NCBI GenBank assembly: GCA_052389635.1
Contig: JBQTHS010000095.1
Span: 9-64,008 of the forward strand
Reading direction: 5' to 3'
Length of the DNA: 64,000 nucleotides
DNA from: Bacteroidota bacterium
GTDB taxonomy: Bacteria > Bacteroidota > Bacteroidia > Chitinophagales > Chitinophagaceae
The notes beneath the pieces are model-generated. The model was not told the origin of the DNA, did no database searches, and saw only the letters and a program-made list of their open reading frames with translations. Positions 1 through 64,000 of this stretch are shown here, piece after piece. The translations under genes were made by a program, and so were the position numbers. Each line of letters opens with the position of its first letter. The stretch's first letter is position 1.

Positions 1-1
1 C

Positions 2-292
2 ATCATCACCCAAAACGTAAAAGAAAAAGAGGAGAGACTCCTTAACCTTGCCTACAGTTCGCTCAGGAAAAGAGTAGCCAAAGCGCTGGTGGATATCCAC
101 ACCAAATTCAATGCGGAGAATGTGAACAAACCCCTGGAAATCTCAAGAGAAGATTTTGCACACTATGTAGGCACAGCCACTGAATCTTTGATCAGGACAC
201 TTAGTGATTTTAAATCAGAAAAGCTGATTGAAATAAAGGAGGGTAAAATCTCCGTGGTGAATATGGATAAACTCAGGAACCTCCTTTATTAA
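2..292 (+). CDS. CRP/FNR-family transcriptional regulator, C-terminal HTH part (5' truncated by the window edge)
   Basis: The frame is open from base 2 (IITQNVKEKEERLLNLAYSSLRKRVAKALVDI...). It contains the CRP-type HTH ISREDFAHYVGTATESLIRTLSDFK. Confidence 0.9.
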   Translation: MITQNVKEKEERLLNLAYSSLRKRVAKALVDIHTKFNAENVNKPLEISREDFAHYVGTATESLIRTLSDFKSEKLIEIKEGKISVVNMDKLRNLLY

Positions 293-295
293 AAT

Positions 296-327
296 AAAAA
301 CCCCCGCCGGCAACTGAAAGGCGGGGG
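296..327 (-). terminator. Intrinsic terminator between the convergent regulator and Hsp20 genes
   Basis: CCCCCGCC (301-308) pairs with GGCGGGGG (320-327). The A-run at 296-300 gives a U-tail on the minus strand. Confidence 0.7.
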
Positions 328-349
328 CTGTGCTTCCGCACTCATCCCA

Positions 350-808
350 TTAGTTCACAGAGATGCTTTTTACTTTTTTCGGCTCCTTCACTTCCACTTT
401 GGGAACAGCTATCTTTAGTTCCCCGTTTTTGTACTCTGCATCAATTTTGGAGTAATCACAGTTTTCAGGAAGTGTGAAACTGCGGCTCCAGCTGCTGTAG
501 TTGTACTCCCGGCGGTTGAACCGGCCATTCTGTTCTTCCTTTTGCTCCCTTTCATGCTCTGCACTAATGGTTAGCATGTCATCATATGCTTCCACTTTAA
601 AATCCTTTCTTTCCAGCCCGGGGGCAGCAATGCTGAGGCGGAAATCCTTGTCTGTTTCGGATACGTTTACCGCGGGTACGTTTATCACTTTACTGTAATT
701 AAAAAATTCATCCAATGGTGCGTTGAAGAATTTGTCCATCCACCCACTTTCAAAAAAAGAGGGCCGGGAAGTTCTGGGTTTGTCCAATGCTTTGTTTTCC
801 ATATTCAT
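350..808 (-). CDS. Hsp20/alpha-crystallin small heat shock protein
   Basis: Motifs PAVNVSETDKDFRLSIAAPGL, SFTLP and AEYKNGELKI. The start was moved from 868 to ATG 808 (802 is also possible). Confidence 0.92.
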   Translation of the reverse strand: MNMENKALDKPRTSRPSFFESGWMDKFFNAPLDEFFNYSKVINVPAVNVSETDKDFRLSIAAPGLERKDFKVEAYDDMLTISAEHEREQKEEQNGRFNRREYNYSSWSRSFTLPENCDYSKIDAEYKNGELKIAVPKVEVKEPKKVKSISVN

Positions 809-889
809 ATGTTTTATTGGTTGAAATATCAGCAAAAGCAAGGTCGCCTGTTTTCCTGCTGCCAACAATGAGACATATAAGCAGAAGAG

Positions 890-903
890 CTGATTTTTAT
901 CAG
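890..903. promoter_or_regulatory. FNR/CRP-type palindrome CTGAT-TTTT-ATCAG
   Basis: Perfect TGAT-N4-ATCA arms upstream of the first Hsp20, about 0.6 kb from a CRP/FNR gene. Confidence 0.6.
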
Positions 904-920
904 CGATTTGTGAAAAAGCT

Positions 921-1340
921 TTAATGATCAGCGTCCCGGTTCAGGTCATACTCATCCGGCGCTTCTCCTTTTGTTTTCCCTGTTGATATCTCCCGGCCAT
1001 GTTCATTTTGCTGTTGCAGGGTCCAGTTGTCGGTCATTGTCGTCTCCAGCCACAGGTTACCGGATTTACGGAATACCTGTATGGCCAGGCTGAACTGTTC
1101 TTTAAAAAGATTTTCGAGTTCATTTACTTTCATCTCTTCCATGATTTCAATGTCTCCGTCAGTGATCTGCGCCTGGCTGTCGCCTATCTTCCGGTTTTGC
1201 GGGATGATTTGCTGTGCGGAGAATCCGGAACGCTGCATCAGCCTGTTATTAAAGAACTCAATCTTCAAAAAAGGAAACAGCCGGTTGAACTCTTTTTGGA
1301 CTTCACTGATAAGACGGTTAGGCGCAATGTGCAGGTGCAT
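921..1340 (-). CDS. Hypothetical protein, about 139 aa
   Basis: Uninterrupted ORF between two co-oriented Hsp20 genes. Likely start MHLHI at 1340, 11 bp after the upstream stop. Confidence 0.75.
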   Translation of the reverse strand: MHLHIAPNRLISEVQKEFNRLFPFLKIEFFNNRLMQRSGFSAQQIIPQNRKIGDSQAQITDGDIEIMEEMKVNELENLFKEQFSLAIQVFRKSGNLWLETTMTDNWTLQQQNEHGREISTGKTKGEAPDEYDLNRDADH

Positions 1341-1350
1341 GGTAATCGGG

Positions 1351-1779
1351 TTAGTAAACATAAATGGTAATTTTTTCACAGGAACCACTTTTGGCATCCC
1401 TGGGAATACGGATGATCAATTCACCGTTCCTGTATTCTGCATGGGCCAGCAGGGCTTCTGCATCGGGGGGCAGGCTGAATGCTCTTGTCCAGTCGGTGTA
1501 ATTATATTCACAGCGATCATTCACAGCATCTGCCGGAAAAATTTCTTTTTGGGCCGATATGGTAATGACAGATTGGTTTATTTCAATACAGAAATCATCC
1601 CGGTGAAGTCCGGGCGCCGCCATCACGACAAGATATTCAGTCGCCGTTTCAGATATATTGACCGCTGGCATCAGCAGCGCCGGGTCGATCATATTCTTTT
1701 CATCTTCAATTTCTTTGAAGTGAAGAACCTCAACTTTTCCTGCCGGAATATACCTGTTACAGGCTGTCCCTGGATACAT
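1351..1779 (-). CDS. Second Hsp20/alpha-crystallin family protein
   Basis: Motifs PAVNISETATEYLVVMAAPGL, RAFSLP and AEYRNGELIIRIP. Confidence 0.88.
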   Translation of the reverse strand: MYPGTACNRYIPAGKVEVLHFKEIEDEKNMIDPALLMPAVNISETATEYLVVMAAPGLHRDDFCIEINQSVITISAQKEIFPADAVNDRCEYNYTDWTRAFSLPPDAEALLAHAEYRNGELIIRIPRDAKSGSCEKITIYVY

Positions 1780-1851
1780 ACGGGATTGTTTTATCTAACG
1801 AAAATCGGGTGCAGCGCCGGCGATTAAAATGATATATTGCAGCTAAATTGA

Positions 1852-1863
1852 TGATTTATATCA
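1852..1863. promoter_or_regulatory. FNR/CRP-type palindrome TGAT-TTAT-ATCA
   Basis: Lies in the divergent spacer between Hsp20 and the hemerythrin-like gene. Same geometry as the box at 891-902. Confidence 0.55.
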
Positions 1864-1945
1864 GCCCAGGTGAACTGAGTGGGGTCATCGCTGAAACTGT
1901 TTAAAGTCAGAATCGATTTGCTTGATAACAGGCTAATTTTGGTAC

Positions 1946-2431
1946 ATGAATGAAATAAAACCAATCAAACGGAGTGTTGAGCTGCAACCCCTGAGCCGTG
2001 AGCATCATGATGGATTATTATATGTATGGAAAATACGTCAGGGGCTTAATAATAATACCGATATCGAAAAGTTAAGGGAATATACCGGTTGGTATTGGAA
2101 AAATCATATCCGGCCACACTTCTTCCAGGAGGAAAAAGTGCTGGCAACCCGAATGCCGGACAACCCGCTGGTGCAGCGGATGAAAAAAGACCATGATTAT
2201 ATCCGGGAACTGATCATAGCAATTGACAAAGATCTGCACCGCCAGGATCTTATCAGGCTTGCTGACCTGATTGAACAGCATATCCGGTTTGAGGAAAGGG
2301 AACTTTTCGGGTACATGGAGGAACACCTGGCGCCAGAAGAGCTTGCTGCGATACATACCCAACTGGAGAAACACCCGGTTTCCTGTGAGGAATGGAAAAA
2401 TGAATTCTGGGTGAAGAAAAAAGTAAGCTGA
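1946..2431 (+). CDS. Hemerythrin-like (HHE) domain protein
   Basis: Motifs LSREHHDGL, HFFQEE, DHDYI and HIRFEERELF. Confidence 0.85.
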   Translation: MNEIKPIKRSVELQPLSREHHDGLLYVWKIRQGLNNNTDIEKLREYTGWYWKNHIRPHFFQEEKVLATRMPDNPLVQRMKKDHDYIRELIIAIDKDLHRQDLIRLADLIEQHIRFEERELFGYMEEHLAPEELAAIHTQLEKHPVSCEEWKNEFWVKKKVS

Positions 2432-2818
2432 TCAGTCCTCAAAAAAATCTTCCATATCCCTTCTCTCCTTTTTGGTGGGGCGGCCAATTTTGCTTCTGCG
2501 TTTGCCGGTATGGAAACTTGCCGCCTGGTATTGCAGTCTTTGTATCTCTTCTTTGGGGGTAATATCAGTATAATGTTTAATGGCTTCGGATGCCGCCACT
2601 CTTTTTCCCAGCAGGCCCGATACTTTTATCCGCCAGCGTTTAGCTTCAGTTTTCACTTCATACTCATCGCCCACATTTACATTTTTGGATGCCCTGGCCT
2701 GCGAACCCGCAAACTTCACCTTACCCATATCGCAGGCAGCAGCGGCCATAGTTCTGGTTTTAAAAAGACGGATGGCCCAGAGGTATTTGTCCAGCCGCAT
2801 TTTTTCTTTTTCTGCCAT
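2432..2818 (-). CDS. hslR: S4-domain RNA-binding protein (Hsp15/HslR-like)
   Basis: Motifs MRLDKYLWAIRLFKTRTMA and GRPTKKERR. Confidence 0.88.
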   Translation of the reverse strand: MAEKEKMRLDKYLWAIRLFKTRTMAAAACDMGKVKFAGSQARASKNVNVGDEYEVKTEAKRWRIKVSGLLGKRVAASEAIKHYTDITPKEEIQRLQYQAASFHTGKRRSKIGRPTKKERRDMEDFFED

Positions 2819-2883
2819 TTGTGTAATAAAACAGGGGGGGTGAGTTTATATTTTACCTACTTTACCAAAGCAAAACTAAGCGT

Positions 2884-5124
2884 ATGAAAACAGTTCCTTC
2901 AAGACTTTTTTTGATCATCTTTATTTACTTGCTGCCCATTCTTGTTTATTCGCAGGGGGGAGTGACCTGGAGTGCAGACGGCAACGCTTATTACAGGAAT
3001 GAGGGCGGTGAAATCGTAGAATACCAGTTACCCGGGAATGAAAAAAAAGTGCTGGTAAAAAAGGAGAACCTGAAGCATGCAGGCGCTGAAAAACCACTGA
3101 CCATACGAAGTTTCAAATTCTCTTCTGATTACAAAAAAACACTCATCTACACCAATACCAAAAAAGTATGGAGGCTTGACACACGGGGTGATTACTGGCT
3201 GTATGATATGAGTAACAGCAAACTGAAACAACTTGGCAAGGGCCGTCCTGTCTCCTCACTCATGTTTGCAAAATTTTCCCCGGATGGGAAAAAAGTGGCT
3301 TATGTAAGCGGGTATAACCTCTATGTAGAGGACCTGGCAAGCGGAGCTGTAAAAACACTGACGAAAAACGGTAACCGCAAACTGATCAACGGTACATTTG
3401 ACTGGGTGTATGAAGAAGAATTCTTTTGCCGGGATGGCTTTCGCTGGAGTCCCGACAGTAAGGCAATCGCTTTTTGGCAGATTGATGCGCAGGGTACAAA
3501 GGATTACCTGATGATCAATAATACCGATTCAATTTACCCGCAGGCAGTACCGGTTGAATACCCGGTAGCGGGTGAACCCCCTTCAAAATATAAGATCGGG
3601 GTGATTGATATCGCTACCGGCAAAACCAGCTGGATGAAAATCCCCGATGATGGAGTGTGGAGAACTTATGTACCCAGAATGGAATGGGCTTCCGGCAACA
3701 GCGAACTGATCATTCAGCACCTGAACCGCAAACAAAATGAAAGCACTCTGTTGCTTTGCGATGTAAAGACCGGGCTGTCCAGAACGATTTACAAAGAAAA
3801 AGATGAGGCGTGGATTGATATACTTCCTTCTTGGGACCAGGACTATGTAAACGGCGGGTGGGACTGGCTGGACAACGGGCAGGAATTTTTATGGGCAAGT
3901 GAAAAAGACGGATGGCGGCACCTCTACCGCATCAGCAGGGACGGGAAAAAGGAAACGCTTATCACCAACGGGAAATATGATGTGATGGACATCAGCACCA
4001 TTGATGAAAAAGGGGGCTACGTTTATTTTCATGCTTCGCCGGATAATGCCACACAGAAATACCTGTGCCGTACAAAATTAGACGGCACAGGTTCTCTCGA
4101 AATGATATCACCTTCTCATCAAAAGGGAACACATGCATACCGCCTTTCACCGAATGCGAAATTTGCACAGCATAATTTCTCAAATTACTTTACCAAACCT
4201 GTAAGCGAATGGATAACACTGCCCGATCATAAAGGAATAAACGGTGAGAATAAGGTAAACGATACGCTGGCCAAATCTGATAAATCAAAATCAAACATTG
4301 AGTTTTTCAAAGTAAAAACGGAGGAAGGCGTGGAGATGGATGCCTGGATGGTAAAGCCGGCCAGCTTTGATCCTGCCAAAAAATACCCGGTTGTATTTTA
4401 TGTATATACAGAACCATGGGGACAAAACGTAACAGATGCCTACGGTACTGCCGATAATTTTTTGTACAAAGGCGATATGAGCAAGGATGGCTATATCTAT
4501 ATTTCTATTGATAACCGCGGCACACCGGTACCCAAAGGAAGGGAATGGAGAAAAATAGTTTACCGGAAAATCGGACTGGTGAATATAAGGGACCAGGCCC
4601 TGGCGGCAAAAGAGATCCTGAAATGGCCGTATGTGGACAGCAGCCGGGTCGGTGTTTGGGGCTGGAGCGGTGGTGGTTCAGCCACACTCAATCTTATGTT
4701 CCAGTATCCCGGGATCTATAAAACAGGTATTGCTATTGCGCCGGTAGCCAACCAGCTTACCTATGATAATATTTACCAGGAGCGGTATATGGGATTGCCA
4801 CAGGAGAATAAAGAGGATTTTGTAAAAGGCTCGCCCATGACATACGCCAAAAACCTGAAGGGGAAATTACTGTATGTGCATGGCACAGGTGATGATAATG
4901 TGCATTATAACAATGCAGATATGCTGATTAATGAATTGGTCAAGTACGGAAAACAGTTCCAGATGATGTCTTATCCCAACCGGACACATAATATATCGGA
5001 AGGAGAGGGGACCAATGAACATTTATCAGGCCTGTACACAAAATTTTTGAGAGAACATTGCCCTCCAGGGCCGGTTGCCCCGGGCGAGCAACCCAAACCG
5101 GTAGTTCCGGCAAAAGGATTTTAG
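2884..5124 (+). CDS. Secreted S9B dipeptidyl peptidase IV-like serine peptidase
   Basis: Signal peptide, DPP IV N-terminal motifs (DWVYEEE), GWSGGG nucleophile, and catalytic Asp/His segments GTGDDNVH and RTHNI. Confidence 0.92.
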   Translation: MKTVPSRLFLIIFIYLLPILVYSQGGVTWSADGNAYYRNEGGEIVEYQLPGNEKKVLVKKENLKHAGAEKPLTIRSFKFSSDYKKTLIYTNTKKVWRLDTRGDYWLYDMSNSKLKQLGKGRPVSSLMFAKFSPDGKKVAYVSGYNLYVEDLASGAVKTLTKNGNRKLINGTFDWVYEEEFFCRDGFRWSPDSKAIAFWQIDAQGTKDYLMINNTDSIYPQAVPVEYPVAGEPPSKYKIGVIDIATGKTSWMKIPDDGVWRTYVPRMEWASGNSELIIQHLNRKQNESTLLLCDVKTGLSRTIYKEKDEAWIDILPSWDQDYVNGGWDWLDNGQEFLWASEKDGWRHLYRISRDGKKETLITNGKYDVMDISTIDEKGGYVYFHASPDNATQKYLCRTKLDGTGSLEMISPSHQKGTHAYRLSPNAKFAQHNFSNYFTKPVSEWITLPDHKGINGENKVNDTLAKSDKSKSNIEFFKVKTEEGVEMDAWMVKPASFDPAKKYPVVFYVYTEPWGQNVTDAYGTADNFLYKGDMSKDGYIYISIDNRGTPVPKGREWRKIVYRKIGLVNIRDQALAAKEILKWPYVDSSRVGVWGWSGGGSATLNLMFQYPGIYKTGIAIAPVANQLTYDNIYQERYMGLPQENKEDFVKGSPMTYAKNLKGKLLYVHGTGDDNVHYNNADMLINELVKYGKQFQMMSYPNRTHNISEGEGTNEHLSGLYTKFLREHCPPGPVAPGEQPKPVVPAKGF

Positions 5125-5131
5125 CAACTTT

Positions 5132-5291
5132 CCCCTGAACTTCGTTCGTTCCCCTTCAGGGAACCCCGAAGGTGGGGCTTTGGAGCCTCAAAGTAAAAAC
5201 CCCGCTATAGTTGGCGAGGTTTGCTTTTTCCACTGAAAGGGAAATATCAAAATTTCAGACCCGAGAACACTCCTTTTGGGGACAGGGAGGT
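5132..5291. repeat. Pair of C/G-rich hairpin repeats between convergent genes, with a possible terminator at about 5196-5222
   Basis: CCCCT...AACCCCGAAGGTGGGGCTTT (5132-5181) follows the peptidase stop. The minus-strand ACCTCCCTGTCCCCAAAAGGAGTG (5268-5291) follows the dipeptidase stop. Both resemble the motifs at 43463, 44774, 53061 and 56801. Confidence 0.6.
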
Positions 5292-5292
5292 C

Positions 5293-6660
5293 TTACATCT
5301 CAGCAAAATATTTATGGAAATAGGGAATAGTCTCAATGCCTTTATAATAATTTTCAATATTATACTTTTCATTCGGGCTGTGCAGGTTATCATTGTCCAG
5401 TCCAAAGCCCATGAAAATAATTTTAATGCCCAGCTCTCTTTCAAGTATGGAGCAGATAGGGATGCTGCCTCCGCCGCGAACAGGAATGGGCTGTTTGCCA
5501 AAAGTTTCTTTCACAGCTTTTTCTGCAGCGAGGTAGCCCTTACTGTCAATGGGCGTCATATACGGTTCGCCGCCGTGGTGCTCAAATGCTTTTACTGTAA
5601 CACCCTTTGGCGCTATGGAATTAAAATATTTCAGCAGCTTCTTTGTTATTTTTTGGGAAGACTGGTTGGGTACTAAACGGGCTGAAATTTTTGCAGTTGC
5701 TTTGGAAGGCAATACTGTTTTGGCCCCTTCTCCGGTATAGCCCCCCCAGATGCCGTTTACTTCAATGGTGGGCCGGATGCCGGTTCTTTCATAAGTGGTA
5801 TAGCCTTTTTCGCCCCAGAGTTCTTTTACACCCAGGTCTTTTTTATATTCTTTTCCTCTGTAAGGAGCTTTATTGATCAGTTCTCTTTCTTTTTTTCCTG
5901 CCTTCACCACATCATCATAAAAACCGGGGATAGTAATATGATTATTTTTATCATGGCAGGAAGCGATCATTTTGGCAAGAATCGTAATAGGATTGGCAAC
6001 TGCCCCGCCGTAAGTACCGCTGTGCAGGTCTCTGTTGGCTGCGGTTACTTCCACTTCAATATAGCTCAGACCCCGTACACCTGTATCCAATGAAGGATTT
6101 TTCATGCTCAGCATAGAGCTGTCGCTGATAAGGATTACATCAGCTTTCAGTAACTGTTTGTTGGCAGCAACAAATTTTCCCAGGTTAGGTGAGCCCACTT
6201 CTTCTTCTCCTTCTATAAGGAATTTGATATTAGTGCTCATCGTGTTGGTCTTTGTCAGAATCTCCAGCGCTTTTACATGCATGTAAAACTGTCCTTTGTC
6301 ATCGGCGCTGCCGCGGGCAAAAACTTTTCCATCAACTATAGCGGGTTCAAAAGGAGGGTTGGTCCAGAGTTCCAGGGGTTCCGGCGGTTGTACATCGTAA
6401 TGGCCATATACAAGCACGGTGGGTTTGGAAGGGTCAATTAGTTTTTCTCCAAACACAGCCGGATGCCCTTCTGTCGGCATTACTTCTGCCCTGTCGCAAC
6501 CGGCTTCCAGCAGGCTTTTCTTCACGGCCCCGGCGCATCGCTGCATATCGGCTTTGTGTTCGCTTTTGGCGCTGACAGACGGGATGCGGAGCAGGTCCAG
6601 CATTTCATTCAGAAAACGGTCTTTGTTTTTCTCCTGGTAGTCTTTCCAAACTTGTGACAT
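5293..6660 (-). CDS. M20-family metallo-dipeptidase
   Basis: Motifs HYDVQP, RGSADDKGQ, EGEEEVGS and HSPNE. Confidence 0.92.
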   Translation of the reverse strand: MSQVWKDYQEKNKDRFLNEMLDLLRIPSVSAKSEHKADMQRCAGAVKKSLLEAGCDRAEVMPTEGHPAVFGEKLIDPSKPTVLVYGHYDVQPPEPLELWTNPPFEPAIVDGKVFARGSADDKGQFYMHVKALEILTKTNTMSTNIKFLIEGEEEVGSPNLGKFVAANKQLLKADVILISDSSMLSMKNPSLDTGVRGLSYIEVEVTAANRDLHSGTYGGAVANPITILAKMIASCHDKNNHITIPGFYDDVVKAGKKERELINKAPYRGKEYKKDLGVKELWGEKGYTTYERTGIRPTIEVNGIWGGYTGEGAKTVLPSKATAKISARLVPNQSSQKITKKLLKYFNSIAPKGVTVKAFEHHGGEPYMTPIDSKGYLAAEKAVKETFGKQPIPVRGGGSIPICSILERELGIKIIFMGFGLDNDNLHSPNEKYNIENYYKGIETIPYFHKYFAEM

Positions 6661-6671
6661 AGTATTTTTTT

Positions 6672-6703
6672 AATTGGGTGACTGGTTGATTGGTTAATTG
6701 GTA
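6672..6703. repeat. Degenerate 8-bp tandem array
   Basis: AATTGGGT GACTGGTT GATTGGTT AATTGGTA, just upstream of the dipeptidase start. Confidence 0.65.
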
Positions 6704-6731
6704 AGGGAAAACGAAGATAAGAAGGATGAAA

Positions 6732-7901
6732 TTATTCAGGTTCTTCTGATTTGGGTCTTGAAACAACTGCTTTGGTCACCAGTTTGCTGCCAAACCTTTC
6801 TTTGATGTCATCCACCGCTTTATAAAGATTGAGCTTTTCCATATTGTTTTCAAACAAACTCATCTGCATGGTAATGGGTATCATGTGGCTGAAGCGGACA
6901 CCCAACAACCGGACTGGTCTTCCTTTCTGGTGTGTTTTGCTGAACAAATCTTTTACTTTGGCGATTAATACATCGTCCAAAGCTGTATAATCCACTGTTT
7001 CCTGCCTGGAGGTGGTTTCAAAATCGGAGTAACGGATTTTCACTGTCACGCAGCCCGTCATCTTTTCATCTTCTCTTAATGAATACGCCGTTTTTTCCGT
7101 AAGCCTCACTAATTCTTTATGCAGGAAATCAATATCGGTATAATCGGTATCAAAAGTGTTTTCATGGCTCTTGCTTTTTTGTTCCCAGTCAGTTGCAATT
7201 TCCACGCTACCCCTTCCGTGAGCTTTATGCCATAATGCTTCTCCCCATTTACCTGCAATTTTTTCAAGATGCTCAACAGGGGTTTTGGCAATGTCTTCAA
7301 TAGTGTAAATGCCAAAACTTTTCAGGTGCTGTTCGGTTTGTTTTCCTACACCGTTTATTTTTTCAATGCCGAGCGGCCAGAGAAATTCAATTTCTTTTCC
7401 ATGGGGGATTTCCAAAAAACCATTGGGTTTTGCTTCATTGGTAGCCATTTTACTGATGAAGCGGGCAGAAGAAAGCCCGCAGGAAATAGGCAGGCCGGTT
7501 TCATCAATGATATGCTGGCGCAATTCTCTGGCATATTTACTTACACCGAAGAATTTATCCATGCCGGTAAGGTCAATATAGAACTCATCAATACTTGCTT
7601 TTTCAAACAGGGGCACTTTTGAAGAAATTATTTCAGTCACCCATCTTGAATACTTGCTGTAATCACCACGGCTGGCATTGGTAACTATCACCTGCGGGCA
7701 AAGCTGCAGCGCTTTCTTCATCGGCATGGCCGAATGGATGCCGAATTTCCTTGCTTCATAGCTGCAGGCCGCCACCACGCCTCTTTCATAACCGCCCACC
7801 ACAACAGGTTTGCCTTTCAGGTCAGGATTGTTTCTAATTTCAACTGAAACAAAAAAGGAGTCGAGGTCAAAATGGGCGATATGGTGTTTTGTGTCTGCCA
7901 C
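6732..7901 (-). CDS. dinB: DNA polymerase IV (Y family)
   Basis: Motifs HFDLDSFFVSVE, SIDEFYID and GVGK; GTG start. Confidence 0.95.
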   Translation of the reverse strand: MADTKHHIAHFDLDSFFVSVEIRNNPDLKGKPVVVGGYERGVVAACSYEARKFGIHSAMPMKKALQLCPQVIVTNASRGDYSKYSRWVTEIISSKVPLFEKASIDEFYIDLTGMDKFFGVSKYARELRQHIIDETGLPISCGLSSARFISKMATNEAKPNGFLEIPHGKEIEFLWPLGIEKINGVGKQTEQHLKSFGIYTIEDIAKTPVEHLEKIAGKWGEALWHKAHGRGSVEIATDWEQKSKSHENTFDTDYTDIDFLHKELVRLTEKTAYSLREDEKMTGCVTVKIRYSDFETTSRQETVDYTALDDVLIAKVKDLFSKTHQKGRPVRLLGVRFSHMIPITMQMSLFENNMEKLNLYKAVDDIKERFGSKLVTKAVVSRPKSEEPE

Positions 7902-7926
7902 AGATGAACGCAGATAAACACAGAAA
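7898..7926. repeat. 10-bp-period CACAGAT array, right arm of a pair around rimM
   Basis: CCACAGAT GAACGCAGAT AAACACAGAAA; overlaps the dinB GTG. Confidence 0.75.
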
Positions 7927-7929
7927 GTA

Positions 7930-8448
7930 TTATTGTAAATAAATATCCAGCAATCCTGCCGGTAAAACTACTATCACTTCCTTTTTCTTATGATTAATTT
8001 TTTGCAGGGAACCTTCATGCAAAGGTATCAGTACTTCTTTTCCTTTTATTTCCAGCCGGCAAAGTAACTGGTGCGGTTGTTCTATCAGCTCAAGGATTTC
8101 GCCAAGTTGTTCTTTTTTGTCAATAATCGTATAACCCAAAAGATTTGCCCGAGACGTTTTGGCGGCAAAATTTTTAAAATCAGCTTCAGACAGCCATACC
8201 TTTTTTTGTGAAAGTTTCATGGCTGCTTCTCTTGTGCTTGCGCCTTCCAGTTTTATATAAACTTCGTCTTCGGATTTTATTTTGGCGCTTTCAATAAACC
8301 AGGGAATGAAAAGGTCTTTCTTTTCTTCAATAAAAATCGCCTGCAGGCCTTTCAGGGAAGTTTTTTTTCCTAACTCATGTTTGAGCAGCAGTTCTCCTTT
8401 CAGGCCATGAACGGCAACAAATTTTCCTATGCTAAAATATTCCGGCAT
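7930..8448 (-). CDS. rimM: Ribosome maturation factor RimM
   Basis: Motifs IGKFVAVHGLKGEL and EVLIP; directly downstream of rpsP. Confidence 0.93.
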   Translation of the reverse strand: MPEYFSIGKFVAVHGLKGELLLKHELGKKTSLKGLQAIFIEEKKDLFIPWFIESAKIKSEDEVYIKLEGASTREAAMKLSQKKVWLSEADFKNFAAKTSRANLLGYTIIDKKEQLGEILELIEQPHQLLCRLEIKGKEVLIPLHEGSLQKINHKKKEVIVVLPAGLLDIYLQ

Positions 8449-8456
8449 TGAAGCAA

Positions 8457-8507
8457 AAATCTGTGTAAATCTCCCGAAATTCTTGGGACAAGTTGTGTAA
8501 TCTGTGG
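8457..8507. repeat. ATCTGTG array, left arm of the pair around rimM, interrupted by a 22-bp insert
   Basis: AAATCTGTGT AAATCT[CCCGAAATTCTTGGGACAAGTT]GTGT AATCTGTGG. Removing 8473-8494 restores a regular three-unit array. Confidence 0.75.
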
Positions 8508-8513
8508 CTAAAT

Positions 8514-8541
8514 AAAAAATCCTGGCTACTAAACCAGGATT
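8514..8541 (-). terminator. Intrinsic terminator after rpsP
   Basis: AATCCTGG/CCAGGATT stem; the adjacent A-run gives a U-tail on the minus strand. Confidence 0.65.
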
Positions 8542-8567
8542 CAGAACTTTCAGGATGCGGGATTTAT

Positions 8568-9014
8568 TTATCCTTCACCACCGCCATTACCTTCGGCTTT
8601 TCTCTCAGGTCTGCGGCCCGGAGCAGTGCGTCTGGCTCTTTTCTGGCGGTAGGCATCTTCCTGGCGTTTTTTCACCTGCACATCATGCTCAGCACTCCAT
8701 TTGGTGAATTTTTCCATCGCTGTTGCCTCATCAAACAGGCCCAGCCCCACACCACGAAGCAGGTGTTTCAGGTACAGTACACCTTTAAAGCTCAGGATGC
8801 GGCGAACGGTGTCGGTCGGTGTAGCACCTTTGTTCAGCCACTCAAGGGCTTTCTGGCGATCCAACTGGATAGTAGCCGGAACGGTCAGCGGGTTATAAGT
8901 ACCTAATTTCTGGATGAATTTCCCGTCACGGGGTGAGCGGGAGTCTGCAATTACAATGAAGTAGAAGGGTCTTTTCTTAGACCCGTGTCTTTGAAGACGG
9001 ATTTTGGCTGCCAT
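8568..9014 (-). CDS. rpsP: 30S ribosomal protein S16 with a C-terminal extension
   Basis: Motifs [31 protein letters not shown] and LGTYNP. The start was moved to MAAK at 9014. Confidence 0.97.
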
Positions 9015-9074
9015 TTTAAATAGACATTTAAAGGCGTTAAACAATAATTGTTAGGCCCGGTGGAAACCGGAGAG

Positions 9075-9082
9075 CAAATATA
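9075..9082 (-). promoter_or_regulatory. Bacteroidota -7 promoter box TATATTTG for rpsP
   Basis: Exact TAnnTTTG match about 60 bp upstream of the start. Confidence 0.65.
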
Positions 9083-9088
9083 GGAAAA

Positions 9089-9206
9089 AGTCGTTAGTCT
9101 GTAGTCGTTAGTCTGTAGTCGTTGAATGAGAACTGTACACAGAACCATTTTGTATAAAATGTTCTTAATAAAGGGCTAACGACTAAGGACTCCCGACTCC
9201 CGGCTA
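9089..9206. repeat. Inverted pair of heptamer arrays enclosing about 50 bp, with no cargo gene
   Basis: AGTCGTT AGTCTGT AGTCGTT AGTCTGT AGTCGTT (9089-9123) and GGCTAAC GACTAAG GACTCCC GACTCCC GGCTA (9174-9206), which is the reverse-complement type. Confidence 0.85.
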
Positions 9207-10529
9207 TCTCTTTATGCCCGGCATCATCTTACCCAGCGCACCCATCTTGTTCATATTCTTCATCATACCCCGCATTTGCTCAAACTGTTTCATGAAATTG
9301 TTCACCTCCTGGATGTCCTTACCGCAGCCTTTGGCGATACGTTTTTTGCGGTTACCGTCAATCAGATCGGGGTCAGCCCTTTCGGCGGGGGTCATGGAGT
9401 TGATCATGGCCTCTATGCCTTTGAAGGAATCATCGTTGATGTCAATGTCTTTTATCTTACTTCCCACACCGGGTATCATCCCCAGCATGTCTTTCATATT
9501 GCCCATCTTTCTGATCTGCTCCAGCTGCATTTTAAAGTCGGCAAAATCAAACTTGTTCTTCCGGATCTTGGCTTCGAGTTTTTTGGTCTGCTCTTCATCA
9601 AACTGTTCCTGCGCTTTCTCCACCAGCGAGGTGATGTCGCCCATTCCAAGGATACGCTGGGCCATCCTTTCCGGGTAAAATACATCCAGTGTATCCATCT
9701 TTTCGCCACTGCTGGTGAATTTGATGGGTTTGTTCACCGTGTATTTGATGGAAATGGCAGCGCCACCCCTTGTGTCGCCGTCTAATTTGGTAAGTACCAC
9801 CCCGGAAAAATCCAATCTGTCGTTAAATGCTTTGGCCGTATTTACAGCATCCTGGCCGGTCATGCTGTCCACCACAAACAATATCTCCTGCGGATTTACT
9901 GCATTCTTAATATTTGTCACTTCGGTCATCATCGCTTCATCCACCGCCAGCCGACCGGCTGTATCTATGATGATAACATTTTTATTTTTGCTCCGGGCTT
10001 CTTTTACGGCGTTCCTGGCTATTTCCACCGCATCCTTACTCTCCATTTCAATATGGACATCAATCCCGATCTGCTCCCCCAGCACCCGCAGTTGCTCCAT
10101 CGCCGCAGGACGGTAAATGTCTGCTGCAACAAGCAAAGGAGAGAGCCCTTTTTTTGTTTTCAGGTAATGGGCCAGTTTACCGCTGAAGGTGGTCTTACCG
10201 CTACCCTGTAACCCGGCGACCAGTATAACAGCCGGATTCCCTTTTGCATGGAAGGCAGCTTCCTGCCCGCCCATCAGTTCGGCCAGTTCATCCTTTACGA
10301 TCTTGGTCATCAACTGGCCGGGAGAAATAGCATTGATCACTTTTTCGCCGATAGCTTTATCCTTTACTTTATCGGTAAACTCCTTGGCAATTTTATAATT
10401 GACATCCGCATCCACCAGGGCACGGCGTATCTCCTTGAGGGTAGCCGCAATATTGAGCTCGGTGATCCGGGCCTGCCCTTTGAGGTTCTTAAAGGCTGAT
10501 TCTAATTTTTCCTGGAGGGAATTAAACAT
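9204..10529 (-). CDS. ffh: Signal recognition particle protein Ffh
   Basis: GTPase motifs GLQGSGKTT, DTAGR and TKLDG, plus a Met-rich M domain. Confidence 0.98.
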   Translation of the reverse strand: MFNSLQEKLESAFKNLKGQARITELNIAATLKEIRRALVDADVNYKIAKEFTDKVKDKAIGEKVINAISPGQLMTKIVKDELAELMGGQEAAFHAKGNPAVILVAGLQGSGKTTFSGKLAHYLKTKKGLSPLLVAADIYRPAAMEQLRVLGEQIGIDVHIEMESKDAVEIARNAVKEARSKNKNVIIIDTAGRLAVDEAMMTEVTNIKNAVNPQEILFVVDSMTGQDAVNTAKAFNDRLDFSGVVLTKLDGDTRGGAAISIKYTVNKPIKFTSSGEKMDTLDVFYPERMAQRILGMGDITSLVEKAQEQFDEEQTKKLEAKIRKNKFDFADFKMQLEQIRKMGNMKDMLGMIPGVGSKIKDIDINDDSFKGIEAMINSMTPAERADPDLIDGNRKKRIAKGCGKDIQEVNNFMKQFEQMRGMMKNMNKMGALGKMMPGIKR

Positions 10530-10560
10530 GGGTCACTTTTTTTCACAATCAGGGTAAAAT

Positions 10561-10589
10561 AAAAAGTGAACATCGAATGTTCACTTTTT
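10561..10589. promoter_or_regulatory. Perfect 13-bp inverted repeat in the ffh leader (terminator-, attenuator- or operator-like)
   Basis: AAAAAGTGAACAT-CGA-ATGTTCACTTTTT. Confidence 0.55.
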
Positions 10590-10598
10590 AAAGAGTTG

Positions 10599-10606
10599 CA
10601 AAGATA
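10599..10606 (-). promoter_or_regulatory. -7 promoter box TATCTTTG for ffh
   Basis: Exact TAnnTTTG match 70 bp upstream of the start. Confidence 0.6.
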
Positions 10607-10685
10607 CAGCTTCGCTCAGGAAGAGTTACGTCGTATGAATAAAAATGTAAAGGTTTATTCCAGGTATAATCTTTTGATTTATTAA

Positions 10686-11561
10686 TCAGGTTCCGAGGTA
10701 TGTTCTCAGGAGTTTACAGCGGTTAGACGCCTTTAACTTGGTAATCGCCTTGTCTTTGATCTGCCGTACCCTTTCCCGGGTGAGGCTGAACCGTTCGCCA
10801 ATGTCTTCGAGGCTCATGGGATGGTCCACACCAATTCCAAAGAAAAAGCAGATGACTTCTTTTTGCCTTTCTGTCAGCGCTTTCAGGCTGCGGTCAATTT
10901 CTGTTTTCAGGGATTCATTATGCACCAGTTCTCCGTCTGTTTTTTCAGCGTTGGGATTTTCGAGTACATCAATCAGTGTGTTTTCCTCGCCTTCGGCAAG
11001 AGGGGAATCCATGCTTACATGCCGGGCATTGATACCAAGGGTGGAGGTCACTTCTTCGAGGTCTAATTCCAGTACTTCGGCCAGTTCCTCGGCTGATGGC
11101 TCTCTTTCATACTGCTGCTCCAGCAGTGAGTAGGCCTTTTGAATCCGGTTGGTGAGACCCACTTTGTTCAGGGGCAGGCGAACAATCCTCGATTGTTCGG
11201 CCAATGCTTGTAAAATACTCTGGCGAATCCACCACACAGCATAGGAAATGAATTTGAACCCCCTTGTTTCATCGAAGCGCTGTGCCGCTTTGATAAGGCC
11301 GACATTACCCTCATTGATAAGATCAGGAAGTGACAAACCCTGGTTCTGGTACTGTTTGGCCACAGACACTACAAAGCGAAGATTTGCCTTGGTGAGCCTG
11401 TCCAATGATTTTTGACAACCCTGCTTGATAAGGGTAGCCAGTTTAACTTCTTCTTCGGGGGTGATCAACTCTACCTTGCCTATTTCCTGGAGGTACTTTT
11501 CTAAACTCTGGGATTCACGGTTGGTGATGGACTTGGAGATCTTGAGTTGCCGCATGCTCAT
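10686..11561 (-). CDS. rpoD: RpoD/SigA-family primary sigma factor (short Bacteroidota form)
   Basis: Motifs [36 protein letters not shown] and LTRERVRQI. Confidence 0.93.
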
Positions 11562-11868
11562 AGGTATGGGTTTAAATGGTGTATTTTAAGGGGTTAAGAA
11601 TTACTTGTTTGGTCACTTAATGACTCAAAAAATACCCACCACAATGTCCTTAGTTGTTCAGAAAGTATTGAACTTCAGGGCAATTTAAGTAATTAGCCCA
11701 TCGATGCCAAATAAATTTTGACAACCTTTTAACGCTTTCACCTGCGATTTATTTTAAAACCAGGTTTTTAGCCATCGGAGAGGGGGAAAAATAACCGGCA
11801 AAATAATTTGGTGCAAGCATTATTTCTTTATTATTGCATCAATCGCCATCTATTCAGGCGGTTGAAGA

Positions 11869-12246
11869 ATGAGTAAACAATTATACACTTTAGAATTCCC
11901 GGTCCGCTGTTCACCATCCATCCTTTATGAATTCCTTTCCACTCCTGCAGGACTGGCAGAATGGTTTGCGGACAAGGTTGACGAACGGGACAACACTTTT
12001 TATTTTGGCTGGAACAATACTTTTGAAAAAGCGGAACTGATGGAGAAAGAAAACGATAAATTTATCCGCTTCCATTGGCTTACCGCACCCCGGGAAGAAT
12101 ATTTTGAATTCAAAATTGAAAAATCAGAAATAACCAATCAGACAATACTTGTCATCAAAGATTTTGCCGAAAAAAAAGATATCAAGGACCAGAGTATGCT
12201 CTGGGACTACCAGGTGAAAGAACTTTTTCACCGGCTCGGAAACTAA
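11869..12246 (+). CDS. START-like/SRPBCC domain protein
   Basis: LYEFLSTPAGLAEWFADKV is typical of Bacteroidota START-like proteins (recalled). Confidence 0.8.
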   Translation: MSKQLYTLEFPVRCSPSILYEFLSTPAGLAEWFADKVDERDNTFYFGWNNTFEKAELMEKENDKFIRFHWLTAPREEYFEFKIEKSEITNQTILVIKDFAEKKDIKDQSMLWDYQVKELFHRLGN

Positions 12247-12854
12247 CCGGCCAGCATTTTCACTATTTGTTTAAAATGTTTTTCAAGTCTGGGACTGCTT
12301 TCATTCCATTGCTGCAAATCAAGTTTGACCGCCAGTTTGATGAATGATTGCCCGCTGATTGATTTTTCAAAATCAATACGGCTGAGCTCAGCCACAGGCC
12401 TGTAATTATCATTTTCAAAATGATGCTGCCACGGGTCATCACTCACACAAGAGTAAAAATTGTTTTTGGCAAGCACCGGAAAGGCGGCTGCTATTTTCTT
12501 TTCATATTTCTTTTTGCTGCTGCCAGAGAGGTGAAGGGTGATGCTCAGAAAATTTCCCCACCAAAACATTGTCCGTACAGCAAAAACGTTCTTTTGTGTA
12601 AAATATCCCGGATAGTCCAGCACCAGGTAAGGCAGCCCCCGGTAGTTTTCTCCTTTGGAGATCTTTGGTGATGCAGTAAGAATTTCATCAGGTAATTTCC
12701 CGGCATAAGAGGTTATGATTTCAGCATAGCCTGTTTGCAACAGGCCCAGCAACTCCTTCGTTTTTTGCAGAATGCTGTTCTTTGTTAAAATCCAGTCCGC
12801 ATGACTGGCCAGTTCCATCTCCTCTTTTGAAAGCCTTACTTTTGCCTTATCCAT
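12243..12854 (-). CDS. Hypothetical protein
   Basis: A 203-aa ORF that fills the gap and reads like a real protein (ISKGENYRGLPYLVLDYP, RTMFWWGN). Confidence 0.8.
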   Translation of the reverse strand: MDKAKVRLSKEEMELASHADWILTKNSILQKTKELLGLLQTGYAEIITSYAGKLPDEILTASPKISKGENYRGLPYLVLDYPGYFTQKNVFAVRTMFWWGNFLSITLHLSGSSKKKYEKKIAAAFPVLAKNNFYSCVSDDPWQHHFENDNYRPVAELSRIDFEKSISGQSFIKLAVKLDLQQWNESSPRLEKHFKQIVKMLAG

Positions 12855-12866
12855 AAGCTAAGATAA

Positions 12867-14300
12867 GTGTTCAACAAACTGGATCGTCTCATCATCCGGG
12901 CTTTTACCGGCCCTTTTATTGCTACTTTCTTTATTACACTGCTGGTGCTTATCATGCAGTTTTTCTGGTTGTATATTGATGATTTTGTGGGTAAGGGGCT
13001 TGATACAGGCATCATACTGGAGTTCATACTCTATCTCAGCGCCACCCTGGTGCCCCTGGCCCTGCCCCTGGCAATATTGCTCTCATCGCTGATGACGTTT
13101 GGAAACCTGGGTGAAAGCTTTGAGCTGGTGGCCATCAAATCGGCAGGCATATCATTGCTGCGGTTTATGCGGCCGCTTTTTTTTGTAACATTTTTTCTGG
13201 CAGGGGTGGCATTTGTGTTTGCCAACTACGTAATACCTGTCGCCAACCTGAAACAGCGAACCTTACTGGCTGACATTGTGTATGCCAAACCTGCTTTTGA
13301 TCTGAAAGAAGGGGTTTTCTATGATAAGATACCCGGCTTTGCCATCAAAGTGGGAAAGAAGGAAGAGAACGACAGTGTGATCCGGGATGTTATTATCTAT
13401 GAGCAGGGTAATCTGCTCCAGGATAATTTCATTGTTGCCCGCAGCGGCATTATGCGGGTAACCGAAAACCGCCGGTTTCTCGAATTTAACCTGAAAGATG
13501 GCTGGCGTTACCAGGAACGGGGTAATTTATATGAAAAAACCAATTCAGAATTTATCCGGGTGGGCTTTAAGGAGTTCAAAAAACAGTTTGACCTCAGTTC
13601 GCTGGGTTTCAGCAACCGCACCGCCGACAGTGTGAATAAAAATAATGAGAAGATGCTGAGTATGCGGCAACTGGAAAAAGCGATAGATTCTATGAAAAAA
13701 GAGAACCGGCTTGCTGCTGAACAGTCAGTCAAAGACCTGCTGCGTCCGTTCCGGTTCACCACTTATATTGACTCACAATGGAGTACAGGAAAAACAACTC
13801 CGTCCATAGCAGGCTTCAAAAGTTTTGATGATTTTCTTCCTGATTCCGCCCGGGGTTCTGTGAATGAAAATGTGCAAACAATGGCCCGGTCAATAAACAT
13901 GACCATGGAATCGCAGGGTATCACCAATGCCTATAAAGAAAGAGAGCTCCGGAAACATAAAATAGAATGGCACCGGAAAATTGTGCTTTCGCTGGCCTGT
14001 GTGATATTGTTCCTCATCGGCGCCCCGCTGGGTTCTATCATCCGCAAAGGCGGGCTGGGCACTCCTCTTATTTTTGCCATCATCTTCTTCATGGCTTTTT
14101 ACTTTTCCAGCACCACAGGTGAAAAAATGGCCAAAGAGGATAACCTGAGCCCCTTTACCGGGATGTGGCTGGCTACTTTTGTGTTGTTGCCCATTGGCGT
14201 TTTTCTTACCTACAAAGCCATGCGGGATTCGCATCTTTTCAATAAAGAGTTTTACTACCGGGCCGCCCGTGTTATCGGCAGCATTTTTGGCAGGGGTTGA
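12867..14300 (+). CDS. LptF/LptG-family LPS export permease
   Basis: Three N-terminal and three C-terminal TM helices; motifs LGESFELVAIKSAGIS and GAPLG...RKGG. Confidence 0.92.
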   Translation: MFNKLDRLIIRAFTGPFIATFFITLLVLIMQFFWLYIDDFVGKGLDTGIILEFILYLSATLVPLALPLAILLSSLMTFGNLGESFELVAIKSAGISLLRFMRPLFFVTFFLAGVAFVFANYVIPVANLKQRTLLADIVYAKPAFDLKEGVFYDKIPGFAIKVGKKEENDSVIRDVIIYEQGNLLQDNFIVARSGIMRVTENRRFLEFNLKDGWRYQERGNLYEKTNSEFIRVGFKEFKKQFDLSSLGFSNRTADSVNKNNEKMLSMRQLEKAIDSMKKENRLAAEQSVKDLLRPFRFTTYIDSQWSTGKTTPSIAGFKSFDDFLPDSARGSVNENVQTMARSINMTMESQGITNAYKERELRKHKIEWHRKIVLSLACVILFLIGAPLGSIIRKGGLGTPLIFAIIFFMAFYFSSTTGEKMAKEDNLSPFTGMWLATFVLLPIGVFLTYKAMRDSHLFNKEFYYRAARVIGSIFGRG

Positions 14301-14370
14301 AAGCGCAAAAATCACCCTTTTGTGGTATAGGCTGGTTCCGGAAAATGCCCAAACTTTATCTTTCGTAACA

Positions 14371-14400
14371 CCGTTTACTCAGGCTGTTGTCCCGTTTACT
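14371..14400 (+). promoter_or_regulatory. Direct repeat CCGTTTACT x2 with a 21-bp period (LytTR-like site)
   Basis: Copies at 14371-14379 and 14392-14400, upstream of the T9SS cargo gene. Confidence 0.4.
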
Positions 14401-14460
14401 AAATGGTAGTGGACTGTCCGTATAAATTGTACGAGGTTTATGTACCGAAAATAAAAGGCT

Positions 14461-16050
14461 ATGCAAAACTGCAACAAAACCACAACTGCTGTTCATCTTA
14501 ATTTATTTAAGAACAGCATATTGCTGTCAGGATTACTGTTGTTTACCGGTCAAATCCCTGCACAGGATATAATAAAAGTACAGAACGGGGCGTCCATTAC
14601 CGTGCAAAACGGCGCAGAAATCACCGTTCAGGGTGGTGTGTCGCTGGACAACGGAAGCACCCTCGTAAACAACGGCACTATCCGCCTTAAACAGAACGGC
14701 GCATCCGGAGCAGCTGATTGGATTGATAATACTGTTACAGCTTATAATTATGGAACAGGTAAAGTGATCTTTAATGGTACCGGCGGGCATACGGTAAACT
14801 CAAAAAATACATATGAACGGATTGATGTGGATGCATCGGGGCATGTTGCACTGGCAAGCGATGTGAATGCTAACAAATGGTACCTGGTGAATGGAAGAGT
14901 GAACAGTACTTCTTCTTTTAAAGCGATAGCTCTCAGCAACACACAGTTAGCTGTTGAGGCGGATGCCGCCAATACCAATTTCGCCAGCAGTTGGGTAAAT
15001 GGAAACCTGAGGCGGTATATTCAGCCTTCAGCAGTGAGCAATTATACTTTCCCGGTTGGCGATGCTACAAAGGTGAACAGGGCCGTAATGGATAACCTTA
15101 CTGCCAGCCCGCTTAACAATCTTACATACATTGATGCTTCGTTTGGCCCCAAGCCGGGTAATGATGCGGGCCTCATGGCTTCGGAAAACGGACAAGGCTA
15201 CATATCTGTCAACAGCGGAGGTGTATGGTATCTTACACCGGATGTTGTCCCTACATCCGGAACTTATGATGTATTACTGTACTTCAACGGATTCACCGGT
15301 TTGTCAGATAACAGTTTTGGCATATTAAAAAGGCCCAATGCCTCCTCCAATGCAGCCGACTGGACATCACCTGCCGGAAGCTCATTGCCAGCTAATAACT
15401 TGCCAGGGAGAATTGTATCATCCGGCTATGCCCGAAGAAATAATATCAATAGTTTCAGCCAGTTTGGCATTGGAATTCTTTCAGGTCCCCTGCCTGTTAC
15501 CCTGCTGAGTTTTGATGCCCGCAGGCTCACCAAAGTACGGGTGCAGGTGAACTGGCAGACCGTAACAGAGCAAAACAACCGGGGATTTGAAATAGAAAGA
15601 AGACTGGACGGAGAACCGTCATTTGTTCAAATTGGGTTTGCGCCTACCCAAGCACCCGGTGGCAACAGCAGCAGCAGGATAGACTACAATTATACAGATG
15701 CCAACGGGTACGCCGGTATCAGTTATTACCGGCTGAAACAAGTGGACATAGACAATCATTTCACCTATACCCATATCAAAGCGGTGAAAGGAATGGGTGA
15801 TACGCAAGTGAGTGTATTGCTTTATCCCAATCCCAACCACGGCCAGTTTACTATCCGGCTTGACGGCGTGACAAGGCAATACGAAGCCGTAATAACCGAT
15901 ATGGGAGGAAAAGTGGTACGGCAGCTGAGGCTGGGCAATAGCAATAACGTAAATGTAACCGGGCTGAGCGCCGGCACCTATATCATCCGCATACCGGATG
16001 TATTTGGCGAAGGAGATTCCTTCACTGAAAAAGTAATGGTCATAAAATAA
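14461..16050 (+). CDS. Secreted protein with a T9SS type A C-terminal sorting domain
   Basis: Signal peptide, PLPVTLLSF linker, YYRLKQVD, LYPNP and LSAGTYIIRI. Confidence 0.88.
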   Translation: MQNCNKTTTAVHLNLFKNSILLSGLLLFTGQIPAQDIIKVQNGASITVQNGAEITVQGGVSLDNGSTLVNNGTIRLKQNGASGAADWIDNTVTAYNYGTGKVIFNGTGGHTVNSKNTYERIDVDASGHVALASDVNANKWYLVNGRVNSTSSFKAIALSNTQLAVEADAANTNFASSWVNGNLRRYIQPSAVSNYTFPVGDATKVNRAVMDNLTASPLNNLTYIDASFGPKPGNDAGLMASENGQGYISVNSGGVWYLTPDVVPTSGTYDVLLYFNGFTGLSDNSFGILKRPNASSNAADWTSPAGSSLPANNLPGRIVSSGYARRNNINSFSQFGIGILSGPLPVTLLSFDARRLTKVRVQVNWQTVTEQNNRGFEIERRLDGEPSFVQIGFAPTQAPGGNSSSRIDYNYTDANGYAGISYYRLKQVDIDNHFTYTHIKAVKGMGDTQVSVLLYPNPNHGQFTIRLDGVTRQYEAVITDMGGKVVRQLRLGNSNNVNVTGLSAGTYIIRIPDVFGEGDSFTEKVMVIK

Positions 16051-16073
16051 TTTGAACCAACCTTAGCCTTTAC

Positions 16074-16108
16074 GGCCCTTGTTGTGGTAGCATAACAGGG
16101 GCCATTTT
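16074..16108 (+). terminator. Intrinsic terminator after the T9SS cargo gene
   Basis: GGCCCTTGTTGTG/CATAACAGGGGCC stem (with G-U pairs) followed by ATTTT. Confidence 0.6.
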
Positions 16109-16263
16109 ACTTTGTACTACGTAGCTCAGAAAGTATTTCATGGCCTGTCAGGAAAGGTCTCAACTCAAAAACTAAAATCATCTGGTTTAATCAACAAACT
16201 TTGACGTTTATCTCAGGAGCGTAGTAGTATTTCTGTATATTCGGAAACCTAAAACGAAAAGCT

Positions 16264-17037
16264 ATGAGATGCTTATTACTTTTCATGCTTACAGCCCTCG
16301 TTGTCAGTTGTAACTCGTCAGGTAAAAAAGACTCCAATAAGAAAATGGATGATACGGCAAGGATGGATAATCCTCCCGTACAAGTGCAAAAACCCGAACC
16401 GGTAAAAGGAACAGCCGCCGATGTACCGGCCACTATTAAAGTAAAAGGCGCTATACAGGAAGTATGGAAATGGAATGATAATATGGGAGAAAACCTGCTT
16501 ATCACCTCTGTGGTGGCCCCTTTTGATGACAAAGAGAAAAACGAATATGGCGAAGAAGGGCAAACTGCGGAACTGCATGCTTTTCATTATGTCAAAAAAG
16601 ACGGCGACTACCGGCAGGTATGGATGATGAGCGATAAGGAAAAAGCCTGTCCTTTTGATATTACCTGCGAATTCATCAGGGATGCCATCAGCATTACCGA
16701 TTTGGATGCAGACGGGATAGCTGAAACAACTATCCAGTATAAAATTGCCTGCCGAAGCGATGTATCCCCGGCGATGATGAAACTGATTTTGCATGAAGGC
16801 GAAACCAAATATGCATTGCGGGGGCTTATGTGGTATGGTATGGAGGAAACAAAATTTGAAGTAAAAGAAAACAATGCAAACCTGGAAAAACTACCCGGAT
16901 ACAAGGGCACGGACGATGAATATTTTAAAACTTTCGGACGATATGAGTCGGAAAAGGATTTCAGCGGGGCGCCCCCGGAATTTATTGCTCATGTCCGAAC
17001 CCACTGGATACGTTTCGTAAAGGAAAGTTCAGAATAA
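16264..17037 (+). CDS. Lipoprotein resembling the M949_RS01915 family
   Basis: Lipobox VVSC; motifs ELHAFHY, CPFD, ITDLDADGIAE and C.SDVSPA.MKLI. The family name is from recall. Confidence 0.7.
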   Translation: MRCLLLFMLTALVVSCNSSGKKDSNKKMDDTARMDNPPVQVQKPEPVKGTAADVPATIKVKGAIQEVWKWNDNMGENLLITSVVAPFDDKEKNEYGEEGQTAELHAFHYVKKDGDYRQVWMMSDKEKACPFDITCEFIRDAISITDLDADGIAETTIQYKIACRSDVSPAMMKLILHEGETKYALRGLMWYGMEETKFEVKENNANLEKLPGYKGTDDEYFKTFGRYESEKDFSGAPPEFIAHVRTHWIRFVKESSE

Positions 17038-17046
17038 TTTTGCAGC

Positions 17047-18033
17047 TTGAAAACATCTGAGCAAAACCTGAATATACAGAAATGGGTGGCAGCAGTATCA
17101 GTACTTCTGTTGCTGATCAAGCTATTTGCTTATTACCTTACTCACTCCGTCTCCATCCTCACTGATGCGCTGGAAAGCATTGTAAATGTTTCAGCCGGGT
17201 TTATCGGCCTCTACAGCCTTTACATTTCATCAAAGCCAAGGGATATGGATCATCCCTATGGGCATGGCAAGGCAGAGTTTATCTCCGCTTCTGTGGAAGG
17301 AACCATGATTGGAGCTGCCGGGGCCATTATTTTATACAAGGCCGTTCAGCATCTTATTAATCCAGTCGAACTGCAGAAAATTGATTACGGAATTATCCTG
17401 GTAGCGGCAACGGCAGTCATCAATTATGTAACGGGTTATTTCTGTCTGCGGACGGGACAGTGCAACAATTCTGCTGCATTGATTGCAAGCGGCAGGCATT
17501 TGCAAACAGATACAGTTTCCACAGTTGGCATTATTGCAGGGCTTGCCTTGCTGTACTTCACCGGTTTCAGGTGGATTGACAGTGTTGTGGCCATCCTTTT
17601 CGGTTCATATATTATTTATACAGGCTACCGGATTGTTCGTTCTTCCATTGCAGGTATTATGGATGAGGCTGATATGCTGCTGCTGAACCGGATGGTGCAG
17701 GTACTCAATGCCAACCGCAGGGAAAATTGGGTGGACCTGCACAACCTGCGGGTCATAAAGTATGGCAGTGTGCTGCATGTGGATTGTCACTTCACGGTTC
17801 CCTGGTATCTTAATGTGCATGAAGCCCACCGTGAAATTGATGCCCTGGCCGGACTGATACGAAAGGAGTTCGGGGAATCGCTGGAGCTGTTTGTTCATTC
17901 AGATGGCTGCCTGCCTTTTTCCTGCAGGATTTGCAGTAAGGAGGGTTGTAATGAAAGACAGCATAATTTTGAAAAGAAAATTAACTGGACCCTGGAGAAT
18001 ATTTCGAGTAATAAAAAACATGAGCTTAACTAA
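17047..18033 (+). CDS. Cation diffusion facilitator (CDF) transporter
   Basis: Motifs SILTDALESIVN, HPYGHGKAEF, GRHLQTD and DLHNLR; TTG start. Confidence 0.92.
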   Translation: MKTSEQNLNIQKWVAAVSVLLLLIKLFAYYLTHSVSILTDALESIVNVSAGFIGLYSLYISSKPRDMDHPYGHGKAEFISASVEGTMIGAAGAIILYKAVQHLINPVELQKIDYGIILVAATAVINYVTGYFCLRTGQCNNSAALIASGRHLQTDTVSTVGIIAGLALLYFTGFRWIDSVVAILFGSYIIYTGYRIVRSSIAGIMDEADMLLLNRMVQVLNANRRENWVDLHNLRVIKYGSVLHVDCHFTVPWYLNVHEAHREIDALAGLIRKEFGESLELFVHSDGCLPFSCRICSKEGCNERQHNFEKKINWTLENISSNKKHELN

Positions 18034-18041
18034 AGAAGAGT

Positions 18042-18437
18042 ATGACAAAAACAACTACCAAATGGAGGAATGGGCATGAGTTTACCAGCCATCTGGACCA
18101 TAACAGCATTGAAATAGACGGAGACAGGAAAAACGGGTTTGGCCCCAAGGCCCTGCTTTTATCAGCCGTGGCAGGCTGCTCCGGTATTGATGTGGTGGAT
18201 ATACTGGAGAAAATGCGGGTGCGGTTTTCCGGCCTTGAAATCGAGGTGGAGGCAGATCAGACGGATGAGCATCCCAGGGTGTATAAGGATATTTATATTA
18301 CTTATAAAATAGGAACAGATGCAGCTAATGAAGATAAGGTGAGAAAAGCAATTGATTTATCACTTGAAAAATACTGTGGAGTGTCTGCCATGCTCAGGAA
18401 GAATTCACCCATTCACTATAAACTGGTGATTGAATAA
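18042..18437 (+). CDS. OsmC-family protein
   Basis: Motifs GPKALLLSAVAGCSGIDVV and EKYCGV. Confidence 0.9.
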   Translation: MTKTTTKWRNGHEFTSHLDHNSIEIDGDRKNGFGPKALLLSAVAGCSGIDVVDILEKMRVRFSGLEIEVEADQTDEHPRVYKDIYITYKIGTDAANEDKVRKAIDLSLEKYCGVSAMLRKNSPIHYKLVIE

Positions 18438-18446
18438 GCACAAACC

Positions 18447-18854
18447 ATGCTTTCCAAAAAATCGCAATATGCTTTTAAAGCGCTGGCTTATCTCACCGAA
18501 AAGTTTGACAAGGGGCCGGTGCTTATTTCAGAAATAGCGAAGAAAAAAAAGATACCACTTAAGTTTCTCGAAAATATACTGCTGGAGCTGAAAAAGGCTG
18601 ATATGCTTGACAGTAAAAAAGGAAAGGGAGGGGGCTATTTTCTTAAAAAGGCCCCGGATAAAATAAAAGTGGCAACAGTCATACGGTTAATAAACGGCCC
18701 GATAGCCATGCTCCCCTGCGTAAGTCTTTATTTTTATGAACGTTGCAAAAACTGCAACGAAAAACACTGCGGCCTTCACGACATGATGATTGAAGTAAGG
18801 GATGCCACCCTGAATATTGTGGAAAACCGCACTTTGAAAGACCTGGTGCTGTAA
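18447..18854 (+). CDS. Rrf2-family transcriptional regulator
   Basis: Motifs IPLKFLENILLELK and SKKGKGGGY; C-terminal Cys cluster CVS...C..C....C. Confidence 0.92.
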   Translation: MLSKKSQYAFKALAYLTEKFDKGPVLISEIAKKKKIPLKFLENILLELKKADMLDSKKGKGGGYFLKKAPDKIKVATVIRLINGPIAMLPCVSLYFYERCKNCNEKHCGLHDMMIEVRDATLNIVENRTLKDLVL

Positions 18855-18903
18855 CTTAACAGTTGATTTTCGCCAACGACCGTTTGTGGCTTCGGTTCCT
18901 TTA

Positions 18904-18945
18904 AGTCCACCAAGTTGGTAGAGTAATGTTTTAAACCTATTTTTG
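18904..18945 (+). promoter_or_regulatory. Candidate Rrf2 operator (18904-18924) next to the -7 box TATTTTTG (18938-18945)
   Basis: Imperfect palindrome AGTCCACCAA-G-TTGGTAGAGT covering the expected -33 position. Confidence 0.55.
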
Positions 18946-18964
18946 TCACTTTAAAACCATTATT

Positions 18965-19603
18965 ATGGCACTGCGTCTCGGGGATATTGCCCCCAATTTC
19001 AAAGCAATAACCACAGAAGGTGAAATAGACTTCTACGAATACCTGGGCAATGGCTGGGGAATTCTTTTTTCACATCCCGCAGACTACACACCGGTTTGTA
19101 CCACCGAGTTGGGCAAAACAGCCTTATTGAAAGAGGAATTCGCAAAAAGTAATACCAAAGTACTGGCCGTAAGTGTTGACCCGCTGGACAAACATATCGG
19201 CTGGCGCAATGACATCAATGAAACTCAGCACTGCACGGTAGATTTTCCCATCATTGCTGATGAAGGCCGGGAGGTTTCTCTTTTGTACGATATGATTCAC
19301 CCCAATGTATCGGAAACTGTAACAGTCCGTTCGCTGTTTATCGTCGGGCCGGATAGAAAAGTCAAACTGATGATCACTTACCCGCAAACCACCGGCCGTA
19401 ATTTTTATGAAGTACTGCGGGTGCTGGAATCATTGCAACTGACAGCAGGCTACAGTGTGGCCACCCCTGCCGACTGGAAGCATGGTGAAGATGTGATAGT
19501 GGCATTGTCAGTATCCACTGAAGATGCGCATAAAAAATTCCAGAAAGGGGTGAAAATTATAAAACCCTATTTACGCTATACTCCTCAGCCCAATGTTGAC
19601 TAA
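18965..19603 (+). CDS. 1-Cys peroxiredoxin (Prx6/LsfA-like)
   Basis: FSHPADYTPVCTTELG. Confidence 0.93.
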   Translation: MALRLGDIAPNFKAITTEGEIDFYEYLGNGWGILFSHPADYTPVCTTELGKTALLKEEFAKSNTKVLAVSVDPLDKHIGWRNDINETQHCTVDFPIIADEGREVSLLYDMIHPNVSETVTVRSLFIVGPDRKVKLMITYPQTTGRNFYEVLRVLESLQLTAGYSVATPADWKHGEDVIVALSVSTEDAHKKFQKGVKIIKPYLRYTPQPNVD

Positions 19604-20300
19604 GGAACTGAAAGAACAAATAGAGAACTCTTCGCTGAAAGACAGCCTGCGCCTCGTGGCAAACCTGTATCCGGGGCAGGTTGTTTTTTCGTCTTCGCTT
19701 GGGCAGGAAGACCAGGTGATAACGGACACGGTTTACAGAAACAATATTGGGGTAAAAATTTTCAGCATTGACACCGGCAGGCTGTTCAATGAAACATACG
19801 AACTGCTGGAAAGAACAAATGCACGGTATAGAGAAGCCATCCGGGTTTTCTTTCCTGAGCCGGCCGATGTGGAAGAGTTTGTGGTGGCAAAGGGTATCAA
19901 CAGTTTTTATGAATCAGTGGAAAACAGAAAGGAATGCTGCCATATCCGGAAGGTGAAACCTCTGAACCGGGCATTGGCCGGCGCCAGAGTCTGGATCACA
20001 GGTCTGCGGGCAGAGCAATCAGCTAACCGGAAGGAAATGTCTGTAATAGAGTGGGATGAAGCAAGACAGCTTTACAAGTTTAATCCGCTCATGAACTGGA
20101 GTTATGATGAGGTGCTTGATTATATAAAGGAATTTAATGTCCCATACAATCCTTTGCATGATAAAGGGTTTATCAGTATCGGCTGCGCACCCTGCACCCG
20201 GGCTGTTGAACCGGGCGAAGATGCAAGAGCCGGACGCTGGTGGTGGGAGACATCACCAAAAGAGTGCGGGTTACACATGGTAGCGGTAAAACAGGGATAA
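19593..20300 (+). CDS. cysH: APS/PAPS reductase; the Cys motifs indicate the 4Fe-4S APS-reductase type
   Basis: Motifs ECCHIRKV, SIGCAPCT and ECGLH. Confidence 0.93.
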   Translation: MLTKELKEQIENSSLKDSLRLVANLYPGQVVFSSSLGQEDQVITDTVYRNNIGVKIFSIDTGRLFNETYELLERTNARYREAIRVFFPEPADVEEFVVAKGINSFYESVENRKECCHIRKVKPLNRALAGARVWITGLRAEQSANRKEMSVIEWDEARQLYKFNPLMNWSYDEVLDYIKEFNVPYNPLHDKGFISIGCAPCTRAVEPGEDARAGRWWWETSPKECGLHMVAVKQG

Positions 20301-20317
20301 CTTTTTTTTAATTTATA

Positions 20318-20338
20318 AATCTATAAAATCAGTAGACT
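20318..20338. promoter_or_regulatory. Second candidate Rrf2 operator
   Basis: AATCTATAAAATCAGTAGACT matches the site at 18904 at 13 of 21 positions; it lies just upstream of cysD. Confidence 0.45.
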
Positions 20339-20350
20339 AATAACCTTCAC

Positions 20351-21259
20351 ATGAATAAGTATCAACTGGACTATCTGGAACAATTAGAGGCGGAGGGTAT
20401 TCATATTCTCAGGGAAGTAGCGGCCCAGTTTGAAAGGCCGGCTTTGCTTTTCAGTGGAGGCAAGGATTCTATTACACTGGTCCACCTGGCAAACAAAGCA
20501 TTTGCTCCGGGCCAAATCCCTTTTCCGTTAGTGCATATTGATACCGGCCATAATTTTCCCGAGGCGCTGGATTTCCGTGACCGGCTGGCAGGGCAAGCGG
20601 GTGCGAACCTGATTGTCAGAAAAGTGGAAGACAGCATCAAACAAAAAAACCTTACGGAACCGAAAGGAAAATTTCCCAGCCGCAACTGGTTGCAGACCTT
20701 TACGCTGCTGGATACCATTGAGGAATTTCAGTTTGACGCCTGCATCGGCGGCGCCAGAAGGGATGAAGAAAAGGCGAGAGCCAAGGAGAGGATTTTTTCA
20801 GTACGGAATGAATTTGGTCAGTGGGACCCCAAACTGCAAAGACCAGAGCTCTGGAATATTTTTAATGGCAGGATACACAAAGGAGAAAATGTGAGAGTGT
20901 TTCCCATCAGTAACTGGACAGAACTGGACATCTGGAGTTATATCCGCAGGGAAAAGATTGACCTGCCATCCATTTACTTCGCCCATGAAAGGCAGGTGAT
21001 AGAGCATGAGGGGCAGCTGGTAGCCATCAGTGAATTTGTTCAGCCTGATCCGCAAGATATTGTTCTTACAAAAAAAGTCCGTTACAGAACAGTGGGTGAT
21101 ATGACCTGCACCGCAGCCGTGGAGTCTGAAGCGGCCACACTGGATGAAGTGATCAATGAGATCATCTCGACAAGGATCAGTGAAAGAGGCGAAACAAGAA
21201 TAGATGATAAAGTAACGGAAGCAGCCATGGAGGACAGGAAAAAGAATGGCTATTTCTAA
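20351..21259 (+). CDS. cysD: Sulfate adenylyltransferase subunit 2
   Basis: Motifs LFSGGKDS, GGARRDEEKARAKER and RYRTVGD. Confidence 0.96.
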   Translation: MNKYQLDYLEQLEAEGIHILREVAAQFERPALLFSGGKDSITLVHLANKAFAPGQIPFPLVHIDTGHNFPEALDFRDRLAGQAGANLIVRKVEDSIKQKNLTEPKGKFPSRNWLQTFTLLDTIEEFQFDACIGGARRDEEKARAKERIFSVRNEFGQWDPKLQRPELWNIFNGRIHKGENVRVFPISNWTELDIWSYIRREKIDLPSIYFAHERQVIEHEGQLVAISEFVQPDPQDIVLTKKVRYRTVGDMTCTAAVESEAATLDEVINEIISTRISERGETRIDDKVTEAAMEDRKKNGYF

Positions 21260-21280
21260 TAATAGGTTTAAAACGACAAT

Positions 21281-22522
21281 ATGGATTTACTAAGATTTAT
21301 TACGGCCGGCAGTGTGGATGATGGCAAGAGCACCTTGATCGGCCGCCTGCTCTACGACAGCAAGAACATCCTCATCGATCAGCTGGAAGCGCTGGAAAGA
21401 TCAACCAAAAACAGGACAGATGGTTCAGTGGATCTGGCGTTGCTGACTGATGGCCTCCGTGCAGAAAGGGAGCAGGGTATTACGATTGATGTGGCTTACC
21501 GCTATTTTACTACCCCGAAACGGAAGTTCATTATTGCTGATGCTCCCGGACATGTGCAGTACACCCGGAACATGATAACCGGGGCTTCCAATGCTAATCT
21601 CATTATTATACTGATTGATGCCAGGCAGGGGGTGGTGGAGCAAACCCGCCGTCACTCTATTATCGCATCACTGCTGAAAATACCCCATGTGGTGGTGGCG
21701 GTGAACAAAATGGACCTGGTGGGCCACTCCCGTGACCGGTTTAATGACATTGTGATTGATTTCGCCGGAGTGGCAAAACAACTGGGCCTGGCAAACATTA
21801 CCTATATACCAGTCAGTGCACTGAATGGCGATAATATCGTAGATAAATCTTCCGCTATTGTTTGGTACGATGGAAAACCGCTGCTGCAATACCTGGAAGA
21901 AGTGGAAATAGAGCAGGACATCAATCTCACCGATGCCCGTTTCCAGGTGCAGGTTGTCATCCGGCCGCAAACGGAGGAACTGCATGATTACCGGGGTTAT
22001 GCAGGAAAAATAATCAGCGGTGTTTATAAAAAGGGAGATAAAGTGAAAGTATTGCCTGCCGGTATTGAAACGAGTATCAGCAAACTGGAAACCGGGGGAA
22101 GAGAGGTGGATGAAGTATTTGCACCACAGGCGGTAGTTATACAACTGCCGGACGATATTGATATCAGCCGGGGCGATGCCATTATTAAAGCAGGAGATAA
22201 TCCTTCAATAAGTAACGAGCTGGAAGTGTTGCTGTGCTGGCTGGATGATAAGCCACTGCTGCCCGGCAACAAATACCTGCTGCAGCACAACAGCAGGCTG
22301 GTAAGGGCTGTAGTAAAGAAAATTGAGTATAAACTGGATGTAAATACACTGCGGCAACAGCCAGCAGAGGGAAACATCAAACTAAATGAAGTAGTGAAAG
22401 CAGTGATTAAAACAGCAGCCCCGCTTGTTTATGATCCCTATCAGCAATTGCAGACAAACGGCAGCGCAGTATTGATTGATGAAACCAGTAATTCAACCGT
22501 GGCGGCGGTGTTGTTTGAATAA
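21281..22522 (+). CDS. cysN: Sulfate adenylyltransferase subunit 1, without an APS kinase domain
   Basis: Motifs GSVDDGKSTLIGRLL, REQGITID, DAPGH and NKMD. Confidence 0.96.
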   Translation: MDLLRFITAGSVDDGKSTLIGRLLYDSKNILIDQLEALERSTKNRTDGSVDLALLTDGLRAEREQGITIDVAYRYFTTPKRKFIIADAPGHVQYTRNMITGASNANLIIILIDARQGVVEQTRRHSIIASLLKIPHVVVAVNKMDLVGHSRDRFNDIVIDFAGVAKQLGLANITYIPVSALNGDNIVDKSSAIVWYDGKPLLQYLEEVEIEQDINLTDARFQVQVVIRPQTEELHDYRGYAGKIISGVYKKGDKVKVLPAGIETSISKLETGGREVDEVFAPQAVVIQLPDDIDISRGDAIIKAGDNPSISNELEVLLCWLDDKPLLPGNKYLLQHNSRLVRAVVKKIEYKLDVNTLRQQPAEGNIKLNEVVKAVIKTAAPLVYDPYQQLQTNGSAVLIDETSNSTVAAVLFE

Positions 22523-22524
22523 TA

Positions 22525-23517
22525 ATGCAGAACAGCGAAGCATACATAACAATTGATGAATCACCTGAGCAGGAGATTATTGAAGACGGGCTGCTGCCTG
22601 CCACCCGACCCGATCTGATATTATCAAAAGAGCAACGGACTGAAAACCGCTGGAAACAAACTGCTACCATATTGCTTATCATTTTCAGCCTGTTGCTTGC
22701 GGGTTTGTTTGTCTATACTTATGTCCCTTTTGGAGAGGCTTATACATCTGTTAAGAACTGGTATGGCCGCCTTGAAAGTAATTTTCACTGGATAGTATTG
22801 GCCGGGTTTCTTGCTCAATTAGTGGATGGCTCATTGGGTATGGGGTATGGTGTCACCAGCGCCACCGTTCTGTTATCCGCAGGCATCAGCCCGGCTGCTA
22901 TCAGCGGAAGCATTCATACGGCTGAAATTTTTTCCAGCGCTGCCTCAGGATACAGTCACTACAAGTTTGGTAATGTGAATATGAAATTGTTTAAGGCATT
23001 GGTGATACCGGGGGTGATTGGCGCAGCGCTTGGAGCCATTTTGCTTACCTGGCTTGGAAATGCTGATACGGTCTGGTTGCGGGCATTATTAGCCTGTTAT
23101 ACTCTGTTTCTCGGAATAAAATTCCTGCTCAATGCTTTTCGCAAACGGCAACGGCAAAAAAAATTCAAACATTACAGCGCCCTGGCAGGGGCAGGCGGAT
23201 TTTTAGATTCATTTGGAGGTGGTGGCTGGGGGCCGCTGGTAACCACCACGCTGATCAATAAGGGCCGCAGCCCCAAATATGTCATTGGCTCTGTAAGTCT
23301 TACCGAATTTTTTATCACACTGACAAGCGCCTTTACATTTTTTACATTGTTAGGTGTAAGTCACTGGCAGGTGATAGTGGCCCTGATGATTGGTGGCGTG
23401 GCAGCGGCGCCCATAGCAGCAAAGCTGGCAGGTAAAATGCCCCGGAAAACAGCTTTTATTTTGCTGGGCATACTGGTGATATTATGGAGTGTTAGAATAT
23501 TGTTGAAGTTGCTCTGA
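22525..23517 (+). CDS. TSUP (TauE/SafE) sulfite exporter-family transporter
   Basis: Motifs DGSLGMGYG, HYKFGNV and DSFGGGGWGP. Confidence 0.9.
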   Translation: MQNSEAYITIDESPEQEIIEDGLLPATRPDLILSKEQRTENRWKQTATILLIIFSLLLAGLFVYTYVPFGEAYTSVKNWYGRLESNFHWIVLAGFLAQLVDGSLGMGYGVTSATVLLSAGISPAAISGSIHTAEIFSSAASGYSHYKFGNVNMKLFKALVIPGVIGAALGAILLTWLGNADTVWLRALLACYTLFLGIKFLLNAFRKRQRQKKFKHYSALAGAGGFLDSFGGGGWGPLVTTTLINKGRSPKYVIGSVSLTEFFITLTSAFTFFTLLGVSHWQVIVALMIGGVAAAPIAAKLAGKMPRKTAFILLGILVILWSVRILLKLL

Positions 23518-23596
23518 GGTTTTTCTTTTGGCCAAACCCAGATCAGGCGACAAGTTTTATAACTAATGGCGGTGGAGAAACCAGGATTGTAACTTG

Positions 23597-24610
23597 TTAC
23601 CGCAGCCAGTTTTTAATTGAAGCAGAGATTTTTTCAGCTTCTACTATAAATCCATCATGACCATAGATGGAGTCAATTTCAATCAATATTGAGTGGGGAA
23701 TATGCTCAGCCATATATTCCTGTTCATGCAAAGGACAAAGTATATCGCTGCTGATACCCATGATTAATGTTTTCTGCTTAATCGTTTTTAAAACCGCTTC
23801 CACATTACTGCCCCTTCCCCTGCCGATATGATGACTGTCCATGCTTTTCGTAAGCATCCAGTAACAATATGCGTTAAAACGGTTCACCAGTTTATTGCCC
23901 TGGTAATTGATATAAGATGATGCAAGGAATCCATCAATCTTTTCTGAGTCGGAGTCGGTTTGTTTTTGCACCAGTATTCCATAATTGCGGTTCATAAGCA
24001 TACCAATGGCACGGGCTGCCTTCAATCCTTTTTGCCCGGCTCCTGCATTCATATCCTTCCATGTACTGTCGGCTTCAATGGCAAGACGTTGCGCTGTATG
24101 CACCGCAATACCCCATGCACTTTCTGTGGCCGATGTGCCAATCAAAAAAAGATTTTCTGTTCTTTCCGGTTCCATTACACACCATTCCAATGCCTGATAG
24201 CCGCCCATGCTGCCACCCATTAAAAGATGAATTTTTTTAATACCAAGTTTTTTGCACAGCAAAATATGGGCATTCACCATATCACGGATAGTGATTAAAG
24301 GGAAATCACTGAACCAGGGTTGCCGGGTTTTCGGGTTAATTGATGCGGGTCCCGTGCTGCCATAGCAGCTGCCGAGGATATTGGCACAAACAATAAAATA
24401 TTTATCAGGACAGATGAATCCTTTTTCACCCACCACACCCGGCCACCATCCGGTTGCATCGGAGTTTGCCGTCAATGCATGACAAACCCAGACGACATTA
24501 CTCCTGTCAGCATTTAAACTACCATAAGTGTGATAAGCAATGCTGATGCCCGGTAAGGCTTTACCGCATTCAAGAACGAATGTTCTTTCGTAATTGTAGG
24601 TTTGCATCAT
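23597..24610 (-). CDS. metX: Homoserine O-acyltransferase (MetX family)
   Basis: Motifs CHALTA, NILGSCYGSTG, GGSMGG and YGHDGF. The start was moved to ATG 24610 (24607 is also possible). Confidence 0.9.
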   Translation of the reverse strand: MMQTYNYERTFVLECGKALPGISIAYHTYGSLNADRSNVVWVCHALTANSDATGWWPGVVGEKGFICPDKYFIVCANILGSCYGSTGPASINPKTRQPWFSDFPLITIRDMVNAHILLCKKLGIKKIHLLMGGSMGGYQALEWCVMEPERTENLFLIGTSATESAWGIAVHTAQRLAIEADSTWKDMNAGAGQKGLKAARAIGMLMNRNYGILVQKQTDSDSEKIDGFLASSYINYQGNKLVNRFNAYCYWMLTKSMDSHHIGRGRGSNVEAVLKTIKQKTLIMGISSDILCPLHEQEYMAEHIPHSILIEIDSIYGHDGFIVEAEKISASIKNWLR

Positions 24611-24687
24611 AAATAAGAAACCGGAATGCAAAGTAAAGGCTTGCATCAGTTAGTTTTGTAAAAATCCGGTATGAAATAACAATTATT

Positions 24688-25857
24688 ATGGAACAAAAGC
24701 CGATAACAAAAGCCATCCGCATTCAGGCTGATATAACCAATGAAATGGAGCATTCGGTTCCGCTGTTTCTTACCAGCAGTTTCCGGTTCGGCAACGCTGA
24801 GCATATGCGGGCCGCTTTTGCGGATGAAACAGATGATAATATCTACAGCCGTTTCAGCAACCCGAATGTGAAAGAGTTTACAGATAAAATGGTGGCGCTG
24901 GAGGGAGCGGAAGCAGGTTATGCTACTGCTTCGGGTATGAGTGCGGTATTTGCATCTTTCATGACCAACCTTAAAAAAGGAGACCATTTATTGTCATGCA
25001 GCTCAATTTTTGGAAGCACACATACAATCATTACAAAGTATTTGCCTAAATGGGGAATTGAATACGGTTATGTAAATGTAAACAAACCCGAAGAATGGGA
25101 GAAAGCGATTAAGCCCAATACAAAGATGATTTACCTGGAAACGCCAACCAACCCGGGTTTGGATATTATTGATTTGGAGTTTGCGGGTAAGCTGGCAAAA
25201 AAACATAAACTGATACTGAATGTAGATAATTGTTTTGCCACACCGGTTTGCCAGCTGCCAATCAGGTTTGGCGCAGATTTAGTTGTGCACTCCGCCACCA
25301 AATGGCTGGATGGACAGGGACGAGTGTTGGGTGGTGTGATTGTTGGTAAGAAGGAACTGATACAGGATATTTATTTATTCTGCCGCAGCACCGGACCGGC
25401 ATTATCTCCATTTAATGCATGGCTCCTGAGTAAAAGCCTCGAGACACTTGATGTAAGAATGGAACGGCATGCTTCTAATGCAATGCATATTGCAAAAGCA
25501 TTGGAAGGGCATCATAAAATCACCTGGTTGAAATATCCGTTCCTAACCGGCCATCCGCAGCATGCCATAGCAAAAAAGCAGATGAAGAACGGGGGAGGCC
25601 TGGTTTGTTTTGAATTAAAAGGCGGATTGGAAAGCGGTAAAAAATTTCTGAACAGCCTGCAAATGCTTTCCATGACAGCTAATCTCGGTGATACAAGAAG
25701 TATCGCCTCACATCCTGCCAGTACCACACATGCAAAACTCACTGAGGCGGAAAGACAGGAAGTGAATATTACACCCGGGTTGATTCGTATCTCAGTTGGA
25801 CTGGAACATGCGGATGATATTTTTACAGATATTTTGCAGGCTTTGGATAAATGCTAG
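24688..25857 (+). CDS. metZ: O-succinylhomoserine sulfhydrylase-like trans-sulfuration enzyme
   Basis: Motifs IYSRFSNP, ASGMSA, ETPTNP, HSATKWLDGQG and NLGD. Confidence 0.85.
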   Translation: MEQKPITKAIRIQADITNEMEHSVPLFLTSSFRFGNAEHMRAAFADETDDNIYSRFSNPNVKEFTDKMVALEGAEAGYATASGMSAVFASFMTNLKKGDHLLSCSSIFGSTHTIITKYLPKWGIEYGYVNVNKPEEWEKAIKPNTKMIYLETPTNPGLDIIDLEFAGKLAKKHKLILNVDNCFATPVCQLPIRFGADLVVHSATKWLDGQGRVLGGVIVGKKELIQDIYLFCRSTGPALSPFNAWLLSKSLETLDVRMERHASNAMHIAKALEGHHKITWLKYPFLTGHPQHAIAKKQMKNGGGLVCFELKGGLESGKKFLNSLQMLSMTANLGDTRSIASHPASTTHAKLTEAERQEVNITPGLIRISVGLEHADDIFTDILQALDKC

Positions 25858-26573
25858 GACCTCCATTTTCTCAATTGCTGCAGCGTAGCTCTCATGTCTT
25901 TTGGCAGTTCTGCTTCCAGCCTTTGCCCTGCTCCATGTGTACCGGTGAATGACAGCTTTAAAGAGTGTAATGCAAGCCGGTTAAGAATCGGTTTTTCTTC
26001 TTCTGTATTTTTACCAAGATTAAATTTCTTTTTAAAAGAAGACAATAAAACGGGTTTGCCATCACCATACAATTCATCACAGGCCATCGGGTGGCCAATA
26101 TTTTTCATGTGCACCCGTATCTGGTGAGTGCGGCCGGTATGGAGCTGAAACTGCACCCATGAATAGATACCAAAGTCTTCAAGCACCTGGTAATCTGTCA
26201 GGGATTCTTTTCCTTTACGGTGGATGATCATGGCGCCGTTTCGGGCCGGGTGTTCGGCAACAGGAGCGTCAATGCTGTCTTTTTTATTCAGGGGGGAGCC
26301 AAGCGCCAGCCCAAGATAAATTTTCTCCGTTTCCCTGTTTTCAAACTGCAGGCACAGATGTTTATGCGCTGCTTCAGTCTTAGCAAAAATGATAAGACCG
26401 CTGGTCTCTCTGTCCAGGCGGTGAACGGTGAATATCTCCCTGTATTTTTCTTTCAATAGTGTTTTCAGGGATATTTCCCTGCCTTCCCTGTCAGGTATGG
26501 ACAACAGGCCAGATGGCTTGTTCAATGCAACCCAATCCCCGGTCTCTGCAATTATAAACGCTGAAACTCTCAT
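25854..26573 (-). CDS. RluA-family pseudouridine synthase
   Basis: Motifs NKPSG, HRLDRETSG and TGRTHQIRVH. Confidence 0.93.
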   Translation of the reverse strand: MRVSAFIIAETGDWVALNKPSGLLSIPDREGREISLKTLLKEKYREIFTVHRLDRETSGLIIFAKTEAAHKHLCLQFENRETEKIYLGLALGSPLNKKDSIDAPVAEHPARNGAMIIHRKGKESLTDYQVLEDFGIYSWVQFQLHTGRTHQIRVHMKNIGHPMACDELYGDGKPVLLSSFKKKFNLGKNTEEEKPILNRLALHSLKLSFTGTHGAGQRLEAELPKDMRATLQQLRKWRS

Positions 26574-26585
26574 CTGCCTGTATCA

Positions 26586-27521
26586 TTACTTGCCTTTTCC
26601 AAAATGCTTTAAGTCCCGCACCTCTTTTTCCGTCAGGAACCGCCACTTGCCCCTGTCCACATTTTTCTTTGTAAGACCGGCAAAAATCACCCTGTCCAGG
26701 TTTTTTACATCATAACCAAGCTGTTCAAATATGCGGCGGACGATCCTGTTGCGGCCACTGTGTATCTCCACACCGATCTGTGTTTTATCTTTTGCATCCG
26801 CATAAGCCAATACATCCACACTGGCGGGGCCATCTTCCAGTGTTACCCCTTTCAGTATCCTGTCAAAATCATTTTTCTCTAATGGTTTGTTCAGCGTAAC
26901 ATGATACACTTTCTTTACCTCATTGCTGGGGTGAGTAAGTTTTTGCGCCAGATCGCCATCATTGGTAAGCAGCAGCACACCGGAAGTGTTCCTGTCAAGC
27001 CGGCCAACGGGGTAAATTCTTTCGTTGGTTGCACGGCGAATAATATCCAGCACCGTTTTCCTTCCCTGCGGATCATCGGTGGTGGTGATGTAGTCTTTGG
27101 GTTTATTGAGCAAAACGTAAACAAGGTTTTTAGTCATGAAGATCTTTTTGCCGTTCACCCGGATATCATCTTTTGTTGATACTTTATGGCCTGGTTCCGT
27201 AACCAGTGCGCCGTTTACCTTCACCAACCCTTTTTTTACCATCTCAGCAGCTTCACGCCTTGCAGCCGCTCCTGAATGGGCGATGAATTTATTGAGCGGC
27301 ATGACAGCAGCTATTGCCGGCTTGCTGTGAGAAACCGGAACTGGTTGTAAACCAACTCCCGGCTCCCGGCTCCTGACTCCTGACTGACTTCGTTTCTTCT
27401 CAAAGTACTCTTCTCTTTCTTTTTTAAATTTCCTCTTTTCCTGTTTGAATTGTTCTTTAATGGCTGCATTGCTTTTCTTCGGGGCAAACTTGCTGAAATT
27501 GTTGGCTGGTTTCTTTTTCAT
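26586..27521 (-). CDS. S4-containing pseudouridine synthase (RluB/RluF/RsuA family)
   Basis: S4 domain LNKFIAHSG...RREA; motifs NKPKD and GRLDRNTSG. Confidence 0.92.
   Translation of the reverse strand: MKKKPANNFSKFAPKKSNAAIKEQFKQEKRKFKKEREEYFEKKRSQSGVRSREPGVGLQPVPVSHSKPAIAAVMPLNKFIAHSGAAARREAAEMVKKGLVKVNGALVTEPGHKVSTKDDIRVNGKKIFMTKNLVYVLLNKPKDYITTTDDPQGRKTVLDIIRRATNERIYPVGRLDRNTSGVLLLTNDGDLAQKLTHPSNEVKKVYHVTLNKPLEKNDFDRILKGVTLEDGPASVDVLAYADAKDKTQIGVEIHSGRNRIVRRIFEQLGYDVKNLDRVIFAGLTKKNVDRGKWRFLTEKEVRDLKHFGKGK
27355..27389. repeat. Heptamer array inside the pseudouridine synthase CDS
   Basis: ACTCCCG GCTCCCG GCTCCTG ACTCCTG ACTGACT, encoding SQSGVRSREPGV. Same unit type as 9174-9206. Confidence 0.75.
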
Positions 27522-27670
27522 GAGCAGTATTTGCTGTTTTACAACAGTAATGAGAGGCGAAGATACTACTACGCCCTGACTTCAGCAGGACTACGAAGTA
27601 CACAGCACAAAAAGAAAAACCCCTGTCCTTTTTAACCTGAGCAGGGGTCATTCTCTTAAAGAACGGATTA

Positions 27671-28330
27671 TTAAATAGCCGTTTCCTTCTTTTCTGTCTT
27701 TTTATGGTACATGCCGGGTTTATGTTTTCTTTCTTCTTTCATTTTTTCCAGTTGCTCTTTGGTAAGTATGGATTTCATTGCTTCTTTCTGCCCTTTCATT
27801 ATTTCTTTGATCTCTTCTCTTTTCTTTTCATCGGGCAGTGATTTGTTGTCACGGATGGCTTTTATTTTTTCACCTGTTTCCTTACGGCTTTTCTCCAGTT
27901 TGGCAGATTGGTCATCAGTGAGCCCAAGGCGGGTTTTCATTTCTTCACCTCTTTTCTTTATCATTCCTTCCTGCCGGGCTTTGCCTTCTGCTTTCATTTT
28001 CTCCAGCTGTCCTTTTTGCTCAGGGGTAAGAATGCCGTCCACAGTTGATTTATGACTTTTGCGAAGTGATTCCATCCGGCTCTTCCATTCTTTTACAGTG
28101 ATGTTTTCGTTTTTCTTCAGTTCTCCCAGTTCTTTCCGGAAGTTTTCTTTTTCCTTTTTGAACTGCTCCTTCTGTGCGTCAGTAAGGTTCAGCTGTTTCA
28201 TGTCCATGCCATGATGACGCTTGTGTCTTTCATGCATTCCGGGTCTGCCGGTTTTTCTTTCGGGTATCTCCTGGGCTTTCACCGCAAGTACAAGGGAGAA
28301 TGCCAGCGCTGCTGCAATTATCTTTTTCAT
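27671..28330 (-). CDS. Periplasmic Spy/CpxP-like helical protein with a duplicated LTxxQ module
   Basis: Signal peptide; LNLTDAQ...ILTPEQ followed by LGLTDDQ...ILTKEQ. Confidence 0.75.
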   Translation of the reverse strand: MKKIIAAALAFSLVLAVKAQEIPERKTGRPGMHERHKRHHGMDMKQLNLTDAQKEQFKKEKENFRKELGELKKNENITVKEWKSRMESLRKSHKSTVDGILTPEQKGQLEKMKAEGKARQEGMIKKRGEEMKTRLGLTDDQSAKLEKSRKETGEKIKAIRDNKSLPDEKKREEIKEIMKGQKEAMKSILTKEQLEKMKEERKHKPGMYHKKTEKKETAI

Positions 28331-28497
28331 GTTTTTTGAATTTTGTTTTGTTTGACGCCACCCGGTTTCAGAAACCTTCGCTGATGGCCGCCATGGCTTG
28401 TTAATAAAAAAGAACGCATTACAGACCCCCAGAGCCCCGGCAGGTTTAATGCAAGTAGGAAGTTCTTCGTAAACGGCCGGGAAAAGGGACCGCCGGC

Positions 28498-29538
28498 TTA
28501 ACCCTTATTGGCCAGCTGACCGCAGGCAGCGTCAATATCCTTGCCCCGGCTTCGCCTGAGCCGGGAGTTTACCCGATGCTTGCCCAGGTATTCCATAAAG
28601 GCCTGCACCTTCGCTTCATCCGGCTTTTCAAACCGGGCAAAATCTATCGGGTTGTATTCTATGATATTGATAAGGTCGGCCGGAACCTGGCGGTAAACCT
28701 TTATCAGCTCATCCGCATCTTTCAGCGAATCATTAAAATCTTTGAACAGGATATATTCAAAAGTGATCTCATTGCCTGTTTGTTTGTAGAAATAGTTCAG
28801 CGCCTCCGTTAATGACTTAATATTATTAGTGTCATTAATAGGCATTATCTCATGCCGTTTGGCATCGTTGGCGGCATGCAGCGACAAAGCCAGTTTGAAT
28901 TTCACTTTGTCGTCCCCCAATTGCCGGATGCCTTTGGCCACCCCTGCGGTGGATACAGTGATGCGGCGGGGGCTCATCCCCAATCCGTCAGGCGAAGTGA
29001 TGCGTTCAACAGATCTCAGCACCTGTTTGTAATTCAGCAACGGCTCGCCCATGCCCATAAAAACGATATTGCTGAGTTTTTTTTCATAAGTACTCTCACA
29101 TTGCCTGTTTATCAAAACCACCTGGTCATATATCTCATCAAATTCGAGGTTCCTCTTCCGGTCAATATAGCCTGTGGCACAAAACTTACAGCTGAGCGAA
29201 CAACCGATTTGAGAGGAAACACAGGCGGTAAAACGGGAGGTGGTGGGTATCAGCACTCCTTCCACTAAGTGGCCGTCATAAGTCTTGAACCGGGACTTGA
29301 TGGTGCCGTCGGCTGAATGTTGCGTGGCATCAATCGTTAATGCCGGAAGCGTAAAGGCCCCGCCTAATTTTTGCCGCAGGTCTTTGCTCAGGTTGGTCAT
29401 ATCGGCAAAGCTCATGGCATGTTTTTGCCATAGCCATTCATGTACCTGCTTGACCCGGAATTTTTTTTCGCCCAAGTCTTCAAAATAATGTTCCAGTTCC
29501 TGCAGCGAAAGATGCCGAATGTTATTGTTCCTTTTCAT
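28498..29538 (-). CDS. rlmN: Radical-SAM RNA methyltransferase RlmN
   Basis: Motifs CSLSCKFC, MGMGEP, SLH and IDAACGQL. Confidence 0.96.
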   Translation of the reverse strand: MKRNNNIRHLSLQELEHYFEDLGEKKFRVKQVHEWLWQKHAMSFADMTNLSKDLRQKLGGAFTLPALTIDATQHSADGTIKSRFKTYDGHLVEGVLIPTTSRFTACVSSQIGCSLSCKFCATGYIDRKRNLEFDEIYDQVVLINRQCESTYEKKLSNIVFMGMGEPLLNYKQVLRSVERITSPDGLGMSPRRITVSTAGVAKGIRQLGDDKVKFKLALSLHAANDAKRHEIMPINDTNNIKSLTEALNYFYKQTGNEITFEYILFKDFNDSLKDADELIKVYRQVPADLINIIEYNPIDFARFEKPDEAKVQAFMEYLGKHRVNSRLRRSRGKDIDAACGQLANKG

Positions 29539-29545
29539 CAGGATG

Positions 29546-29553
29546 CAAAGATA
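29546..29553 (-). promoter_or_regulatory. -7 promoter box TATCTTTG for rlmN
   Basis: Exact match ending 7 nt before the ATG. Confidence 0.55.
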
Positions 29554-29610
29554 ACCCCCGGCTGTGCATTCCCCGGTTTCACTGATATTTGCTGATAAAA
29601 CTACAATTGC

Positions 29611-30807
29611 ATGAAGGCGGTTTATGTTATTGATGTCGTTCGTACACCGGTTGGCAAATATGGAGGGGTATTAAGCAGTATCCGTCCCGACGACCTGCTG
29701 GCCCATGCGATAAAGGCATTGTTGCAAAGAAATGAAAATGCGGATGTGAATGCCATTGAGGATCTGATAGCAGGAGCTGCCAACCAGGCCGGAGAAGATA
29801 ACCGCAATGTGGCAAGAATGGCCGCTCTGCTGGCGGGTCTGCCGGTAACAGTGGCTGGAAACACGGTAAACCGCCTTTGTGCTTCCGGTCTGCAGGCCAT
29901 TATGGATGCGGCGAGGCAGGTGATGTGCGGCGATGCTGAACTCGTTATTGCAGCTGGTGTGGAAAGCATGACCCGTGCGCCGTTTGTAACGGGTAAAAAC
30001 GCTGAGGCATTCAGCCGCACCGCGGAAATTTTTGACACTACAATGGGCTGGAGGTTTGTCAATAAAAAACTGGCTCAGATGTATTACCCCTTTACAATGG
30101 GCGAAACGGCAGAGAATGTGGCGAAGCAATGGAGGATTAGCAGACAGGAACAAGATGAGTTTTCCCTGGCTTCGCAACAAAAATATTTTGCTGCCAAAGT
30201 TGCTGACAAATGGGCCGATGAAATAGTACAGCTTGAATTAAATAACAAAGGGATGATAAGCTGGGTAGTGAATGATGAGCACCCGAGGGAAACCTCGCTG
30301 GAAAAACTGGCAGCATTGAAACCTGTTTTTCTGAAAGAGGGGACAGTAACAGCAGGCAACTCTTCAGGTATTAATGACGGAGCAGCCGCCATGCTGCTGG
30401 CAAGTGAAGATGCGGTGAAGAAATACGGATTAAATCCGCTGGCAAAAATTACTTCCATGGCTGTCGCTGGCGTGGACCCGGCCATTATGGGGGTAGGCCC
30501 GGTACCCGCCACCCAAAAGGCGCTGAAACGGGCGGGGCTGAAAGTACATGATATCGGCCTGGTTGAACTGAATGAAGCATTCGCCTCACAGTCGCTGGCC
30601 TGTGTGGCAGACCTGGGTTTAGATATAAACAAAGTGAACGTAAACGGCGGCGCTATTGCTATTGGGCACCCTTTGGGGTGCAGTGGTGTTCGCATTTCGG
30701 CCACTTTATTGCATGAAATGAGAAGAAGCGGGACACGGCATGGTCTGGCCACTATGTGTGTGGGGGTGGGACAGGGGGCAGCTGTTATTTATGAGGGAAT
30801 TCAATAA
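29611..30807 (+). CDS. Acetyl-CoA C-acyltransferase (thiolase, PcaF/PaaJ-like)
   Basis: Motifs NQAGEDNRNVAR, NRLCASG, NEAF, GHPLG and CVGVGQG. Confidence 0.93.
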   Translation: MKAVYVIDVVRTPVGKYGGVLSSIRPDDLLAHAIKALLQRNENADVNAIEDLIAGAANQAGEDNRNVARMAALLAGLPVTVAGNTVNRLCASGLQAIMDAARQVMCGDAELVIAAGVESMTRAPFVTGKNAEAFSRTAEIFDTTMGWRFVNKKLAQMYYPFTMGETAENVAKQWRISRQEQDEFSLASQQKYFAAKVADKWADEIVQLELNNKGMISWVVNDEHPRETSLEKLAALKPVFLKEGTVTAGNSSGINDGAAAMLLASEDAVKKYGLNPLAKITSMAVAGVDPAIMGVGPVPATQKALKRAGLKVHDIGLVELNEAFASQSLACVADLGLDINKVNVNGGAIAIGHPLGCSGVRISATLLHEMRRSGTRHGLATMCVGVGQGAAVIYEGIQ

Positions 30808-30869
30808 AACTTAAACCCGCATTGTAACTTTTTCCTGTAATTTCCGTTCAGAAACATAAACCTCATTGT

Positions 30870-31274
30870 ATGCAAAAAATAGTCTTTGGCATTTGCCTCC
30901 TGCTGGTCTGCACGGCCTTACATGCACAAACGGATTCCCTGCAGGAGTATACCGGCAAGTACAAGTTTCCGGATGGAAGCCCGGTTACCGAGATCGGCGT
31001 TTTGCTGGAAAATGGGGTACTTACGGCCACATCCGTGATGGGCAACTCGGAGCTCAGAAAGACCGATAATAAGGATGTGTATGAAATTGTGGCCTATGCC
31101 GGCACGGCAACTTTTAAAAGAGGGGATGACGGGCAAATAAAAACCCTGCGGATACAGGTGCAGGATGTAGATATGGAGGGAGCGAAAACAGAGGGAGGAA
31201 TTTACCTGGAACCCGGACTTTTTTCATTTAACCTGAACCGTTCAGCAGCTTGCCCGGGTTTTTCTTACAGATAG
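30870..31274 (+). CDS. Secreted hypothetical protein
   Basis: Signal peptide ending LHA-Q; LQEYTGKY. Confidence 0.75.
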   Translation: MQKIVFGICLLLVCTALHAQTDSLQEYTGKYKFPDGSPVTEIGVLLENGVLTATSVMGNSELRKTDNKDVYEIVAYAGTATFKRGDDGQIKTLRIQVQDVDMEGAKTEGGIYLEPGLFSFNLNRSAACPGFSYR

Positions 31275-31353
31275 AAAACCAGCACAATAGTCATGGGAGG
31301 GGCATGTTTTGCCGTCTGTGGAATTTTTTCCATGGACGCTTTGCTTATCCTCC

Positions 31354-31361
31354 TATATTTG
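31354..31361 (+). promoter_or_regulatory. -7 promoter box TATATTTG for susC
   Basis: Exact match about 130 bp upstream of the start. Confidence 0.55.
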
Positions 31362-31493
31362 TGCAGCAAATTTTATCTGTCCACTGTCTGGTTAAGTAAG
31401 GCTTTGATTGTATTCTAATATTAGGTCTCTGCGCCTGGTTTTGATACATCACTAAAATTTGTTTGTTTTTTATAACTGCTTAAAACTAACTGC

Positions 31494-34400
31494 ATGAAGA
31501 AAATCATTACTCTTCTGCTGGGGATGGTGCTTTTATGCGCCTATGCCTCCGCCCAGCGAACTGTTACCGGGAAGGTAACTGACGAAAAAGGCAACGCACT
31601 TGCCAATGTTTCTGTACTGGTAAAAGGTACCACTACCGGCACCATCACCAATAATAATGGTGTGTATTCTCTCAATGTGCCGGCCAATGGCAGGGTGCTG
31701 ATCTTTTCATCTGTTGATATGGAAACAGTGGAGGCTACTATCGGAACCCAGGGCCAGGTGAATGCCACACTGAAGACCATCGAGAAAGCATTGCAGGAAG
31801 TGGTTGTAACCGGCTTCGGTACTTCCCGTAAAAAAAGAGATGAAGCAGGCGCTATCTCCACCGTGCTGGGGGCACAGATCGAAAACAAACCCACGGTGTC
31901 TTTGGATAAGGCACTGCAAGGTAAAGCAGCCGGTGTTTTTGTCCAGGCCAACAATGGTATCCCCGGTGGTGCCATCAATGTCCGCATCCGGGGAGCCGGT
32001 TCCATCAATGCAGGTAACAGCCCTCTGTATATTGTAGATGGTATCCAGCTGAACTCAAGGGACGATGCCGCTTTTACGCAGTCAAACCCGCTTTCTTTCC
32101 TAAACCCGGACGATATCCAGTCCATAGATATAATGAAGGATGCCGCTTCGGCAGCCATCTATGGTTCCAATGCTGCCAATGGTGTGGTTATTGTGACCAC
32201 GAAAAAAGGAAGGGCGGGAAAAACAAAATTTACTTTCAATACCTACTACGGAAAATCGTCTCCGTTGAAAATATTGGATGTGGCCAATGCCCAGCAATAT
32301 TACCAGCTTCGCCTGGAAGCATATGCCAACTCAAACAACCTTCCAGCCTCTAACCTGACTATGAAAAGAACGGTACTGGCAGAATTGAGGGTACCGGGTG
32401 CAGCAGCTTTTACTGATTTCCAGGCTGATTCTGCCGCCCTTGCTCTGACAACCTACGACTGGCAGGATGAAGCTTTCAGAACCGGAACCATCCAAAACTA
32501 TGAATTGGCTGTCAGCGGGGGGAATGAAAAAACAACCTTCAGGCTTTCGGCCAATTTAATGAACCAGGCCACAATAGTCACCAAGGCCGACTTCAAACGG
32601 TATGGATTAAAAGTAGATGTCACCAATAAAGCCACTGACCGGCTTACCCTGAATTCATCGGTGAACCTGAGTACGTTTGTACAAAAACTGCCTTTTGCGA
32701 CAGATGGCTCTTTCCTGGGCAGCCCTGCCTTCTCGGCATCCGGTATCATTCCCACTAACCCTATTTATAACCCGGATGGCAGTTACTATGGTATTCCCGG
32801 TTCCAATCCCGCTAACATCGTTGGAACACTTAACCAGAATATCATTGCCGTAAACGATTTCAACTCTGGATTTCAGCGTACAAACCAGCTGATAGGGAAC
32901 CTCAATACAGACTACAAGATCACAAGCTGGTTATCGTTCAAACTTTATGGGGGTCTCGACTACAGACTGGTACAGGGGAAATCGGTCCGGGATGCAAGAA
33001 CTCCTGACGGCTTCAACAGAAAAGGCCTTGTACAGGTGCAAAGCAACTGGAATACCAATATTAACGCTTACGGAACATTGAACTTCGCAAAATCTTTTTC
33101 CGGCAAACACACGGTTGATGCCCTTGTAGGATATGAATACAGGAGAGAGAATAATGAAAGCATCACCGCCTCCGGGGATGGGTTCCCCACTTTCCAGTTT
33201 ACTTCCCTGAATAATGCCGCTAACCCTGTTTCCATTGGGGAATTTTTCACAGGTTTCAGGAGAAATGCGGTGTTTGGGAATGTGAATTATAATTATGACA
33301 GCAGGTACCTGATCGGGTTTGTGATGCGGTATGACGGATCCTCCCGTTTTGGTTCCGGCTTTAAGTATGGTACTTTCAGCGGCGTAAAAGCAGCCTGGAA
33401 TATTGACCGTGAAAACTTCATGACCGGTATGTCTAAAGCAGTATCAACATTGCGGCTGAGATTTAGCTATGGAAGTGTTGGTAATGACCAGATCGGAAAT
33501 TTTGACGGACTGGGATTATTTGGTGGCGGCGGTGTGTACAATGGCGGTGCCGGTATTGCCTACACACAACTGGCCAACCCTAACCTTAAATGGGAGTCCA
33601 CTACTATCTCCAACCTTGGAATTGACTTTGGTTTTTGGAATAACAGGATAACCGGTACTATTGAGGCGTATAACAAAAAAACCAGTGATGTACTGCTCAC
33701 TTTGCCCCTTCAAAGTACAACGGGCTTCACTGGCATCGCTTCCAATATTGGAAAGACCCAGAACAAAGGTGTTGAGCTGACCCTGAATTTTACTCCTTTC
33801 AGGGCGAAGAGCAAAGGGGATTTCGAATGGGAACTGGGCTTTGTTTTTGCTTACAACAAGCAAGAAGTAAAAGAACTTTATGATGGCCTGAAAATCCTGC
33901 CTTCCAATAACGCCATACAGGTTGGTCAGCCGGTCAATTTTTTATTTACACAAAAATACGGAGGTGTTAATCCTGCCACAGGCCGGCCATTATGGTATGA
34001 TTCTTTGGGAAATATTACTTACCAGGTACTGGCCAAAGACCGGGTGATACTCGGACCCACCCTGCTGGCGCCTTACAATGGGGGCCTGACAAGCACTTTC
34101 CGCTATAAGGGCTTTACACTCGATGCCGCTTTCAACTATGAATATGGCCGTTGGTCTTCTGACGGGCAGATCAACTTCCTGCGGGAAGCAACGGGCCGTA
34201 TCAATATGCTGAAAGAGATATATGTTAACCGCTGGACAACACCGGGTCAGCTGACACATGTTCCCCGGTTTAACCTGGCGACCGAATCCAAAAGCTCTGG
34301 ACCTGCTTCCGGTAACAGAACATTCTTCAAAGCAGATTATGTGCGCCTGAGAAATGTTACGCTTTCTTATGAAGTAAAACCCGCCTGGCTGACCAAAGCA

Positions 34401-34550
34401 AAACTGAACAGCGCCCGGGTTTACCTTCAGGGAACCAACCTGATAACCTACAGTGACTGGTTCAGCTATGATATTGAATTCGTAAACACAGCAACAGGTA
34501 TTATACCTCAAACGAAGAATATCACCGTAGGGGTGCAAATAGGATTTTGA
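31494..34550 (+). CDS. SusC/RagA-family TonB-dependent transporter
   Basis: N-terminal carboxypeptidase-like domain, plug motifs PLYIVDG and KDAASAAIYGSNAANGVVIVTTKKG, LKWE, and a terminal Phe. Confidence 0.96.
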   Translation: MKKIITLLLGMVLLCAYASAQRTVTGKVTDEKGNALANVSVLVKGTTTGTITNNNGVYSLNVPANGRVLIFSSVDMETVEATIGTQGQVNATLKTIEKALQEVVVTGFGTSRKKRDEAGAISTVLGAQIENKPTVSLDKALQGKAAGVFVQANNGIPGGAINVRIRGAGSINAGNSPLYIVDGIQLNSRDDAAFTQSNPLSFLNPDDIQSIDIMKDAASAAIYGSNAANGVVIVTTKKGRAGKTKFTFNTYYGKSSPLKILDVANAQQYYQLRLEAYANSNNLPASNLTMKRTVLAELRVPGAAAFTDFQADSAALALTTYDWQDEAFRTGTIQNYELAVSGGNEKTTFRLSANLMNQATIVTKADFKRYGLKVDVTNKATDRLTLNSSVNLSTFVQKLPFATDGSFLGSPAFSASGIIPTNPIYNPDGSYYGIPGSNPANIVGTLNQNIIAVNDFNSGFQRTNQLIGNLNTDYKITSWLSFKLYGGLDYRLVQGKSVRDARTPDGFNRKGLVQVQSNWNTNINAYGTLNFAKSFSGKHTVDALVGYEYRRENNESITASGDGFPTFQFTSLNNAANPVSIGEFFTGFRRNAVFGNVNYNYDSRYLIGFVMRYDGSSRFGSGFKYGTFSGVKAAWNIDRENFMTGMSKAVSTLRLRFSYGSVGNDQIGNFDGLGLFGGGGVYNGGAGIAYTQLANPNLKWESTTISNLGIDFGFWNNRITGTIEAYNKKTSDVLLTLPLQSTTGFTGIASNIGKTQNKGVELTLNFTPFRAKSKGDFEWELGFVFAYNKQEVKELYDGLKILPSNNAIQVGQPVNFLFTQKYGGVNPATGRPLWYDSLGNITYQVLAKDRVILGPTLLAPYNGGLTSTFRYKGFTLDAAFNYEYGRWSSDGQINFLREATGRINMLKEIYVNRWTTPGQLTHVPRFNLATESKSSGPASGNRTFFKADYVRLRNVTLSYEVKPAWLTKAKLNSARVYLQGTNLITYSDWFSYDIEFVNTATGIIPQTKNITVGVQIGF

Positions 34551-34570
34551 TCAAAACAAAAAAAGTAAAT

Positions 34571-36121
34571 ATGAAAGTCAATATATTTAAAATATTATTC
34601 CTATCGGGATGCATTGGTTTGTTAACCACCGGTTGTGAAAAGCAACTGCAGATAGATCCCCGGCAATCCATTGATGCCAGCACCGCTTTAACTTCCAGGG
34701 AAGCAATCGAGGCATCCATTACCGCCATTTATGCCAGGCTTAAAAATGCCCGTCAATATGGAAGGGATCTGATCACTCACCCGGAAGCATTGGCCGATAA
34801 TGGTTTTGCCACCAACAAATCGGGCCGTTTGTTGCCTGAAGCGCAGAATAACCTTGGCGCTCATTTCACCGGCACCATCTGGACCAACAGCTATGCGGCC
34901 ATCAACCAGATCAATTTAACACTGGAAGCAATTCCATCGCTTAGTCTTAGCCCCCCTGTAACTGAAGCCGAAAAGGACAGATGGGAAGGGCAGCTTTATT
35001 TTTTAAGAGGATTATATTATTTTAATCTGGTAAGGGTCTATGCCTATATCCCCGGGGCTGTTGTCGCCCCACAGGATAAGGGTGGTGTTCCTATTTCAAC
35101 TGCCGGGATCTCCACAGAATCCGGAGCTCTTGCCTGGAAACCATCCAGGGCGCCTATTGACGATGTTTACACACAGATCATAGCTGACCTTACCGTTGCC
35201 AATGGGAAACTTCTACCTGCGATAGTTCCCAACCTGGCAAACCGCCCGGCCACCCAGGCTTTATTAGCCCGGGTAAACCTGTACAGGAAAAACTATTCAG
35301 AAGCAAAAAGATGGGCTGATTCCTGTATCGGGCTGGCTTCGTCCCGGTTATCAACAACAGCGAACCATGTATCACAATGGCGTGGCGATACACATACCGA
35401 ATCACTTTTCCAGGTCCGCTTTGCTACCAGCGCTGAGAATATAGGTGTGAATGAATCATTGCAAACTTCATTTACTACATTGGTTACACCCGGAAACCCG
35501 GCTTCTTTAGGCGGGTTTGGAGACCTGGTTCCTACGCTTACCATGCTTGCTGACCTCGGCATTGCGCTTCAGGGAGGTATGACCACCACCAACTTCGCTG
35601 TGAATGCAGTTGTTGCAACCAGGACCACCGATGTCAGGAACCTGCTTTATGAACCCGGAAGCACCGGCAGGGGGCCAGCCAAAGTTGAATGCACTAAATT
35701 CTTAGGCAAAAGCGGCTTTATTAACCTGGATAATGTTCCGGTGGTAAGGGTAGCGGAGGCTTACCTCATCCGTGCTGAAGCACAGGCTGCAGCAGGCTCA
35801 TCTGTTTTAAACCTTGCTGCTGCACTGGCTGATCTGAAAGCGATCAAAAACAGGCGTTATACTGACTACACAGGCTCTGCCCAGGAAACGGCGGATAATG
35901 CAGCTACTCAAAGCCAGTTGTTTGATGAGATCATCCGTCAGCGCCGGATTGAGCTGGCTTTTGAAGGGCACCGCTTTTTTGATCTGAAAAGACTTGGAAG
36001 GGATCTTGTAAAATCCCCGCATTATAACAACGTTGCTTTTACCGACATCAGGATATTGCCGGCAATACCCCAGGCGGATGTGGATGGCAACCCTAACCTT
36101 AAACAAAACACTGGGTATTAA
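34571..36121 (+). CDS. SusD/RagB-family lipoprotein
   Basis: Lipobox TTGC; motifs RGLYYFNLVR, RVAEAYLIRAEA and ELAFEGHRFFDLKR. The ORF track starts at 34547. Confidence 0.95.
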   Translation: MKVNIFKILFLSGCIGLLTTGCEKQLQIDPRQSIDASTALTSREAIEASITAIYARLKNARQYGRDLITHPEALADNGFATNKSGRLLPEAQNNLGAHFTGTIWTNSYAAINQINLTLEAIPSLSLSPPVTEAEKDRWEGQLYFLRGLYYFNLVRVYAYIPGAVVAPQDKGGVPISTAGISTESGALAWKPSRAPIDDVYTQIIADLTVANGKLLPAIVPNLANRPATQALLARVNLYRKNYSEAKRWADSCIGLASSRLSTTANHVSQWRGDTHTESLFQVRFATSAENIGVNESLQTSFTTLVTPGNPASLGGFGDLVPTLTMLADLGIALQGGMTTTNFAVNAVVATRTTDVRNLLYEPGSTGRGPAKVECTKFLGKSGFINLDNVPVVRVAEAYLIRAEAQAAAGSSVLNLAAALADLKAIKNRRYTDYTGSAQETADNAATQSQLFDEIIRQRRIELAFEGHRFFDLKRLGRDLVKSPHYNNVAFTDIRILPAIPQADVDGNPNLKQNTGY

Positions 36122-36157
36122 CATCTTTCAGGATGATGGTATCAACAAAAATCTAAA

Positions 36158-36760
36158 ATGCATACAATGAAAAAGATATTCCCAATAATAATCATCACCG
36201 CCTTTCTCTCTTTCGGGTTGGGAGGATGTATCAAAAATGACCCCGTCATATTCGAAGACAGGCAGGTAGAATTTGATGCAACAAGCTGGAATGCCAATGC
36301 TGCGGGGCTTACCTACCCGATTATAGGAAGGATACCGGGTTATGGCAGGGTAGCTAATACTTCAGATTCCACATGCAGACGATTAAATGGAACAATCAGG
36401 ATAAGGATCAACCTGATAGGGCCCCAATTAACAAAAGGAGAGACCGTGGGATATGAGATACATGCATCTTCCCCGATTACTACTTTCAGTATGCCTGCCA
36501 CCATTACCGGGCAAACACCTTCCGCAGCAGCCGGCACACTTGCTGTAACCAATGCTGTTGCAGGAACCCACTATGCTGCGCTTAGTGGTAAGGTGGATTT
36601 CCCTGCAGGAAGCTCCTTTGCCTATCTCGATATTCCCATATTAAATCCGGGCGCCACTGCCGGTACCGGAAGGTATTTGGGAATTAAACTCAATACCAGC
36701 GGAACTCTCAGGCCTGCAGTTAACTATAGTGAACTGGGACTTGTGATCGACCAGCGTTAA
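36158..36760 (+). CDS. SusCD-associated surface lipoprotein
   Basis: Lipobox LGGC; co-oriented after susD; beta-rich sequence. Confidence 0.8.
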   Translation: MHTMKKIFPIIIITAFLSFGLGGCIKNDPVIFEDRQVEFDATSWNANAAGLTYPIIGRIPGYGRVANTSDSTCRRLNGTIRIRINLIGPQLTKGETVGYEIHASSPITTFSMPATITGQTPSAAAGTLAVTNAVAGTHYAALSGKVDFPAGSSFAYLDIPILNPGATAGTGRYLGIKLNTSGTLRPAVNYSELGLVIDQR

Positions 36761-36784
36761 AATAATAATGTGGAGGATAAAATT

Positions 36785-36813
36785 AAAAGCAGGCCTTTAA
36801 AGCCTGCTTTTTT
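36785..36813. terminator. Bidirectional intrinsic terminator
   Basis: AAAAGCAGGC-CTTTAAA-GCCTGCTTTTTT between convergent genes. Confidence 0.85.
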
Positions 36814-36830
36814 ATTAAGGAATGATGTGC

Positions 36831-38354
36831 TTATTGAAAAGAATAAGTTATTAGTTGATCAGCAGCCATGGTTTCCTGTCTGCCAGTTGCCAGCTGTTTC
36901 ACATTACAGGTGCCTTCTTTGAGTTCTTTTTCACCAATGATGATTACATAGAGGATATTCTTCTTTTCCGCATATTTAAACTGTTTGTCAAATTTCAGGT
37001 TTTCATGGTAGAGTTCGCAGCGGATGCCTTTGTGCCGCAATTGCTGCATCAGTTCAAATGATTTTTTGCTTTCCGCTTCGCCCAGGTTGAAGAATAGTAC
37101 CTGTGTGCCCACATGCACATCGGCCGGGAAGAGGTTCAGCTCCTCCATCACATCATAGATCCTGTCAACACCAAAAGAAATTCCCACACCGGGAATACCC
37201 GGTACGCCGAACAAACCGGTCAGGTCATCATAACGACCACCGCCGCCGATGCTGCCCATACTGACCCCTTTTGCTTTTACTTCGAAGATGATCCCGGTGT
37301 AGTAGTTAAGACCTCTTGCTAATGTTGGATCAGGTTGAATGTTAGGTGTAAGATGTTGGATGTTAGATAAGAGATAAGACAGTTCTTCAATACCTTTTTC
37401 CCCCTGAACAGTATTGCCAACAATATCATTCAATCCGGCAAGAATTTCTTCATTGCTTCCCTTTACGGCTAAATATTTTTCAACTATACTGACTTGGCCG
37501 GCGTTCAAACCCCTTTGGAGCAATTCTGCGTTTACTTTTTCCAAACCGGTCTTATCCAGTTTGTCTATGGCAATGGCGATACCATTCATCTTATCCGCAC
37601 CGCCGCATAATTCGGCAAGAGCAGTCAGGATCTTTCTGCTGTTGATCTTTATTTCAGCATCGATCCCCAGCTTTGCAAACACCGTGGTATAAATGGTTGC
37701 CAGTTCAAATTCGTTCAGCAAAGCAGTACTGCCCACCACATCCGCATCACACTGGTAAAACTCCCGGTACCTGCCTTTTTGCGGCCGGTCTGCCCGCCAT
37801 ACTGGCTGTATCTGGTAACGTTTGAAAGGGAAAGTAAGCTGGGCGTGATTCATAGCCACATATCGGGCAAAAGGGATGGTGAGGTCATATTTTAAGGCCT
37901 TTTCAGAGATTTCATCTTTTAGTTTTGGAAGATATTTTTCTCTTAAATCTGGGTTTTTAAATAATTCATCTGAAAAAATTTTAAAGAAGTCGGGTGGAAT
38001 ATCGTAAAATGGCGAAGAGTATGGTCCCGATACTTCCTCATTATCTGTTTTTTTTATATATTTTTTTGCTGATTCATCAACCTCTTTTACTCTTTTTTGA
38101 ACCGCTGCAAAAACCTGAATAAAAAAGTCGGAGGAAAAAGGATTTCCTGAATCAAGAATTCGATAAATCAATTTATCACCTTCCTCACCATATTTTCCCA
38201 TCAATGTATCCAGGTTCTCCATCGCCGGTGTTTCCAGCGGCTGAAATCCGTAGAGCTCAAATACATTTCGGATGGTATTAAGAATATAATTTCTTTTCCG
38301 AACTACATCCGGTCCGAAATCCCTTGTTCCCTGTGGCAGTGATGGTTTGGTCAT
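36831..38354 (-). CDS. hisS: Histidine--tRNA ligase with a long internal insertion
   Basis: Motifs QGTRDF, YDLTIPFARY, WRADRPQKGRYREFYQCD, ARGLNYYTG and GGGRYD. The start was moved to MTKP at 38354. Confidence 0.97.
   Translation of the reverse strand: MTKPSLPQGTRDFGPDVVRKRNYILNTIRNVFELYGFQPLETPAMENLDTLMGKYGEEGDKLIYRILDSGNPFSSDFFIQVFAAVQKRVKEVDESAKKYIKKTDNEEVSGPYSSPFYDIPPDFFKIFSDELFKNPDLREKYLPKLKDEISEKALKYDLTIPFARYVAMNHAQLTFPFKRYQIQPVWRADRPQKGRYREFYQCDADVVGSTALLNEFELATIYTTVFAKLGIDAEIKINSRKILTALAELCGGADKMNGIAIAIDKLDKTGLEKVNAELLQRGLNAGQVSIVEKYLAVKGSNEEILAGLNDIVGNTVQGEKGIEELSYLLSNIQHLTPNIQPDPTLARGLNYYTGIIFEVKAKGVSMGSIGGGGRYDDLTGLFGVPGIPGVGISFGVDRIYDVMEELNLFPADVHVGTQVLFFNLGEAESKKSFELMQQLRHKGIRCELYHENLKFDKQFKYAEKKNILYVIIIGEKELKEGTCNVKQLATGRQETMAADQLITYSFQ
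37333..37381. repeat. Seven-unit heptamer array inside the hisS CDS
   Basis: GGTTGAA TGTTAGG TGTAAGA TGTTGGA TGTTAGA TAAGAGA TAAGACA. Confidence 0.7.
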
Positions 38355-38357
38355 AAA

Positions 38358-38426
38358 AGTCAAATTGGTCAAATGGTGTCAATTGACGCTACTGGTTCAT
38401 TGAATATTGTGTATTGAATATTGAAT
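38358..38426. repeat. 8-10-bp array before hisS and a heptamer array forming the phosphatase C-terminus
   Basis: AGTCAAATT GGTCAAAT GGTGTCAATT GAC (38358-38387) and ATTGAAT ATTGTGT ATTGAAT ATTGAAT (38399-38426). Confidence 0.7.
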
Positions 38427-38874
38427 GTTTTGCTATAATCGCATCACAGGCCTGTTCAATTAGTTTATATGATTCATGATAACCAGGCTCAGGTCCGTAC
38501 CAGGGATCCGGAACATCCATATTCGTTCCGGGATACAGTTCATTCATCAGCCACTCAGCTTTGCCAACATCAAATTTTTTACCGGCAATTCTTTTCATCT
38601 CATCCATCACATCATCCGCCAGCGCATATATCTTGTCATATACTTCAAAATCTTCTGCCCTGAACCTTCTTGCCCTTTGCCGGCTGATGTCAATCCCGTT
38701 CAGCCGCGCCACTTTTTGCGATAGCGGATGCGGCGGCTCGCCGGTATGATAACTGTTGGTGCCGGCGCTTTCGATGCTCCATGTTAAACCTGACCTAAAA
38801 GCCTTGTCCTGAAGAATACCCTCCGCCAGCGGGCTGCGGCAGATATTGCCAAGGCAAACCATCAAAATTTTCAT
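38389..38874 (-). CDS. Low-molecular-weight protein-tyrosine phosphatase
   Basis: Motifs VCLGNICRSP, SAGT and DPWYG. The start was moved to MKIL at 38874. Confidence 0.93.
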   Translation of the reverse strand: MKILMVCLGNICRSPLAEGILQDKAFRSGLTWSIESAGTNSYHTGEPPHPLSQKVARLNGIDISRQRARRFRAEDFEVYDKIYALADDVMDEMKRIAGKKFDVGKAEWLMNELYPGTNMDVPDPWYGPEPGYHESYKLIEQACDAIIAKHSIFNTQYSMNQ

Positions 38875-38990
38875 AGCGCAAATGTCCGGCAAAATGGATA
38901 ATTATTAATTATTAACTAATAAATATTTCCAGAAGGGGATGGTATGTGGAATTTGAGAGAAATAACATCTGAATAAACAAACACAGCACC

Positions 38991-39812
38991 ATGACAAACA
39001 AGGAAATTATGCAGGCCAGTTTGCTTGATATACTCTTCGAGCACAGGAACAAAGATTATGGCGCTTACGCACTGCGCAAAACATATGATGTCAGGTTGCT
39101 GACAGCTCTCGGTACAGGACTATCTGTTGTGTTTCTCCTGATATTTTTTGCTTTGATAAACAGGACGGATAAAACGGTTACCGCTCCTGAAAAAGAGAAG
39201 GGCATTATCCTGAAAGAATATGTATTGCCCAAAGAAAAAATAAAAGAGCCTGATCCCGTCAAAGCGCCAGCCAAACAAAAGCCAGCTGTGAAAACAGCGC
39301 AGGTGAAATTCACCAGCCGGATTGATATTAAAAAAGATAACCTTGTCAAAAGCCCTGTTACCTCCGTGGAAAACCTGAAGGACAAACAGCCCGGAACTGA
39401 AAATACACCCGGCAAGCCGGATGATGGCACACCCAAGGCGCCGGAGACCCCTGTAACCGGAAATAGCCCCGGGAACATTACCGTACCGGAAATACCCAAA
39501 GAATTTGTTCCTATGGAACGGGATCCTGAGTTTCCCGGCGGCCCGGCAGCCCTGCATAAGTTCCTGACCAAAAACCTCAATACGCCGGAAGACCTTGAAG
39601 CCGGAGAGAAAAAAGTAGTTAAAATCAGGTTTAAGGTAGGTAAGGATGGTGCCGTGAACAGCTTTGAAATAGTGACCAGCGGGGGCAGTGAGTTTGACAG
39701 CGAAGTGCTCCGGGTATGTAAAAAAATGCCCCGCTGGACGCCTGCCCTGCAAAACGGGATAAATGTGGATGTGAGTTATATGATACCCGTAACATTTGTG
39801 GGGCCTGAGTAA
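38991..39812 (+). CDS. tonB: Energy transducer TonB
   Basis: Motif LLDILFEHRNKDYGAY, one TM helix, a Pro/Lys-rich linker and a C-terminal PEFPGG domain. Confidence 0.9.
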   Translation: MTNKEIMQASLLDILFEHRNKDYGAYALRKTYDVRLLTALGTGLSVVFLLIFFALINRTDKTVTAPEKEKGIILKEYVLPKEKIKEPDPVKAPAKQKPAVKTAQVKFTSRIDIKKDNLVKSPVTSVENLKDKQPGTENTPGKPDDGTPKAPETPVTGNSPGNITVPEIPKEFVPMERDPEFPGGPAALHKFLTKNLNTPEDLEAGEKKVVKIRFKVGKDGAVNSFEIVTSGGSEFDSEVLRVCKKMPRWTPALQNGINVDVSYMIPVTFVGPE

Positions 39813-39841
39813 TAAAATTTTAATAATTTGCTGCACATCAT

Positions 39842-39878
39842 TCGTCCCTGGCAAATGGCTTTTGCCGGGGACGATTTG
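39842..39878 (+). terminator. Strong hairpin after tonB (possible terminator)
   Basis: TCGTCCCTGGCAAA-TGGCT-TTTGCCGGGGACGA, followed only by TTTG. Confidence 0.45.
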
Positions 39879-39895
39879 TCAGAAAAAACACCGCA

Positions 39896-40144
39896 ATGTT
39901 TGAAGAATACGAAAAGAAGAAACGGAAACAGGTGACTCAAATGAAATCCCTGATGGACTACGGCATGGGCATCCTCATTTTTTTACTGGGATTGTTCTTC
40001 CTGTTCCGTAGCCAGTTGGGAGACTTTCCGCTGAATGAAAGACTCGGCAAACCCGATGTGCTAGAAAAAATATTTGGCAGTATCTGTGTGCTGTATGGCG
40101 GCTGGCGCATCTACAGGGGGTATAAGAAAAATTATTTTAAATGA
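39896..40144 (+). CDS. Small two-TM membrane protein
   Basis: Two hydrophobic segments and YGGWRIYRG; its stop overlaps the next ATG. Confidence 0.8.
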   Translation: MFEEYEKKKRKQVTQMKSLMDYGMGILIFLLGLFFLFRSQLGDFPLNERLGKPDVLEKIFGSICVLYGGWRIYRGYKKNYFK

Positions 40145-41091
40145 TTACCCTCCCTGTTTTGAAAAACCTGAACCCGATAGCTATCGGGTGTTCAACGGTA
40201 ATCATTTGCCTGTTGCTGCTAACTTCCTGCAAATCGTATGATGAACAACAGGATGAACTGCCCGATAATAAATACAGGGGCACCATTCATGTAAGCGCCG
40301 ATGAATCTTTCAAGCCCATCATTGACGAGCATGTGCTGGTATATGAATCGCAGCACCCGGATACAAAGATCCTGGTGGATTATAAACCCGAAGCCGAATG
40401 CCTGAAAGACCTGCCGGTGGATACCGTGAAGATGGTGATAGCCACCCGGAAGGCCAGTGAAGAGGAGAAAGAGTTTATTGCCGATACCCTAAAAAAACAA
40501 CTCCGCAGTATGACGCTGGCGCTGGATGCAGTAGCAGTCATTGTTCACCCTGCATCGCCCGATTCACTCTTCACCCTGCAGGAGATCAGGGAAATACTGA
40601 CAGGGAAGTTTAAGAAAAATTTAATTCCTGTATTTGACGGGGTGAAAGCAACCAGTACGGTGCGTTTTATCATCGATTCTGTGCTGCGGGGGGATTCACT
40701 AACACCCGCCGCCATGGCAGCCCGCAGCAGCGAAGGGGTGATTGACTATGTCTCAAAAAATCCCGGGGTAATTGGTTTTATCGGCATCAGCTGGATAGGC
40801 AACCCCGAAGACACAGCACAGATGAGTTTTTTGAAAAAAGTGAGACTGGCCGCACTGGAAAGCACCGACCAGCCCGGCAAATTTGTAAAAGCTTATCAGG
40901 CAAATATTTATCTGAGACGTTATCCGATGGTACGGGATTTGGTTTACATACTTAAAGAAAACTACAAAGGACTTGGAACGGCGTTTGCAAACTTTATGAG
41001 CGGAGAGACAGGACAGTTGATCTTCAGAAGGGCTTACCTGATACCCGCCCAAAAAAATTTCGGGATCAGGCCGGCGAAGCTGAAGGAGTAA
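40141..41091 (+). CDS. PstS-like substrate-binding lipoprotein
   Basis: Lipobox LTSC; motifs ADESFKPII, ALDAVAVIVH and YP.VRDLVYI. Confidence 0.85.
   Translation: MITLPVLKNLNPIAIGCSTVIICLLLLTSCKSYDEQQDELPDNKYRGTIHVSADESFKPIIDEHVLVYESQHPDTKILVDYKPEAECLKDLPVDTVKMVIATRKASEEEKEFIADTLKKQLRSMTLALDAVAVIVHPASPDSLFTLQEIREILTGKFKKNLIPVFDGVKATSTVRFIIDSVLRGDSLTPAAMAARSSEGVIDYVSKNPGVIGFIGISWIGNPEDTAQMSFLKKVRLAALESTDQPGKFVKAYQANIYLRRYPMVRDLVYILKENYKGLGTAFANFMSGETGQLIFRRAYLIPAQKNFGIRPAKLKE
40172..40189. repeat. Perfect 18-bp palindrome within the signal peptide
   Basis: ACCCGATAGCTATCGGGT, encoding PIAIG in frame. Confidence 0.75.
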
Positions 41092-41136
41092 AGAAAGGAC
41101 TTATTTATATTTACAAACTCTAAAAGAAGAAGTAAA

Positions 41137-42900
41137 ATGAAGAAAACCACTATCGCATTTTTAATGTCCGGATTGCTGCTGATGTCCGGCGTTAACGCAC
41201 AGAGCATACAGGAGGGCATGAACCACCTGTATGCGGGCAGGATCAAAAATGCCACCGGTGTATTTGAGAAATTACTCGCTGTTAACCCTAACGACATCAA
41301 TGCAATTTACTGGCTGGGGCAGACAAAGCTGGAAAGCGATGAGATCATGAGTTCACGGATCGCCGGCGCCCGGACTGTGTATGAAAAAGCCCTGCAGACC
41401 ACCAATGGCGCCCCGCTGATAAAAGTGGGTATGGGTCATGTGCTTTTGCTGGCCGATAAACCGGAAGAGGCCCGTCAGCAATTTGAATCGGCGCTGACTA
41501 TGACCCGGAATAAAAAAGGAGACGATCCGGTAATAGCCACAGCGATTGGCCGGGCCATTACGGATGCAAAGTCAGCGGATCACAAATATGCTGTGAAATT
41601 GCTGGAAGATGCAGCGCTGAAGGATCCTAAAAATACAGAAACATTATTGCAGCTTGGTAACGCTTACCGCAAGGCCGGCGAAGGAAGTGGGGGCGGCCCT
41701 GCCTTTACCACTTATAAAAAAGCACTGGAAGTAAATCCTGGTTTTGCTACAGCGAGCCTGAGGCTGGCAAAATTGTTTGAATCACAAAAGAACTGGGACC
41801 TGGTATTGCAATACCTGAATGAGGCCATTGCGAAGGATGCCAAATTCACAGCAGCATATTATGAGCTTTTCTATTACTACTTCTACCGGGCAAAATTTGA
41901 TGAAGCAGAAGGGTATCTGCAAAAATATATTGACAGCAAACTGCCGGAATCAGATATCCAGGACCAGTTCCTGTACGGGCAGCTTTGTTATGCCAGGAAG
42001 AATTTAGATTGTGCCATCACCAAAGGGGAAACGGTGGTGGCCAATACGGGCAAGAGTACAAAACCTAAGGTTTACCGTATGCTGGCTTATGCCTATTTTG
42101 ATAAAGGGGATTATGAGAATGCCAAGAAATACAGCGATCAGTTCTTTGTTTATAAAAACCCGGATGATTATATCTCCAATGACCATAAACTGAGAGCGGA
42201 TATAATGTCTAAGACCGGCGGATCACCCGATGAAATTTATGTGAACTATACCCAGGGCGCTGAACTTGATACGACGCTGGCAGATAAGGTGGATTTCCTG
42301 AAGAAAGGTATTGCCTACTTTAAGGAAAGAAAAATATGGGACAAGCAGGCGATGCTTCTTGAAACAGTAATTGGCCTCAAGCCGAACCCCAACATCAATG
42401 AGTATTTTGATCTGATGTATGCTTATTATAATGACGACAAAAATTCAAAAGCAAGAGACGCTGCCCTGATCATGCGGGATAAATATACCGACCAGGTGTT
42501 TGGTTTCGAATGGGCCTTCAGGAATTCCGTATTAATTGACACCGTGAAAAGGGACAGCATTGCGGTTCCCGATGCGCTGAAACTCTATGAATTCACCCAG
42601 AAAGACACGGTCAGGTTCCGGGGCCAGTATATTAACTCGGTAAGGTACCTGGCCGGTTATTATATCAATACAGCCAAAGACAAAGAAAAGGCACTGGAAT
42701 TCTTTAAAAAATGGCAGGACGCAGATACAGCCAATGCTGCAACCATCCAGAACTATATTGACCAGATAAAGAAAGCACCTGCGACCAAGCCTGCTCCTGC
42801 CAAGGGAACGGGAAAAATAAAGCAGTCCGCGGCAAAGAAACCTGCAACAACGAAATCGAAGGCCACAACTGTCAAGAAGGATATAGTGGCAAAGCAGTAA
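41137..42900 (+). CDS. Secreted tetratricopeptide repeat protein
   Basis: Signal peptide, repeated TPR-like helices and a Lys/Ala-rich tail. Confidence 0.88.
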   Translation: MKKTTIAFLMSGLLLMSGVNAQSIQEGMNHLYAGRIKNATGVFEKLLAVNPNDINAIYWLGQTKLESDEIMSSRIAGARTVYEKALQTTNGAPLIKVGMGHVLLLADKPEEARQQFESALTMTRNKKGDDPVIATAIGRAITDAKSADHKYAVKLLEDAALKDPKNTETLLQLGNAYRKAGEGSGGGPAFTTYKKALEVNPGFATASLRLAKLFESQKNWDLVLQYLNEAIAKDAKFTAAYYELFYYYFYRAKFDEAEGYLQKYIDSKLPESDIQDQFLYGQLCYARKNLDCAITKGETVVANTGKSTKPKVYRMLAYAYFDKGDYENAKKYSDQFFVYKNPDDYISNDHKLRADIMSKTGGSPDEIYVNYTQGAELDTTLADKVDFLKKGIAYFKERKIWDKQAMLLETVIGLKPNPNINEYFDLMYAYYNDDKNSKARDAALIMRDKYTDQVFGFEWAFRNSVLIDTVKRDSIAVPDALKLYEFTQKDTVRFRGQYINSVRYLAGYYINTAKDKEKALEFFKKWQDADTANAATIQNYIDQIKKAPATKPAPAKGTGKIKQSAAKKPATTKSKATTVKKDIVAKQ

Positions 42901-42929
42901 AACTCGGTTTTCTTCTTTTACAATGGAAG

Positions 42930-42958
42930 TCCCCTGCCGGCGACGGTGGGGGATTTTT
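42930..42958 (+). terminator. Intrinsic terminator after the TPR gene
   Basis: TCCCCTGCC...GGTGGGGGA followed by TTTTT. Confidence 0.6.
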
Positions 42959-43042
42959 CTTGCGAGGCGTAGCCGAAGCAAACTCTCTGTATTATCAAAA
43001 TAGGAAGGGGTCATTTTATCGGGAAATTTCAACCCACCACCT

Positions 43043-43050
43043 TATTTTTG
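43043..43050 (+). promoter_or_regulatory. -7 promoter box TATTTTTG for the nuo operon
   Basis: Exact match 16 bp upstream of the nuoA ATG. Confidence 0.6.
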
Positions 43051-43066
43051 CCGCAAGTAAAGGCCT

Positions 43067-43462
43067 ATGATTCATTTACTTCAAACGGGGGCAGGGTTAG
43101 ACAGTGCCCAATCATACCTGCCGGTAGCTTTGCAGGTGGCAATAGCGGTGGGCCTGGTGGTTTTTCTGACATTTGTTACTCATTTACTCGGCCCGAAAAG
43201 AAAAACCTCCGATAAACTGCAAAACTTTGCCAGCGGTATAGAAAGCCATGGCGATGCCCGCCAGCCGATGGCCATCAAATATTTCCTTACTGCCATTCTT
43301 TTTGTGTTATTTGATGTGGAAGTAATATTCTTTTATCCTTATGCCGTGAATTTTAAAGGCCTGGGTTGGCCGGGTTTTTGGGCTGTACTGATGTTTGTTG
43401 GATTTTTCCTTTGTGGGTTTATATATATTATTAAAAAAGGGGCATTGAAGTGGGAGGATTAA
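43067..43462 (+). CDS. nuoA: NADH-quinone oxidoreductase subunit A
   Basis: Motifs FASGIE, KYFLTAILFVLFDVE and KKGALKWE. Confidence 0.95.
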   Translation: MIHLLQTGAGLDSAQSYLPVALQVAIAVGLVVFLTFVTHLLGPKRKTSDKLQNFASGIESHGDARQPMAIKYFLTAILFVLFDVEVIFFYPYAVNFKGLGWPGFWAVLMFVGFFLCGFIYIIKKGALKWED

Positions 43463-43676
43463 ACCCCTGTCCCCGCCGGCTGGCGGGGAACTTAGAGACG
43501 GAAATTTTGTTATACCAGTTAAAAAGCTCTTATGATAGTAAGTTGAATGTTTATGTTACCAACTTTAGTTCCCTGATTGGGCTTGAGTTGCGTCGCACAT
43601 TTCAACTGTCGTAATTCTAATCATCAATAAACAATCTCCGTGTAAACGGAGTACAAAGCCCCTTTAGGGGTTGGGG
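43463..43676. repeat. Composite repeat region at the nuoA/B junction
   Basis: ACCCCTGT CCCCGCCGGCTGGCGGGG AACTT (43463-43493), GTTGCGTCGCAC (43587-43598), palindrome CTCCGTGTAAACGGAG (43636-43651), and the reverse arm AAAGCCCCTTTAGGGGTTGGGG (43655-43676). Confidence 0.75.
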
Positions 43677-43680
43677 TTCC

Positions 43681-44265
43681 ATGGCTCGTCCTGTATCATA
43701 TAATCTTATCAAAAAGCCGCTGGAAAGCGACATCAGCATAGCTGAGATGCCCGAAGGTCAGCAGGGTGAAGGTTTTTTCGCCACCAAACTCAACACGGTG
43801 ATTGGGCTGGCAAGAAAAAACTCCATCTGGCCTTTGCCTTTTGCTACGTCCTGCTGTGGAATTGAGTTCATGGCTACGATGGGTTCACATTATGATTTGG
43901 CAAGATTTGGTTCTGAAAGAGTAGGCTTTTCACCCCGTCAGTGTGATTTACTGATGGTGATGGGAACTATTGCAAAAAAGATGGGTCCGGTGCTGAAGCA
44001 AGTATATCTGCAAATGGCTGAACCCCGTTGGGTGATTGCTGTAGGTGCCTGTGCCAGCAGTGGCGGTATTTTCGATACCTACAGTGTCTTGCAGGGCATT
44101 GACCAGGTAATACCGGTGGATGTGTATGTGCCGGGTTGCCCGCCAAGACCAGAAGCAATTATTGATGGTGTGATAAGAGTACAGGATTTGGTGGGTAAAG
44201 AAAGTTTGAGACGAAGAAATGGAGAAAAGTATAAGTTATTATTAGAAAGTTATGGCATCCAATAA
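43681..44265 (+). CDS. nuoB: NADH-quinone oxidoreductase subunit B
   Basis: Motifs ATSCCGIE, GACASSGG and VPGCPPRPE. Confidence 0.97.
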   Translation: MARPVSYNLIKKPLESDISIAEMPEGQQGEGFFATKLNTVIGLARKNSIWPLPFATSCCGIEFMATMGSHYDLARFGSERVGFSPRQCDLLMVMGTIAKKMGPVLKQVYLQMAEPRWVIAVGACASSGGIFDTYSVLQGIDQVIPVDVYVPGCPPRPEAIIDGVIRVQDLVGKESLRRRNGEKYKLLLESYGIQ

Positions 44266-44269
44266 AAGC

Positions 44270-44773
44270 ATGGCACTAACTAACGGGCATATCAAACAAA
44301 GACTGACTGATAAATTTCCCGGGCAGGTGATTGGCTTCGAAGAACCATATGGGATGCTCACCTTCGAAGCACCAAAAGAACTGAACCTGAAGGTGCTTAA
44401 TTTTTTATACGATGATGAGGAATTGAAGTTTCGTTTCCTGACCACCCTGGGCGGTGTGCATTATCCCCAAAATAAAGGAAGAGAGCTTGCCATTGTTTAT
44501 CATTTGCATAATATGACAGACAATGTCCGTATCCGGTTCAAAGTGTTTACAGATATAAATCAACCTGATATTTATACTGCCACAGGATTATTTTCTGCGG
44601 CTAACTGGATGGAGAGAGAGACCTATGATTTCTTCGGGATAAACTTTGTTGGTCACCCGAAGCTTAAAAGAATTTTGAATGTGGATGAAATGGATTATTT
44701 CCCGATGCGGAAAGAGTTTCCATTGGAAGACCAGACAAGGATTGACAAGGATGATGAGATGTTTGGGAGGTAA
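44270..44773 (+). CDS. nuoC: NADH-quinone oxidoreductase subunit C
   Basis: Motifs ANWMERETYDFFGINF and GHPKLKRIL. The start was moved from 44252 to ATG 44270. Confidence 0.95.
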   Translation: MALTNGHIKQRLTDKFPGQVIGFEEPYGMLTFEAPKELNLKVLNFLYDDEELKFRFLTTLGGVHYPQNKGRELAIVYHLHNMTDNVRIRFKVFTDINQPDIYTATGLFSAANWMERETYDFFGINFVGHPKLKRILNVDEMDYFPMRKEFPLEDQTRIDKDDEMFGR

Positions 44774-45241
44774 AGCCTCCCCAAACCCCTCCGCATGAAG
44801 GGGCTTTAGAACCTGATTAGAGAGAGCTGGATTCTTGGTTTTGAAAATGAAATGGTACAAAGATGATCAGGTTCTTGGTTGGATAATGCTATGTATTTTG
44901 ATAGTAGGGATTGTTTTGATAATGTCAGCATGTAATGGTGTCTTTCAGTTGTATCGAGGATATAGTCAACCAGCGTAACGAACGAAAAAGTAGCTAACGA
45001 TTAACTGGTATAGCCCCGTAGGGGCGGCATATTGGTAGCCGCGGATTTCAATCCGGGGTATAAATGAAGAAGAAGTGTTTTGAGTCCCGTAGGGGCGATA
45101 TATTTTGCTGAATGGAATTACAGAACGATGAAGGGAGCAAATCTTTCACTGGAAGATTTGAAGACAACAGACGATATTAGTAGTACAAGCGATGACAAAT
45201 TAAAAAAATTAAAATTCTCCGCCGGTTGGCGGAGATAGGGT
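44774..45241. repeat. Composite repeat region at the nuoC/D junction
   Basis: Left arm AGCCTCCCCAAACCCCTCC...AAGGGGCTTT (44774-44807), a tripartite palindromic element (45013-45096), a 30-bp motif (45170-45199) and the hairpin TCTCCGCCGGTTGGCGGAGA (45216-45235). Confidence 0.75.
44847..44978 (+). CDS. Candidate 43-aa single-TM or lipoprotein-like small protein
   Basis: MKWYKDDQVLGWIMLCILIVGIVLIMSACNGVFQLYRGYSQPA; below the ORF-track length cutoff. Confidence 0.35.
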   Translation: MKWYKDDQVLGWIMLCILIVGIVLIMSACNGVFQLYRGYSQPA

Positions 45242-45242
45242 C

Positions 45243-46466
45243 ATGAGTGAACAACATATCAAATTACCGGAAGGCTCGATTGAGAAAACCACCACTACGC
45301 TGAACCTGGGGCCCACCCACCCGGCTACACACGGGGTGATGCAGAACATCCTGGAACTGGATGGCGAACGAATTGTTTCTACTGAACAAACGATTGGTTA
45401 TATCCACCGTGCATTTGAAAAAATTGCTGAACGAAGACCACTCTATCAAATTACAACATTGACTGACAGGTTAAACTATTGTTCATCTCCCATCAACAAT
45501 ATGGGCTGGCATATTACCTGTGAAAAATTGCTGGGAGTGAAAACACCCAAGCGGGTTGATTATCTCCGGGTCATCATCATGGAGCTGGCAAGAATTTCTG
45601 ACCATTTGATTTGCAATTCGATCGTAGGCGTGGATGCCGGCGCTTACACCGGGTTTTTGTATGTGATGCAATACCGGGAACTGATTTATGAAATTTATGA
45701 AGAGGTTTGTGGGGCAAGATTGACCACCAACATTGGCCGTATCGGTGGATTTGAAAGAAACTTTAATGATATCGCTTTTCAGAAATTAGAAAAATTCCTG
45801 TCTGAATATCCCAAAGTGCTGAAAGAATTTGAAGGGCTGTTTCAGCGGAACAGGATATTCATGGAAAGAACAATAGGAACAGGGGCGATCAGTGCCGACA
45901 GGGCGTTGAATTATGGTTTCACCGGTCCTAATCTCCGTGCTGCCGGCGTGGATTATGATGTGAGGGTACATACGCCTTACAGCAGTTATGAGGATTTTCA
46001 ATTCAATATACCCGTGGGGACCACCGGCGATAATTATGACCGCTGGCTGGTGCGGGAAAAAGAAATGTGGGAGAGTCTGAGCATTATTGAACAGGCCTAT
46101 CAGAAAGTCCAGGAGTTTAAAGGTGCAGAAGCTGAAGTCTTTCATGCAGATGCGCCTGAATATTATTTGCCGGAAAAAGAAGAGGTATATACCAAAATGG
46201 AAGCATTGATTTACCATTTTAAAATTGTGATGGGCGAAATTGAAATTCCGAAAGGAGAAGTGTACCAGGCGGTGGAAGCCGGTAATGGCGAACTGGGCTT
46301 TTATTTAATCAGTGATGGCGGAAGAACACCCTATCGTTTGCATTTCCGCAGGCCCTGCTTTATTTATTACCAGGCTTTTGAAGAATTGACGAAAGGAGGA
46401 ATGCTGAGTGATGCGATCATAACGATGAGCAGCCTGAATCTGATTGCCGGCGAAATGGATTCTTAA
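45243..46466 (+). CDS. nuoD: NADH-quinone oxidoreductase subunit D
   Basis: Motifs [27 protein letters not shown] and GELGFY. Confidence 0.97.
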
Positions 46467-46485
46467 TTAATAAGGGAGAGTTTAA

Positions 46486-46983
46486 ATGAAATTTTCTGAC
46501 GAAAAACTAAAAGAAGTACAGCGCATCATCGGTTTCTACCCGGAGGGGAAACAAAAAAGTGCAGTGATCCCGGTGCTGCATCTGGCCCAGCATGAATTTG
46601 GCGGCTGGCTTAATGCTGAGACGATGGACTATGTGGCTTCTTTGCTGCAACTGGAACCGATTGAAGTGTATGAAGTGGCGACTTTTTATAGCATGTACAA
46701 CCTGAAACCGGTTGGTAAATATATGTTTGAAGTTTGCCAGACCGGGCCTTGTATGCTGAACGGAAGCGATGATATTATTAAATATATCTATGACAAACTG
46801 GGCATCCGACCCGGTGAGACGACAGTAGATGGAATGTTTACGTTGAAAACTGTAGAATGCCTGGGCGCCTGTGGCTATGCACCGATGATGCAATTGGGAA
46901 AAAATTACCGGGAACACCTGACCAGGGAAAAAGTGGATGTGATAATTGAAGAATGCAGGAGAAGCCAGGCACAAAAAAATTAA
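46486..46983 (+). CDS. nuoE: NADH-quinone oxidoreductase subunit E
   Basis: Motifs VATFYSMY, CQTGPC and ECLGACGYAP. Confidence 0.96.
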   Translation: MKFSDEKLKEVQRIIGFYPEGKQKSAVIPVLHLAQHEFGGWLNAETMDYVASLLQLEPIEVYEVATFYSMYNLKPVGKYMFEVCQTGPCMLNGSDDIIKYIYDKLGIRPGETTVDGMFTLKTVECLGACGYAPMMQLGKNYREHLTREKVDVIIEECRRSQAQKN

Positions 46984-46984
46984 G

Positions 46985-47419
46985 ATGAAGAGCTACCTGG
47001 TAATATTTTTCCTGGCATTGTATTCGGCAGCCGGGGCACAGTCAAAAAAAACGGCAAAGGCGCTGGCGCATTCAAAACTGCTGGTGAAAACCATCTTTGA
47101 AACAAAGGACAGCGCTACCCTCGACGATCTTTTTGCACCGGGGATGAAACACCAGGCAGCCAACGGCAGAACAGAATCAAGGGAGGAGGCCATCCGGAAT
47201 ATTGCCGGTAACAGATCGGTGTTTGTGCAGGCGGATATGCTGAAAGGATACGGGGTGACGGAAGAAAAGGATTCATCGGTGGTGAAATACTTCTATAGGG
47301 GAAGGGAGAACAAGCCTGACGGGACATCATCGGTATACACGGCTAACCTGGTGATGGTATGGGTAAAGGAGAAAAAGGATGTGAAGTTGCTCAGGCTGGA
47401 AACAATAAAAATCGAGTAA
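46985..47419 (+). CDS. Secreted NTF2-like (DUF4440-like) protein
   Basis: Signal peptide from ATG 46985; its pattern resembles the adjacent NTF2-like gene. Confidence 0.7.
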   Translation: MKSYLVIFFLALYSAAGAQSKKTAKALAHSKLLVKTIFETKDSATLDDLFAPGMKHQAANGRTESREEAIRNIAGNRSVFVQADMLKGYGVTEEKDSSVVKYFYRGRENKPDGTSSVYTANLVMVWVKEKKDVKLLRLETIKIE

Positions 47420-47420
47420 T

Positions 47421-47837
47421 ATGCGGCTGTTCTTTGTGATGGGGTTGCTGGTTTCACAGTTGTCAGTTTTCGCCCAGGGCAATGAGGAAAAGCTGACAAC
47501 GACGCTGAAAGAATTTCACCAGGCATTGGTAAAAAAGAATACGGTTTCTATCAACCAGCAAACGGATAAGGCCCTGAGCTATGGACACAGCAACGGCTGG
47601 GTGGAAACAAAAGCTAATTTGATAAAAAACCTGGAAACAGGTTATCTGGATTATAAAAGTTATAAGGAAGACAGCCTTCAGGTGATGATTAGCGGAAGTG
47701 TTGCACATGCAAGGTTTATAGCGGATATAAATGTGACGATGAATGGAAAGGAAGGTAACTATCATTTGAAAGTGCTGGAAGTGTGGGTCAGGAAAGGGAA
47801 ACGGTGGTTGTTGTTTGCGAGACAGGCGGTGAGATAG
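47421..47837 (+). CDS. Secreted NTF2-like (DUF4440) protein
   Basis: Signal peptide; motifs LSYGHSNG and VLEVWV...WLLFARQA. Confidence 0.8.
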   Translation: MRLFFVMGLLVSQLSVFAQGNEEKLTTTLKEFHQALVKKNTVSINQQTDKALSYGHSNGWVETKANLIKNLETGYLDYKSYKEDSLQVMISGSVAHARFIADINVTMNGKEGNYHLKVLEVWVRKGKRWLLFARQAVR

Positions 47838-47843
47838 AAAAAA

Positions 47844-47919
47844 AGAATAAGGAATAAGAAATAAGGAATGAGGAAGTAGTTTTAAAGGCCAGCAGCTAAT
47901 GGCTATCAGCTGATAGCTA
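47844..47919. repeat. Two heptamer arrays before nuoF
   Basis: AGAATAA GGAATAA GAAATAA GGAATGA GGAAGTA (47844-47878), then GCCAGCA GCTAATG GCTATCA GCTGATA GCTA, which contains the perfect palindrome GCTATCAGCTGATAGC (47902-47917). Confidence 0.75.
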
Positions 47920-47927
47920 TATATAAT

Positions 47928-49283
47928 ATGGGAAGAAAATTATTATTAGACAAGGCTCACATTGAAAACATCAGGCGCTATGATGTGTACCGCCGCGAAG
48001 GCGGCTATCGAAGTGTGGAGAAAGCATTGAAAACTATGAGCCCGGACGCCGTTACTGAAGAAGTAAAGAAAAGCGGGCTTCGTGGCCGTGGGGGCGCTGG
48101 TTTTCCCACCGGGATGAAATGGGGTTTTCTGGCCAAACCGGAAGGAGTGCCCCGTTACCTCGTGGTGAATGCAGATGAATCGGAGCCGGGGACATTCAAG
48201 GACAGGTACCTGATGGAGTTCATTCCGCACCTGCTGATCGAAGGAATGATCACTTCTTCTTATGCTATTGGCTCCAACCGCTCTTACATTTATATACGGG
48301 GGGAATTTGCCTGGATCGTTGATATTCTCGAGCAGGCCATCACGGAAGCAAAGAACAATGGCTGGCTGGGAAAGAATATCCTGGGCAGCGGTTTTGATTG
48401 TGAAATATATGTGCAGCGTGGCGCCGGCGCTTATATCTGCGGGGAGGAAACAGCATTGCTGGAATCGTTGGAAGGGAAAAGAGGTAATCCGAGGATCAAA
48501 CCGCCATTCCCGGCGGTAAAAGGTTTATGGGACTGCCCGACAGTGGTGAATAATGTGGAGACCATTGCTGCCGTGGTTCCCATCGTCAATGAAGGGGGAA
48601 ATGAATATGCTAAAATCGGAATTGGAAAATCAACAGGAACGAAATTGATTTCTGCCTGTGGTAATATTAAAAAGCAGGGGGTGTACGAAATTGACATGAC
48701 CATAAGCGTGGAAGAATTTATTTACAGCGATGAATACTGTGGCGGTATTGCCAACGGAAGAAAACTGAAAGCCTGTATTCCCGGCGGTTCATCAGTGCCT
48801 ATCCTGCCCGCTAACCTTTTGTTGACAACAGCAAAAGGGGAGAAGAGGATGATGACCTACGAAAGTCTGGCTGATGGGGGTTTTGCAACCGGTTCGATGA
48901 TGGGTTCGGGTGGATTTATTGTGCTGGATGATACGCAGTGTGTGGTAAAACATACATACACTCTTGCAAGATTTTATCGTCATGAAAGTTGCGGACAATG
49001 TTCACCCTGCCGGGAAGGCACCGGGTGGATGGAAAAAATTCTCTGGAACATTGAAACCGGAAAAGGAAAGATGAGTGATATTGATTTACTCTGGGATATA
49101 CAGCGGAAAATTGAAGGGAATACGATTTGCCCGTTAGGAGATGCGGCTGCATGGCCTGTTGCCGCTGCTATCAGGCATTTCAGGGATGAGTTTGAATGGC
49201 ATGTGACGAACCCGGATGATGCACAAAGAAGGAATTATGGATTGGCCGGATACGCAGAACCTTTAAAAGCAGCTGTTTCTTAA
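47928..49283 (+). CDS. nuoF: NADH-quinone oxidoreductase subunit F
   Basis: Motifs SGLRGRGGAGF, NADESEPG, GAGAYICGEETAL and ESCGQCSPCREG. Confidence 0.98.
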   Translation: MGRKLLLDKAHIENIRRYDVYRREGGYRSVEKALKTMSPDAVTEEVKKSGLRGRGGAGFPTGMKWGFLAKPEGVPRYLVVNADESEPGTFKDRYLMEFIPHLLIEGMITSSYAIGSNRSYIYIRGEFAWIVDILEQAITEAKNNGWLGKNILGSGFDCEIYVQRGAGAYICGEETALLESLEGKRGNPRIKPPFPAVKGLWDCPTVVNNVETIAAVVPIVNEGGNEYAKIGIGKSTGTKLISACGNIKKQGVYEIDMTISVEEFIYSDEYCGGIANGRKLKACIPGGSSVPILPANLLLTTAKGEKRMMTYESLADGGFATGSMMGSGGFIVLDDTQCVVKHTYTLARFYRHESCGQCSPCREGTGWMEKILWNIETGKGKMSDIDLLWDIQRKIEGNTICPLGDAAAWPVAAAIRHFRDEFEWHVTNPDDAQRRNYGLAGYAEPLKAAVS

Positions 49284-49744
49284 AGTAAAAAATCAAAAGC
49301 CAAAATTCAAAACCGTGGAAGAAATATTTGAGACTTTTGAAGTAAATGAAGGGGAGAAACCTTATAATATTAGGCATAGGTGCTACTATTTTTCGAAGGA
49401 AGTAGTGCTGTATGTGAAAGCTTGTAAATATGATAAAGTTTATCATTCAGTATTTGACCAACTGATAAGAAGCGCAACATCCATTGGAGCTAACCTGGTT
49501 GAAGGCAGAGCGGGCAGTTCGAGAAAAGACTGGAAAAATTTTTATGTTATAGCCCTGAAGTCTGCCAATGAAACAAAATATTGGCTGTGCTTGATTAGAG
49601 ACACAATGGAAACAGACAAATTAAAAATAAAGGAGCTGATAACTGAAGCGGAAGAGATTTCAAATATTATTGCTACAATTATAGTGAATGCCCGGAAGGG
49701 GGGAGGTTTTTGACTTTTTAATTTTGACTTTTGACTTTTGAATT
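49282..49744. mobile_element. Putative cassette: a four-helix-bundle gene between inverted heptamer arrays
   Basis: Left arm AAAGTAA AAAATCA AAAGCCA AAATTCA AAA (49282-49312); right arm TTTTGAC TTTTTAA TTTTGAC TTTTGAC TTTTGAA TT (49708-49744). Mobility is inferred, not shown. Confidence 0.6.
49315..49713 (+). CDS. Four-helix-bundle protein (23S rRNA IVP / TIGR02436-like)
   Basis: Motifs QLIRSATSIGANLVEG and ALKSANETKYWL; GTG start. Confidence 0.92.
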   Translation: MEEIFETFEVNEGEKPYNIRHRCYYFSKEVVLYVKACKYDKVYHSVFDQLIRSATSIGANLVEGRAGSSRKDWKNFYVIALKSANETKYWLCLIRDTMETDKLKIKELITEAEEISNIIATIIVNARKGGGF

Positions 49745-49750
49745 ACTATA

Positions 49751-50854
49751 ATGGCTGAAGACAAAAAAACATTTAAAGTAACCATTGACAACATCACCCT
49801 CGATGTTGAACCGGGTACTACTATCTTAAATGCCGCCCGTAAAATCGGCGGCGATGTAACACCGCCTGCCATGTGCTATTACAGCAAACTGCAGGGCAGC
49901 GGTGGTAAATGCCGTACCTGCCTGGTGGAAGTAGCCGCAGGCTCTGCGGCTGATCCGAGGCCGATGCCAAAACTGATGGCCAGTTGCCGTACCACGGTAA
50001 TGGATGGTATGGTGGTAAAAAATATGACGAGTGAAAAGGTAACAGATGCAAGAAACGGGGTAGTAGAGTTCTTATTGATCAATCATCCGCTGGATTGCCC
50101 GGTATGCGACCAGGCCGGTGAATGCGACCTGCAGGACCTGGGATATAACCATGGGAAAGAAGGCACCCGCTACGAATTCAAAAGAAGAACATTTGAGAAA
50201 GAGGATATAGGGCCCTGCATACAGTTGCATATGACAAGGTGCATACTTTGCTATCGTTGCACCTATGTAGCCGACCAGTTAACTGATAACCGGGTGCATG
50301 GAGTGCTGGACAGAGGTGACCATTCAGAGATCTCTACTTATATTTCCAAAGCAATTGATAGTGACTTCAGCGGAAATATGATTGATGTGTGCCCGGTTGG
50401 TGCATTAACGGATAAAACATTCCGGTTTAAAAACAGGGTGTGGTTTACCAAACCGGTGGATGCTCACCGTGATTGCGACAAATGCTGCGGTAAAGTAACC
50501 TTATGGCAGCGGGGCGATGATGTACTGAGGGTAACGGCCCGGAAAGATGAATGGGGCGAAGTGCAGAGCTTTGATGGCAAACCCGGCTGGATATGTAACA
50601 ATTGCCGGTTTCATAAAAAGAAAGTCAGTGATTGGGTGATAGAAGGACTGACAAATATTAACCGGCACTCAGTGATAGGGCAGGGAAAATATCCGGGGTT
50701 GGTGATACCCAAAGAAACAATAGCCGATGTGATGGGTGGCAGGGATCCGAAACTGCTGATGGATATCCATGACATCAGTGATGTGAACAGTGTGGAGATA
50801 GCTTCTCTGCCAGGGCCGGCAACAAGTGAAACGTTTGATAAGGGTAGAAAATGA
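49751..50854 (+). CDS. nuoG: NADH-quinone oxidoreductase subunit G (short form)
   Basis: Motifs CRTCLV, HPLDCPVCDQAGEC, CILCYRC and DVCPVGAL; 367 aa. Confidence 0.95.
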   Translation: MAEDKKTFKVTIDNITLDVEPGTTILNAARKIGGDVTPPAMCYYSKLQGSGGKCRTCLVEVAAGSAADPRPMPKLMASCRTTVMDGMVVKNMTSEKVTDARNGVVEFLLINHPLDCPVCDQAGECDLQDLGYNHGKEGTRYEFKRRTFEKEDIGPCIQLHMTRCILCYRCTYVADQLTDNRVHGVLDRGDHSEISTYISKAIDSDFSGNMIDVCPVGALTDKTFRFKNRVWFTKPVDAHRDCDKCCGKVTLWQRGDDVLRVTARKDEWGEVQSFDGKPGWICNNCRFHKKKVSDWVIEGLTNINRHSVIGQGKYPGLVIPKETIADVMGGRDPKLLMDIHDISDVNSVEIASLPGPATSETFDKGRK

Positions 50855-51750
50855 GATTTACTGCAACTATAATTTGTTGCCTTGCCTTATACTTAAGTTC
50901 TTTGAGCCAGCAAGGTTGCTTAGCAATAAGAAACGAATCCGGAGAGCCGATTTCTTATGCTACTGTTTTCATTAAGGGAACAGGAAAAGTTTTCATTGCA
51001 GACAGTTCAGGGAAAATTTGTTTGAAAAGCTATGAAGGCATTGATTCCGGTGATACGGTTTTAATAAGTGCGGTGGGATATCTGGATACTGTAACTACAG
51101 TTGACAAAACCAAAATCTTTAAGCTTTTAAAATCCTTTAAGGTTTTGCCAGAAGTGGTTGTAGTAAACGGGGAAGGGAAAAAAGAAGTATGGGGAACAAA
51201 AAGAAACCCGGTTCCTATTGTTGGATTTGGGGGCGGTACGCTTAGTTTCAGGGAAATATTAAATTCAACTGCAAGAATAATTTATCCTGAAGGAGAGTTT
51301 AAAAAGGCGGAGATTCAATCCGTAGCGTTTTATGATCCTACGGGAAAAGGAATAAATGTTCCGGTCAGGATAAGAGTTTTTTCAATAGGCAAAGATTCTC
51401 TCCCGGCAGGAGATTATTTGACAGACAATTTGATAATAGATACGAAAGGAAAAGGGTGGATGGAAGCAGACCTCAAAGAAAAGGGGCTTATTTTTCCAAA
51501 AGAGGGATTAATATTTGGAATTGAACTTTTCGTTGATAGCAAAGAGAATTATTATCATGAAAAGCGAAAAACAGGAACTGGCAAAAAGGTAGTGACTATC
51601 TACGGATTTAGCCTTGCATTTGAAAAAAGTGAGAAAGTACTCACTATGACTAAATTCCCGGGATGGGGAAATAAATGGTATATCACCCCTTCAAGGAAAG
51701 ATGGATTAGGCAATTTAGTTTGCCGGGTGAAAGTAAAAGTGTGGAGATAG
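50851..51750 (+). CDS. Secreted protein with an N-terminal carboxypeptidase-regulatory-like domain
   Basis: Signal peptide; motifs GEPISYATVFI, ISAVGY and LPEVVV; visibly AT-rich; ATGA overlap with nuoG. Confidence 0.8.
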   Translation: MRFTATIICCLALYLSSLSQQGCLAIRNESGEPISYATVFIKGTGKVFIADSSGKICLKSYEGIDSGDTVLISAVGYLDTVTTVDKTKIFKLLKSFKVLPEVVVVNGEGKKEVWGTKRNPVPIVGFGGGTLSFREILNSTARIIYPEGEFKKAEIQSVAFYDPTGKGINVPVRIRVFSIGKDSLPAGDYLTDNLIIDTKGKGWMEADLKEKGLIFPKEGLIFGIELFVDSKENYYHEKRKTGTGKKVVTIYGFSLAFEKSEKVLTMTKFPGWGNKWYITPSRKDGLGNLVCRVKVKVWR

Positions 51751-51795
51751 ATTTGCTGCCGGGGGCGGTCACTTCAGCATCTTTTAAGAAGTAAG

Positions 51796-51986
51796 ATGAA
51801 CGAAAAAGCAAAAAATATCTTGTCAGCATTAATAGCCGTTATTATTGTGGCATTTATTGTTTTTGCCTTATGTATTGGCTATTGAAGGAGGATCTTAGGG
51901 CAGCGATAGAAATAGCCGTTGCCGTAGCGATTGCCGGGTGGCTGGCACCCATACTGGTTAAATATATCCGAAAGGGGAAAAAATAA
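51796..51986 (+). pseudogene. Small two-TM protein split by a 1-nt frameshift in a T5 run
   Basis: MNEKAKNILSALIAVIIVAFIVF continues as (C)LMYWLLKEDLRAAIEIAVAVAIAGWLAPILVKYIRKGKK if one T is added at 51860-51864. Confidence 0.45.
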
Positions 51987-52013
51987 TTAAAGTCCTGAGG
52001 ACAAATTGTTGTT

Positions 52014-53069
52014 ATGTATTTATTGTCAATAGACTGGTGGTTGATCCTGGAAAAAGCATTGCTGATTGGCGGCATTGTTGGTCTGTCGTTCTTTATTGCC
52101 ATGTACACCACCTATGCCGAAAGAAAAGTGGCGGCATGGCTGCAGGACAGGAGAGGGCCAAACAGGGCCGGGCCCTTTGGTATATTGCAGCCACTAGCTG
52201 ATGGCGGCAAACTTTTTTTCAAGGAAGAAATCATTCCTTTAGCATCGAATAAATTTTTGTTTATCCTTGGCCCGGCATTGGCCATGATAACAGCCTTGCT
52301 CACAAGCACTGTTATTCCATGGGCTGCCCCATTTGTAACGAAAGGCGGTAATGTAATTCCGATGCAGGTGGCTGATGTTGATATGGGGATTTTATTGGTG
52401 TTCAGCATTGTGAGTGTGGGGGTGTATGGTATAATGATTGGCGGCTGGGCATCGAATAATAAATTTTCGCTGATGGCGGCTATCCGGGGCGCTTCGCAAA
52501 TGGTATCGTATGAGTTGCCGATGGGATTAGCACTGATAGCGGTGCTGTTTATTACCGGCTCTTTAAAAATGAGTGAAATTGTGGCCAACCAGGTGCAAAA
52601 CGGCTGGCATATTATTTACCAGCCGCTGGGCTTTATCATCTTTTTTGTATGTGCTTTGGCGGAATGTAACCGTACACCCTTTGACTTACCCGAGGCGGAA
52701 AATGAACTGAACTTTGGTTATCACCAGGAGTATTCGTCCATGAAGCTGGGCTTTTACCTGTTTGCTGAATACATCAATATGTTTGTAAGCAGTGCCGTAA
52801 TGGTAACCTTATATTTTGGCGGGTATGATATTCCGTTTGTGAATGAAGCCACCTGGGGATTAAATTCCTTCTGGATGTCAGTTATAAGTTTCAGTGTCCT
52901 GATGGCGAAAATATCTTTCTTCCTCTTTGTGTTCTTATGGATACGGTGGACGATCCCCCGTTTCCGTTATGACCAATTGATGAATTTGGGTTGGAAGAAA
53001 ATGATACCATTGGCGTTAGTGAATATGATCATTACGGCGGCGGTGATATTGTGGCTGAGGCCCCACTAA
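52014..53069 (+). CDS. nuoH: NADH-quinone oxidoreductase subunit H
   Basis: Motifs ERKVAAWLQDRRGPN, RTPFDLPEAE and PRFRYDQLM. Confidence 0.97.
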   Translation: MYLLSIDWWLILEKALLIGGIVGLSFFIAMYTTYAERKVAAWLQDRRGPNRAGPFGILQPLADGGKLFFKEEIIPLASNKFLFILGPALAMITALLTSTVIPWAAPFVTKGGNVIPMQVADVDMGILLVFSIVSVGVYGIMIGGWASNNKFSLMAAIRGASQMVSYELPMGLALIAVLFITGSLKMSEIVANQVQNGWHIIYQPLGFIIFFVCALAECNRTPFDLPEAENELNFGYHQEYSSMKLGFYLFAEYINMFVSSAVMVTLYFGGYDIPFVNEATWGLNSFWMSVISFSVLMAKISFFLFVFLWIRWTIPRFRYDQLMNLGWKKMIPLALVNMIITAAVILWLRPH

Positions 53070-53368
53070 ATCTCCCCGCGGGGAGACTTAACATTGCACA
53101 AGGCCAACTTTTTTAGAAAGGCTGATGGAAACAAAAAGTTCTTGAGTTTGGAAAAAGCGCAGCCCCGGAGGGGCTGAATGCCGGTAGCCCCGGATGAAAT
53201 CCGGGGAAAGGAGAACGAAAAGCACGAAGAACCCCATAGGGGTTCAACAGAAAATAAGAATAGAGAAGATTTTGATATTGGAACGGAGGTGTCGCAAATG
53301 CTGAGCAGCCATATGCAGTGCAAGAGTGCGACGCAAGGGACGATGATAGCAGCAATGCAGATGACAAA
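53061..53368. repeat. Composite repeat region at the nuoH/I junction
   Basis: CCCCACTAAATCTCCCCGCGGGGAGACTT (53061-53089, supplies the nuoH stop), a tripartite element (53161-53245), GAGTGCGACGCAA (53324-53336) and a 30-bp motif (53339-53368). Confidence 0.75.
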
Positions 53369-53390
53369 ATATATATTTGCAAACTTTAAA

Positions 53391-53933
53391 ATGAGGATAC
53401 GCTTAACAAACAGGTCAGTAGAAGTGAGCCGAAAACCGATGACATTCCTGGAGAGTATTTATCTCTGGAATATCCTGAAGGGCATGGGTATTACCATCAG
53501 CCATTTGTTCAAAAGAAAGGCAACGATCAATTATCCTGAGCAGAAAAGATCATTTTCAAAAGTGTTTCGTGGTTTGCATGTGCTGAACCGTGATGCGGGA
53601 GGAAGGGAAAATTGTACTGCTTGTGGATTATGTGCGGTGGCTTGCCCGGCAGAAGCCATCACAATGGAAGGGGCGGAGAGATTACCCGGGGAAGAACACC
53701 TGTACCGGGAAGAAAAATATGCAGTGAAGTATGAGATCAACATGCTGCGTTGTATTTTCTGTGGCTTGTGTGAAGAGGCCTGCCCGAAAGATGCAATCTA
53801 TTTGTCGCAAACCTTTGCCCCGGCTAACTATGGACGAAAAGGATTTATTTATAAAAAGGAAGATCTGCTGATACCTCACCCGGTTAAAGAGCCTGAAGCG
53901 TATAAGAAGGCATTGGGTGAAAAGGTTAAGTAG
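53391..53933 (+). CDS. nuoI: NADH-quinone oxidoreductase subunit I
   Basis: Two CxxCxxCxxxCP motifs. The start was moved from 53178 to ATG 53391. Confidence 0.95.
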   Translation: MRIRLTNRSVEVSRKPMTFLESIYLWNILKGMGITISHLFKRKATINYPEQKRSFSKVFRGLHVLNRDAGGRENCTACGLCAVACPAEAITMEGAERLPGEEHLYREEKYAVKYEINMLRCIFCGLCEEACPKDAIYLSQTFAPANYGRKGFIYKKEDLLIPHPVKEPEAYKKALGEKVK

Positions 53934-53944
53934 TTGAAGTGTCT

Positions 53945-53990
53945 GGGATTTGTGATTTGATATTTGGAATTTGATACGGGATTTTGATTT
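53945..53990. repeat. Heptamer array before nuoJ (unpaired arm)
   Basis: GGGATTT GTGATTT GATATTT GGAATTT GATACGG GATTTTG ATTT. Confidence 0.75.
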
Positions 53991-53994
53991 GCTT

Positions 53995-54495
53995 ATGGGA
54001 GTAACACAAATTTTATTTTGGTTTCTTTCGGTGGTGGCCATATTCAGCGCTCTGATGGTGATTACCAGTAAGAACCCCGTCTATAGTGTGCTGTGGCTGA
54101 TCGCCACTTTCTTTGCTATTTCCGGTCATTATATATTACTGAATGCCCAGTTCCTGGCCATTGTAAACATTATAGTTTACGCCGGTGCTATCATGGTATT
54201 GTTCCTGTTCGTGATAATGCTGATGAACCTGAATAAAGAAACCGAACCGCAAAAAAACCGCTGGCTGAAAATAGCAGGCGCCGTAGCAGGTGGTTGTTTG
54301 CTGCTGGTGCTGGTGGCTGCATTAAAGGATACCGACATCAAACAACAGCAGGCATTGGTGAATGAAGGCGGGATCGGATTGATTAAAAATTTAGGGAAAG
54401 AATTGTTTACCACTTATGTGGTACCATTTGAGATAAGCAGTGTATTGTTTCTGAGTGCCATGGTAGGGGCGGTGGTGATAGGAAAGAAGGAATGA
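53995..54495 (+). CDS. nuoJ: NADH-quinone oxidoreductase subunit J
   Basis: Motifs KNPVYS, IVYAGAIMVLFLFVIML and PFEISS. The start was moved to ATG 53995. Confidence 0.95.
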   Translation: MGVTQILFWFLSVVAIFSALMVITSKNPVYSVLWLIATFFAISGHYILLNAQFLAIVNIIVYAGAIMVLFLFVIMLMNLNKETEPQKNRWLKIAGAVAGGCLLLVLVAALKDTDIKQQQALVNEGGIGLIKNLGKELFTTYVVPFEISSVLFLSAMVGAVVIGKKE

Positions 54496-54560
54496 AAGGT
54501 TAAAATGAAGAATTAAGAGTTTAGAATTAAAAACCCGATTCTGAACGCATAACTTGAATT
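54491..54560. repeat. Heptamer array with a degenerate inverted partner at nuoJ/K
   Basis: AATGAAA GGTTAAA ATGAAGA ATTAAGA GTTTAGA ATTAAAA (54491-54532), then ATTCTGAACGCATAACTTGAATT. Confidence 0.65.
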
Positions 54561-54561
54561 T

Positions 54562-54897
54562 ATGCCGGTTAATTATTACATATTTCTGTCTATCGCCTTA
54601 TTTACCATTGGCATTGTGGGTGTACTCACACGCCGCAACGCCATTATCATCTTTATGTGCATTGAACTGATGTTGAATGCGGTGAATTTACTGCTGGTGG
54701 CCTTTTCAAAAATGCACCACCTGAAAGCAATAGCTGCTGATGCGGCCACTGCCGCCGGAACAGATGGCCAGTTGTTTGTATTCTTTATAATGGTAGTGGC
54801 AGCGGCAGAAGTGAGTGTGGGCCTGGCCATAATTGTAATGATGTACCGGAATATTCATTCAGTGGATGTGAATTTTTTGAACAGGTTGAAACATTAG
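54562..54897 (+). CDS. nuoK: NADH-quinone oxidoreductase subunit K
   Basis: Motifs [15 protein letters not shown] and [11 protein letters not shown]. Confidence 0.96.
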
Positions 54898-54907
54898 AAG
54901 ACAATTT

Positions 54908-56800
54908 ATGCAGAATGTATTACAAATAGTGTATCTGATTCCTCTCTTGCCATTGATTGGGTTCCTTATCAATGGTTTGGGAAGAAAGCACTTGTCGAAA
55001 TCGGCGATTGGTATAATTGGTTCAGGGGTCATCCTTGCCTCGTTTGCACTCAGCATCTGGGTGTTTATGCAGGTAAGGGGCGGCAACACCCATGAAGCTC
55101 ACTATTTCGATTTCATAAATGCCGGTTCACTGAAAATTCCTTTTGCTTTTAAGATTGACCAGCTCTCTTCCTTGTTCCTGCTGATAATAACAGGAGTTGG
55201 TTTCCTGATCCATGTTTACTCCACTTCCTACATGCACGGGGAGAAGACAGAGCATTTCGGAAGGTATTTCTCCTTCCTGAACCTGTTTGTTTTCTCCATG
55301 CTCCTGCTGGTGATGGGCGCCAATTTCGTCATCATGTTCATCGGCTGGGAAGGAGTAGGGCTTTGTTCTTACCTGCTGATCGGCTATTGGTTCAAAAACC
55401 AGGAGTACAATAAAGCGGCGAACAAGGCCTTTATCATGAACCGTATCGGCGACCTGGCTTTCCTGATCGCTATTTTTTGGCTGATCCAAAAACTGGGCAC
55501 TGTTTCATACAGCGAGGTCTTCAATACAGCCAACCTGGCCAAACTGAAAACTGCCGATATAACTGCCATTACACTGTTACTTTTCGTTGGAGCTACTGGT
55601 AAAAGCGCCCAGATACCTTTATACACCTGGTTGCCCGATGCGATGGCAGGCCCTACTCCCGTCTCAGCACTGATCCATGCCGCTACGATGGTAACAGCCG
55701 GTATTTATATGATTGCCCGGAGTAATGTGCTGTACTCCCTGGCGCCCCTTACGACGGATATTGTGGCATACATTGGCCTGGCAACAGCATTACTGGCGGC
55801 TACCATTGCCCTCAGGCAAAATGATATTAAAAAAGTGCTGGCATATTCTACGGTAAGCCAGTTAGGGTTCATGTTCCTGGCATTAGGTTGCGGGGCTTAT
55901 ACAGCAGCTGTGTTTCATGTAATGACACATGCCTTCTTCAAAGCCCTGTTGTTCCTCGGCAGCGGCAGTGTGATACATGCCATGGGCGGTGAGCAGGATA
56001 TCCGGAACATGGGAGGATTGAGCAGGAAGCTTAAAATCACTTTTATCACCTTCCTGATTGGATGTATTGCTATTGCCGGTATCCCGCCATTCAGTGGTTT
56101 CTTTTCCAAAGACGCCATCTTATTGAGCGCATTCATAAAAAGCCCGGGGCTCTATGGAATTGCTTTGTTCACAGCCTTGCTTACTGCATTCTATATATTC
56201 CGTTTGCTGTTCATCACTTTCACTGGGAAATTCAGGGGAACTCCTGAGCAGGAGCATCACCTGCATGAAAGCCCGGCAGCCATAACGATTACTTTGATCA
56301 TCCTTGCTGTTCTTTCCATAATTGGTGGTTTTGTGGGAATACCGGAAGTGTTCATGCAGGGCGGCGATAAGATCGGCGAATTTTTATCTCCTGTCATTGC
56401 CGCACATGACGGACATACGGTTTCACACTCTACCGAATATATGCTGATGAGTTTGTCAACAGGGTTGGTTATAATCATGATCATTTTTGCCGGGTTCAGA
56501 TTCAGAAACTACCAGCGCAGCGAGGCCACAGGGTTGGGAAAAGTGCTGGAGAATAAATGGTATGTGGATGAATTGTACGACAAAGTGTTTGTGAACCCGC
56601 TGCATAAATTCGGCGGATTCCTGAAGAATATAATAGAGAAAGGCGTGATCGACGGGTTGGTCAATGGTACGGGACGGTTGGTGAACTATGGTAGTCGCCA
56701 GTTACGGCTGCTGCAAAGCGGCCAGGTGGGCAGCTATGTATTGCTGATGGTGCTGAGCATGGTAATAATATTTGCGGTTCAATTCTTTTTGAGAAAATAG
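54908..56800 (+). CDS. nuoL: NADH-quinone oxidoreductase subunit L
   Basis: Motifs GKSAQIPLYTWLPDAMAGPTPVSALIHAATM and HAFFKALLF. Confidence 0.97.
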   Translation: MQNVLQIVYLIPLLPLIGFLINGLGRKHLSKSAIGIIGSGVILASFALSIWVFMQVRGGNTHEAHYFDFINAGSLKIPFAFKIDQLSSLFLLIITGVGFLIHVYSTSYMHGEKTEHFGRYFSFLNLFVFSMLLLVMGANFVIMFIGWEGVGLCSYLLIGYWFKNQEYNKAANKAFIMNRIGDLAFLIAIFWLIQKLGTVSYSEVFNTANLAKLKTADITAITLLLFVGATGKSAQIPLYTWLPDAMAGPTPVSALIHAATMVTAGIYMIARSNVLYSLAPLTTDIVAYIGLATALLAATIALRQNDIKKVLAYSTVSQLGFMFLALGCGAYTAAVFHVMTHAFFKALLFLGSGSVIHAMGGEQDIRNMGGLSRKLKITFITFLIGCIAIAGIPPFSGFFSKDAILLSAFIKSPGLYGIALFTALLTAFYIFRLLFITFTGKFRGTPEQEHHLHESPAAITITLIILAVLSIIGGFVGIPEVFMQGGDKIGEFLSPVIAAHDGHTVSHSTEYMLMSLSTGLVIIMIIFAGFRFRNYQRSEATGLGKVLENKWYVDELYDKVFVNPLHKFGGFLKNIIEKGVIDGLVNGTGRLVNYGSRQLRLLQSGQVGSYVLLMVLSMVIIFAVQFFLRK

Positions 56801-56924
56801 GCCCCAAATTCCCAGCAAGGGACTTCGGAGCTTCATTATAATTTGAAATTTGATTAAAGTATTTGAAATAACTAAATAAAATGACTCTTCGGAAACCTCG
56901 CTTGCAGGGAGGTTGGGAGGGGCT
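56801..56924. repeat. Inverted pair of C/G-rich hairpin repeats at nuoL/M
   Basis: GCCCCAAATTCCCAGCAAGGGACTT directly after the nuoL stop, and CCTCGCTTGCAGGGAGGTTGGGAGGGGCT just before nuoM. Confidence 0.7.
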
Positions 56925-56930
56925 AATAGT

Positions 56931-58415
56931 ATGGTTCCCGTTTTATTGATAATAATACCATTAGTTGCCGGCCTGGCGGCTTTCTTTCTGAAAAATGAGA
57001 AGACAGTCCGGTTATGGGCGCTGTTTTCCGCTGTTGCCACATTGGCTGTTTCAGTGCTGGGGTTAACCTTATTAAATGAAGGGAAATACCTGGAACATAG
57101 CGCTGAGTGGCTGGCTGCGCTCAACAGCAGTTTTTCAGTGAAGCTGGACGGAATGGGCCAGCTGCTTTGCCTGCTGAATGCGGTGGCTTATCCATTGGTC
57201 ATTCTTTCAACCTGGGGAAATTCCTATAAGAAAGCCCATAATTTTTTCGCCCTGATGATGCTGGCGCAGGCGGGAATGATGGGGGTCTTTGTTGCCAGTG
57301 ATGCGCTGCTGTTTTATTTCTTCTGGGAACTGGCGCTGATACCCATGTATTTTCTCTGTTCGCAGTGGGGCGGTGAGAAAAGGATACCCGTTACTTTCAA
57401 ATTCTTTATCTACACATTTGTGGGTTCCCTGCTGATGTTAATTGGTATTATCTTGCTGCAGTCAAAAACATCCGGCCAGTCTTTTTCCTTAGAGGCTTTT
57501 TACAATCTTAGCCTGTCCGGAAAACAGCAACAGTGGGTGTTCTGGCTGTTCTTTGTCGCATTCGCAATCAAGATGCCGGTGTTTCCTTTTCATACCTGGC
57601 AACCGGATACGTATGAACAGGCGCCACCAGCTACTACCATGATACTAAGCGGGGTGATGGTAAAGATGGGGCTGTTTGGTATGCTCCGCTGGCTGTTTCC
57701 TGTACTGCCCATTGCATCATTTCAATGGGCGGATTTTATTACCCCGCTTGCATTGATCGGTGCTTTATACGCAGCGTTGATCGCTATCCGGCAGGATGAT
57801 CTGAAAAGATTGGTGGCTTACTCGTCCATTGCACACATAGGCCTGATGTGTGCGGCTGCATTTGCACAGAACACAGCCGGCTTCCAGGGTTTGATGATAC
57901 AGATGTTCAATCATGGAATTAACATCATTGGTCTCTGGATAGTGGTGGACATAACAGAAAGACAATTCAGGACAAGAAAGATTTCTGAACTCGGCGGTAT
58001 TGCGGGCAAGGCCCCTGCATTGGCCATGATGCTGGTCATCATTGCGCTGGCTAATATTGCGTTGCCATTGACTAATGCTTTTCCGGGAGAATTTCTGATG
58101 TTCAGCGGCATTTTCAGTTCCGCAACAGTATATAATGTCTGGTTCACAGTATTGGCAGGGCTGGGCATTATCCTCGGCGCTGTTTATACCTTGAATATGA
58201 TCAGGAAAGTTTTTTACGGGGATACCAACGGGCTGACACAATCTGCAAAAGATATTTCCCGGAACAGGAAACTGGCGCTCGGGATAATTGTCCTCGTCAT
58301 ATTTGTACTGGGTGTTTACCCACAACTGATGCTGGATGAAACAGCACAGGCGGCAGGCGCCCTTAATGAAAAATTTGATTTTGTCCGGCAAAGCCTGCTG
58401 GAGCAAAGGAAGTAG
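56931..58415 (+). CDS. nuoM: NADH-quinone oxidoreductase subunit M
   Basis: Motifs FAIKMPVFPFHTW, KRLVAYSSIAH and FPGEF. The start was moved to ATG 56931. Confidence 0.96.
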   Translation: MVPVLLIIIPLVAGLAAFFLKNEKTVRLWALFSAVATLAVSVLGLTLLNEGKYLEHSAEWLAALNSSFSVKLDGMGQLLCLLNAVAYPLVILSTWGNSYKKAHNFFALMMLAQAGMMGVFVASDALLFYFFWELALIPMYFLCSQWGGEKRIPVTFKFFIYTFVGSLLMLIGIILLQSKTSGQSFSLEAFYNLSLSGKQQQWVFWLFFVAFAIKMPVFPFHTWQPDTYEQAPPATTMILSGVMVKMGLFGMLRWLFPVLPIASFQWADFITPLALIGALYAALIAIRQDDLKRLVAYSSIAHIGLMCAAAFAQNTAGFQGLMIQMFNHGINIIGLWIVVDITERQFRTRKISELGGIAGKAPALAMMLVIIALANIALPLTNAFPGEFLMFSGIFSSATVYNVWFTVLAGLGIILGAVYTLNMIRKVFYGDTNGLTQSAKDISRNRKLALGIIVLVIFVLGVYPQLMLDETAQAAGALNEKFDFVRQSLLEQRK

Positions 58416-58417
58416 TT

Positions 58418-59791
58418 ATGAACGTATTAATAATATCAGCTGTATTGGGTGTATTAATGATGTTCAGCAGCTTCCTGCTGAAGAGCAGGGCAGCTGTGCG
58501 CAACCTCGCCATTGCCGGGATGGCGCTGTTGCTGCTGTCAAATATCCTGGAAATCTGCGGCACCAGGCTCTTTGAGGTGAATACTTATGGCATGATTTAT
58601 TTTGACCGGTTTGCACTCCTGTTCAATACGGTCGCAGTATTTTCCACATTCGTTTACCTGATGCTTTCAGCAAGGGATATGGAAAAAGTGGGCATCAACT
58701 ATGCCGAGTATTTTGCCCTCCTCTTTTTTATCATCTGCGGCATCACCCTTGTTTCTTCTTTCAAATCACTGTTGATACTTTTCCTCGGTATCGAAATCAT
58801 TTCCATCCCGCTTTATATCCTTACAGGCAGTGATAAACGGAACCTGAAAAGCAACGAGGCATCGCTGAAGTATTTCCTGCTCGGAGCTTTTTCAACAGGC
58901 CTCATGCTGATGGGCATCGCCATGGTCTATGGCGTTATGGGATCTTTTTCCAGTAATATCCGGTTAGGTGAAGGCCAGGGCCCCAACGCATTGCTAATTG
59001 GCGGTATCCTGCTGCTGCTTTTCTCCATGTCGTTCAAGGCATCGCTGGCGCCTTTCCATTTCTGGACACCTGATGTATATGACGGGGCCCCCACCGTATT
59101 CACCTCTTTCATGGCCACCATTGTAAAAGCAGCGGTTTTCATTGCATTTATCCGCCTGTTTGGCGATGGCTTCGGAATCCTGCATCCCCAATGGCAGCTT
59201 ATTGTGGCCCTCATCACAGTTGCCACACTCTTTATTGGTAATATAACCGCCGTTTTCCAGCAAAGTGTGAAAAGAATGCTGGCCTACTCCAGTATTGCAC
59301 AGGCTGGTTTTATGATGCTGGCTTTGTTTGCCATGAATACAGAAGCGAAGGAAGGCCTGCTGCTTTACACAGTCGCATACAGCTTCGCCACCATCGGAAT
59401 TTTTGCTGTACTGATAAAAATGAGCGACTATACCTTCAGTGGGTTTAACGGGTTTGCAAAACATCAGCCTTTGCTGGCAGCCACCACCACCATTTTCCTT
59501 TTATCCTTGGCTGGTATTCCGCTTACTGCAGGCTTCCTTTCCAAATTTTATATGCTGAAAGCAGCACTTGCTGCAGATAAAACACTTTGGTTGGTGATTT
59601 TTGCTGTACTGATGGCTGCTATCTCCGTTTACTATTACTTCCGGGTGATACAGGCCATGTATTTTAAAGAAGGGGACGATCCTAAAATACAGACCAGTCC
59701 TGCTTTCAAATGGACACTGGTATTTCTTGCTGCGGCGATAATACTGCTGGGGATATTCCCAAACCTTTTGCTGAACTGGATGTATTTCTGA
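58418..59791 (+). CDS. nuoN: NADH-quinone oxidoreductase subunit N
   Basis: Motifs EASLKYF, PFHFWTPDVYDGAP, KRMLAYSSIAQ and LAGIPLTAGF. Confidence 0.96.
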   Translation: MNVLIISAVLGVLMMFSSFLLKSRAAVRNLAIAGMALLLLSNILEICGTRLFEVNTYGMIYFDRFALLFNTVAVFSTFVYLMLSARDMEKVGINYAEYFALLFFIICGITLVSSFKSLLILFLGIEIISIPLYILTGSDKRNLKSNEASLKYFLLGAFSTGLMLMGIAMVYGVMGSFSSNIRLGEGQGPNALLIGGILLLLFSMSFKASLAPFHFWTPDVYDGAPTVFTSFMATIVKAAVFIAFIRLFGDGFGILHPQWQLIVALITVATLFIGNITAVFQQSVKRMLAYSSIAQAGFMMLALFAMNTEAKEGLLLYTVAYSFATIGIFAVLIKMSDYTFSGFNGFAKHQPLLAATTTIFLLSLAGIPLTAGFLSKFYMLKAALAADKTLWLVIFAVLMAAISVYYYFRVIQAMYFKEGDDPKIQTSPAFKWTLVFLAAAIILLGIFPNLLLNWMYF

Positions 59792-59792
59792 T

Positions 59793-59908
59793 GGTCTGAC
59801 GGTCCCCCTCTGACCGGTTATTGATATGGTCTGGCCGTCTCGGTCTGACCAATTGCCAGTTATTATCTTTGTAAACAAGTCTGACGGTCCCCGTCTGACT
59901 TGTTTACA
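59793..59908. repeat. Three copies of a GTCTGAC-N-GTCTGAC hairpin repeat, with a -7 box TATCTTTG at 59864-59871
   Basis: GGTCTGACGGTCCCCCTCTGACC, TGGTCTGGCCGTCTCGGTCTGACCA and TGTAAACAAGTCTGACGGTCCCCGTCTGACTTGTTTACA. Confidence 0.8.
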
Positions 59909-59910
59909 AC

Positions 59911-61188
59911 ATGAACTCCCGTGATATCTTCTCATTAGCTTTCCGCACCGTCCGCAGTAATAAACTAAGGACAGGGCTCACTGTTTCTATTATCGCCTTC
60001 GGCATCATGGCGCTGATTGGCATCATCACGGCTATCAAAGCCATGAACCAGAAATTCACCGAAAGTTTCTCTACCATGGGGGCCAATGCTTTTACTGTGC
60101 GGTATAAGGAAAGAAATATCCGCTTTGGAAATGATAATAATGACGAAGTAAAACTTTCAAAGAAAGGAAAGCGGAAGGAAAAAAAATCGAGCCTCGGCAA
60201 GCGCATTACCAAAGACGAAGCAGAATATTTTGTACAGCGCTATGATTTTCCGGCGCTGAAAGGCATTTCCATTTTTGGCAACCGTAACAATATCATTGCC
60301 CATGAAACCCGAAAGACAAGCCCCAATGTATTGTTGTTTGGAGGAGATGAAAATTACCTGCAGCTGAACGGCTTTACCCTGCTGCTGGGCCGGAACCTGA
60401 ACCGGCTGGATGTACTGTCGGGCAGGAATGTGTGCCTGCTGGGATATGATGTGGCAAAAAAACTGTTTAAGGAAGGAGTAGAACGGGCCGTCAACTCGGT
60501 TATCCGTGTTAACAATATTCCCTACCGGGTGTTAGGGATATTGGAAAGCCGTGGTTCTTCTTTTGGCTTCAGCCGGGACAATGTGGTCATCTCCACTTAC
60601 AGCAATGTGGACAAAAATTTCCCCTCCGGTTTTTCTTTTGTGATCGGTGTAATGACCAGCGATTTGCTGAAAGTAACCGAAGCGATGGGAGAGGCAGAAG
60701 GTATTTTCCGGGGGGTGCGCAAACTGAACACTACGGAGGAAAGCAATTTTGTGATAGACCGCAGCGACAGTGTTGCAGAGAAAGCCATGAAAAGCCTGCG
60801 TTTTCTTACCGTGTCCGCCACGGTCATCGGTCTTATCACATTAATTGGCGCTGCCATCGGGCTGATGAACATTATGCTGGTGGCAGTTTCTGAAAGAACC
60901 CGTGAAGTGGGACTGGTAAAAGCCATCGGGGGCAAGAGCCGGATGGTGAGCCGTCAGTTTTTGCTGGAAGCAATCATCATAAGTGTGCTGGGAGCCCTGT
61001 TCGGCATCATACTGGGGGTGATGGTGGGCAACCTGTTCTCCATTGTTTTAAATACAGGTTTTGTGGTGCCATGGACCTGGGTGCTTTATGGCATCATCAT
61101 TTGTACACTGGTGGGTCTGCTGGCGGGGTTATATCCGGCGCTCAAAGCAGGACGGCTGAACCCTATTGAAGCGCTTCGCTACGAGTAA
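59911..61188 (+). CDS. ABC transporter permease (MacB/FtsX family)
   Basis: MacB periplasmic core; motifs GLMNIMLVAVSERTREVG and LNPIEALRYE. Confidence 0.92.
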   Translation: MNSRDIFSLAFRTVRSNKLRTGLTVSIIAFGIMALIGIITAIKAMNQKFTESFSTMGANAFTVRYKERNIRFGNDNNDEVKLSKKGKRKEKKSSLGKRITKDEAEYFVQRYDFPALKGISIFGNRNNIIAHETRKTSPNVLLFGGDENYLQLNGFTLLLGRNLNRLDVLSGRNVCLLGYDVAKKLFKEGVERAVNSVIRVNNIPYRVLGILESRGSSFGFSRDNVVISTYSNVDKNFPSGFSFVIGVMTSDLLKVTEAMGEAEGIFRGVRKLNTTEESNFVIDRSDSVAEKAMKSLRFLTVSATVIGLITLIGAAIGLMNIMLVAVSERTREVGLVKAIGGKSRMVSRQFLLEAIIISVLGALFGIILGVMVGNLFSIVLNTGFVVPWTWVLYGIIICTLVGLLAGLYPALKAGRLNPIEALRYE

Positions 61189-61426
61189 AAACCGGCGAAA
61201 CCGTTTGCGGTTAAAATCTCCGGTGCGACCCTGAATTTCTTATCAAATTATTAATCAGGGACTTGTTTCGTTTAAAAAAATCCTTACCTTGACCCTTCTG
61301 TCTGACAAGGAATTGCCCGGGGCAAAAATTGAAGGATGGGGATTTTTGTATAATCTTTTTTCTTAGCATTGTACAAACTAACAGGACCAACATATCTAAC
61401 ATTTCAAAAACTAAAAACACAAGATC

Positions 61427-62281
61427 ATGGCAGAGATTAAACCAACTGCATCAGTTAAGGCTACATCTGTTCAACCCAAAAAAAGCAGCAATTCCATTTC
61501 CTGGATCGCTCCGGTTGTATGTTTGATTGCCGGTTATCTTATATGGCGTTTTATCATGGGTGACGCCAATGGATTTAAAGAGCCCTCTTCCAGCGGTGGT
61601 TTCTGGCCCAAGCACCACAAACCCAAGGATGCCCTGCATGGTATTTATGAAGGAGGAATTATCATTCCATTTTTGATTGGTATGCTCTTGATGGTAATAG
61701 TATTTTCCATCGAACGTTACCTCACCATCCGTAAGGCAATGGGAAATGGATCTATTTCCGATTTCATCCGCAAAGTGCAGTATCATCTTGCCAACCGCAA
61801 TGTGGATGCCGCATTGTCTGAGTGCGACAAGCAAAAAGGTTCTGTAGGAAACGTAATGAAAGCAGGTCTCCGCCGGTACAAAGAAATGATCAATGAAGGA
61901 GGTCTCGGCACCGACCAGAAAGTTCTGTCCATCCAGAAAGAAGTGGAAGAAGCCACAGCCCTTGAACTGCCCATGCTGCAGAAAAACCTGGTTTTCCTTT
62001 CCACTATCACATCTGTAGGTACACTTGTCGCCCTGTTGGGTACGGTATTGGGTATGATACGTTCATTCGCTGCACTGGGTGAAGAAGGTGGTGCCGGAGC
62101 AGCTGGCGACCTGGCTGTTGGTATCTCCGAGGCCCTGTATAACACGGCCCTCGGTATCGGTACATCCGCCGTGGCGCTTATCATGTATAACATATTTACG
62201 ACCAAGATAGACTCGATCACTTATGGCATAGATGAATCAGGTTTCACCCTGACCCAGAGCTTCGCTTCCCTGTACAAATAA
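61427..62281 (+). CDS. exbB: MotA/TolQ/ExbB proton channel protein
   Basis: Motifs LLGTVLGMIRSF and GISEALYNTALG. Confidence 0.92.
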   Translation: MAEIKPTASVKATSVQPKKSSNSISWIAPVVCLIAGYLIWRFIMGDANGFKEPSSSGGFWPKHHKPKDALHGIYEGGIIIPFLIGMLLMVIVFSIERYLTIRKAMGNGSISDFIRKVQYHLANRNVDAALSECDKQKGSVGNVMKAGLRRYKEMINEGGLGTDQKVLSIQKEVEEATALELPMLQKNLVFLSTITSVGTLVALLGTVLGMIRSFAALGEEGGAGAAGDLAVGISEALYNTALGIGTSAVALIMYNIFTTKIDSITYGIDESGFTLTQSFASLYK

Positions 62282-62342
62282 TTGGAGCGAAAGGATATGG
62301 AAATACGCAAAAAATTCATCTAAAATGTAAATAAAAAACATT

Positions 62343-63008
62343 ATGCCAAGTGTAAAGCTGCCAAGGAAGAGTACGGATACGGACATGACCCCTTTTGTGG
62401 ACATAGCCTTCCTGATCCTTTCCTTTTTTATCATGGCTACCAAGTTCAAACCACCCGAGCCGGTGGAGATTAAGACACCTGCTTCTGTTTTGGCACAAAA
62501 ATTACCGGAGAACAATGCGGTATTGATCACCATTGATTCCAGCAACCGGGTTTTCTTTTCTGTTCTTTCCGAAAAGGATGATTCCAAACATAACGCCGTT
62601 ATTAACAGTATCAATACGAGCCAGAGTCTTGGACTGAGCCCGGCCGAAATTGCCAATTTCAGGAAGACCTATATGGTGGGGGTGCCTTTTGGAGGTCTGA
62701 AGCAATTGCTTGCAACAGATCACAGGGAACAGGGGGCATTGAGGCAAACGGGTATCCCGGTGCTTGACTCCACCAATAACCAGTTGATATGGTGGATAAG
62801 AGCAGCCAAGGAAGCTTTTGCCGGTCAAAGAGGCTTTAAATACCTGATCAAGGGTGATGGAAGTTCCAAGTACCCGACTTTTGAAGCGGTGATTAGTGCA
62901 TTGAAAAAGAATGAAGAGTTTAAATATAACCTTGTTACAGCGTTGGACGATGCCCCCTCAGGGTCGGAGTTTGACAAAACAAAATATTTTAAACCGGAAG
63001 AGAATTGA
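62343..63008 (+). CDS. exbD: ExbD/TolR family protein
   Basis: DMTPFVDIAFLILSFF. Confidence 0.92.
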   Translation: MPSVKLPRKSTDTDMTPFVDIAFLILSFFIMATKFKPPEPVEIKTPASVLAQKLPENNAVLITIDSSNRVFFSVLSEKDDSKHNAVINSINTSQSLGLSPAEIANFRKTYMVGVPFGGLKQLLATDHREQGALRQTGIPVLDSTNNQLIWWIRAAKEAFAGQRGFKYLIKGDGSSKYPTFEAVISALKKNEEFKYNLVTALDDAPSGSEFDKTKYFKPEEN

Positions 63009-63035
63009 TTTATTTACAATAAAAACTATTAGTAT

Positions 63036-63674
63036 ATGGCAAGTATTGATGCCGGCGGTGGCGACAGTGGCCACAAAAAAGGCCCGGGGGTGAAGAAAGC
63101 CAAGAAACTTTCTACCCGTGTGGACATGACCCCCATGGTGGACCTCGGTTTCCTGCTGATCACATTTTTTGTATTCACAGCTACCATGAGCTCCCCCACC
63201 ACTCTGGACCTGAACATGCCAAAGGATGTGGATGATCCCACCAAGAAAACAGAGGTAAAGGAATCAGCTGTGTTAACGGTCCTGTTGGGCAAAGACAACC
63301 ATATTTATTATTACGAAGGGCCTCTTGAAGTAACAGAAGGGAAGAATAACTTCAAAAGTTCTACTTACAAAGAAATCCGGCAGGTGATAATAAACAAGAA
63401 GAATGAAGTAAAAAAGAATTTCAACGAGGCCAAGGCTGATCCCAAGGCCTGTGAAGACGAAAAAAAAGCTGCTAAAAAAAGAGGAGACCCCAACTGGGAA
63501 AAAGCATGTGAGGACATTGACTTTATGGTGATCATAAAACCCAGCCCCAATGCTACTTACAAGAACACGGTAGATATCCTGGATGAAATGACCATCAACC
63601 AGGTGAAGCGCTATGCGATGGTAAAAGTATTGAAAGAAGAAATGGAACTGATCGTAGCCACGGAAGGGCAATAA
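63036..63674 (+). CDS. exbD: Second ExbD/TolR family protein
   Basis: Motifs VDMTPMVDLGFLLITFF and VDILDEM. Confidence 0.92.
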   Translation: MASIDAGGGDSGHKKGPGVKKAKKLSTRVDMTPMVDLGFLLITFFVFTATMSSPTTLDLNMPKDVDDPTKKTEVKESAVLTVLLGKDNHIYYYEGPLEVTEGKNNFKSSTYKEIRQVIINKKNEVKKNFNEAKADPKACEDEKKAAKKRGDPNWEKACEDIDFMVIIKPSPNATYKNTVDILDEMTINQVKRYAMVKVLKEEMELIVATEGQ

Positions 63675-63742
63675 GCTCTTTTTTAACCGCCTTGTACTCT
63701 ATGGAAAAATTGAAAATGAGCATCTAATAAAAAAATTAAGTA

Positions 63743-64000
63743 ATGGAAGCCAACAAAATTCTGTCAGCTGATCTTCTGGACTTGGTCTTCGAAGGCCGGA
63801 ACAAAGATTACGGCGCCTATGAACTGCGGAAGACCTATAACCGCCGCATTACCCGTGCCCTCATCATCACGGCTTCGCTGGCGGCCCTCGCCCTGGGAGG
63901 TTCCATCCTTTCCAGCGCTATAAAGGGTAAGGGAGACAAGAAGCTCAAGCAAACGGAGATGACCATACAGGATATCAAGCAGGAAGAAAAGAAAGAACCG
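63743..64000 (+). CDS. tonB: Energy transducer TonB, N-terminal part (3' truncated by the window edge)
   Basis: MEANKILSADLLDLVFEGRNKDYGAYELRKTY followed by a TM helix; the frame is open to the edge. Confidence 0.88.
   Translation, partial: MEANKILSADLLDLVFEGRNKDYGAYELRKTYNRRITRALIITASLAALALGGSILSSAIKGKGDKKLKQTEMTIQDIKQEEKKEP

Follow-up and report, generated by a model that had tools for sequence, protein, structure and literature searches.

The window analysed here, a 64,000-nt stretch of DNA taken as a whole, carries the gene cluster ffh-rpsP-rimM-dinB on its minus strand, in an order that is maintained across the genus (Table 1). An exact-protein look-up of the enclosed gene product, RimM, gave no match, the closest protein having at most about 82% identity. 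Read in mRNA sense, a terminator-like hairpin, the equivalent of which was found in all genus relatives, comes after the rpsP stop; beyond it lie 9 nt, a first repeat array (the 5' arm), the hexamer GCTTCA and the rimM ATG at 8448. The spacer between the rimM stop (TAA, 7932-7930) and dinB comprises only 28 nt and is mostly occupied by a second array (the 3' arm). The likely start of dinB is the GTG at 7901-7899, which lies within the terminal GTGGC of the 3' arm, the final GTG of the arm being the first canonical dinB start codon; GTG or TTG starts of dinB also occur in relatives, 4-8 codons ahead of the HIAHFD motif. The preliminary description of this locus had reported inverted CACAGAT/ATCTGTG arrays on either side of rimM, and this was borne out, the strings that it quoted being exact and the arrays reaching family scores of 36 and 30 (see below). 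A gene-less inverted pair with other words lies between ffh and rpsP, so that the adjacent spacer of the same gene cluster holds repeat arrays too.

Table 1. Features of the ffh-rpsP-rimM-dinB cluster and of a comparison cassette, in positions of the window.
Feature	Position	Strand	Basis or remark
ffh	9204-10529	-	ORF and family match
Gene-less inverted pair, GGAGTC/AGTCGTT words, between ffh and rpsP	9089-9206	-	
rpsP	8568-9014	-	ORF and family match
Terminator-like hairpin of rpsP, 11-bp stem and T-run	8517-8542	-	ends 9 nt before the 5' arm
5' arm (A)	8454-8508	-	family score 30
Nested 22-nt hairpin mini-module, CCCGAAATTCTTGGGACAAGTT on the + strand	8473-8494	+	splits the middle word of the 5' arm
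GATTTTTG, possible -7 promoter box	8454-8461	-	sequence; putative promoter function
rimM, enclosed gene, 172 aa	7930-8448	-	TIGR02273, 71.7 bits against a cut-off of 66.2
3' arm (A')	7897-7927	-	family score 36
dinB (DNA polymerase IV)	6732-7901	-	ORF and family match
Comparison cassette: four-helix-bundle gene, TCAAAAG-word arms, between nuoF and nuoG	49282-49744	+	

The 5' arm, directly 5' of the rimM ATG, reads in mRNA sense GCCACAGATTACAC, then a 22-nt insertion, AACTTGTCCCAAGAATTTCGGG, and then AGATTTACACAGATTTTTG; with the insertion left out, it aligns in register with intact three-word arms of relatives. The 3' arm reads CTTTCTGTGTTTATCTGCGTTCATCTGTGGC in the same sense, with three phased words of about 10 nt and GTGGC at its outer end, and TTTCTGTGTTTATCTGCGTTCATCTGTGGC (7926-7897) starts 3 nt past the rimM TAA. 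Each of the arms carries three phased words together with the family-terminal GCCAC/GTGGC, the features by which arms of GxxExxY-type cassettes are recognised. The insertion itself is a recurrent module, since the pattern CCCN{5,12}GGGACAAGTT has five copies in the genome (four besides the one in the 5' arm) against two in a reversed control, and it comes after the A' arm, just ahead of the dinB start, in the rimM-dinB spacer of four relatives (L189, L198, L203 and L206). Promoters of Bacteroidota have a -7 box of consensus TAnnTTTG. The string GATTTTTG, built from the inner end of the 5' arm and flanking sequence, is on its letters likely to be a candidate box of this type for rimM; the upstream arm of relatives ends in GATTATATTTG, and there GATTAT joined to ATTTG gives TATATTTG, which fits the consensus. 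A sigma-70 promoter scan at the locus was uninformative, as it is for Bacteroidota.

Considered as a generic inverted repeat, the arm pair is not beyond chance. The flank-complementarity score of rimM was 22, at about rank 429 of 3155 genes, and 316 genes scored 22 or more in a reversed-sequence control. Similarly, the window has two copies of CCACAGAT, 1.76 being expected, and an inverted-repeat search of 800 nt around the locus returned one perfect 9-mer and one 13-mer at 85% among 34 pairs. This alignment score with its reversed-sequence control replaced an RNAduplex ranking of the 3155 gene flanks in 140-nt windows, which was dropped because long spurious duplexes dominated the energies (null median -43.5). 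As members of a repeat family, in contrast, the arms are beyond chance. Scored against the 31-nt family consensus, the 3' arm reached 36 and the 5' arm 30, while the maximum of the null, 702 windows within rimM and dinB coding sequence at the loci compared, was 20; a score of 30 or more was attained in just 24 of 116,930 windows of the genome. Family scores were gapped local scores; a consensus scan without gaps had been dropped after a register shift of 1 nt caused it to overlook the 3' arm.

The unit of this family is a 31-nt array of three phased CACAGAT-type words of about 10 nt, with terminal GCCAC/GTGGC. About 16 arms were found at about 12 loci of this genome, in the form of one full cassette (C29), gene-less pairs (C145, C59, C26 and C137) and lone arms (C138, C115, C21, C145 and C24), and the family thus shows the many intergenic copies, both single and in inverted pairs, and the quick turnover of a dispersed repeat. 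The full cassette holds a GxxExxY gene between GCCACGGATTGCACAGATTAACACGGATTA and its complement, and these arms have the CACAGAT/CACGGAT words, the period and the GCCAC end in common with the arms around rimM. The earlier statement that arrays of 9-10-mers flank GxxExxY genes, a group which is mentioned very rarely in the literature searched, held for this genome: all seven GxxExxY loci, and all 12 four-helix-bundle loci as well, lie between inverted word arrays, the word differing from cassette to cassette among these 19 loci. The link of the family to GxxExxY genes is one of co-occurrence. Same-word arrays also surround ordinary genes of this genome. A gene on C58, which encodes 484 aa with CarboxypepD_reg and TonB_C domains, lies between 33-nt GGAGTC-word arms; its ortholog in genome G001 is also bracketed. 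At three further loci (C54, C112 and C125) a pair or cassette has a third arm with the same words at a distance of one gene. TIGR04256 (GxxExxY) had no match on the rimM contig, and the arms enclose rimM, so the cargo here is not a GxxExxY gene. The comparison cassette within the window holds a TIGR02436 four-helix-bundle gene between arms matching at 22 of 25 positions. The rimM pair, for which the same architecture had been described, is much weaker.

Identity between the two arms across rimM is about 21/31 with one indel, whereas the arms of 14 of the 19 cassettes of this genome match at 78-97%. The rimM arms are not each other's closest copies, as would be expected of the arms of one element. 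The 3' arm is nearer to an arm on another contig of the genome (C137:9882), with which it has the exact 18-mer TATCTGCGTTCATCTGTG in common; its variant CACAGATGAACGCAGATA, identical at C137, is present in 26 of 61 genus genomes against none in a reversed control, and in genome G013 it stands on either side of a GxxExxY gene. The arms of rimM belong to different subfamilies, and the 5' arm is disrupted.

The state of both spacers was followed through relatives on a tree built from Ffh, RpsP, RimM and DinB, which included 81 loci, 78 of them scored for both arms. An upstream arm was present at 17 of 66 scored loci of a first set and in 20 of 77 species genomes, and in relatives it begins at the same spot, just past the T-run of the rpsP terminator. 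Five relatives have the upstream arm only, with dinB 9-12 nt past rimM (L025, L027, L038, L057 and L058), and one (L207) has the downstream arm only. Whole pairs lie within the rpsP-rimM spacer of L024/L053, L029, L190 and L232, and within the rimM-dinB spacer of L032 and L074. A rimM-spanning pair, at one point assigned to L074, was discarded, since the partner of its downstream arm sits in the same spacer and this pair is homologous to that of L032. In L232 a new CACGAAA pair is found inside the old upstream arm, of which only the last word is left. Parsimony over the 78 species required at least 11 changes of state for the upstream arm and at least six for the downstream arm, and the presence of one was not significantly associated with that of the other, both arms occurring in four of the 78 species against 2.3 expected.

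The genome studied here is sister to L190 in a well-supported clade of five species. From 22 genus relatives and 80 metagenome loci the 3' arm had appeared private to this genome, a view that was abandoned once 80 species genomes were compared, as an arm stands immediately ahead of dinB in four of the five species of this clade. Within the clade, it is only in this genome that a lone arm upstream is accompanied by a lone arm downstream: in L190 a complete hairpin pair lies upstream and a third arm downstream, the upstream arrays of L227 and L232 are other ones, and L238 has none. Neither the remaining species of the clade nor most of the 78 species have the bracket of lone arms, and conserved or compensated pairing was not found among them. 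An earlier proposal had been to look beside rimM in relatives for a GxxExxY gene or an empty pair. Gene-less pairs were indeed found in either spacer, but 30 relatives had neither a GxxExxY gene nor a remnant of one at 1.5 kb or less from rimM. The best reading of the bracket is that it is one of many states, in which a widespread, interrupted arm of 5' type is combined with a clade-level arm of 3' type from a different subfamily.

The two spacers are nevertheless not without connection. In the lineage of L059/L060/L064 and L189/L198, the arms on either side of rimM share the word variants GGGTA and GGTTAA and pair best with each other (-30.6 kcal/mol for the cognate arms, -13.7 to -22.4 kcal/mol for swaps), a cognate arm pair across rimM being limited to this L060/L189 lineage. 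In the sister species L190, CACGAAT/CACTAAT words stand on both sides of rimM, in the places where this genome has CACAGAT. Over the 78 species, cognate upstream and downstream spacers had 99 7-mers in common against 78 +/- 11 when permuted (p = 0.04). These results show that exchange, or selection, links the two rimM spacers, and the words and pairing shared across rimM mean that the arms are therefore not fully independent. The outcome that had been named as decisive against a functional bracket, namely that each arm would be an independent half-remnant in relatives, was largely found, the spacers of relatives each being in a half, paired or empty state of their own. That neighbouring spacers share words we read as a sign that arrays near each other undergo local copying or gene conversion. 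By our own estimate, the chance that two of about 12 family loci placed uniformly at random would be adjacent in inverted orientation is 0.01-0.04; the adjacency is unlikely under uniform placement, and the explanation that we favour below therefore needs the assumption of a hot-spot and of local spread.

Three other explanations were weighed. It is extremely unlikely that two unrelated short matches flank rimM by chance: the generic inverted-repeat score is ordinary and the 8-mer is about as frequent in the window as expected, but the family-consensus scores far above the null maximum, and the three phased words and terminal GCCAC in each arm, argue against it. An RNA stem, in which the arms would pair across rimM in rpsP read-through RNA and form either a substrate for a double-strand RNase, of the kind known from rRNA intervening sequences (IVSs), or a mask over the dinB GTG, uncoupling rimM from rpsP or limiting DinB synthesis, has more in its favour, although we regard it as unlikely. 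The predicted arm-arm duplex had an energy of -30.0 kcal/mol, against -14.2 +/- 3.4 kcal/mol with a shuffled 3' arm (none of 500 shuffles was as good), and in a 631-nt RNA both the MFE and the centroid fold close the rimM cistron by the arm stem. The stem of about 25 bp previously proposed to loop out the cistron was in this respect recovered, but as about 23 bp spread over five helices, of which the longest have 9 and 7 bp; there is no single 25-bp helix because of the 22-nt insertion that splits the 5' arm. The dinB GTG, lying within the terminal GTGGC of the 3' arm, is therefore within the predicted outer helix of 9 bp, the genome has a gene for RNase III, and the L060/L189 lineage has its cognate arm pair. 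Against this, the longest unbroken helix is that of 9 bp, and the stem is not the largely continuous one of about two helical turns expected of an IVS-like RNase III substrate. The strong terminator hairpin (8542-8517) just ahead of the 5' arm and the -7-like box behind it bear on whether both arms share one transcript, and transcripts from a rimM promoter at this box would therefore be without the 5' arm. The 3' arm shows no particular match to the 5' arm across rimM: in a swap test it paired better with foreign 5' arms (-35.8 kcal/mol with that of L030, -32.6 with L060 and -32.3 with L074) than with its own (-30.0 kcal/mol). Full cassettes scored alike gave -38 to -75 kcal/mol, and rimM -44 kcal/mol in the same window size. 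Arm mismatches in the 19 cassettes of this genome comprised 24 sense-strand G-U, 40 antisense G-U and 55 transversions, without a sense-strand G-U excess and thus without a sign of selection for pairing in the sense RNA. An Rfam search gave no match, and most relatives, including L227, L232 and L238 of the closest clade, are without the bracket. The suggestion that the arms serve as a conserved processing stem for rimM lacks support, there being no retention of the bracket in the closest five-species clade and no bias towards sense-strand G-U.

It is more doubtful still that the arms are a working DNA-level pair, matched by exchange, with rimM as a cargo that is invertible, excisable or swappable between strains, as seems to be the case for GxxExxY genes. 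Same-word arrays around ordinary genes (the C58 gene and its G001 ortholog, C54, C112 and C125) would be consistent with such a host-gene cassette, as would the co-variation of words across rimM between sister species and the cognate 7-mer sharing (p = 0.04). However, the order and orientation of ffh-rpsP-rimM-dinB are fixed in the genus relatives checked, rimM showed no sign of movement and had no GxxExxY gene nearby, the arms are of differing subfamily with one disrupted, and the bracket states are scattered over the tree. The idea that the arms had captured a housekeeping gene is thus not supported, because the spacers of relatives each carry their own half, pair or nothing. A broader form of this idea, which we likewise consider improbable, is that word-array arms, through local inverted copying and continuing exchange, can frame host genes as working cassettes that are processed, insulated or exchanged like the small cargo genes, with both sides kept in the same species-specific words; the instances to which it would apply are rimM, here and in the L060/L189 lineage, and the 484-aa TonB-like gene in two species.

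Instead of forming one element, the two arms around rimM probably belong, each on its own, to a single dispersed repeat family whose local spread takes place at the DNA level. The arms belong to this family, the family is dispersed and turns over, and the two arms lack pair-specific matching to each other. A DNA-level mechanism of spreading would fit these observations, and a GxxExxY protein may have a part in it in trans. Time and again, and at the DNA level, arrays of the family would insert into the spacers of the ffh-rpsP-rimM-dinB cluster, next to terminators and within existing arrays; their words would be homogenised and rewritten together, so that nearby spacers tend toward common words, and the elements would then decay to half-elements. 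Such a course could leave a lone 5'-type arm before rimM and a lone 3'-type arm after it, and with lone arms on either side rimM would resemble cargo while being uncaptured. A -7-like box for rimM may owe part of its sequence to the inner end of the upstream arm, and the GTG start of dinB may be provided by the outer GTGGC of the downstream one. Pairing of the arms in rpsP read-through RNA could mask this GTG.

The closest published analogues are ORF-bearing rRNA IVSs, the REP/BIME and RAYT system, and the Ssn nucleases with their NTS repeats. The arms of an IVS form a stem that RNase III removes. The 23S rRNA of Coxiella burnetii, for example, has an IVS with an S23p four-helix-bundle ORF (PMC4990558). 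The rimM locus is like an ORF-bearing IVS in that a gene-sized insert lies between complementary arms, and the four-helix-bundle cassette of the window (49282-49744) belongs to the same protein family as the S23p ORF. Unlike an IVS, rimM is a host housekeeping gene, its arms are short, discontinuous and unmatched, it lies at an mRNA spacer rather than in rRNA, its bracket is unconserved in relatives, and its processing is only hypothetical. REP/BIME repeats and the REPIN-RAYT system of Proteobacteria consist of scattered spacer repeats found as single units, inverted doublets and clusters, with fast turnover and a small enzyme gene flanked by repeats, RAYT being the enzyme that mobilises REP elements. 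The CACAGAT family resembles these in its single, paired or clustered spacer repeats, their quick turnover and a repeat-flanked small enzyme gene. In contrast to REP, its unit is an array of three phased words of 9-10 nt and not a single imperfect palindrome, its words are rewritten together between species, and the associated genes encode GxxExxY, a PD-(D/E)XK protein, and four-helix-bundle proteins rather than a Y1 transposase. In Neisseria, small single-domain Ssn nuclease genes are flanked by their own NTS/SRM repeats; Ssn is a GIY-YIG enzyme, the repeat is a hairpin of about 30 bp cut as ssDNA, many further NTS copies lie around other genes, and nuclease-repeat pairs co-evolve (PMC11893778). 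The likeness here is of a small nuclease gene flanked by its own repeats, further copies of which surround other genes, while the unit of the present family is a phased word array and binding or cutting by GxxExxY is putative.

Were rimM truly captured, or excised by way of a dedicated stem, an undescribed cassette system could take host genes as its cargo. The evidence points to something more ordinary, namely two half-elements of a repeat family that saturates the spacers of this operon. The points of entry of its arrays are fixed and lie next to terminators or within arrays already present; the words of the arrays change jointly, in part on both sides of a 0.5-kb gene, and decay of the arrays leaves lone arms. 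The ends of such arms may become host signals, as with the -7-like box for rimM and the GTG starts of dinB and, in other species, of rimM. This behaviour of the arrays provides the background for work on GxxExxY proteins and the words that flank them.

The GTG start codon of the following gene (GTG GCA GA.) would repeatedly come from the terminal GTGGC of a 3'-type arm. This would apply to dinB in the window and likewise in the sister species (L190), and to rimM in several other species. In one relative (L232:540-690), a complete CACGAAA-word pair was nested within the former CACAGAT upstream arm, of which the sole remnant was the last word (GTCACAGATTAT), lying before the rimM -7 region. The neighbouring ffh-rpsP spacer is occupied by a gene-less inverted pair, which begins at the ffh stop codon and stops just short of the rpsP promoter region.

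The insertion in the rimM upstream arm is a 21-22-nt hairpin mini-module of the form (T)CCCG-loop-CGGGACAAGTT, often followed by GTG/ATG-TG, and the own genome contained five copies of it versus two in a reversed control. At four loci in relatives (L189, L198, L203 and L206), the mini-module separated the downstream arm from the start codon of dinB.

Features of the rimM region, other contigs of the same genome (C) and loci in relatives (L)
Feature	Location	Strand	Detail
Gene-less inverted pair	window 9089-9206		GGAGTC/AGTCGTT heptamer words
Hairpin mini-module	window 8473-8494	+	22 nt
Mini-module copy	C5:69798-69818	-	
Mini-module copy	C29:61977-61997	+	
Mini-module copy	C71:28324-28344	-	
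Mini-module copy	C86:23855-23875	+	
Putative arm-derived dinB GTG	window 7899-7901		
Putative arm-derived rimM GTG	L034, L083, L227		
Array triplet	C54:2700-4080		
Array triplet	C112:6140-7960		
Array triplet	C125:10280-11420		
484-aa gene	C58:22712-24166	-	CarboxypepD_reg + TonB_C domains
Arms of its G001 ortholog	L160:1430-1450 / 2946-2966		
purA between palindromes	C33:43539-44804		GCTTGTCCGCCGAAGTCCC..GGGACGAAGGCGGAC
IS200/RAYT-like gene	C134:5872-6315		small
IS200/RAYT-like gene	C51:11198-11632		small
IS200/RAYT-like gene	C2:8467-8961		small
IS200/RAYT-like gene	C25:26689-27060		small

Hairpin repeats of other kinds were also present. The near-identical 60-nt palindromic elements, one on each side of purA, are a separate, REP-like hairpin family, distinct from the word arrays. 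Four genes, called IS200/RAYT-like from N-terminal sequence alone (e.g. MSYRQIYYQIVFGTKHRKP), each have inverted GC-rich hairpin repeats on either side, an indication that the genome also carries a separate REP/RAYT-type system.

Word arrays also bracket an ordinary gene on C58, downstream of a sigma-factor-like gene, with 33-nt inverted GGAGTC/TTAGTC arms (complementarity 85-88%) whose distance from it is ~87 nt on the upstream and ~74 nt on the downstream side. Its ortholog in another species (G001) was bracketed too, by 21-nt arms of these words, and bracketing arms were absent at seven other orthologs. In each of three triplets, a cassette or gene-less pair is accompanied by a third arm built from its words, with a single ordinary gene lying between them (a CN hydrolase, a CNNM/CorC transporter and a metallo-beta-lactamase-fold protein), suggesting that the arrays are copied over short range.

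Follow-up and report, generated by a model that had tools for sequence, protein, structure and literature searches.

Among long simple repeats, heptanucleotides are the ones most over-represented in many bacteria, and heptamers of the STRR type were reportedly described in cyanobacteria by Mazel in 1990. The modification gene neuO, which is phage-borne and dispensable, contains a phase-variable heptanucleotide repeat, AAGACTC, in its coding sequence; this long perfect array works as an on/off switch. Concerted evolution ("molecular drive") is known for tandem arrays such as satellites and rDNA spacers. Heptamer repeats have been described as over-represented but mainly intergenic, and as under-represented in coding regions (PMC4692102); as of 2015, there was "no detailed literature" on them (PMC4692102; PMC4679880). 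An idea of Mrazek et al. 2007, in the form in which it is quoted in PMC4679880, relates the 7-nt step to the footprint of the polymerase. Direct repeats of TAACTGA were reported in Beggiatoaceae, in Cyanobacteria and in some Bacteroidetes (MacGregor 2015, PMC4679880). Rickettsia palindromic elements (RPEs), as the work of Ogata 2000/2002 is summarised in PMC10969869, are palindromic insertions of about 150 bp that add length to their host genes.

The present analysis concerns a heptanucleotide array that is translated in frame in an essential gene, hisS. Our main reading, to which we give a probability of about 60%, is that this segment is an in-frame heptanucleotide microsatellite (STRR/LSSR-like), the periodicity of which results from unit-templated turnover under purifying selection on frame, stop codons and length.

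A heptanucleotide array in the reading frame of hisS

In the window (the whole stretch of 64,000 nt that was analysed), hisS, encoding the histidyl-tRNA synthetase (HisRS), occupies positions 36831 to 38354 of the minus strand. It encodes 507 aa from an ATG at 38354, which is the likely start; the call of the ORF lister extends to a TTG at 38372 (513 aa). The product carries the HisRS core (PF13393) and the HGTP anticodon-binding domain (PF03129), and its best solved relative is 6nhi_A (E = 2e-139). HisRS is single-copy, with one full-length match in the 3.5-Mb genome from which the window originates (G000, a Chitinophagaceae bacterium; the G, L and P numbers used below are labels of relatives). 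A first-pass annotation of the window had claimed heptads at 37333-37381, in frame in hisS and ahead of a conserved motif, and both the sequence of the coding strand and TRF bear this out. The array (about seven units, minus strand) encodes SYLLSNIQHLTPNIQP, aa 326-341 of the 507-aa protein; from 37381 to 37333, the coding strand reads G followed by TCTTATC, TCTTATC, TAACATC, CAACATC, TTACACC, TAACATT and CAACCTG. TRF reports two abutting period-7 arrays, one at 37339-37368 (4.3 copies, 73% matches) and the other at 37365-37379 (2.1 copies, 100% matches). The first sub-array in the direction of translation, (TCTTATC)x2+T (37365-37381, minus strand), spans the conserved helix residues S-Y-L-L-S through synonymous codon choice. 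The second one (37333-37368, minus strand) consists of five units of the AACATCY/TYNAACM type (GATGTTR on the plus strand). The array peptide is followed directly, in the same reading frame, by the conserved DPTLARGLNYYTG block (37294-37332, minus strand), which includes the invariant HisRS residues L345, A346, R347, G348, L349, Y351, Y352, T353 and G354 and served as alignment anchor for all orthologues.

The periodicity of this segment, compared with the rest of the gene and with codon-shuffled controls, proved significant. The best 42-nt lag-7 window of hisS (29/42 matches) falls exactly on the array; none of 1000 synonymous-codon shuffles and none of 1000 codon-order shuffles reaches its score (p<=0.001). 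At the other lags tested (3-6 and 8-15), the maximum in this gene is 23. When codons were resampled according to the codon usage of the genome without changing the 16-residue peptide, 17.0 +/- 2.6 of 41 lag-7 matches were expected, versus 29 observed (P ~1e-5). The SYLLS codons alone make a perfect 2.1-copy heptad (P = 1.8e-4 given the peptide). The periodicity goes beyond what the peptide needs and therefore resides in the DNA rather than in the protein; the same synonymous resampling led us to reject a 7-residue repeat of the protein as its source. The array is imperfect (73% matches in TRF, two identical adjacent units only), which could suggest that codon usage and amino-acid composition produced the pattern by chance. 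However, such a chance origin is refuted by both kinds of shuffles, by the test with a fixed peptide and by a survey of 110 hisS genes (30 relatives and 80 further Bacteroidota). This survey revealed 22 strong lag-7 segments and none at lags 5, 6, 8, 9, 10 and 11. Furthermore, the array site is a hot spot, with 13 of these 22 segments.

The array had also been assigned to the catalytic domain. The membership in hisS holds, but the location in the catalytic core proper does not: in the AF2 model of HisRS (mean pLDDT 82), residues 326-341 are predicted to form the end of helix 316-332, the loop 333-338 and the strand 339-341. This helix is the final one of the insertion domain, and the strand continues towards the LARGLNYYTG/motif 3 half. 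The confidence of the model falls to 76 at the array, between blocks of 95-97 and 85. In the alignment of the 110 Bacteroidota orthologues, no other 12-residue window of HisRS varies as much as SNIQHLTPNIQP (aa 336-347 in the 513-aa numbering; 3.21 bits). The most likely reading is that the array occupies the least constrained stretch of HisRS, where nearly any peptide of the right length is tolerated.

Heptad families in the host genome

The host genome displays a marked excess of period 7. Period 7 accounts for 109 exact runs (at least 10 matches). The harmonic 14 follows with 65 and period 3 with 41, and each of the remaining non-trivial periods has between 4 and 25. Of the TRF rows, 433 have a period of 7, whereas period 6 has 92 and period 8 has 167. 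The strong segments (at least 24/35 matches) number 154 at lag 7 versus 0-19 at other lags, with 52 at the harmonic lag 14. The density of strong lag-7 segments reaches 83 per Mb, compared with 20 per Mb in a genome of the same genus and 0 in a genome of another family; both comparison genomes were sampled over 200 kb, have a hisS devoid of heptads and show no period-7 excess.

Several unit families, including GACTCCC/GACTCCT, AAACCTT and AACCAGC, recur at many loci of the host genome. The AACATCY family, to which the hisS array belongs (plus strand GATGTTR), is found at about seven loci; it is also translated in frame as IQHPTSNIQHST in the linker of an E2 acyltransferase and as SSIQHLASNI in an RsmB-like methyltransferase, and one 17-mer is common to hisS and C145. 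About a quarter of the strong lag-7 arrays (36/154) are internal to long ORFs. Their hosts identified by Pfam are PheS, CysS, ArgS, PyrD, E2 acyltransferase and AnmK, and most of these arrays are interdomain: between the N-terminal domain and the core of PheS, between the catalytic and DALR domains of CysS and in both E2 linkers. At least four aminoacyl-tRNA synthetases of a single genome contain translated heptads.

The window itself contains other arrays. An (ATTCAAT)x4 array (coding strand; 38399-38426, minus strand) encodes the C-terminus of a low-molecular-weight phosphatase, SIFNTQYSMNQ followed by the stop codon, just upstream of hisS; the ATTCAAT family is also present upstream of hisS in L007, L030, L035 and L082. 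An intergenic (TAATTAT)x4 array is located at 38899-38927, upstream of the phosphatase gene, and an in-frame array of the GGAGTCR family (27350-27393, minus strand) encodes SQSGVRSREPGV inside a 311-aa ORF.

Selection visibly shapes the coding copies. The AAACCTT family, which yields TAA in both orientations, is absent from ORF interiors (0 versus 15 elsewhere). In our reading of the hisS array of L002, the variants AACCTGC and AACCTCA also occur at the phases where a perfect unit of the AAACCTT family would bring a TAA into frame. Coding and non-coding arrays, compared with a view to telling slippage from conversion, are similarly homogeneous in a small sample (25.8 vs 26.0 of 35). It should also be mentioned that the commonest unit family contains GAGTC, a recognition site of nickases or type IIS enzymes; such a site might promote the synthesis of repeats.

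The units found inside genes generally belong to the genome that carries them, since the in-gene unit matched a dispersed family of its own genome in six of the seven cases tested. GACTCCC is genus-specific and is commonest in exactly the two genomes, G020 and G024, whose hisS carries it. TCCGGCA was found only in G008 among 26 genomes, in hisS and at three other loci, all in frame in long ORFs. AACCAGC, the pheS unit of G018, has 17 matches in this genome; GTCAACN, the pheS unit of G015, has one further locus in its own genome; and the hisS and pheS families of the host genome are both dispersed in it. The exception is TCACAAC, the hisS unit of G001, for which no other locus was found in the G001 genome. 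In G020, the flank GCTGAC of the hisS array was also compared with that of the intergenic arrays (GGCTGTTGAC), and the likeness was too weak to be used.

The linker of PheS shows the same behaviour. Its length is 17-18 residues in almost all of the 25 relatives compared, outgroups among them (about 22/25 at the modal length). The heptads within it, however, are of another family in each of some seven species: GGAGTCR, GGCAGYN, AACCAGC, TCAAACM, AAACCTT, GTCAACN and, in G003, a mixed array of ATCGGNC and AACNGNC. The pattern observed in hisS is therefore general in these genomes.

The hisS site across relatives

The first-pass annotation had suggested checking whether different species carry different heptad families at this site, and this is the case. 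The same hisS codons carry (TCCCGAC)4, of the GACTCCC family, in G020 and G024, TCCGGCA in G008, TCACAAC in G001 and YYAAACC in L002 and P0023. The unit is TTCACCA or CTCACCA in other Chitinophagaceae, (CAACAGT)4 in a Niabella, CTCTCAC or ATTCTCM in Prevotellaceae and CTCATCA in another member of the Bacteroidia. When the segment was left out of the HisRS tree, taxa with and without heptads were found intermingled. The nearest relative of the window's HisRS among 5.8 billion proteins is 75% identical; L007 and L030, 99.2% identical to each other, have identical arrays and are an uninformative pair.

The segment measures 57 nt in the window and in most orthologues of the genus, whether heptads are present or not: five of the eight heptad-bearing members have exactly this length, and about half of the genus shows no periodicity at the site and has the same length. 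Since the length equals that of most orthologues, the array is not a simple insertion, as had been claimed from the similar length of the segment. Two length variants, +21 nt in L007 and +84 nt in L053, are multiples of three units. Other variants of +3, +6, +12 and +18 nt are not multiples of 21 and would require additional indels.

The constant length bears directly on the hypothesis of a recent in-frame insertion of a small mobile repeat element, similar to a Rickettsia palindromic element or a MITE. The occurrence of the same unit families at many coding and intergenic loci would fit such an element, as would an in-frame hairpin found at the hisS array site in L037 and some intergenic arrays of G020 that share a flanking GGCTGTT motif or adjoin hairpins. 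However, this hypothesis is largely refuted by the lack of added length relative to orthologues, and we consider it highly unlikely. Furthermore, the array segment shows no secondary structure (MFE -3.1 kcal/mol, z +1.27), and neither inverted nor direct flanking repeats were found at the hisS array, on which grounds a hairpin or MITE nature was rejected; the array is also in register in several diverged lineages. A link with transposases of the Y1 (RAYT/IS200) type was considered and rejected: PF01797 is present in 18/20 genomes, heptad-rich and heptad-poor alike, and is absent from the heptad-rich G005, so it does not correlate with heptads. Within the genus, G000, G005, G008, G012 and G020 are rich in heptads, and G006, G011, G021 and G023 are poor in them.

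The diversity of units bears in turn on the hypothesis that the periodicity is selected for a function, such as a 7-residue protein repeat, a His-codon or translational sensor or a binding site on mRNA or DNA. Heptads are indeed found at the hisS site in many Bacteroidota, and many variants encode peptides that contain histidine (e.g., LTTHHAPLT, SLITHHSLL and NIQHLTPNIQ). However, units and peptides are wholly different between species (DSRLPTPDSRLF, SGIGFPASGIQL and ANLQPQTLNLKL) and several lack histidine, the DNA is more periodic than the peptide demands, about half of the genus does without this periodicity, and units of these families also make up linkers of unrelated proteins and lie between genes. 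We regard such a selected function as very unlikely. Most likely, the repeat has no function for HisRS and would be neutral there.

It had also been proposed that the repeat process overwrites coding sequence in hisS; a recent event of this kind finds no support here, and the array is old in the subclade of the window. The TYNAACM family is in register in the window, L002, P0020, P0023 and P0039, and the HisRS of the lineages sharing it are 67-75% identical to that of the window. Since an unmaintained repeat would decay over such a divergence, the array must be old there, with each lineage having re-homogenised it separately. Among the window, L002 and P0020, the cross-species matches amount to 0.61-0.67 at lag 0, 0.57-0.62 at lag 7 and 0.55-0.66 at lag 14, versus 0.18-0.37 at other lags. 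L002, sister to the window (SH-aLRT 96), has an array as long as that of the window and in the same register. Units are more alike within an array (4.8-5.7 of 7) than between orthologous units of the two species (4.25-4.5), and one position of the unit differs in parallel in four of the five units. Over 18 sequences of the genus, cross-species similarity is not raised at lag 7 (0.28 vs 0.27-0.28 at lags 6 and 8). We therefore dropped the hypothesis of a single array inherited by the whole genus: only the subclade shares a family in register, and most lineages share no ancestral unit. Outside the subclade, either a complete turnover or an independent gain of arrays fits the data.

Whole-unit slippage is demonstrably active in related genomes. 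At one intergenic locus with flanks 98-99% identical between G020 and G024, one of the two genomes has 20 units and the other six, a difference of exactly 98 nt (14 units); at another orthologous locus of the same pair, (ACTCCCG)16 is replaced by (ACTGCCA)3 and a hairpin. Since slippage is active in these genomes, cycles of +/-21 nt under selection on length could give the same picture as gene conversion. A purely local process can thus be envisaged, in which slippage occurs in steps of three units, stabilising selection restores the length of the loop, and neither conversion nor exchange between loci takes place; families shared between loci would then be units that slip well or would reflect common descent. 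This process would account for the 14-unit difference, for the +21 and +84 nt variants at the hisS site and for the G001 unit that is not dispersed in its own genome. However, a slip of 21 nt needs an existing array of at least three to four similar units, which leaves out the start of new families at constant length. Moreover, intermediate lengths are rare, most heptad-bearing hisS of the genus (5/8) and PheS linkers (~22/25) being at the modal length. Two further observations are at odds with local slippage: TCCGGCA is present at four in-frame loci of G008 and nowhere else among the 26 genomes, and the heptad across the conserved SYLLS codons resembles a substitution, not an indel. We thus consider slippage as the sole cause rather unlikely, although cycles of slippage are a live alternative to conversion as the mode of copying, both fitting the data alike. 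From the initial proposal of "templated replacement or gene conversion", we retain a length-preserving templated turnover, which the constant length, the different families, the dispersed units and a periodicity beyond the needs of the peptide all fit; its second term, gene conversion, is not set apart by these data from +/-21-nt slippage cycles.

Proposed origin and comparison with described repeats

According to the main reading, a heptanucleotide microsatellite under unit-templated turnover, the hisS array would be one member of the dispersed 7-nt families that are over-represented in this Chitinophagaceae genome. It would have lodged at the junction between the insertion domain and the strand preceding LARGLNYYTG and motif 3, which would be the most permissive stretch of HisRS. 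Its periodicity would arise and persist in the DNA itself as neighbouring units are copied out of register, whether by slippage, transient misalignment or intra-array conversion; exchange with further arrays of the family would probably add to it. Under purifying selection, this essential single-copy gene would let pass only those products that keep the frame and the length and are free of stop codons. The expected outcome is concerted evolution, with units alike within a species and different units at the same codons between lineages. An ongoing turnover in hisS itself and the exact mechanism of templating are what we infer from the comparison of the arrays.

Neither conversion nor slippage accounts for the switches of family at constant length or for the step of seven bases. 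A broader process may tentatively be considered, although we doubt it: an active process at the DNA level, independent of the sequence of the unit, that would write a 7-nt periodicity over weakly constrained DNA at constant length, with dispersed arrays as templates. It could proceed by ectopic conversion or by annealing of single-stranded array DNA at replication forks. If true, this process would be a distinct mutational mechanism, a "molecular drive" going beyond the slippage of microsatellites and steadily inventing loop and linker peptides in housekeeping proteins.

Whatever the mode of copying, the hisS and pheS codons offer a natural experiment, in which the filters imposed by an essential gene on frame, stop codons and length reveal the products of the repeat-generating process. 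Repeat DNA of a non-coding type appears here as a steady source of new loop and linker peptides. Caution is also needed in alignment and annotation, since DNA repeats can mimic conserved 7-residue motifs (e.g., NLKHQTINI and SGVGSRE).

Comparison with described systems places these arrays closest to known heptamer repeats and also sets them apart. With the phase-variable repeat of neuO, the hisS array shares a 7-nt unit within an ORF, where the frame is kept only by differences of copy number in multiples of three; it differs from the neuO repeat in being short and imperfect and in having an essential, single-copy host gene. As in satellites and rDNA spacers, units are more alike within a genome than between orthologues and variants at a position of the unit spread through the array, but the process here concerns about five units in an essential ORF constrained in frame, stop codons and length. 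Like RPEs as summarised in PMC10969869, the heptads are repeat DNA translated in frame in essential genes of metabolism and translation at structurally permissive sites; unlike them, the hisS array is 49 nt long, is not palindromic and does not add length. The TAACTGA repeats (PMC4679880) are likewise direct repeats of a heptamer with a patchy distribution that includes Bacteroidetes, stop codons limit their coding orientation, and an in-gene copy is found in purC. However, they form a single family, mostly located just upstream of start codons, for which a regulatory role has been proposed (PMC4679880), whereas this genome contains many families, with coding copies devoid of any link to start codons and no sign of regulation. 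The strongest likeness in kind is with the LSSRs of Mrazek et al. 2007, as they are presented in PMC4679880 and PMC4692102, and with STRRs: tandem 7-nt units, an excess of period 7 in the genome, dispersed lineage-specific families and whole-unit slippage, the last seen here at an intergenic array of relatives. In these accounts, such repeats are mainly intergenic, whereas about a quarter of the strong arrays are translated here in housekeeping genes, and the same codons of hisS and pheS carry, at constant length, different families in different species.

Start codon and other variable regions of HisRS

The ORF listing places the start of hisS, the histidyl-tRNA synthetase (HisRS) gene, at a TTG codon (window position 38372), giving a protein of 513 aa. 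The probable start is the ATG at position 38354, six codons 3′ of this TTG, a placement backed by both homologues and the protein database; translation from this ATG would yield a 507-aa protein beginning with MTKPSLPQG. After ILDSGN, the HisRS of the window includes an extra AT-rich segment of ~50 residues (window ~37925-38140, aa ~77-150) that is present neither in the relatives of 453-457 aa nor in 6nhi, and that is predicted with low confidence (pLDDT 52-76) to form helices. This second variable region carries heptads in other Bacteroidota (hisS loci L091 and L022). A third, minor heptad site, located at aa ~240, is found in some relatives (L017, L028 and L035), where GAATTAC/GAATTAT units span the LGI..E.KIN region; the corresponding stretch of the window hisS is not periodic.

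Translated and untranslated heptad families

Directly upstream of hisS, the 3′ end of a low-molecular-weight phosphatase gene carries an (ATTCAAT)x4 array (window 38399-38426, minus strand), which makes up the last 11 codons of the gene (SIFNTQYSMNQ*). The ATTCAAT family is found again upstream of hisS in four relatives (L007, L030, L035 and L082) and, in the genome of the window organism (G000), is translated as SIFNIQFS and SIFNVQYS in PyrD and a phosphopantetheinyl transferase. In the G000 E2 acyltransferase gene, each inter-domain linker carries one heptad array (contig C67:9344-9401 and ~200 nt downstream); these belong to two distinct families and encode the peptides IQHPTSNIQHST and SGVRSREPGV. 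None of the 15 strong AAACCTT arrays detected genome-wide in G000 lies in an ORF interior, because TAA arises in both orientations; the in-gene versions of relatives are stop-avoiding variants at fixed phases.

Hairpins associated with heptads

At the hisS hot spot, the site of the in-frame heptad array, the hisS of a Chitinophagaceae MAG (L037) carries an in-frame GC hairpin, CCCCGCAATAAGCGGGG, flanked by AACTGGT heptads (+24 nt); therefore, hairpin elements and heptads can share this landing place. In two related genomes, a conserved GGCTGTT motif precedes many intergenic GACTCCC arrays (L114-L121 in G020 and L177 in G024), and at one orthologous site (G020/G024) (ACTGCCA)3 and a hairpin, GTCCTCC...GGAGGAC, replace the GACTCCC array. 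The motif-preceded arrays and this replacement suggest composite cassettes of repeat and hairpin.

Follow-up and report, generated by a model that had tools for sequence, protein, structure and literature searches.

The nuo operon of the Chitinophagaceae bacterium considered here lies in a window of 64,000 nucleotides, the whole stretch of DNA that was analysed, and raises the question of how a run of conserved complex I genes came to hold so many repeats and additional reading frames in the gaps between its members. The first-pass annotation had answered with a single gene-junction-targeted, non-disruptive insertion process, cassette-like but not an integron, which would operate on the operon as a highly expressed polycistron and would have loaded 9 of its 13 junctions.

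Organisation of the nuo operon and its junctions

A Pfam search recovers nuoA to nuoN as full-length complex I genes (Table 1), confirming that every nuo frame is intact. The junctions measure 218 (A/B), -14 (B/C), 469 (C/D), 19 (D/E), 944 (E/F), 467 (F/G), 1159 (G/H), 321 (H/I), 37 (I/J), 66 (J/K), 10 (K/L), 112 (L/M), 2 (M/N) and 119 nt (N/next), and B/C, D/E, K/L and M/N are indeed as tight as first described. The H/I value uses the conserved nuoI start at 53391, supported by orthologue alignment and by the sequence itself; a start at 53178, which would shorten H/I to 108 nt, was rejected, since the long ORF that it implies crosses hairpins. Upstream of this start, the promoter-like -7 box kept across the genus suggests that the nuo operon may comprise more than one transcription unit.

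The proposed load of nine junctions in thirteen holds in part: structured repeats or additional ORFs are present at A/B, C/D, E/F, F/G, G/H, H/I and L/M and also at the nuoN exit, but I/J and J/K are marginal only (AT-rich matches of 14-18 nt; fold z of -1.4 and -1.6), leaving a robust count of seven in thirteen plus the nuoN exit. At least five repeat families are present, as had been claimed, inserts beginning at the upstream stop codon are seen at A/B, C/D, F/G, H/I, L/M and N/next, and the co-oriented extra ORFs proved to be two DUF4440 genes (E/F), a PF05635/TIGR02436 four-helix-bundle gene (F/G) and a 299-aa CarbopepD_reg-like gene (G/H).

Among the 11 nuo spacers of at least 25 nt, 10 have sequence in common with other intergenic DNA (32% of other co-directional spacers) and six, with fold z between -2.6 and -7.6, are significantly structured (the figure for all co-directional spacers of that length being 32%). 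These figures bear on the simplest reading, by which the spacers are chance or regulatory sequence of normal length. Although the median nuo spacer (37 nt) is not above the genome co-directional median (50 nt), I/J and J/K look ordinary, and H/I has its promoter-like box, such a reading leaves unexplained the sharing with other loci, the existence of defined families of 25-30 copies, and orthologous junctions that are empty in relatives; it is largely refuted, and we consider it highly improbable.

Table 1. Positions of the nuo operon and of the elements at its junctions, numbered from the first nucleotide of the window.
Feature	Junction	Position	Strand	Remarks
nuoA-nuoN		43067-59791	+	14 complex I genes
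Junction	A/B	43463-43680	+	fold z = -3.4
GC hairpin	A/B	43470-43489	+	immediately past nuoA stop
Partial inverted copy of ~100-nt module	A/B	43586-43630	-	
Second hairpin	A/B	43636-43651		
Inverted copy, CCTCCCCAA..GGGGCTT family	A/B	43655-43680		adjoins nuoB start
Hairpin, CCTCCCCAAACCCCTCC-loop-GGGGCTT family	C/D	44765-44810	+	nuoC stop codon inside; equivalent element at C/D in L011
REP-like cluster	C/D	45011-45242	+	profile search (nhmmer) and hairpin search
REP1 unit and second hairpin	C/D	45011-45058		CCCC-GTA-GGGG, 8 nt, GGTAG
Second REP1-like unit	C/D	45083-45104		
~100-nt module copy	C/D	45101-45211		
Hairpin TCTCCGCCGGTTGGCGGAGA	C/D	45216-45235		7 nt upstream of nuoD
Tandem DUF4440 genes	E/F	46946-47419, 47421-47837	+	Pfam; synteny
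Spacer before nuoF	E/F	47838-47927	+	
Lone GAATAAG-type heptamer array	E/F	47845-47869		
Palindrome	E/F	47899-47920		
IVS-like cassette	F/G	49284-49750	+	whole junction
Left heptamer arm	F/G	49288-49312		
Four-helix-bundle ORF	F/G	49315-49713	+	
Right arm	F/G	49715-49739		
299-aa CarbopepD_reg-like gene	G/H	50851-51750	+	start overlaps nuoG stop by 4 nt
Decayed second copy of nuoG 3' tail	G/H	51735-51795	+	reads SVEIDLLPGAVTSASFKK and then a stop, out of frame
Junction	H/I	53070-53390	+	
Hairpin	H/I	53071-53086		one nt past nuoH stop
REP1 unit and GTAG-tagged hairpin	H/I	53160-53206		
Hairpin	H/I	53229-53245		
~100-nt module copy	H/I	53289-53392		
-7 box TATATTTG	H/I	53372-53379		promoter-like
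Spacers flanking nuoJ	I/J, J/K	53934-53970, 54496-54561	+	short, AT-rich; unconvincing as inserts
Junction	L/M	56801-56912	+	single long imperfect hairpin, arms ~56809-56831 and 56886-56911; z = -2.8
nuoN exit	N/next	59792-59910	+	three GTCTGAC-type array hairpins; z = -5.5
Near-perfect 19-bp hairpin	N/next	59869-59909		

Small repeat elements

REP-like palindromes form one component of the junction contents. Profile matches to the REP1 unit (E < 0.01) comprise nuo C/D, nuo H/I, both flanks of a Y1 transposase gene (contig C2, 8467-8961) and at least five further loci; the two flanking units are inverted (8418-8450, + strand; 9003-9035, - strand), and GGTAG ends the units at both flanks and at both nuo junctions, while the hairpin CCCCGGATGAAATCCGGGG is immediately preceded by GTAG. 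The density of strict GC hairpins is 0.81 per kb in intergenic DNA and 0.18 per kb in coding DNA, and the nuo copies of the REP-like palindromes fold with z of -2.1 to -4.1. Looser measures were abandoned: a simple regular expression for the REP1 unit gave 14 occurrences against about 12 expected, no excess over chance, and was replaced by the profile search; hairpin counts with stems of at least 5 separated intergenic from coding DNA poorly (2.1 vs 1.3 per kb); and a ranking of stems by raw frequency was dominated by A-rich stems. The Y1-transposase flanks, used as BLAST queries within the genome, returned almost no significant matches, the units being too short.

Three Y1 transposase genes and three tyrosine integrases are present in the genome, and the contig of the window holds neither Y1 transposase nor tyrosine integrase (PF00589), which for these two families agrees with the earlier remark that no integrase or transposase is in the window. 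The two Y1 genes other than the one on C2 are flanked by other hairpin types. All three proteins pass the IS200 model NF033573; with NCBI's RAYT model, NF047646, two score 38 and 27.5 bits, below the cut-off of 80, and the third is unmatched. The RAYT-like Y1 genes are candidate machinery for the REP-like hairpins.

The remaining small elements are of other kinds. For the CCTCCCCAAaCCCCTCC (CCTCCCCAA-type) hairpin family, a loose pattern matched 36 times genome-wide; about 25-30 of these matches are clear copies, many of them 2-5 nt past a stop codon. A module of about 100 nt gave 26 profile matches across the genome (E < 0.01), of which three lie in nuo, and RNAalifold gave it no convincing consensus structure (-2.5 kcal/mol). 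The sole Rfam match, Acido-Lenti-1 at C/D on the - strand, is weak and sub-threshold (31.5 bits against a cut-off of 37). The genome carries a second nuo-like operon, in which the 3' arm of the L/M hairpin recurs.

Inverted heptamer arrays form hairpins with or without a gene inside. At F/G, the two arms pair in the predicted fold to form a stem that encloses the ORF, an inverted-repeat score also supports them, and the ORF matches both Pfam and TIGR02436 models of the four-helix-bundle protein. The genome has 12 four-helix-bundle genes, each with inverted heptamer arms of its own, and 10 are wedged, co-oriented, between co-directional genes. Empty heptamer hairpins occur in ribosomal-protein operon junctions, and the nuoN exit looks like an empty cassette. 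Strict period-7 detection (2 arrays in nuo, 53 intergenic genome-wide) was set aside as too stringent for short imperfect arrays.

Accessory genes and turnover among relatives

The accessory genes recur at fixed positions across the genus. The second DUF4440 gene is kept at E/F in 13 of 15 genus loci, and an orthologous F/G cassette with the same arms is found in L008, L011, L028-30 and L033. The 299-aa protein has thirty homologues of 41-76% identity, always encoded between nuoG and nuoH, which marks it as a real protein family. Loci L028-30 and L033 repeat the order nuoE-DUF4440-nuoF-IVP-nuoG-299aa-nuoH, and L031 repeats nuoG-299aa-nuoH; between these loci and the window the Nuo proteins are 75-95% identical and the 299-aa protein only 41-69%. 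The same junctions being occupied in several other species, the ORF cargo (DUF4440, four-helix-bundle cassette, 299-aa gene) is, by this synteny, old. At G/H, a direct repeat of the nuoG tail (D1; 57 nt, 70% identity) encloses the stop codon of the 299-aa gene within its duplicated copy, and the GGAGATAG ending recurs in homologues of the protein; on this sequence evidence, the duplicated nuoG tail is the insertion footprint of the 299-aa gene.

With the sole exception of M/N, each nuo junction is expanded in one species or another, and L008 and L011, which are sisters, differ from each other at 5 of 13 junctions; large gaps at H/I in L013 and at M/N in L010 were rejected as inserts, being a split nuoH and a split nuoN. 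In the tightest relatives the junctions are about 0-25 nt long. Relatives with genomes of 1.6-1.7 Mb lack both Y1 transposases and four-helix-bundle genes, and in the two whose nuo loci were compared the spacers sum to only about 200-270 nt; element load appears to track the presence of the candidate machinery, that is, Y1 transposases and four-helix-bundle cassettes. For the cargo at F/G and G/H, loss looks the same as gain or recombination, because the genus tree is star-like. A landing array would have junction contents that vary across the family, and alignment between species bears this out for the small repeats, which differ, but not for the ORF cargo at E/F, F/G and G/H, which is shared with several other species.

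The same comparison bears on whether the hairpins have taken on a role as RNA punctuation, kept by selection as RNase III or exonuclease-barrier sites that would segment the nuo transcript and tune cistron stability. Strong structure at six spacers, F/G arms conserved across species, and an architecture shared with RNase III-excised 23S rRNA intervening sequences (PMC4990558) are what such a role would lead one to expect. Sister species, however, hold different elements, or none, at the same junction, streamlined relatives run the operon with spacers of about 0-60 nt, and equal production of the complex I subunits leaves no obvious use for differential stability; we regard this role as decidedly improbable.

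Comparison with other operons of the genome

A junction was scored when RNAfold gave z < -2 or when it had at least 15 nt in common with other intergenic DNA, operons being delimited on a crude ORF-based gene map. By either measure, 11 of 18 nuo junctions score, as do 10 of 12 in ACIII-cox, 6 of 8 in trp and 30% of all co-directional junctions, with 2 of 27, 4 of 20 and 2 of 18 in three accessory clusters; by fold only, the figures are 6 of 18 for nuo and 11 of 22 for the ribosomal-protein operon, where structure was the sole measure. The ACIII-cox and trp sets were chosen after the scan, and their p-values are therefore optimistic. Shared repeats are some 2-3 times as frequent in nuo as at the average co-directional junction (p of about 0.001-0.007), and the second nuo-like operon is not enriched (5 of 13). 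As a special landing site nuo does not stand, since the ribosomal-protein, ACIII-cox and trp operons are as densely loaded or more; core housekeeping operons do, as a group, lie above the genome average in repeat load.

A single junction-targeted mechanism, linked either to transcription or to single-stranded DNA and preferentially loading highly expressed polycistrons, would account for elements at 50-83% of core-operon junctions (nuo, ribosomal-protein, ACIII-cox, trp) versus 7-20% in the three accessory clusters and 30% genome-wide, and IS200/IS605-type Y1 transposases do work on single-stranded DNA. Yet the elements belong to at least four unrelated classes, the ORF cargo is ancient and syntenic, the second nuo-like operon lacks enrichment, and residence time in the lineage explains the contrast equally, as the accessory clusters may be recent imports; we judge such a mechanism, with nuo as its prime example, improbable. 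A broader proposition, which we rate as unlikely while granting it a real chance, is that small elements preferentially accumulate in core, long-resident or highly transcribed operons and avoid accessory clusters, whether through transcription- or ssDNA-coupled insertion or because hairpins, the IVS-like cassette included, are retained as RNA punctuation of long polycistrons. Were it true, operon junctions in this lineage would form a distinct genomic niche with a mobile-element community particular to them, and cargo would spread between species by way of conserved flanking genes serving as homology arms.

Relation to known systems

In Paracoccus denitrificans and Rhodobacter capsulatus, the nqo/nuo clusters contain co-oriented, lineage-specific unidentified reading frames that, as here, lie between conserved complex I genes without disrupting them, but that belong to different gene families. 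To our knowledge, hairpin repeats have not been reported in those clusters.

The REP-like hairpins resemble the REP/BIME and RAYT systems of Proteobacteria (PMC2817692, PMC3116915, PMC3733652) in being short extragenic palindromes that are rich in GC and tagged with GTAG, in forming mosaic clusters between operon genes and just past stop codons, and in the single-copy Y1 (HUH) gene set between inverted copies of one repeat unit (C2 Y1, REP1). They differ in their Bacteroidota host, in the coexistence of three divergent Y1 genes with several hairpin types, and in proteins that lack the RAYT signature and fit the IS200 model better, a score that tells against the account favoured below. So does family size: REPs typically exceed 100 copies per genome, whereas each family here has about 10-30, tens rather than hundreds and far under classical REPs, as counted in a 190-contig assembly in which repeats may be collapsed or lost.

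The F/G cassette is closest to the ORF-bearing intervening sequences of 23S rRNA in Coxiella burnetii and Leptospira (PMC4990558), with which it shares a PF05635 ORF (the family named S23p in the Coxiella literature; PMC4990558), a total length of about 430-470 nt, terminal inverted repeats that form a long stem round the ORF, and tandem heptamers in the arm just before the start codon. Those sequences sit in helix 25 or 45 and are excised by RNase III, whereas the cassette lies between the nuoF and nuoG cistrons, where hypothetical RNase III cutting would cleave a messenger instead of a ribosomal RNA. The intergenic heptamer repeats of Beggiatoaceae, Cyanobacteria and some Bacteroidetes (PMC4679880) are likewise short tandem 7-nt arrays, nearly all intergenic and often ending just before a start codon; in the present genome, by contrast, the unit sequence is particular to each array and inverted pairs form hairpins, sometimes round a gene. 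An integron requires an IntI tyrosine recombinase with an adjacent attI and attC-bounded cassettes; PF00589 is absent from the contig of the window, essential genes lie between the inserts, whose ends are heterogeneous, and the operon is, as first stated, not an integron.

A probable mixed origin of the junction contents

Taken together, the evidence makes it likely that the nuo junctions are a mixture laid down at different times, and not the work of one targeted process. From the idea of gene-junction-targeted, non-disruptive insertion, the second half survives, as the insertions leave the nuo genes intact; the first does not, at least four unrelated classes of element being present. The accessory genes (DUF4440, four-helix-bundle cassette, 299-aa gene) would have entered the operon before several species of the genus split, and would since have been inherited, lost or swapped between species, the swapping presumably through recombination in the conserved flanking nuo genes. 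The 299-aa gene would have arrived together with the nuoG-tail duplication, which kept NuoG intact.

RAYT-like Y1 transposases encoded elsewhere in the genome probably mobilised the GTAG-tagged REP-like hairpins in single-stranded form, and other genome-wide small elements, namely CCTCCCCAA-type hairpins, the ~100-nt module and inverted heptamer-array hairpins, would have joined them; movement by Y1 transposases, like cleavage, is proposed from sequence only. Such elements would insert anywhere and survive only where nothing is broken. If the junctions of about 0-25 nt in the tightest relatives are close to the original state, as we infer, surviving inserts would necessarily begin at the stop codon, with no special targeting needed, and a 14-gene operon would merely provide 13 permissive slots. 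Some real preference for core operons remains, outside this explanation.

Significance

What appeared as an anomaly of a single operon thus becomes a general picture, in which short gaps in the conserved operons of the genus host several kinds of small selfish element, and the contrast between core and accessory operons offers a lead on how elements choose, or survive at, their sites. Extra genes within nuo can be stable, lineage-specific members of the operon, and an IVS-like cassette can persist for long between two mRNA cistrons. The 299-aa protein is, in this setting, a candidate complex I accessory factor.

The nuo operon and its junctions

The window holds a complete complex I operon in which all 14 Nuo subunits match their Pfam families over the full length; the reading frames are intact, as the first-pass annotation noted, and the junctions it called tight (B/C, D/E, K/L and M/N) are so. 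The descriptive core of that annotation, repeats and extra ORFs at many other junctions, is likewise correct, except that I/J and J/K are ordinary spacers, being short and AT-rich, with matches elsewhere of only 14-18 nt and no significant RNA structure. Four additional co-oriented ORFs lie inside the operon, at E/F, F/G and G/H. The H/I gap is wider than could first be seen, because the longest nuoI ORF, with a 71-codon N-terminal extension, runs through four REP-like hairpins, and orthologues place the true start at a Met further downstream; automatic annotation would probably over-extend nuoI.

A box matching TAnnTTTG, the Bacteroidetes -7 promoter consensus, lies ~12 nt 5' of this start and is kept in all genus members except two streamlined genomes. 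This suggests an internal promoter before nuoI, by which the operon would be divided into two or more transcription units.

Junctions of the nuo operon (nuoA-N, + strand, 43067-59791) and the features found in them, in window positions
Junction	Spacer (nt)	Feature	Position
A/B	218	CCTCCCCAAaCCCCTCC-loop-GGAGGGGCTT hairpin, inverted, adjoining nuoB start	
A/B		~100-nt module, partial, inverted	
B/C	-14		
C/D	469	CCTCCCCAAaCCCCTCC-loop-GGAGGGGCTT hairpin enclosing nuoC stop	
C/D		GTAG-tagged hairpin	45011-45058
C/D		GTAG-tagged hairpin	near 45083
C/D		~100-nt module	
D/E	19		
E/F	944	two DUF4440 genes	
F/G	467	four-helix-bundle gene (PF05635/TIGR02436)	
F/G		cassette arms closing a stem around it	49288-49312, 49715-49739
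G/H	1159	299-aa gene, CarbopepD_reg-like N-terminus	50851-51750
G/H		nuoG-tail relic	51735-51795
G/H		29-aa hydrophobic ORF	51796-51885
G/H		~36-aa hydrophobic ORF	~51884-51994
H/I	321	GTAG-tagged hairpin	53160-53206
H/I		~100-nt module	
H/I		nuoI ORF extension	53178-53390
H/I		promoter-like box TATATTTG	53372-53379
H/I		nuoI start	53391
I/J	37		
J/K	66		
K/L	10		
L/M	112	whole junction, single long hairpin	
M/N	2		
N/next (nuoN exit)	119	three GTCTGAC-type hairpins, one a near-perfect 19-bp stem	

Classes of inserted elements

A single insertion process had been proposed; the non-coding inserts belong to several unrelated classes, spread genome-wide. The first comprises GTAG-tagged GC hairpins (CCC-NNN-GGG, then 7-8 nt and GGTAG, with a second hairpin often coming next). 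A profile made from such units matches, in inverted orientation, the DNA on either side of a small Y1 (HUH) transposase gene that lies on another contig of the same genome (C2), as well as at least five further loci at E < 0.01. The genome has three Y1 transposase genes, each single-copy, mutually divergent and flanked by GC hairpins. A Y1 gene bracketed by inverted copies of one such repeat is the layout of REP/RAYT systems (PMC2817692, PMC3116915, PMC3733652), although the Y1 proteins here score as IS200-type, under the cut-off of NCBI's RAYT model, and copy numbers are in the tens rather than the hundreds. A match to the Rfam family Acido-Lenti-1 (45012-45058, - strand) overlapping one unit scores 31.5 bits against a threshold of 37 and probably reflects only the likeness of two GC hairpins. 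Similar units (GCCCCAGAGGGGCACAATGTCGGTAGG..., every ~66 nt) form tandem arrays of 3-4 at H/I of two relatives (L010, 8825-9303, and L014), where they resemble enterobacterial BIME mosaic arrays and give rise to spurious repetitive ORFs.

The second class is a CCTCCCCAAaCCCCTCC-loop-GGAGGGGCTT hairpin family (36 matches to a loose pattern, ~25-30 of them clear members), many copies of which stand 2-5 nt from a stop codon. The third is a dispersed ~100-nt module, GCTGAATAGCGAACAGAAC...GTGCGACGCAA...GATGATAGTAGTA...ATAAAA, with 26 matches at E < 0.01, mostly directly 5' of a co-oriented gene and three of them in nuo; no convincing consensus fold was found for it. The fourth consists of hairpins with arms made up of short units (6-8 nt) in inverted arrays, as in the F/G cassette, at the nuoN exit and at L/M. 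A palindrome, CCGATAGCTATCGG, nested in heptamer arrays of relatives (L007 at A/B and C/D, L014 at H/I) and of the window's own genome (contig C176, ~7430), may be a further tiny element inserting into such arrays; a similar but distinct palindrome, GCTATCAGCTGATAGC, occurs at 47899-47920.

The F/G cassette matches the ORF-bearing 23S rRNA intervening sequence (IVS) of Coxiella in size and in the family of its ORF, and shares the heptamers and the terminal stem (PMC4990558), but is located in mRNA. All 12 four-helix-bundle genes of the genome have inverted heptamer arms of their own, differing between genes, and 10 are wedged, co-oriented, between co-directional genes.

Comparison with other operons

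Two measures independent of repeat family, an RNAfold z below -2 (structured) and at least 15 nt in common with other intergenic DNA (shared), were applied genome-wide on the basis of a crude ORF map.

Junctions with structured or shared sequence by operon; the p-value is indicative only, the gene map being crude and two operon sets having been picked following a scan
Set (junctions)	Structured	Shared	Either
All co-directional (1998)	20%	20%	30%
nuo (18)	6	10	11 (p = 0.007)
ACIII-cox (12)	5	8	10
trp (8)	4	6	6
Ribosomal-protein (22; scored for structure only)	11		
Second nuo-like (13)	3	4	5
Polysaccharide cluster (27)	1	1	2
PUL-like cluster (20)	2	3	4
Miscellaneous cluster (18)	2	2	2

The idea of a landing array peculiar to nuo is not sustained: nuo is one of a group of core operons, all colonised, and its median spacer is no longer than that of the genome (37 vs 50 nt). 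Empty heptamer hairpins occupy many junctions of the S10-spc ribosomal-protein operon, and in the trp operon (contig C129, 11529-13617) trpF is separated from trpB by two additional ORFs, of 246 and 353 aa, with a ~100-nt module directly 5' of trpB. The contrast between core and accessory operons is real, but residence time can account for it as easily as expression.

Turnover among relatives

Across nuo loci from 15 genomes of the genus and five of other families, spacer lengths vary widely, with M/N the only junction not expanded in any species, and orthologous junctions occur in both filled and empty states, with different elements at one and the same junction. F/G is empty (18-23 nt) in L004, L009, L012, L017 and L018, has a small GC hairpin (44 nt) in L016, and bears the four-helix-bundle cassette in the window, L008 and L011. 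Between CGCAAAGACGC-type inverted arms, L005 and L014 hold a GxxExxY (TIGR04256) nuclease-like gene, L015 a version whose ORF is not intact, and L010 no gene. In L013, F/G contains a 300-aa ORF. Five of the 13 junctions differ between L008 and L011, the sole well-resolved non-streamlined sister pair.

Y1 transposases and four-helix-bundle genes are absent from all three relatives of 1.6-1.7 Mb; the two of these with nuo loci compared (L017, L018; 1.6 Mb) have the tightest operons, all junctions being ~0-60 nt, and L012, without Y1 genes, is equally tight apart from a DUF4440 gene at E/F. Two large gaps were rejected as junction inserts: nuoH of L013 (9129-10180) and nuoN of L010 (14392-15760) are each split into two frames, frameshifts or assembly errors that mimic large inserts.

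Other cargo in relatives, toxin-antitoxin-like as judged by eye, occurs at G/H of L005 (6509-7143), D/E of L005 and L007 and E/F of L007 (5209-5734); it includes an MNT/HEPN-like remnant with a broken MNT gene, a nucleotidyltransferase-like ORF (156 aa) next to a small partner (72 aa), and a DUF2442/DUF4160-like pair. One Pfam or NCBIfam scan of this cargo gave no match.

Age of the ORF cargo

Contents are partly conserved at E/F, F/G and G/H, where relatives share ORF cargo; for these three junctions this speaks in part against the first-pass reading, which had named conserved contents as grounds for its refutation. DUF4440 occupies E/F in 13 of 15 genus loci, and the order nuoE-DUF4440-nuoF-IVP-nuoG-299aa-nuoH (IVP, the four-helix-bundle gene) is intact in two lineages, with the same cassette arms. 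The 299-aa protein has no homologue among 40 reference relatives and 30 in metagenomes (41-76% identity), with nuoG and nuoH flanking its gene in every context read. In loci bearing it, the flanking Nuo proteins are 75-95% identical to those of the window and the 299-aa protein 41-69%, so that the association is of long standing and the protein fast-evolving. On these sequence comparisons, the ORF cargo of nuo is old.

In the window, the 299-aa gene is followed by a degraded duplicate of the nuoG 3' end (~57 nt), within which the gene's stop codon falls, in the homologues as well; this relic marks the G/H insertion and shows that the original event duplicated the nuoG tail, keeping NuoG intact. 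The gene's G+C (0.37-0.39) is clearly lower than that around it (~0.45-0.50). A 477-aa metagenome protein (P0031) is a fusion with NuoH: besides an NADHdh domain it has a match to the 299-aa protein that spans 56% of its length. The two short hydrophobic ORFs before nuoH (MNEKAKNILSALIAVIIVAFIVFALCIGY, and one ending ...AGWLAPILVKYIRKGKK) may encode small membrane peptides or have arisen by chance.

Possible mechanism and implications

Y1 enzymes would move the REP-like units as single-stranded DNA, and the heptamer-armed cassettes may move, or be precisely lost; given three reverse transcriptases in the genome, an RNA-mediated route for them is conceivable. Cargo would pass between species through recombination in the conserved nuo genes, and purifying selection would purge insertions harming a gene or its start region. 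If the junctions were originally about as short as in the tightest relatives, only ~0-25 nt, any insert that survives has to start at the stop codon, and no stop-codon targeting is needed.

What nuo shows is best classed as selfish elements, REP-like and IVS-like, that together with old accessory genes occupy those gaps in a long operon where insertions are tolerated. Its most novel components are the presence of an IVS-like cassette in mRNA and a preference for core operons, so far only apparent.

Follow-up and report, generated by a model that had tools for sequence, protein, structure and literature searches.

A PF05635 gene enclosed by inverted heptamer arrays fills the nuoF-nuoG spacer of a Chitinophagaceae bacterium and may represent an old mobile-type cassette

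The window analysed here, a stretch of 64,000 nucleotides of Chitinophagaceae DNA, carries at positions 49282-49744 a PF05635 gene that fills the gap between nuoF and nuoG and lies between two inverted heptamer arrays. We see an even chance that this segment is an old mobile-type cassette whose arrays act, at the DNA level, as phased recognition sites for the ring protein that it encodes. No published description of a PF05635 gene with inverted arrays outside rRNA was found in the literature. The S23p/IVS-protein family is large, and its function has been a loose end since 1993; the cassette would tie together three such loose ends, namely the function of S23p, the origin of the ORF-bearing intervening sequences (IVSs) and the meaning of intergenic tandem heptamers.

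All parts of the locus lie on the plus strand. The upstream host gene nuoF (47928-49283 in the ORF list) ends with the TAA codon 49281-49283, within which the left (5′) arm begins (49282-49312; four units of AAAA[G/T/A]T[C/A] type, AAAGTAA AAAATCA AAAGCCA AAATTCA AAA). This arm stops 2 nt short of the GTG start codon of the cargo gene (49315-49713; 132 aa, TGA stop). The right (3′) arm (49708-49744) consists of five units that are the reverse complement of the left unit (TTTTGAC TTTTTAA TTTTGAC TTTTGAC TTTTGAA), includes the TGA at 49711-49713 and stops 6 nt before the ATG of nuoG, the N-terminal part of which was called at 49751-50854 in the ORF list. These limits are exactly those given in the original prediction, and the arrays are, as it had claimed, mutually reverse-complementary. 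Two arms of 31 nt with 81% complementarity give the ORF complementary borders like those of an IVS, and the inverted arrays at both ends provide the terminal inverted repeats expected of an IS or a MITE. Inspection of the arms and flanks revealed neither direct repeats indicative of a target-site duplication nor a transposase inside the cassette, again in agreement with the prediction. The cassette has no terminator-like site and no match in Rfam, rRNA included; its site is the nuoF-nuoG gap rather than helix 25 or helix 45 of 23S rRNA. The host sequences on both sides are well preserved across congeners, the C-terminus of NuoF being 84-95% identical and the N-terminus of NuoG conserved.

The cargo ORF matches the profiles PF05635 (E = 5e-20, 72.2 bits, curated cut-off 33.8) and TIGR02436 (E = 1.6e-22, 79.7 bits, curated cut-off 24), and its product matches PDB entry 2RLD (BT_0352; E = 4.7e-12). 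The AlphaFold monomer model (pLDDT 87) contains four helices, and Foldseek aligned it with 2RLD (TM 0.86), 2GSC (0.85) and Avd (4DWL, 0.82); it also resembles Avd in 8UBE. The original prediction stated a fold shared with Avd; homology with Avd is in print (PMC10053308), and the model comparison confirms the shared fold. Residues Q49, S56, N60, E63 and E86, invariant among 35 relatives, match the conserved Q/R..S...N..E motif described for the PF05635/S23p family (PMC3936711). The structures 2RLD and 2GSC comprise five chains each and Xcc0516 is stated to be a pentamer (PMC4990558); by analogy with the pentameric solved relatives, the cargo is probably a ring-forming protein. No known catalytic motif was found in it. 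Among orthologues, dN/dS ranges from 0.07 to 0.11 with saturated dS, and these comparisons indicate purifying selection on the cargo gene (dN/dS of about 0.1). Because dS is saturated, the arms have outlived neutral sequence.

Each of the 12 PF05635 genes in the genome is flanked by inverted arrays with a unit of its own, and the abutting upstream gene has the same orientation in every case. Armed PF05635 genes also account for about 20 of 24 in one congener and for 57 of 74 relatives elsewhere, bearing out the recurrence that had been anticipated. Seven genes of the genome that code for GxxExxY nuclease-fold proteins have inverted arrays as well. An arm score of at least 12 was reached by 21 of the 589 small genes of the genome, including 12 PF05635 or GxxExxY genes and 4 RAYT-like genes; RAYT-like genes with repeat flanks are present elsewhere in the genome. 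Homology between the paralogues C35 and C44 spans the gene and its arms and stops there. Gene-less hairpins number at least 57 against 19 gene-bearing ones, both being drawn from the same unit families, and they occupy co-directional, convergent and divergent gaps at background proportions. No copy of GTTTAAR, the commonest hairpin family, bears a gene in this genome. We rejected the possibility that the gene-less hairpins are copies of a single master, as their loops are unrelated to each other both here and in the congener G032; a recent copy-and-paste burst is therefore unsupported.

The original prediction had listed empty, collapsed, half and in-frame derivatives of the cassette within the window. 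The empty one (9089-9206) is a true gene-less hairpin of another unit family (arrays AGTCGTT/AGTCTGT against ACGACTA/GGACTCC, with a loop of about 62 nt) and takes up the whole space between two genes on the minus strand. The collapsed one, upstream of nuoF at 47888-47919, consists of AGCT-type units containing a perfect 16-nt palindrome, and the half derivatives are indeed unpaired arrays, located at 47845-47875, about 53945 and about 54491. The first of these, directly upstream of nuoF, is made of GAATAAG units, and congener G032 has a GAATAAG-armed PF05635 gene (L228). The claim for in-frame derivatives held in part: the array at 37339-37379 does lie inside the HisRS frame, but the one at 38399 falls at a gene boundary. 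The array at 27355-27385 is located in the stretch that extends a pseudouridine synthase ORF at its N-terminus, and it may precede the actual start codon. Gene-less derivatives do exist, and a series of decay stages can be seen, which includes an internally deleted cassette keeping both arms.

Over 57 related loci, a set that takes in cargo proteins down to 44% identity, the repeat unit has A at positions 1-4 (97-100%) and T at position 6 (88-90%), whereas positions 5 and 7 are variable; left and right arms do not differ in this profile. An alignment of 11 paralogues was too divergent to serve as a query for related loci. Relatives keep the AAAA[G/T]T[C/A] unit at no fewer than eight junctions, among them nuoF|nuoG, ilvB|ilvN, nuoK|nuoL, nuoA|nuoB, emrA|emrB and yebC|ruvC, and loci with this unit include CPR bacteria and Gammaproteobacteria. 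Two further protein branches keep cores of their own, GARGY and GCA[AG]T/CAGT, and GAAGTCT and GGCAATA are examples of units outside the present branch. Unit similarity is 0.668 for members of one branch and 0.446 for members of different branches, a difference reached in 0 of 2000 permutations. When two congeners were compared, six of seven homologue pairs with at least 55% identity had a common core; the exception is a pair with 67% identity and unrelated arms. The fit of the arms to the junctions is tight, with median gaps over 46 related loci of 1 nt from the upstream stop to the left array, −1 nt from the left array to the cargo start, 7 nt from the cargo stop to the right array and 4 nt from the right array to the downstream start; the mode is 4-5 units per arm. 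That each branch of the family has its own motif wherever it has landed suggests that the protein reads the repeats, although descent as one unit can suffice for gene and motif to be shared without any recognition. The same comparisons indicate that the cassette lineage has moved, slowly.

Arrays of the AAAADTM type are present in all five genomes that have the gene, and three or more of them occur in 5 of the 56 genomes without it. The three richest congeners (43-61 arrays) belong to the latter group, as they have no detectable cognate gene; one of these genomes, 97% complete, has 24 other PF05635 genes, none of which is AAAADTM-armed. It follows that such arrays are kept, or spread, in genomes that lack the cognate protein.

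The nuoF|nuoG junction is a hot spot: of the 29 congeners compared, 12 have an empty junction, five have this cassette and five have a GxxExxY cassette, and the remainder contain decayed remnants or an unrelated gene, so that the filled and empty alleles sought under the original prediction both exist. Named carriers of the nuoF|nuoG cassette include Sediminibacterium goheungense DSM 28323 and Flavisolibacter ginsengisoli DSM 18119. Sister species differ in their state at this junction. Because synonymous sites of the nuoF/nuoG tree are saturated and 10 of its 26 branches lack resolution, only well-supported sister pairs with differing states are given, rather than counts of gains and losses. 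A search for RNA runs that contain the locus found none. Contigs of sludge metagenome DNA contain relatives, all with other junction states, and a search of viral contigs for relatives, with phages in mind as vectors, returned none. The prediction had set against itself a family lacking paired arrays and a gene fixed at nuoF|nuoG; neither was found, because relatives are armed, the alleles at nuoF|nuoG vary and other junctions are occupied.

We propose that 49282-49744 is an old, promoterless insertion cassette with a motif, AAAA[G/T]T[C/A], specific to its protein branch. It occupies the entire nuoF-nuoG spacer and would be transcribed along with the nuo operon. The purine-rich 5′ array, which abuts the cargo start, would probably serve as a translation start region. 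The arrays would be phased recognition sites rather than an RNA stem maintained for pairing, and recognition would most probably take place on DNA, as duplex or hairpin, by the ring-forming protein of the cassette itself. The logic would match that of the RAYT-REP and Ssn-NTS pairs; Ssn (PMC11893778) and the RAYT-like genes of this genome are precedents for a gene placed between repeats that its product recognises. Over deep time, the cassette lineage would have been placed at many junctions of tightly coupled cistrons, where a copy may be lost cleanly or, by internal deletion, become a gene-less hairpin. Such hairpins would be retained, and in some genomes even amplified, where the cognate gene is missing.

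The original prediction had favoured an IVS-like element, the arrays of which would pair in the nuo mRNA over about 30 bp. On this model RNase III would cut the stem, excising the cassette RNA and separating or re-coupling the nuoF and nuoG messages. The background that it invoked is in print: the family does occur inside 23S IVSs, RNase III excises these at a 28-bp stem, and heptamers lie near the S23p start (PMC4990558). The minimum-free-energy fold pairs both arms, the median duplex energy over the related loci is −17 kcal/mol, and the co-orientation of all 12 cassettes with their upstream genes, together with arms that abut stop and start codons, is what one would expect of such an element, as is the complementarity of the variable positions, which exceeds its null slightly but genuinely (0.625 against 0.563). 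However, the substitution pattern does not support pairing in RNA, since mismatches between the arms, read on the sense strand, comprise 50 G·U against 54 A·C and 247 others (70% non-wobble) and covariation at the variable positions is as weak as the above excess. Moreover, the unit is conserved position by position, more than pairing alone needs, the gene-less hairpins are independent of the direction of transcription, the fold z-score is a weak −1.8, and the stem is AU-rich with 3-6 mismatches. Without a G·U excess and with such weak covariation, we read the arms as phased motif arrays and consider an RNA stem unlikely; some probability is kept for an RNA role of the cassette because rRNA IVSs are demonstrably processed as RNA (PMC4990558).

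Rather improbable, in our judgement, is a reading in which heptamer hairpins form an independent, STRR-like repeat class throughout the host, made and homogenised by slippage or served by another factor, and small promoterless genes settle in their loops or are captured between them, the protein being no reader at all. The surplus of gene-less hairpins with unrelated loops, the 43-61 arrays of genomes without the cognate gene, the one close homologue pair with different arms, and the sharing of one architecture, and even one site, by two unrelated cargo families would all fit it, and heptamer arrays with no link to a gene have been published from Xanthomonas, Nostoc and Beggiatoaceae (PMC4692102, PMC4679880). 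It is opposed by the tracking of the protein branch by the unit core over at least eight sites and several phyla, by the possession by GxxExxY genes of their own unit types with a period of 8-9, by the confinement of the C35/C44 homology to gene plus arms, and by the internally deleted cassette with both arms, according to which hairpins arise from cassettes. Chance, that is, a low-complexity A/T-rich spacer around an ordinary small gene, could appeal to the A/T-rich unit of this copy and to arms that are only 81% complementary, yet it is refuted by counts over the genome and deserves practically no credence: strict period-7 arrays number 87, against 6 of period 8 and 0-1 in shuffles, a reverse-complement partner exists for 68 arrays but for 4 in the control, at most 1% of small genes outside the known cargo families are armed, and other cassettes use G/C-rich units. 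An equally negligible chance is left to the cargo serving a diversity-generating retroelement (DGR) as an accessory protein of Avd type. Its fold resembles Avd (4DWL, 8UBE), and the search for a co-occurring reverse transcriptase recommended in the prediction did find three DGR-like enzymes in the genome (C43, C155 and C35:47109-48068), but none is linked to a cassette. No reverse transcriptase, template or variable repeat was found near any of the 12 PF05635 genes, the nearest reverse transcriptase being 44 kb off in another part of contig C35, and at nuoF|nuoG the gene context, inside the nuo operon, refutes this reading.

The proposed cassette of phased recognition sites has partial counterparts among known systems. 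ORF-bearing 23S IVSs of Coxiella burnetii and Leptospira contain the same protein family between complementary termini, the Coxiella IVS has 3-4 tandem GACAGAT heptamers directly upstream of the start codon, and 23S IVSs likewise have no transposase and no target duplication, their mobility having been proposed and never shown (PMC4990558). They differ in that an IVS lies in rRNA helix 25 or 45 and the cassette where two cistrons of a protein-coding operon meet, both arms of the cassette being full arrays of 4-5 units. In addition, the Coxiella gene is decaying whereas the cassette gene is under purifying selection, and IVSs are processed by RNase III whereas the mismatch pattern of the cassette does not favour an RNA stem. 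REP/REPIN-RAYT systems also place a single small gene between inverted copies of a dispersed hairpin-forming repeat, with gene-less doublets far outnumbering the gene and a repeat proper to each gene lineage. In contrast to these, the cassette carries a four-helix bundle without HUH/Y1 motifs, its arms are tandem 7-nt arrays instead of the single REP palindrome, its gene-less copies have non-conserved loops, and there are 12-24 paralogues per genome, each with its own unit. In the Ssn system with its NTS/SRM repeats (PMC11893778), a small gene is again flanked on both sides by a dispersed hairpin-forming repeat, which in that system its product binds; in both systems gene and repeat tend to be associated across phyla. 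Ssn is, however, a GIY-YIG nuclease with shown cleavage, while the cassette cargo lacks a catalytic fold, and NTS is a single motif as opposed to a phased array.

The short tandem heptamer repeats of cyanobacteria (STRR), the Xanthomonas GGGAATC repeats and the Beggiatoaceae TAACTGA repeats are intergenic tandem heptamers often located beside start codons, and the Xanthomonas repeats form 70-75 convergent (inverted) pairs per genome; no gene family is tied to them in these reports (PMC4692102, PMC4679880), unlike the unit families seen here, each of which corresponds to a PF05635 branch. GxxExxY (PF13366/TIGR04256) cassettes share layout, type of site, decay to hairpins and, in congeners, nuoF|nuoG itself, and they are distinguished by an unrelated PD-(D/E)XK nuclease fold and by 8-9-nt units with a C[AG]CA[AG]AG-type core. 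We found no published description of these repeat-armed GxxExxY cassettes in the literature either. Classical IS elements and MITEs differ from the PF05635 cassette, which has no duplication, no transposase and gene-less copies with unrelated loops. As a working analogy only, a ring that reads a phased repeat exists in TRAP (trp RNA-binding attenuation protein), a ring-shaped oligomer in which each subunit contacts one short core of a phased repeat with non-conserved spacers; its ligand is RNA, as has been shown, its fold is unrelated to that of the cargo, and it has 11 subunits that read GAG/UAG triplets.

More broadly, PF05635 rings might read phased heptamer arrays in a sequence-specific way, so that the 23S-IVS proteins, rRNA IVSs, STRR-type arrays and inverted heptamer hairpins would belong to one widespread protein-repeat system, with one subunit per unit, one branch per 4-5-nt core, a modular and possibly re-targetable code, and a parallel in GxxExxY nucleases with 8-9-nt units; we put this forward tentatively and are more inclined to doubt it than to believe it. 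If each branch does read its own 7-nt core, the S23p family would gain a function that a simple assay can test. Annotation could then treat many operon-wedged 'hypothetical' genes and many unexplained repeats as a single type of element, and a family of small proteins with diverse and predictable sequence specificities would be at hand. On a more modest reading, essential operons such as nuo tolerate a selected foreign gene between coupled cistrons for very long times.

Several local roles for the arrays were considered and set aside. As three-frame stop barriers they perform poorly: stops in every frame occur in 16 of the 57 5′ arms and 12 arms contain none, an effect too weak to be retained as a rule. 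A role as terminator is contradicted by the lack of a terminator-like site and by hairpins that are not enriched between convergent genes. A promoter in the right arm was likewise set aside, given that the variant unit occurs as often in one arm as in the other and that the TTTG spacing is wrong in the nuoF|nuoG copy. The right arm contains TAATTTTG, which we take to resemble the Bacteroidota −7 motif, and a sigma-70-type match (TTGACT-17-TATAAT, 11 of 12 positions) overlaps the ATG of nuoG.

The cassette at the nuoF|nuoG junction of the window contains a cargo frame of 132 codons with a GTG start (49315-49713), which matches PF05635 (E 5e-20) and TIGR02436 (E 1.6e-22). The protein is modelled with confidence as a four-helix bundle (4HB; pLDDT 87), with BT_0352 (2RLD) and Xcc0516 (2GSC) as nearest structures and the DGR protein Avd more distant. 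The left array of four A-rich heptamers (49282-49312) begins within the nuoF stop codon TAA (49281-49283) and finishes 2 nt 5′ of the GTG, and the right array of five TTTTGAC-type units (49708-49744) includes the cargo TGA and finishes 6 nt 5′ of the nuoG ATG at 49751, in full accordance with the original prediction. The potential for a stem of about 30 bp was also borne out in prediction, the arrays being 31 nt each, 81% complementary and paired in the predicted RNA fold, as was the statement that neither a target-site duplication nor a transposase is present at the cassette. The inverted arrays are thus real and far from chance. A sigma-70 promoter match (11/12; TTGACT, 17 nt, TATAAT) spans the right arm and spacer (49724-49752), its −10 box overlapping the nuoG ATG, and the right arm also holds TAATTTTG, resembling the Bacteroidota −7 box.

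Paired arrays had been expected at every 4HB gene of the source genome (3.5 Mb, 190 contigs), whose nearest relatives are Chitinophagaceae or Ferruginibacter, mostly MAGs from sludge and freshwater. Inverted tandem arrays indeed bracket all 12 of its PF05635 genes, with a different unit in each (GAGCTGC, GAATTAT, GAAGTCT, GGGAGCA, GGTTAATT, GGCAATA, AGTACTG, AATTAAT and TAGCTGA, among others). All 12 are co-oriented with an abutting upstream gene, and 9 have a co-directional gene at most 54 nt downstream. With no more than 16-31% identity to the window copy, the paralogues do not represent a recent burst. One of the 12 is split by a frameshift (C79:19179-19491) and retains its AGTACTG-type arms. 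An arm score of 12 or more was reached by 21 of 589 small genes, 12 of which belong to PF05635 or to GxxExxY (PF13366/TIGR04256) and four of which are RAYT-like with REP-type flanks. Seven GxxExxY genes, which have a PD-(D/E)XK fold, show the cassette layout (C72:34303-34653, C74:2155-2502, C59:7607-7960, C29:13948-14289, C89:533-844, C77:5862-6193 and C30:36353-36642), with units of 8-9 nt and a C[AG]CA[AG]AG-type core.

In a search of named genomes, relatives of the window protein were recovered at 80 loci. About 30 lie at nuoF|nuoG in Chitinophagaceae and 17 between ilvB and ilvN (Segetibacter, Olivibacter, Sphingobacterium, Lacibacter and others); further junctions are nuoK|nuoL, nuoA|nuoB, emrA|emrB and, in a Saccharibacterium, yebC|ruvC, so that the gene is not fixed at nuoF/G. 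Relatives also occur in Roizmanbacteria, Gracilibacteria and Gammaproteobacteria. One unit type persists in their arms, of 4-5 units each, down to ~44% protein identity: in the units of 57 loci, A occupies positions 1-4 in 97-100% and T occupies position 6 in 88-90% of units, variation is found at positions 5 and 7, and the profile is identical in left and right arms. Remoter relatives carry other units, such as GGTCAATTT or AGGTGTT. The spacing is extremely tight, with median gaps of 1 nt from host stop to left array, −1 from left array to cargo start, 7 from cargo stop to right array and 4 from right array to host start. Relatives of the PF05635 copies on contigs C35 and C159 likewise retain a core, GARGY (to ~47% identity) and GCA[AG]T/CAGT, respectively. 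Unit similarity was 0.668 within and 0.446 between branches, a difference matched in 0 of 2000 label permutations, although shared descent inflates this value, which is therefore a description and not a probability. The related genome G032 contains 24 PF05635 genes, of which almost every one has arms, with a unit particular to each gene; these units include GTGAATG, GGTTGCT, AGTCATATA and GAATAAG, which are orphan hairpin families in the source genome. Among seven homologue pairs of at least 55% identity between the two genomes, the core was common in six and different in one.

The original prediction read the cassette as an intervening-sequence (IVS)-like element processed at an mRNA stem. 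The complementary arrays and the fold that pairs them agree with this reading, and so does the Coxiella IVS, which has an S23p ORF and a 28-bp stem with tandem GACAGAT heptamers and is excised by RNase III (PMC4990558). If pairing of the sense RNA had kept the arms, however, G·U should exceed A·C mismatches, compensated changes should occur anywhere, and variable positions should match between arms. Over ~3,200 paired positions we counted 50 G·U, 54 A·C and 247 other mismatches; conservation of the unit was position-specific and not free at any position; and variable positions matched between a locus's own arms in 62.5%, compared to 56.3 ± 2.1% for arms of different loci. Pairing is thus at most a weak constraint, and RNA processing appears an unlikely role for the cassette. 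The motif constraint, equal in both arms, is stronger than pairing, a pattern that would be expected of sites read on DNA, either as a duplex or as a hairpin on either strand. Our favoured reading, to which we give an even chance, is a protein-repeat system that would act on DNA through a lineage-specific heptamer core. In such a system one ring subunit might contact each unit, as 4-5 units per arm compare with five chains in both crystal structures.

Comparison of the nuoF|nuoG junction across 29 congeneric genomes yielded both the filled and the empty alleles that had been anticipated. The junction is bare (9-44 nt) in 12 genomes and carries a 4HB cassette of the window type in five (the window genome, G012, G015, G019 and G020). 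Five others carry a GxxExxY cassette, a ~125-aa gene between inverted CGCAAAG-type arrays (loci L020, L021, L026, L027 and L036), the gene being reduced to a 66-aa open frame in one of them (G033). In a further genome (L035 in G030; 323-nt spacer) a GxxExxY cassette has lost internal sequence but retains its two arms and the final codons of the gene. It lies within a tandem duplication of a ~165-nt segment, which runs from the last nuoF codon and stop across the deleted cassette into nuoG, of which it includes 10 nt, and the duplication creates a mini-ORF (MAEV*) between the copies. Two genomes have a gene-less hairpin of 92-93 nt with GxxExxY-type arms, and one (G018) an unrelated 93-nt spacer without such arms. 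The remaining three (L019, L031 and L037 in G016, G006 and G031) carry an unrelated gene of ~280-300 aa, whose product starts with a signal-peptide-like N-terminus and has no NCBIfam match and which lacks flanking arrays. In a tree built from the coding sequence on either side, sister pairs with good support combine different states (GxxExxY/bare twice, 4HB/GxxExxY once), which makes the junction a hot spot, and the graded states observed, in which the gene is complete, broken, internally deleted or gone from a bare hairpin, show that gene-less hairpins arise from cassettes. The five nuoF/G 4HB orthologues have a dN/dS of 0.07-0.11 with saturated dS, and the cargo gene is maintained by selection; GxxExxY genes behave alike. 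All five retain 3-5 same-type units on each side where neutral non-coding sequence would be randomised, and their arms therefore outlive neutral sequence.

Strict period-7 arrays numbered 87 in the source genome, against 6 of period 8, 3 of period 9 and 0 in block shuffles, and TRF was concordant; 68 had a reverse-complement partner within 1.3 kb, compared to 4 in the reversed-sequence control. The partnered arrays included 57 hairpins that enclose no gene (window 9089-9206 is an example); their loops measure 13-150 nt, and they usually span the whole gap from gene end to next gene. They draw on few unit families, several also found in gene-bearing cassettes; the hairpin at C102:14671-14738, for instance, has the unit of the nuoF/G cassette. 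Within families the loops were unrelated, as they were in 18 hairpins read in G032. Co-directional, convergent and divergent gaps (36:8:6) occurred in background proportions (2028:507:514). The 5′ arm on either strand had G>C in 44 of the 57 and C>G in 6; plausibly this chirality reflects the translation start region, which the purine-rich 5′ arm would form 0-3 nt before the cargo start, and would be inherited by gene-less derivatives. Single unit families cluster locally (C54:2698-4059, C96:3787-5805 and C125:10287-11400), as where a GAATTAT-armed 4HB cassette, one host gene and a gene-less GAATTAT hairpin follow each other within 1.4 kb.

A census of triple units of the AAAADTM type, the degenerate form of the window cassette's unit, gave a very patchy distribution among 61 relatives (G032, 61 arrays; G024, 52; G020, 50; G025, 43; G012, 21; G015, 7; G019, 4; window genome, 3; most others, 0). 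Such arrays occurred in all five genomes with the cognate 4HB gene, and at least three were found in only 5 of 56 without it. The cognate gene was not detected in G032 (97% complete), G024 or G025, three of the four array-rich genomes. Arrays thus persist without the gene and perhaps multiply without it, and the census speaks against a simple cognate-protein model.

The window cassette is ancient, selected and promoterless, and is kin to rRNA intervening sequences but located at cistron junctions. The GxxExxY cassettes share its layout and its nuoF|nuoG junction, and differ in having units of 8-9 rather than 7 nt. We found no description in the literature of operon-borne PF05635 genes flanked by inverted heptamer arrays. 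The family is homologous to Avd (PMC10053308) and occurs in cas loci, with the motif GxxRxxxSxxxNxxE (PMC3936711, PMC10910872); Xanthomonas has inverted pairs of heptamers that are not linked to a gene (PMC4692102), and TAACTGA repeats have also been reported (PMC4679880). In RAYT/REP and Ssn/NTS-SRM systems a small gene is flanked by a repeat recognised by its own product (PMC11893778); the cassette resembles them as a small gene between repeats, and recognition by its own product is what we would propose here. New here are a hot spot that takes two cargos and shows a decay series within a single genus, a unit profile that is position-specific and tracks one protein branch across at least eight sites, and the array census set against gene presence, together with the negative G·U test.

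The four RAYT-like genes (IS200/Y1-type, HxH motif; C2:8467-8961, C25:26689-27060, C51:11198-11632 and C134:5851-6315) have inverted GC-rich REP-like hairpins on both sides, so that a classical REP/RAYT system coexists with the heptamer hairpins in the source genome. A co-occurring reverse transcriptase had also been suggested; three closely related ones with the DGR-type IGNYLSQ...YADD signature are present (C43:5194-6411, C155:8547-9671 and C35:47109-48068), none linked to the PF05635 genes found by profile. Finally, a GATGTTA-type heptamer array at 37339-37379 of the window lies within the histidyl-tRNA synthetase frame, at about residues 330-343, inside the catalytic domain, and leaves the frame intact.
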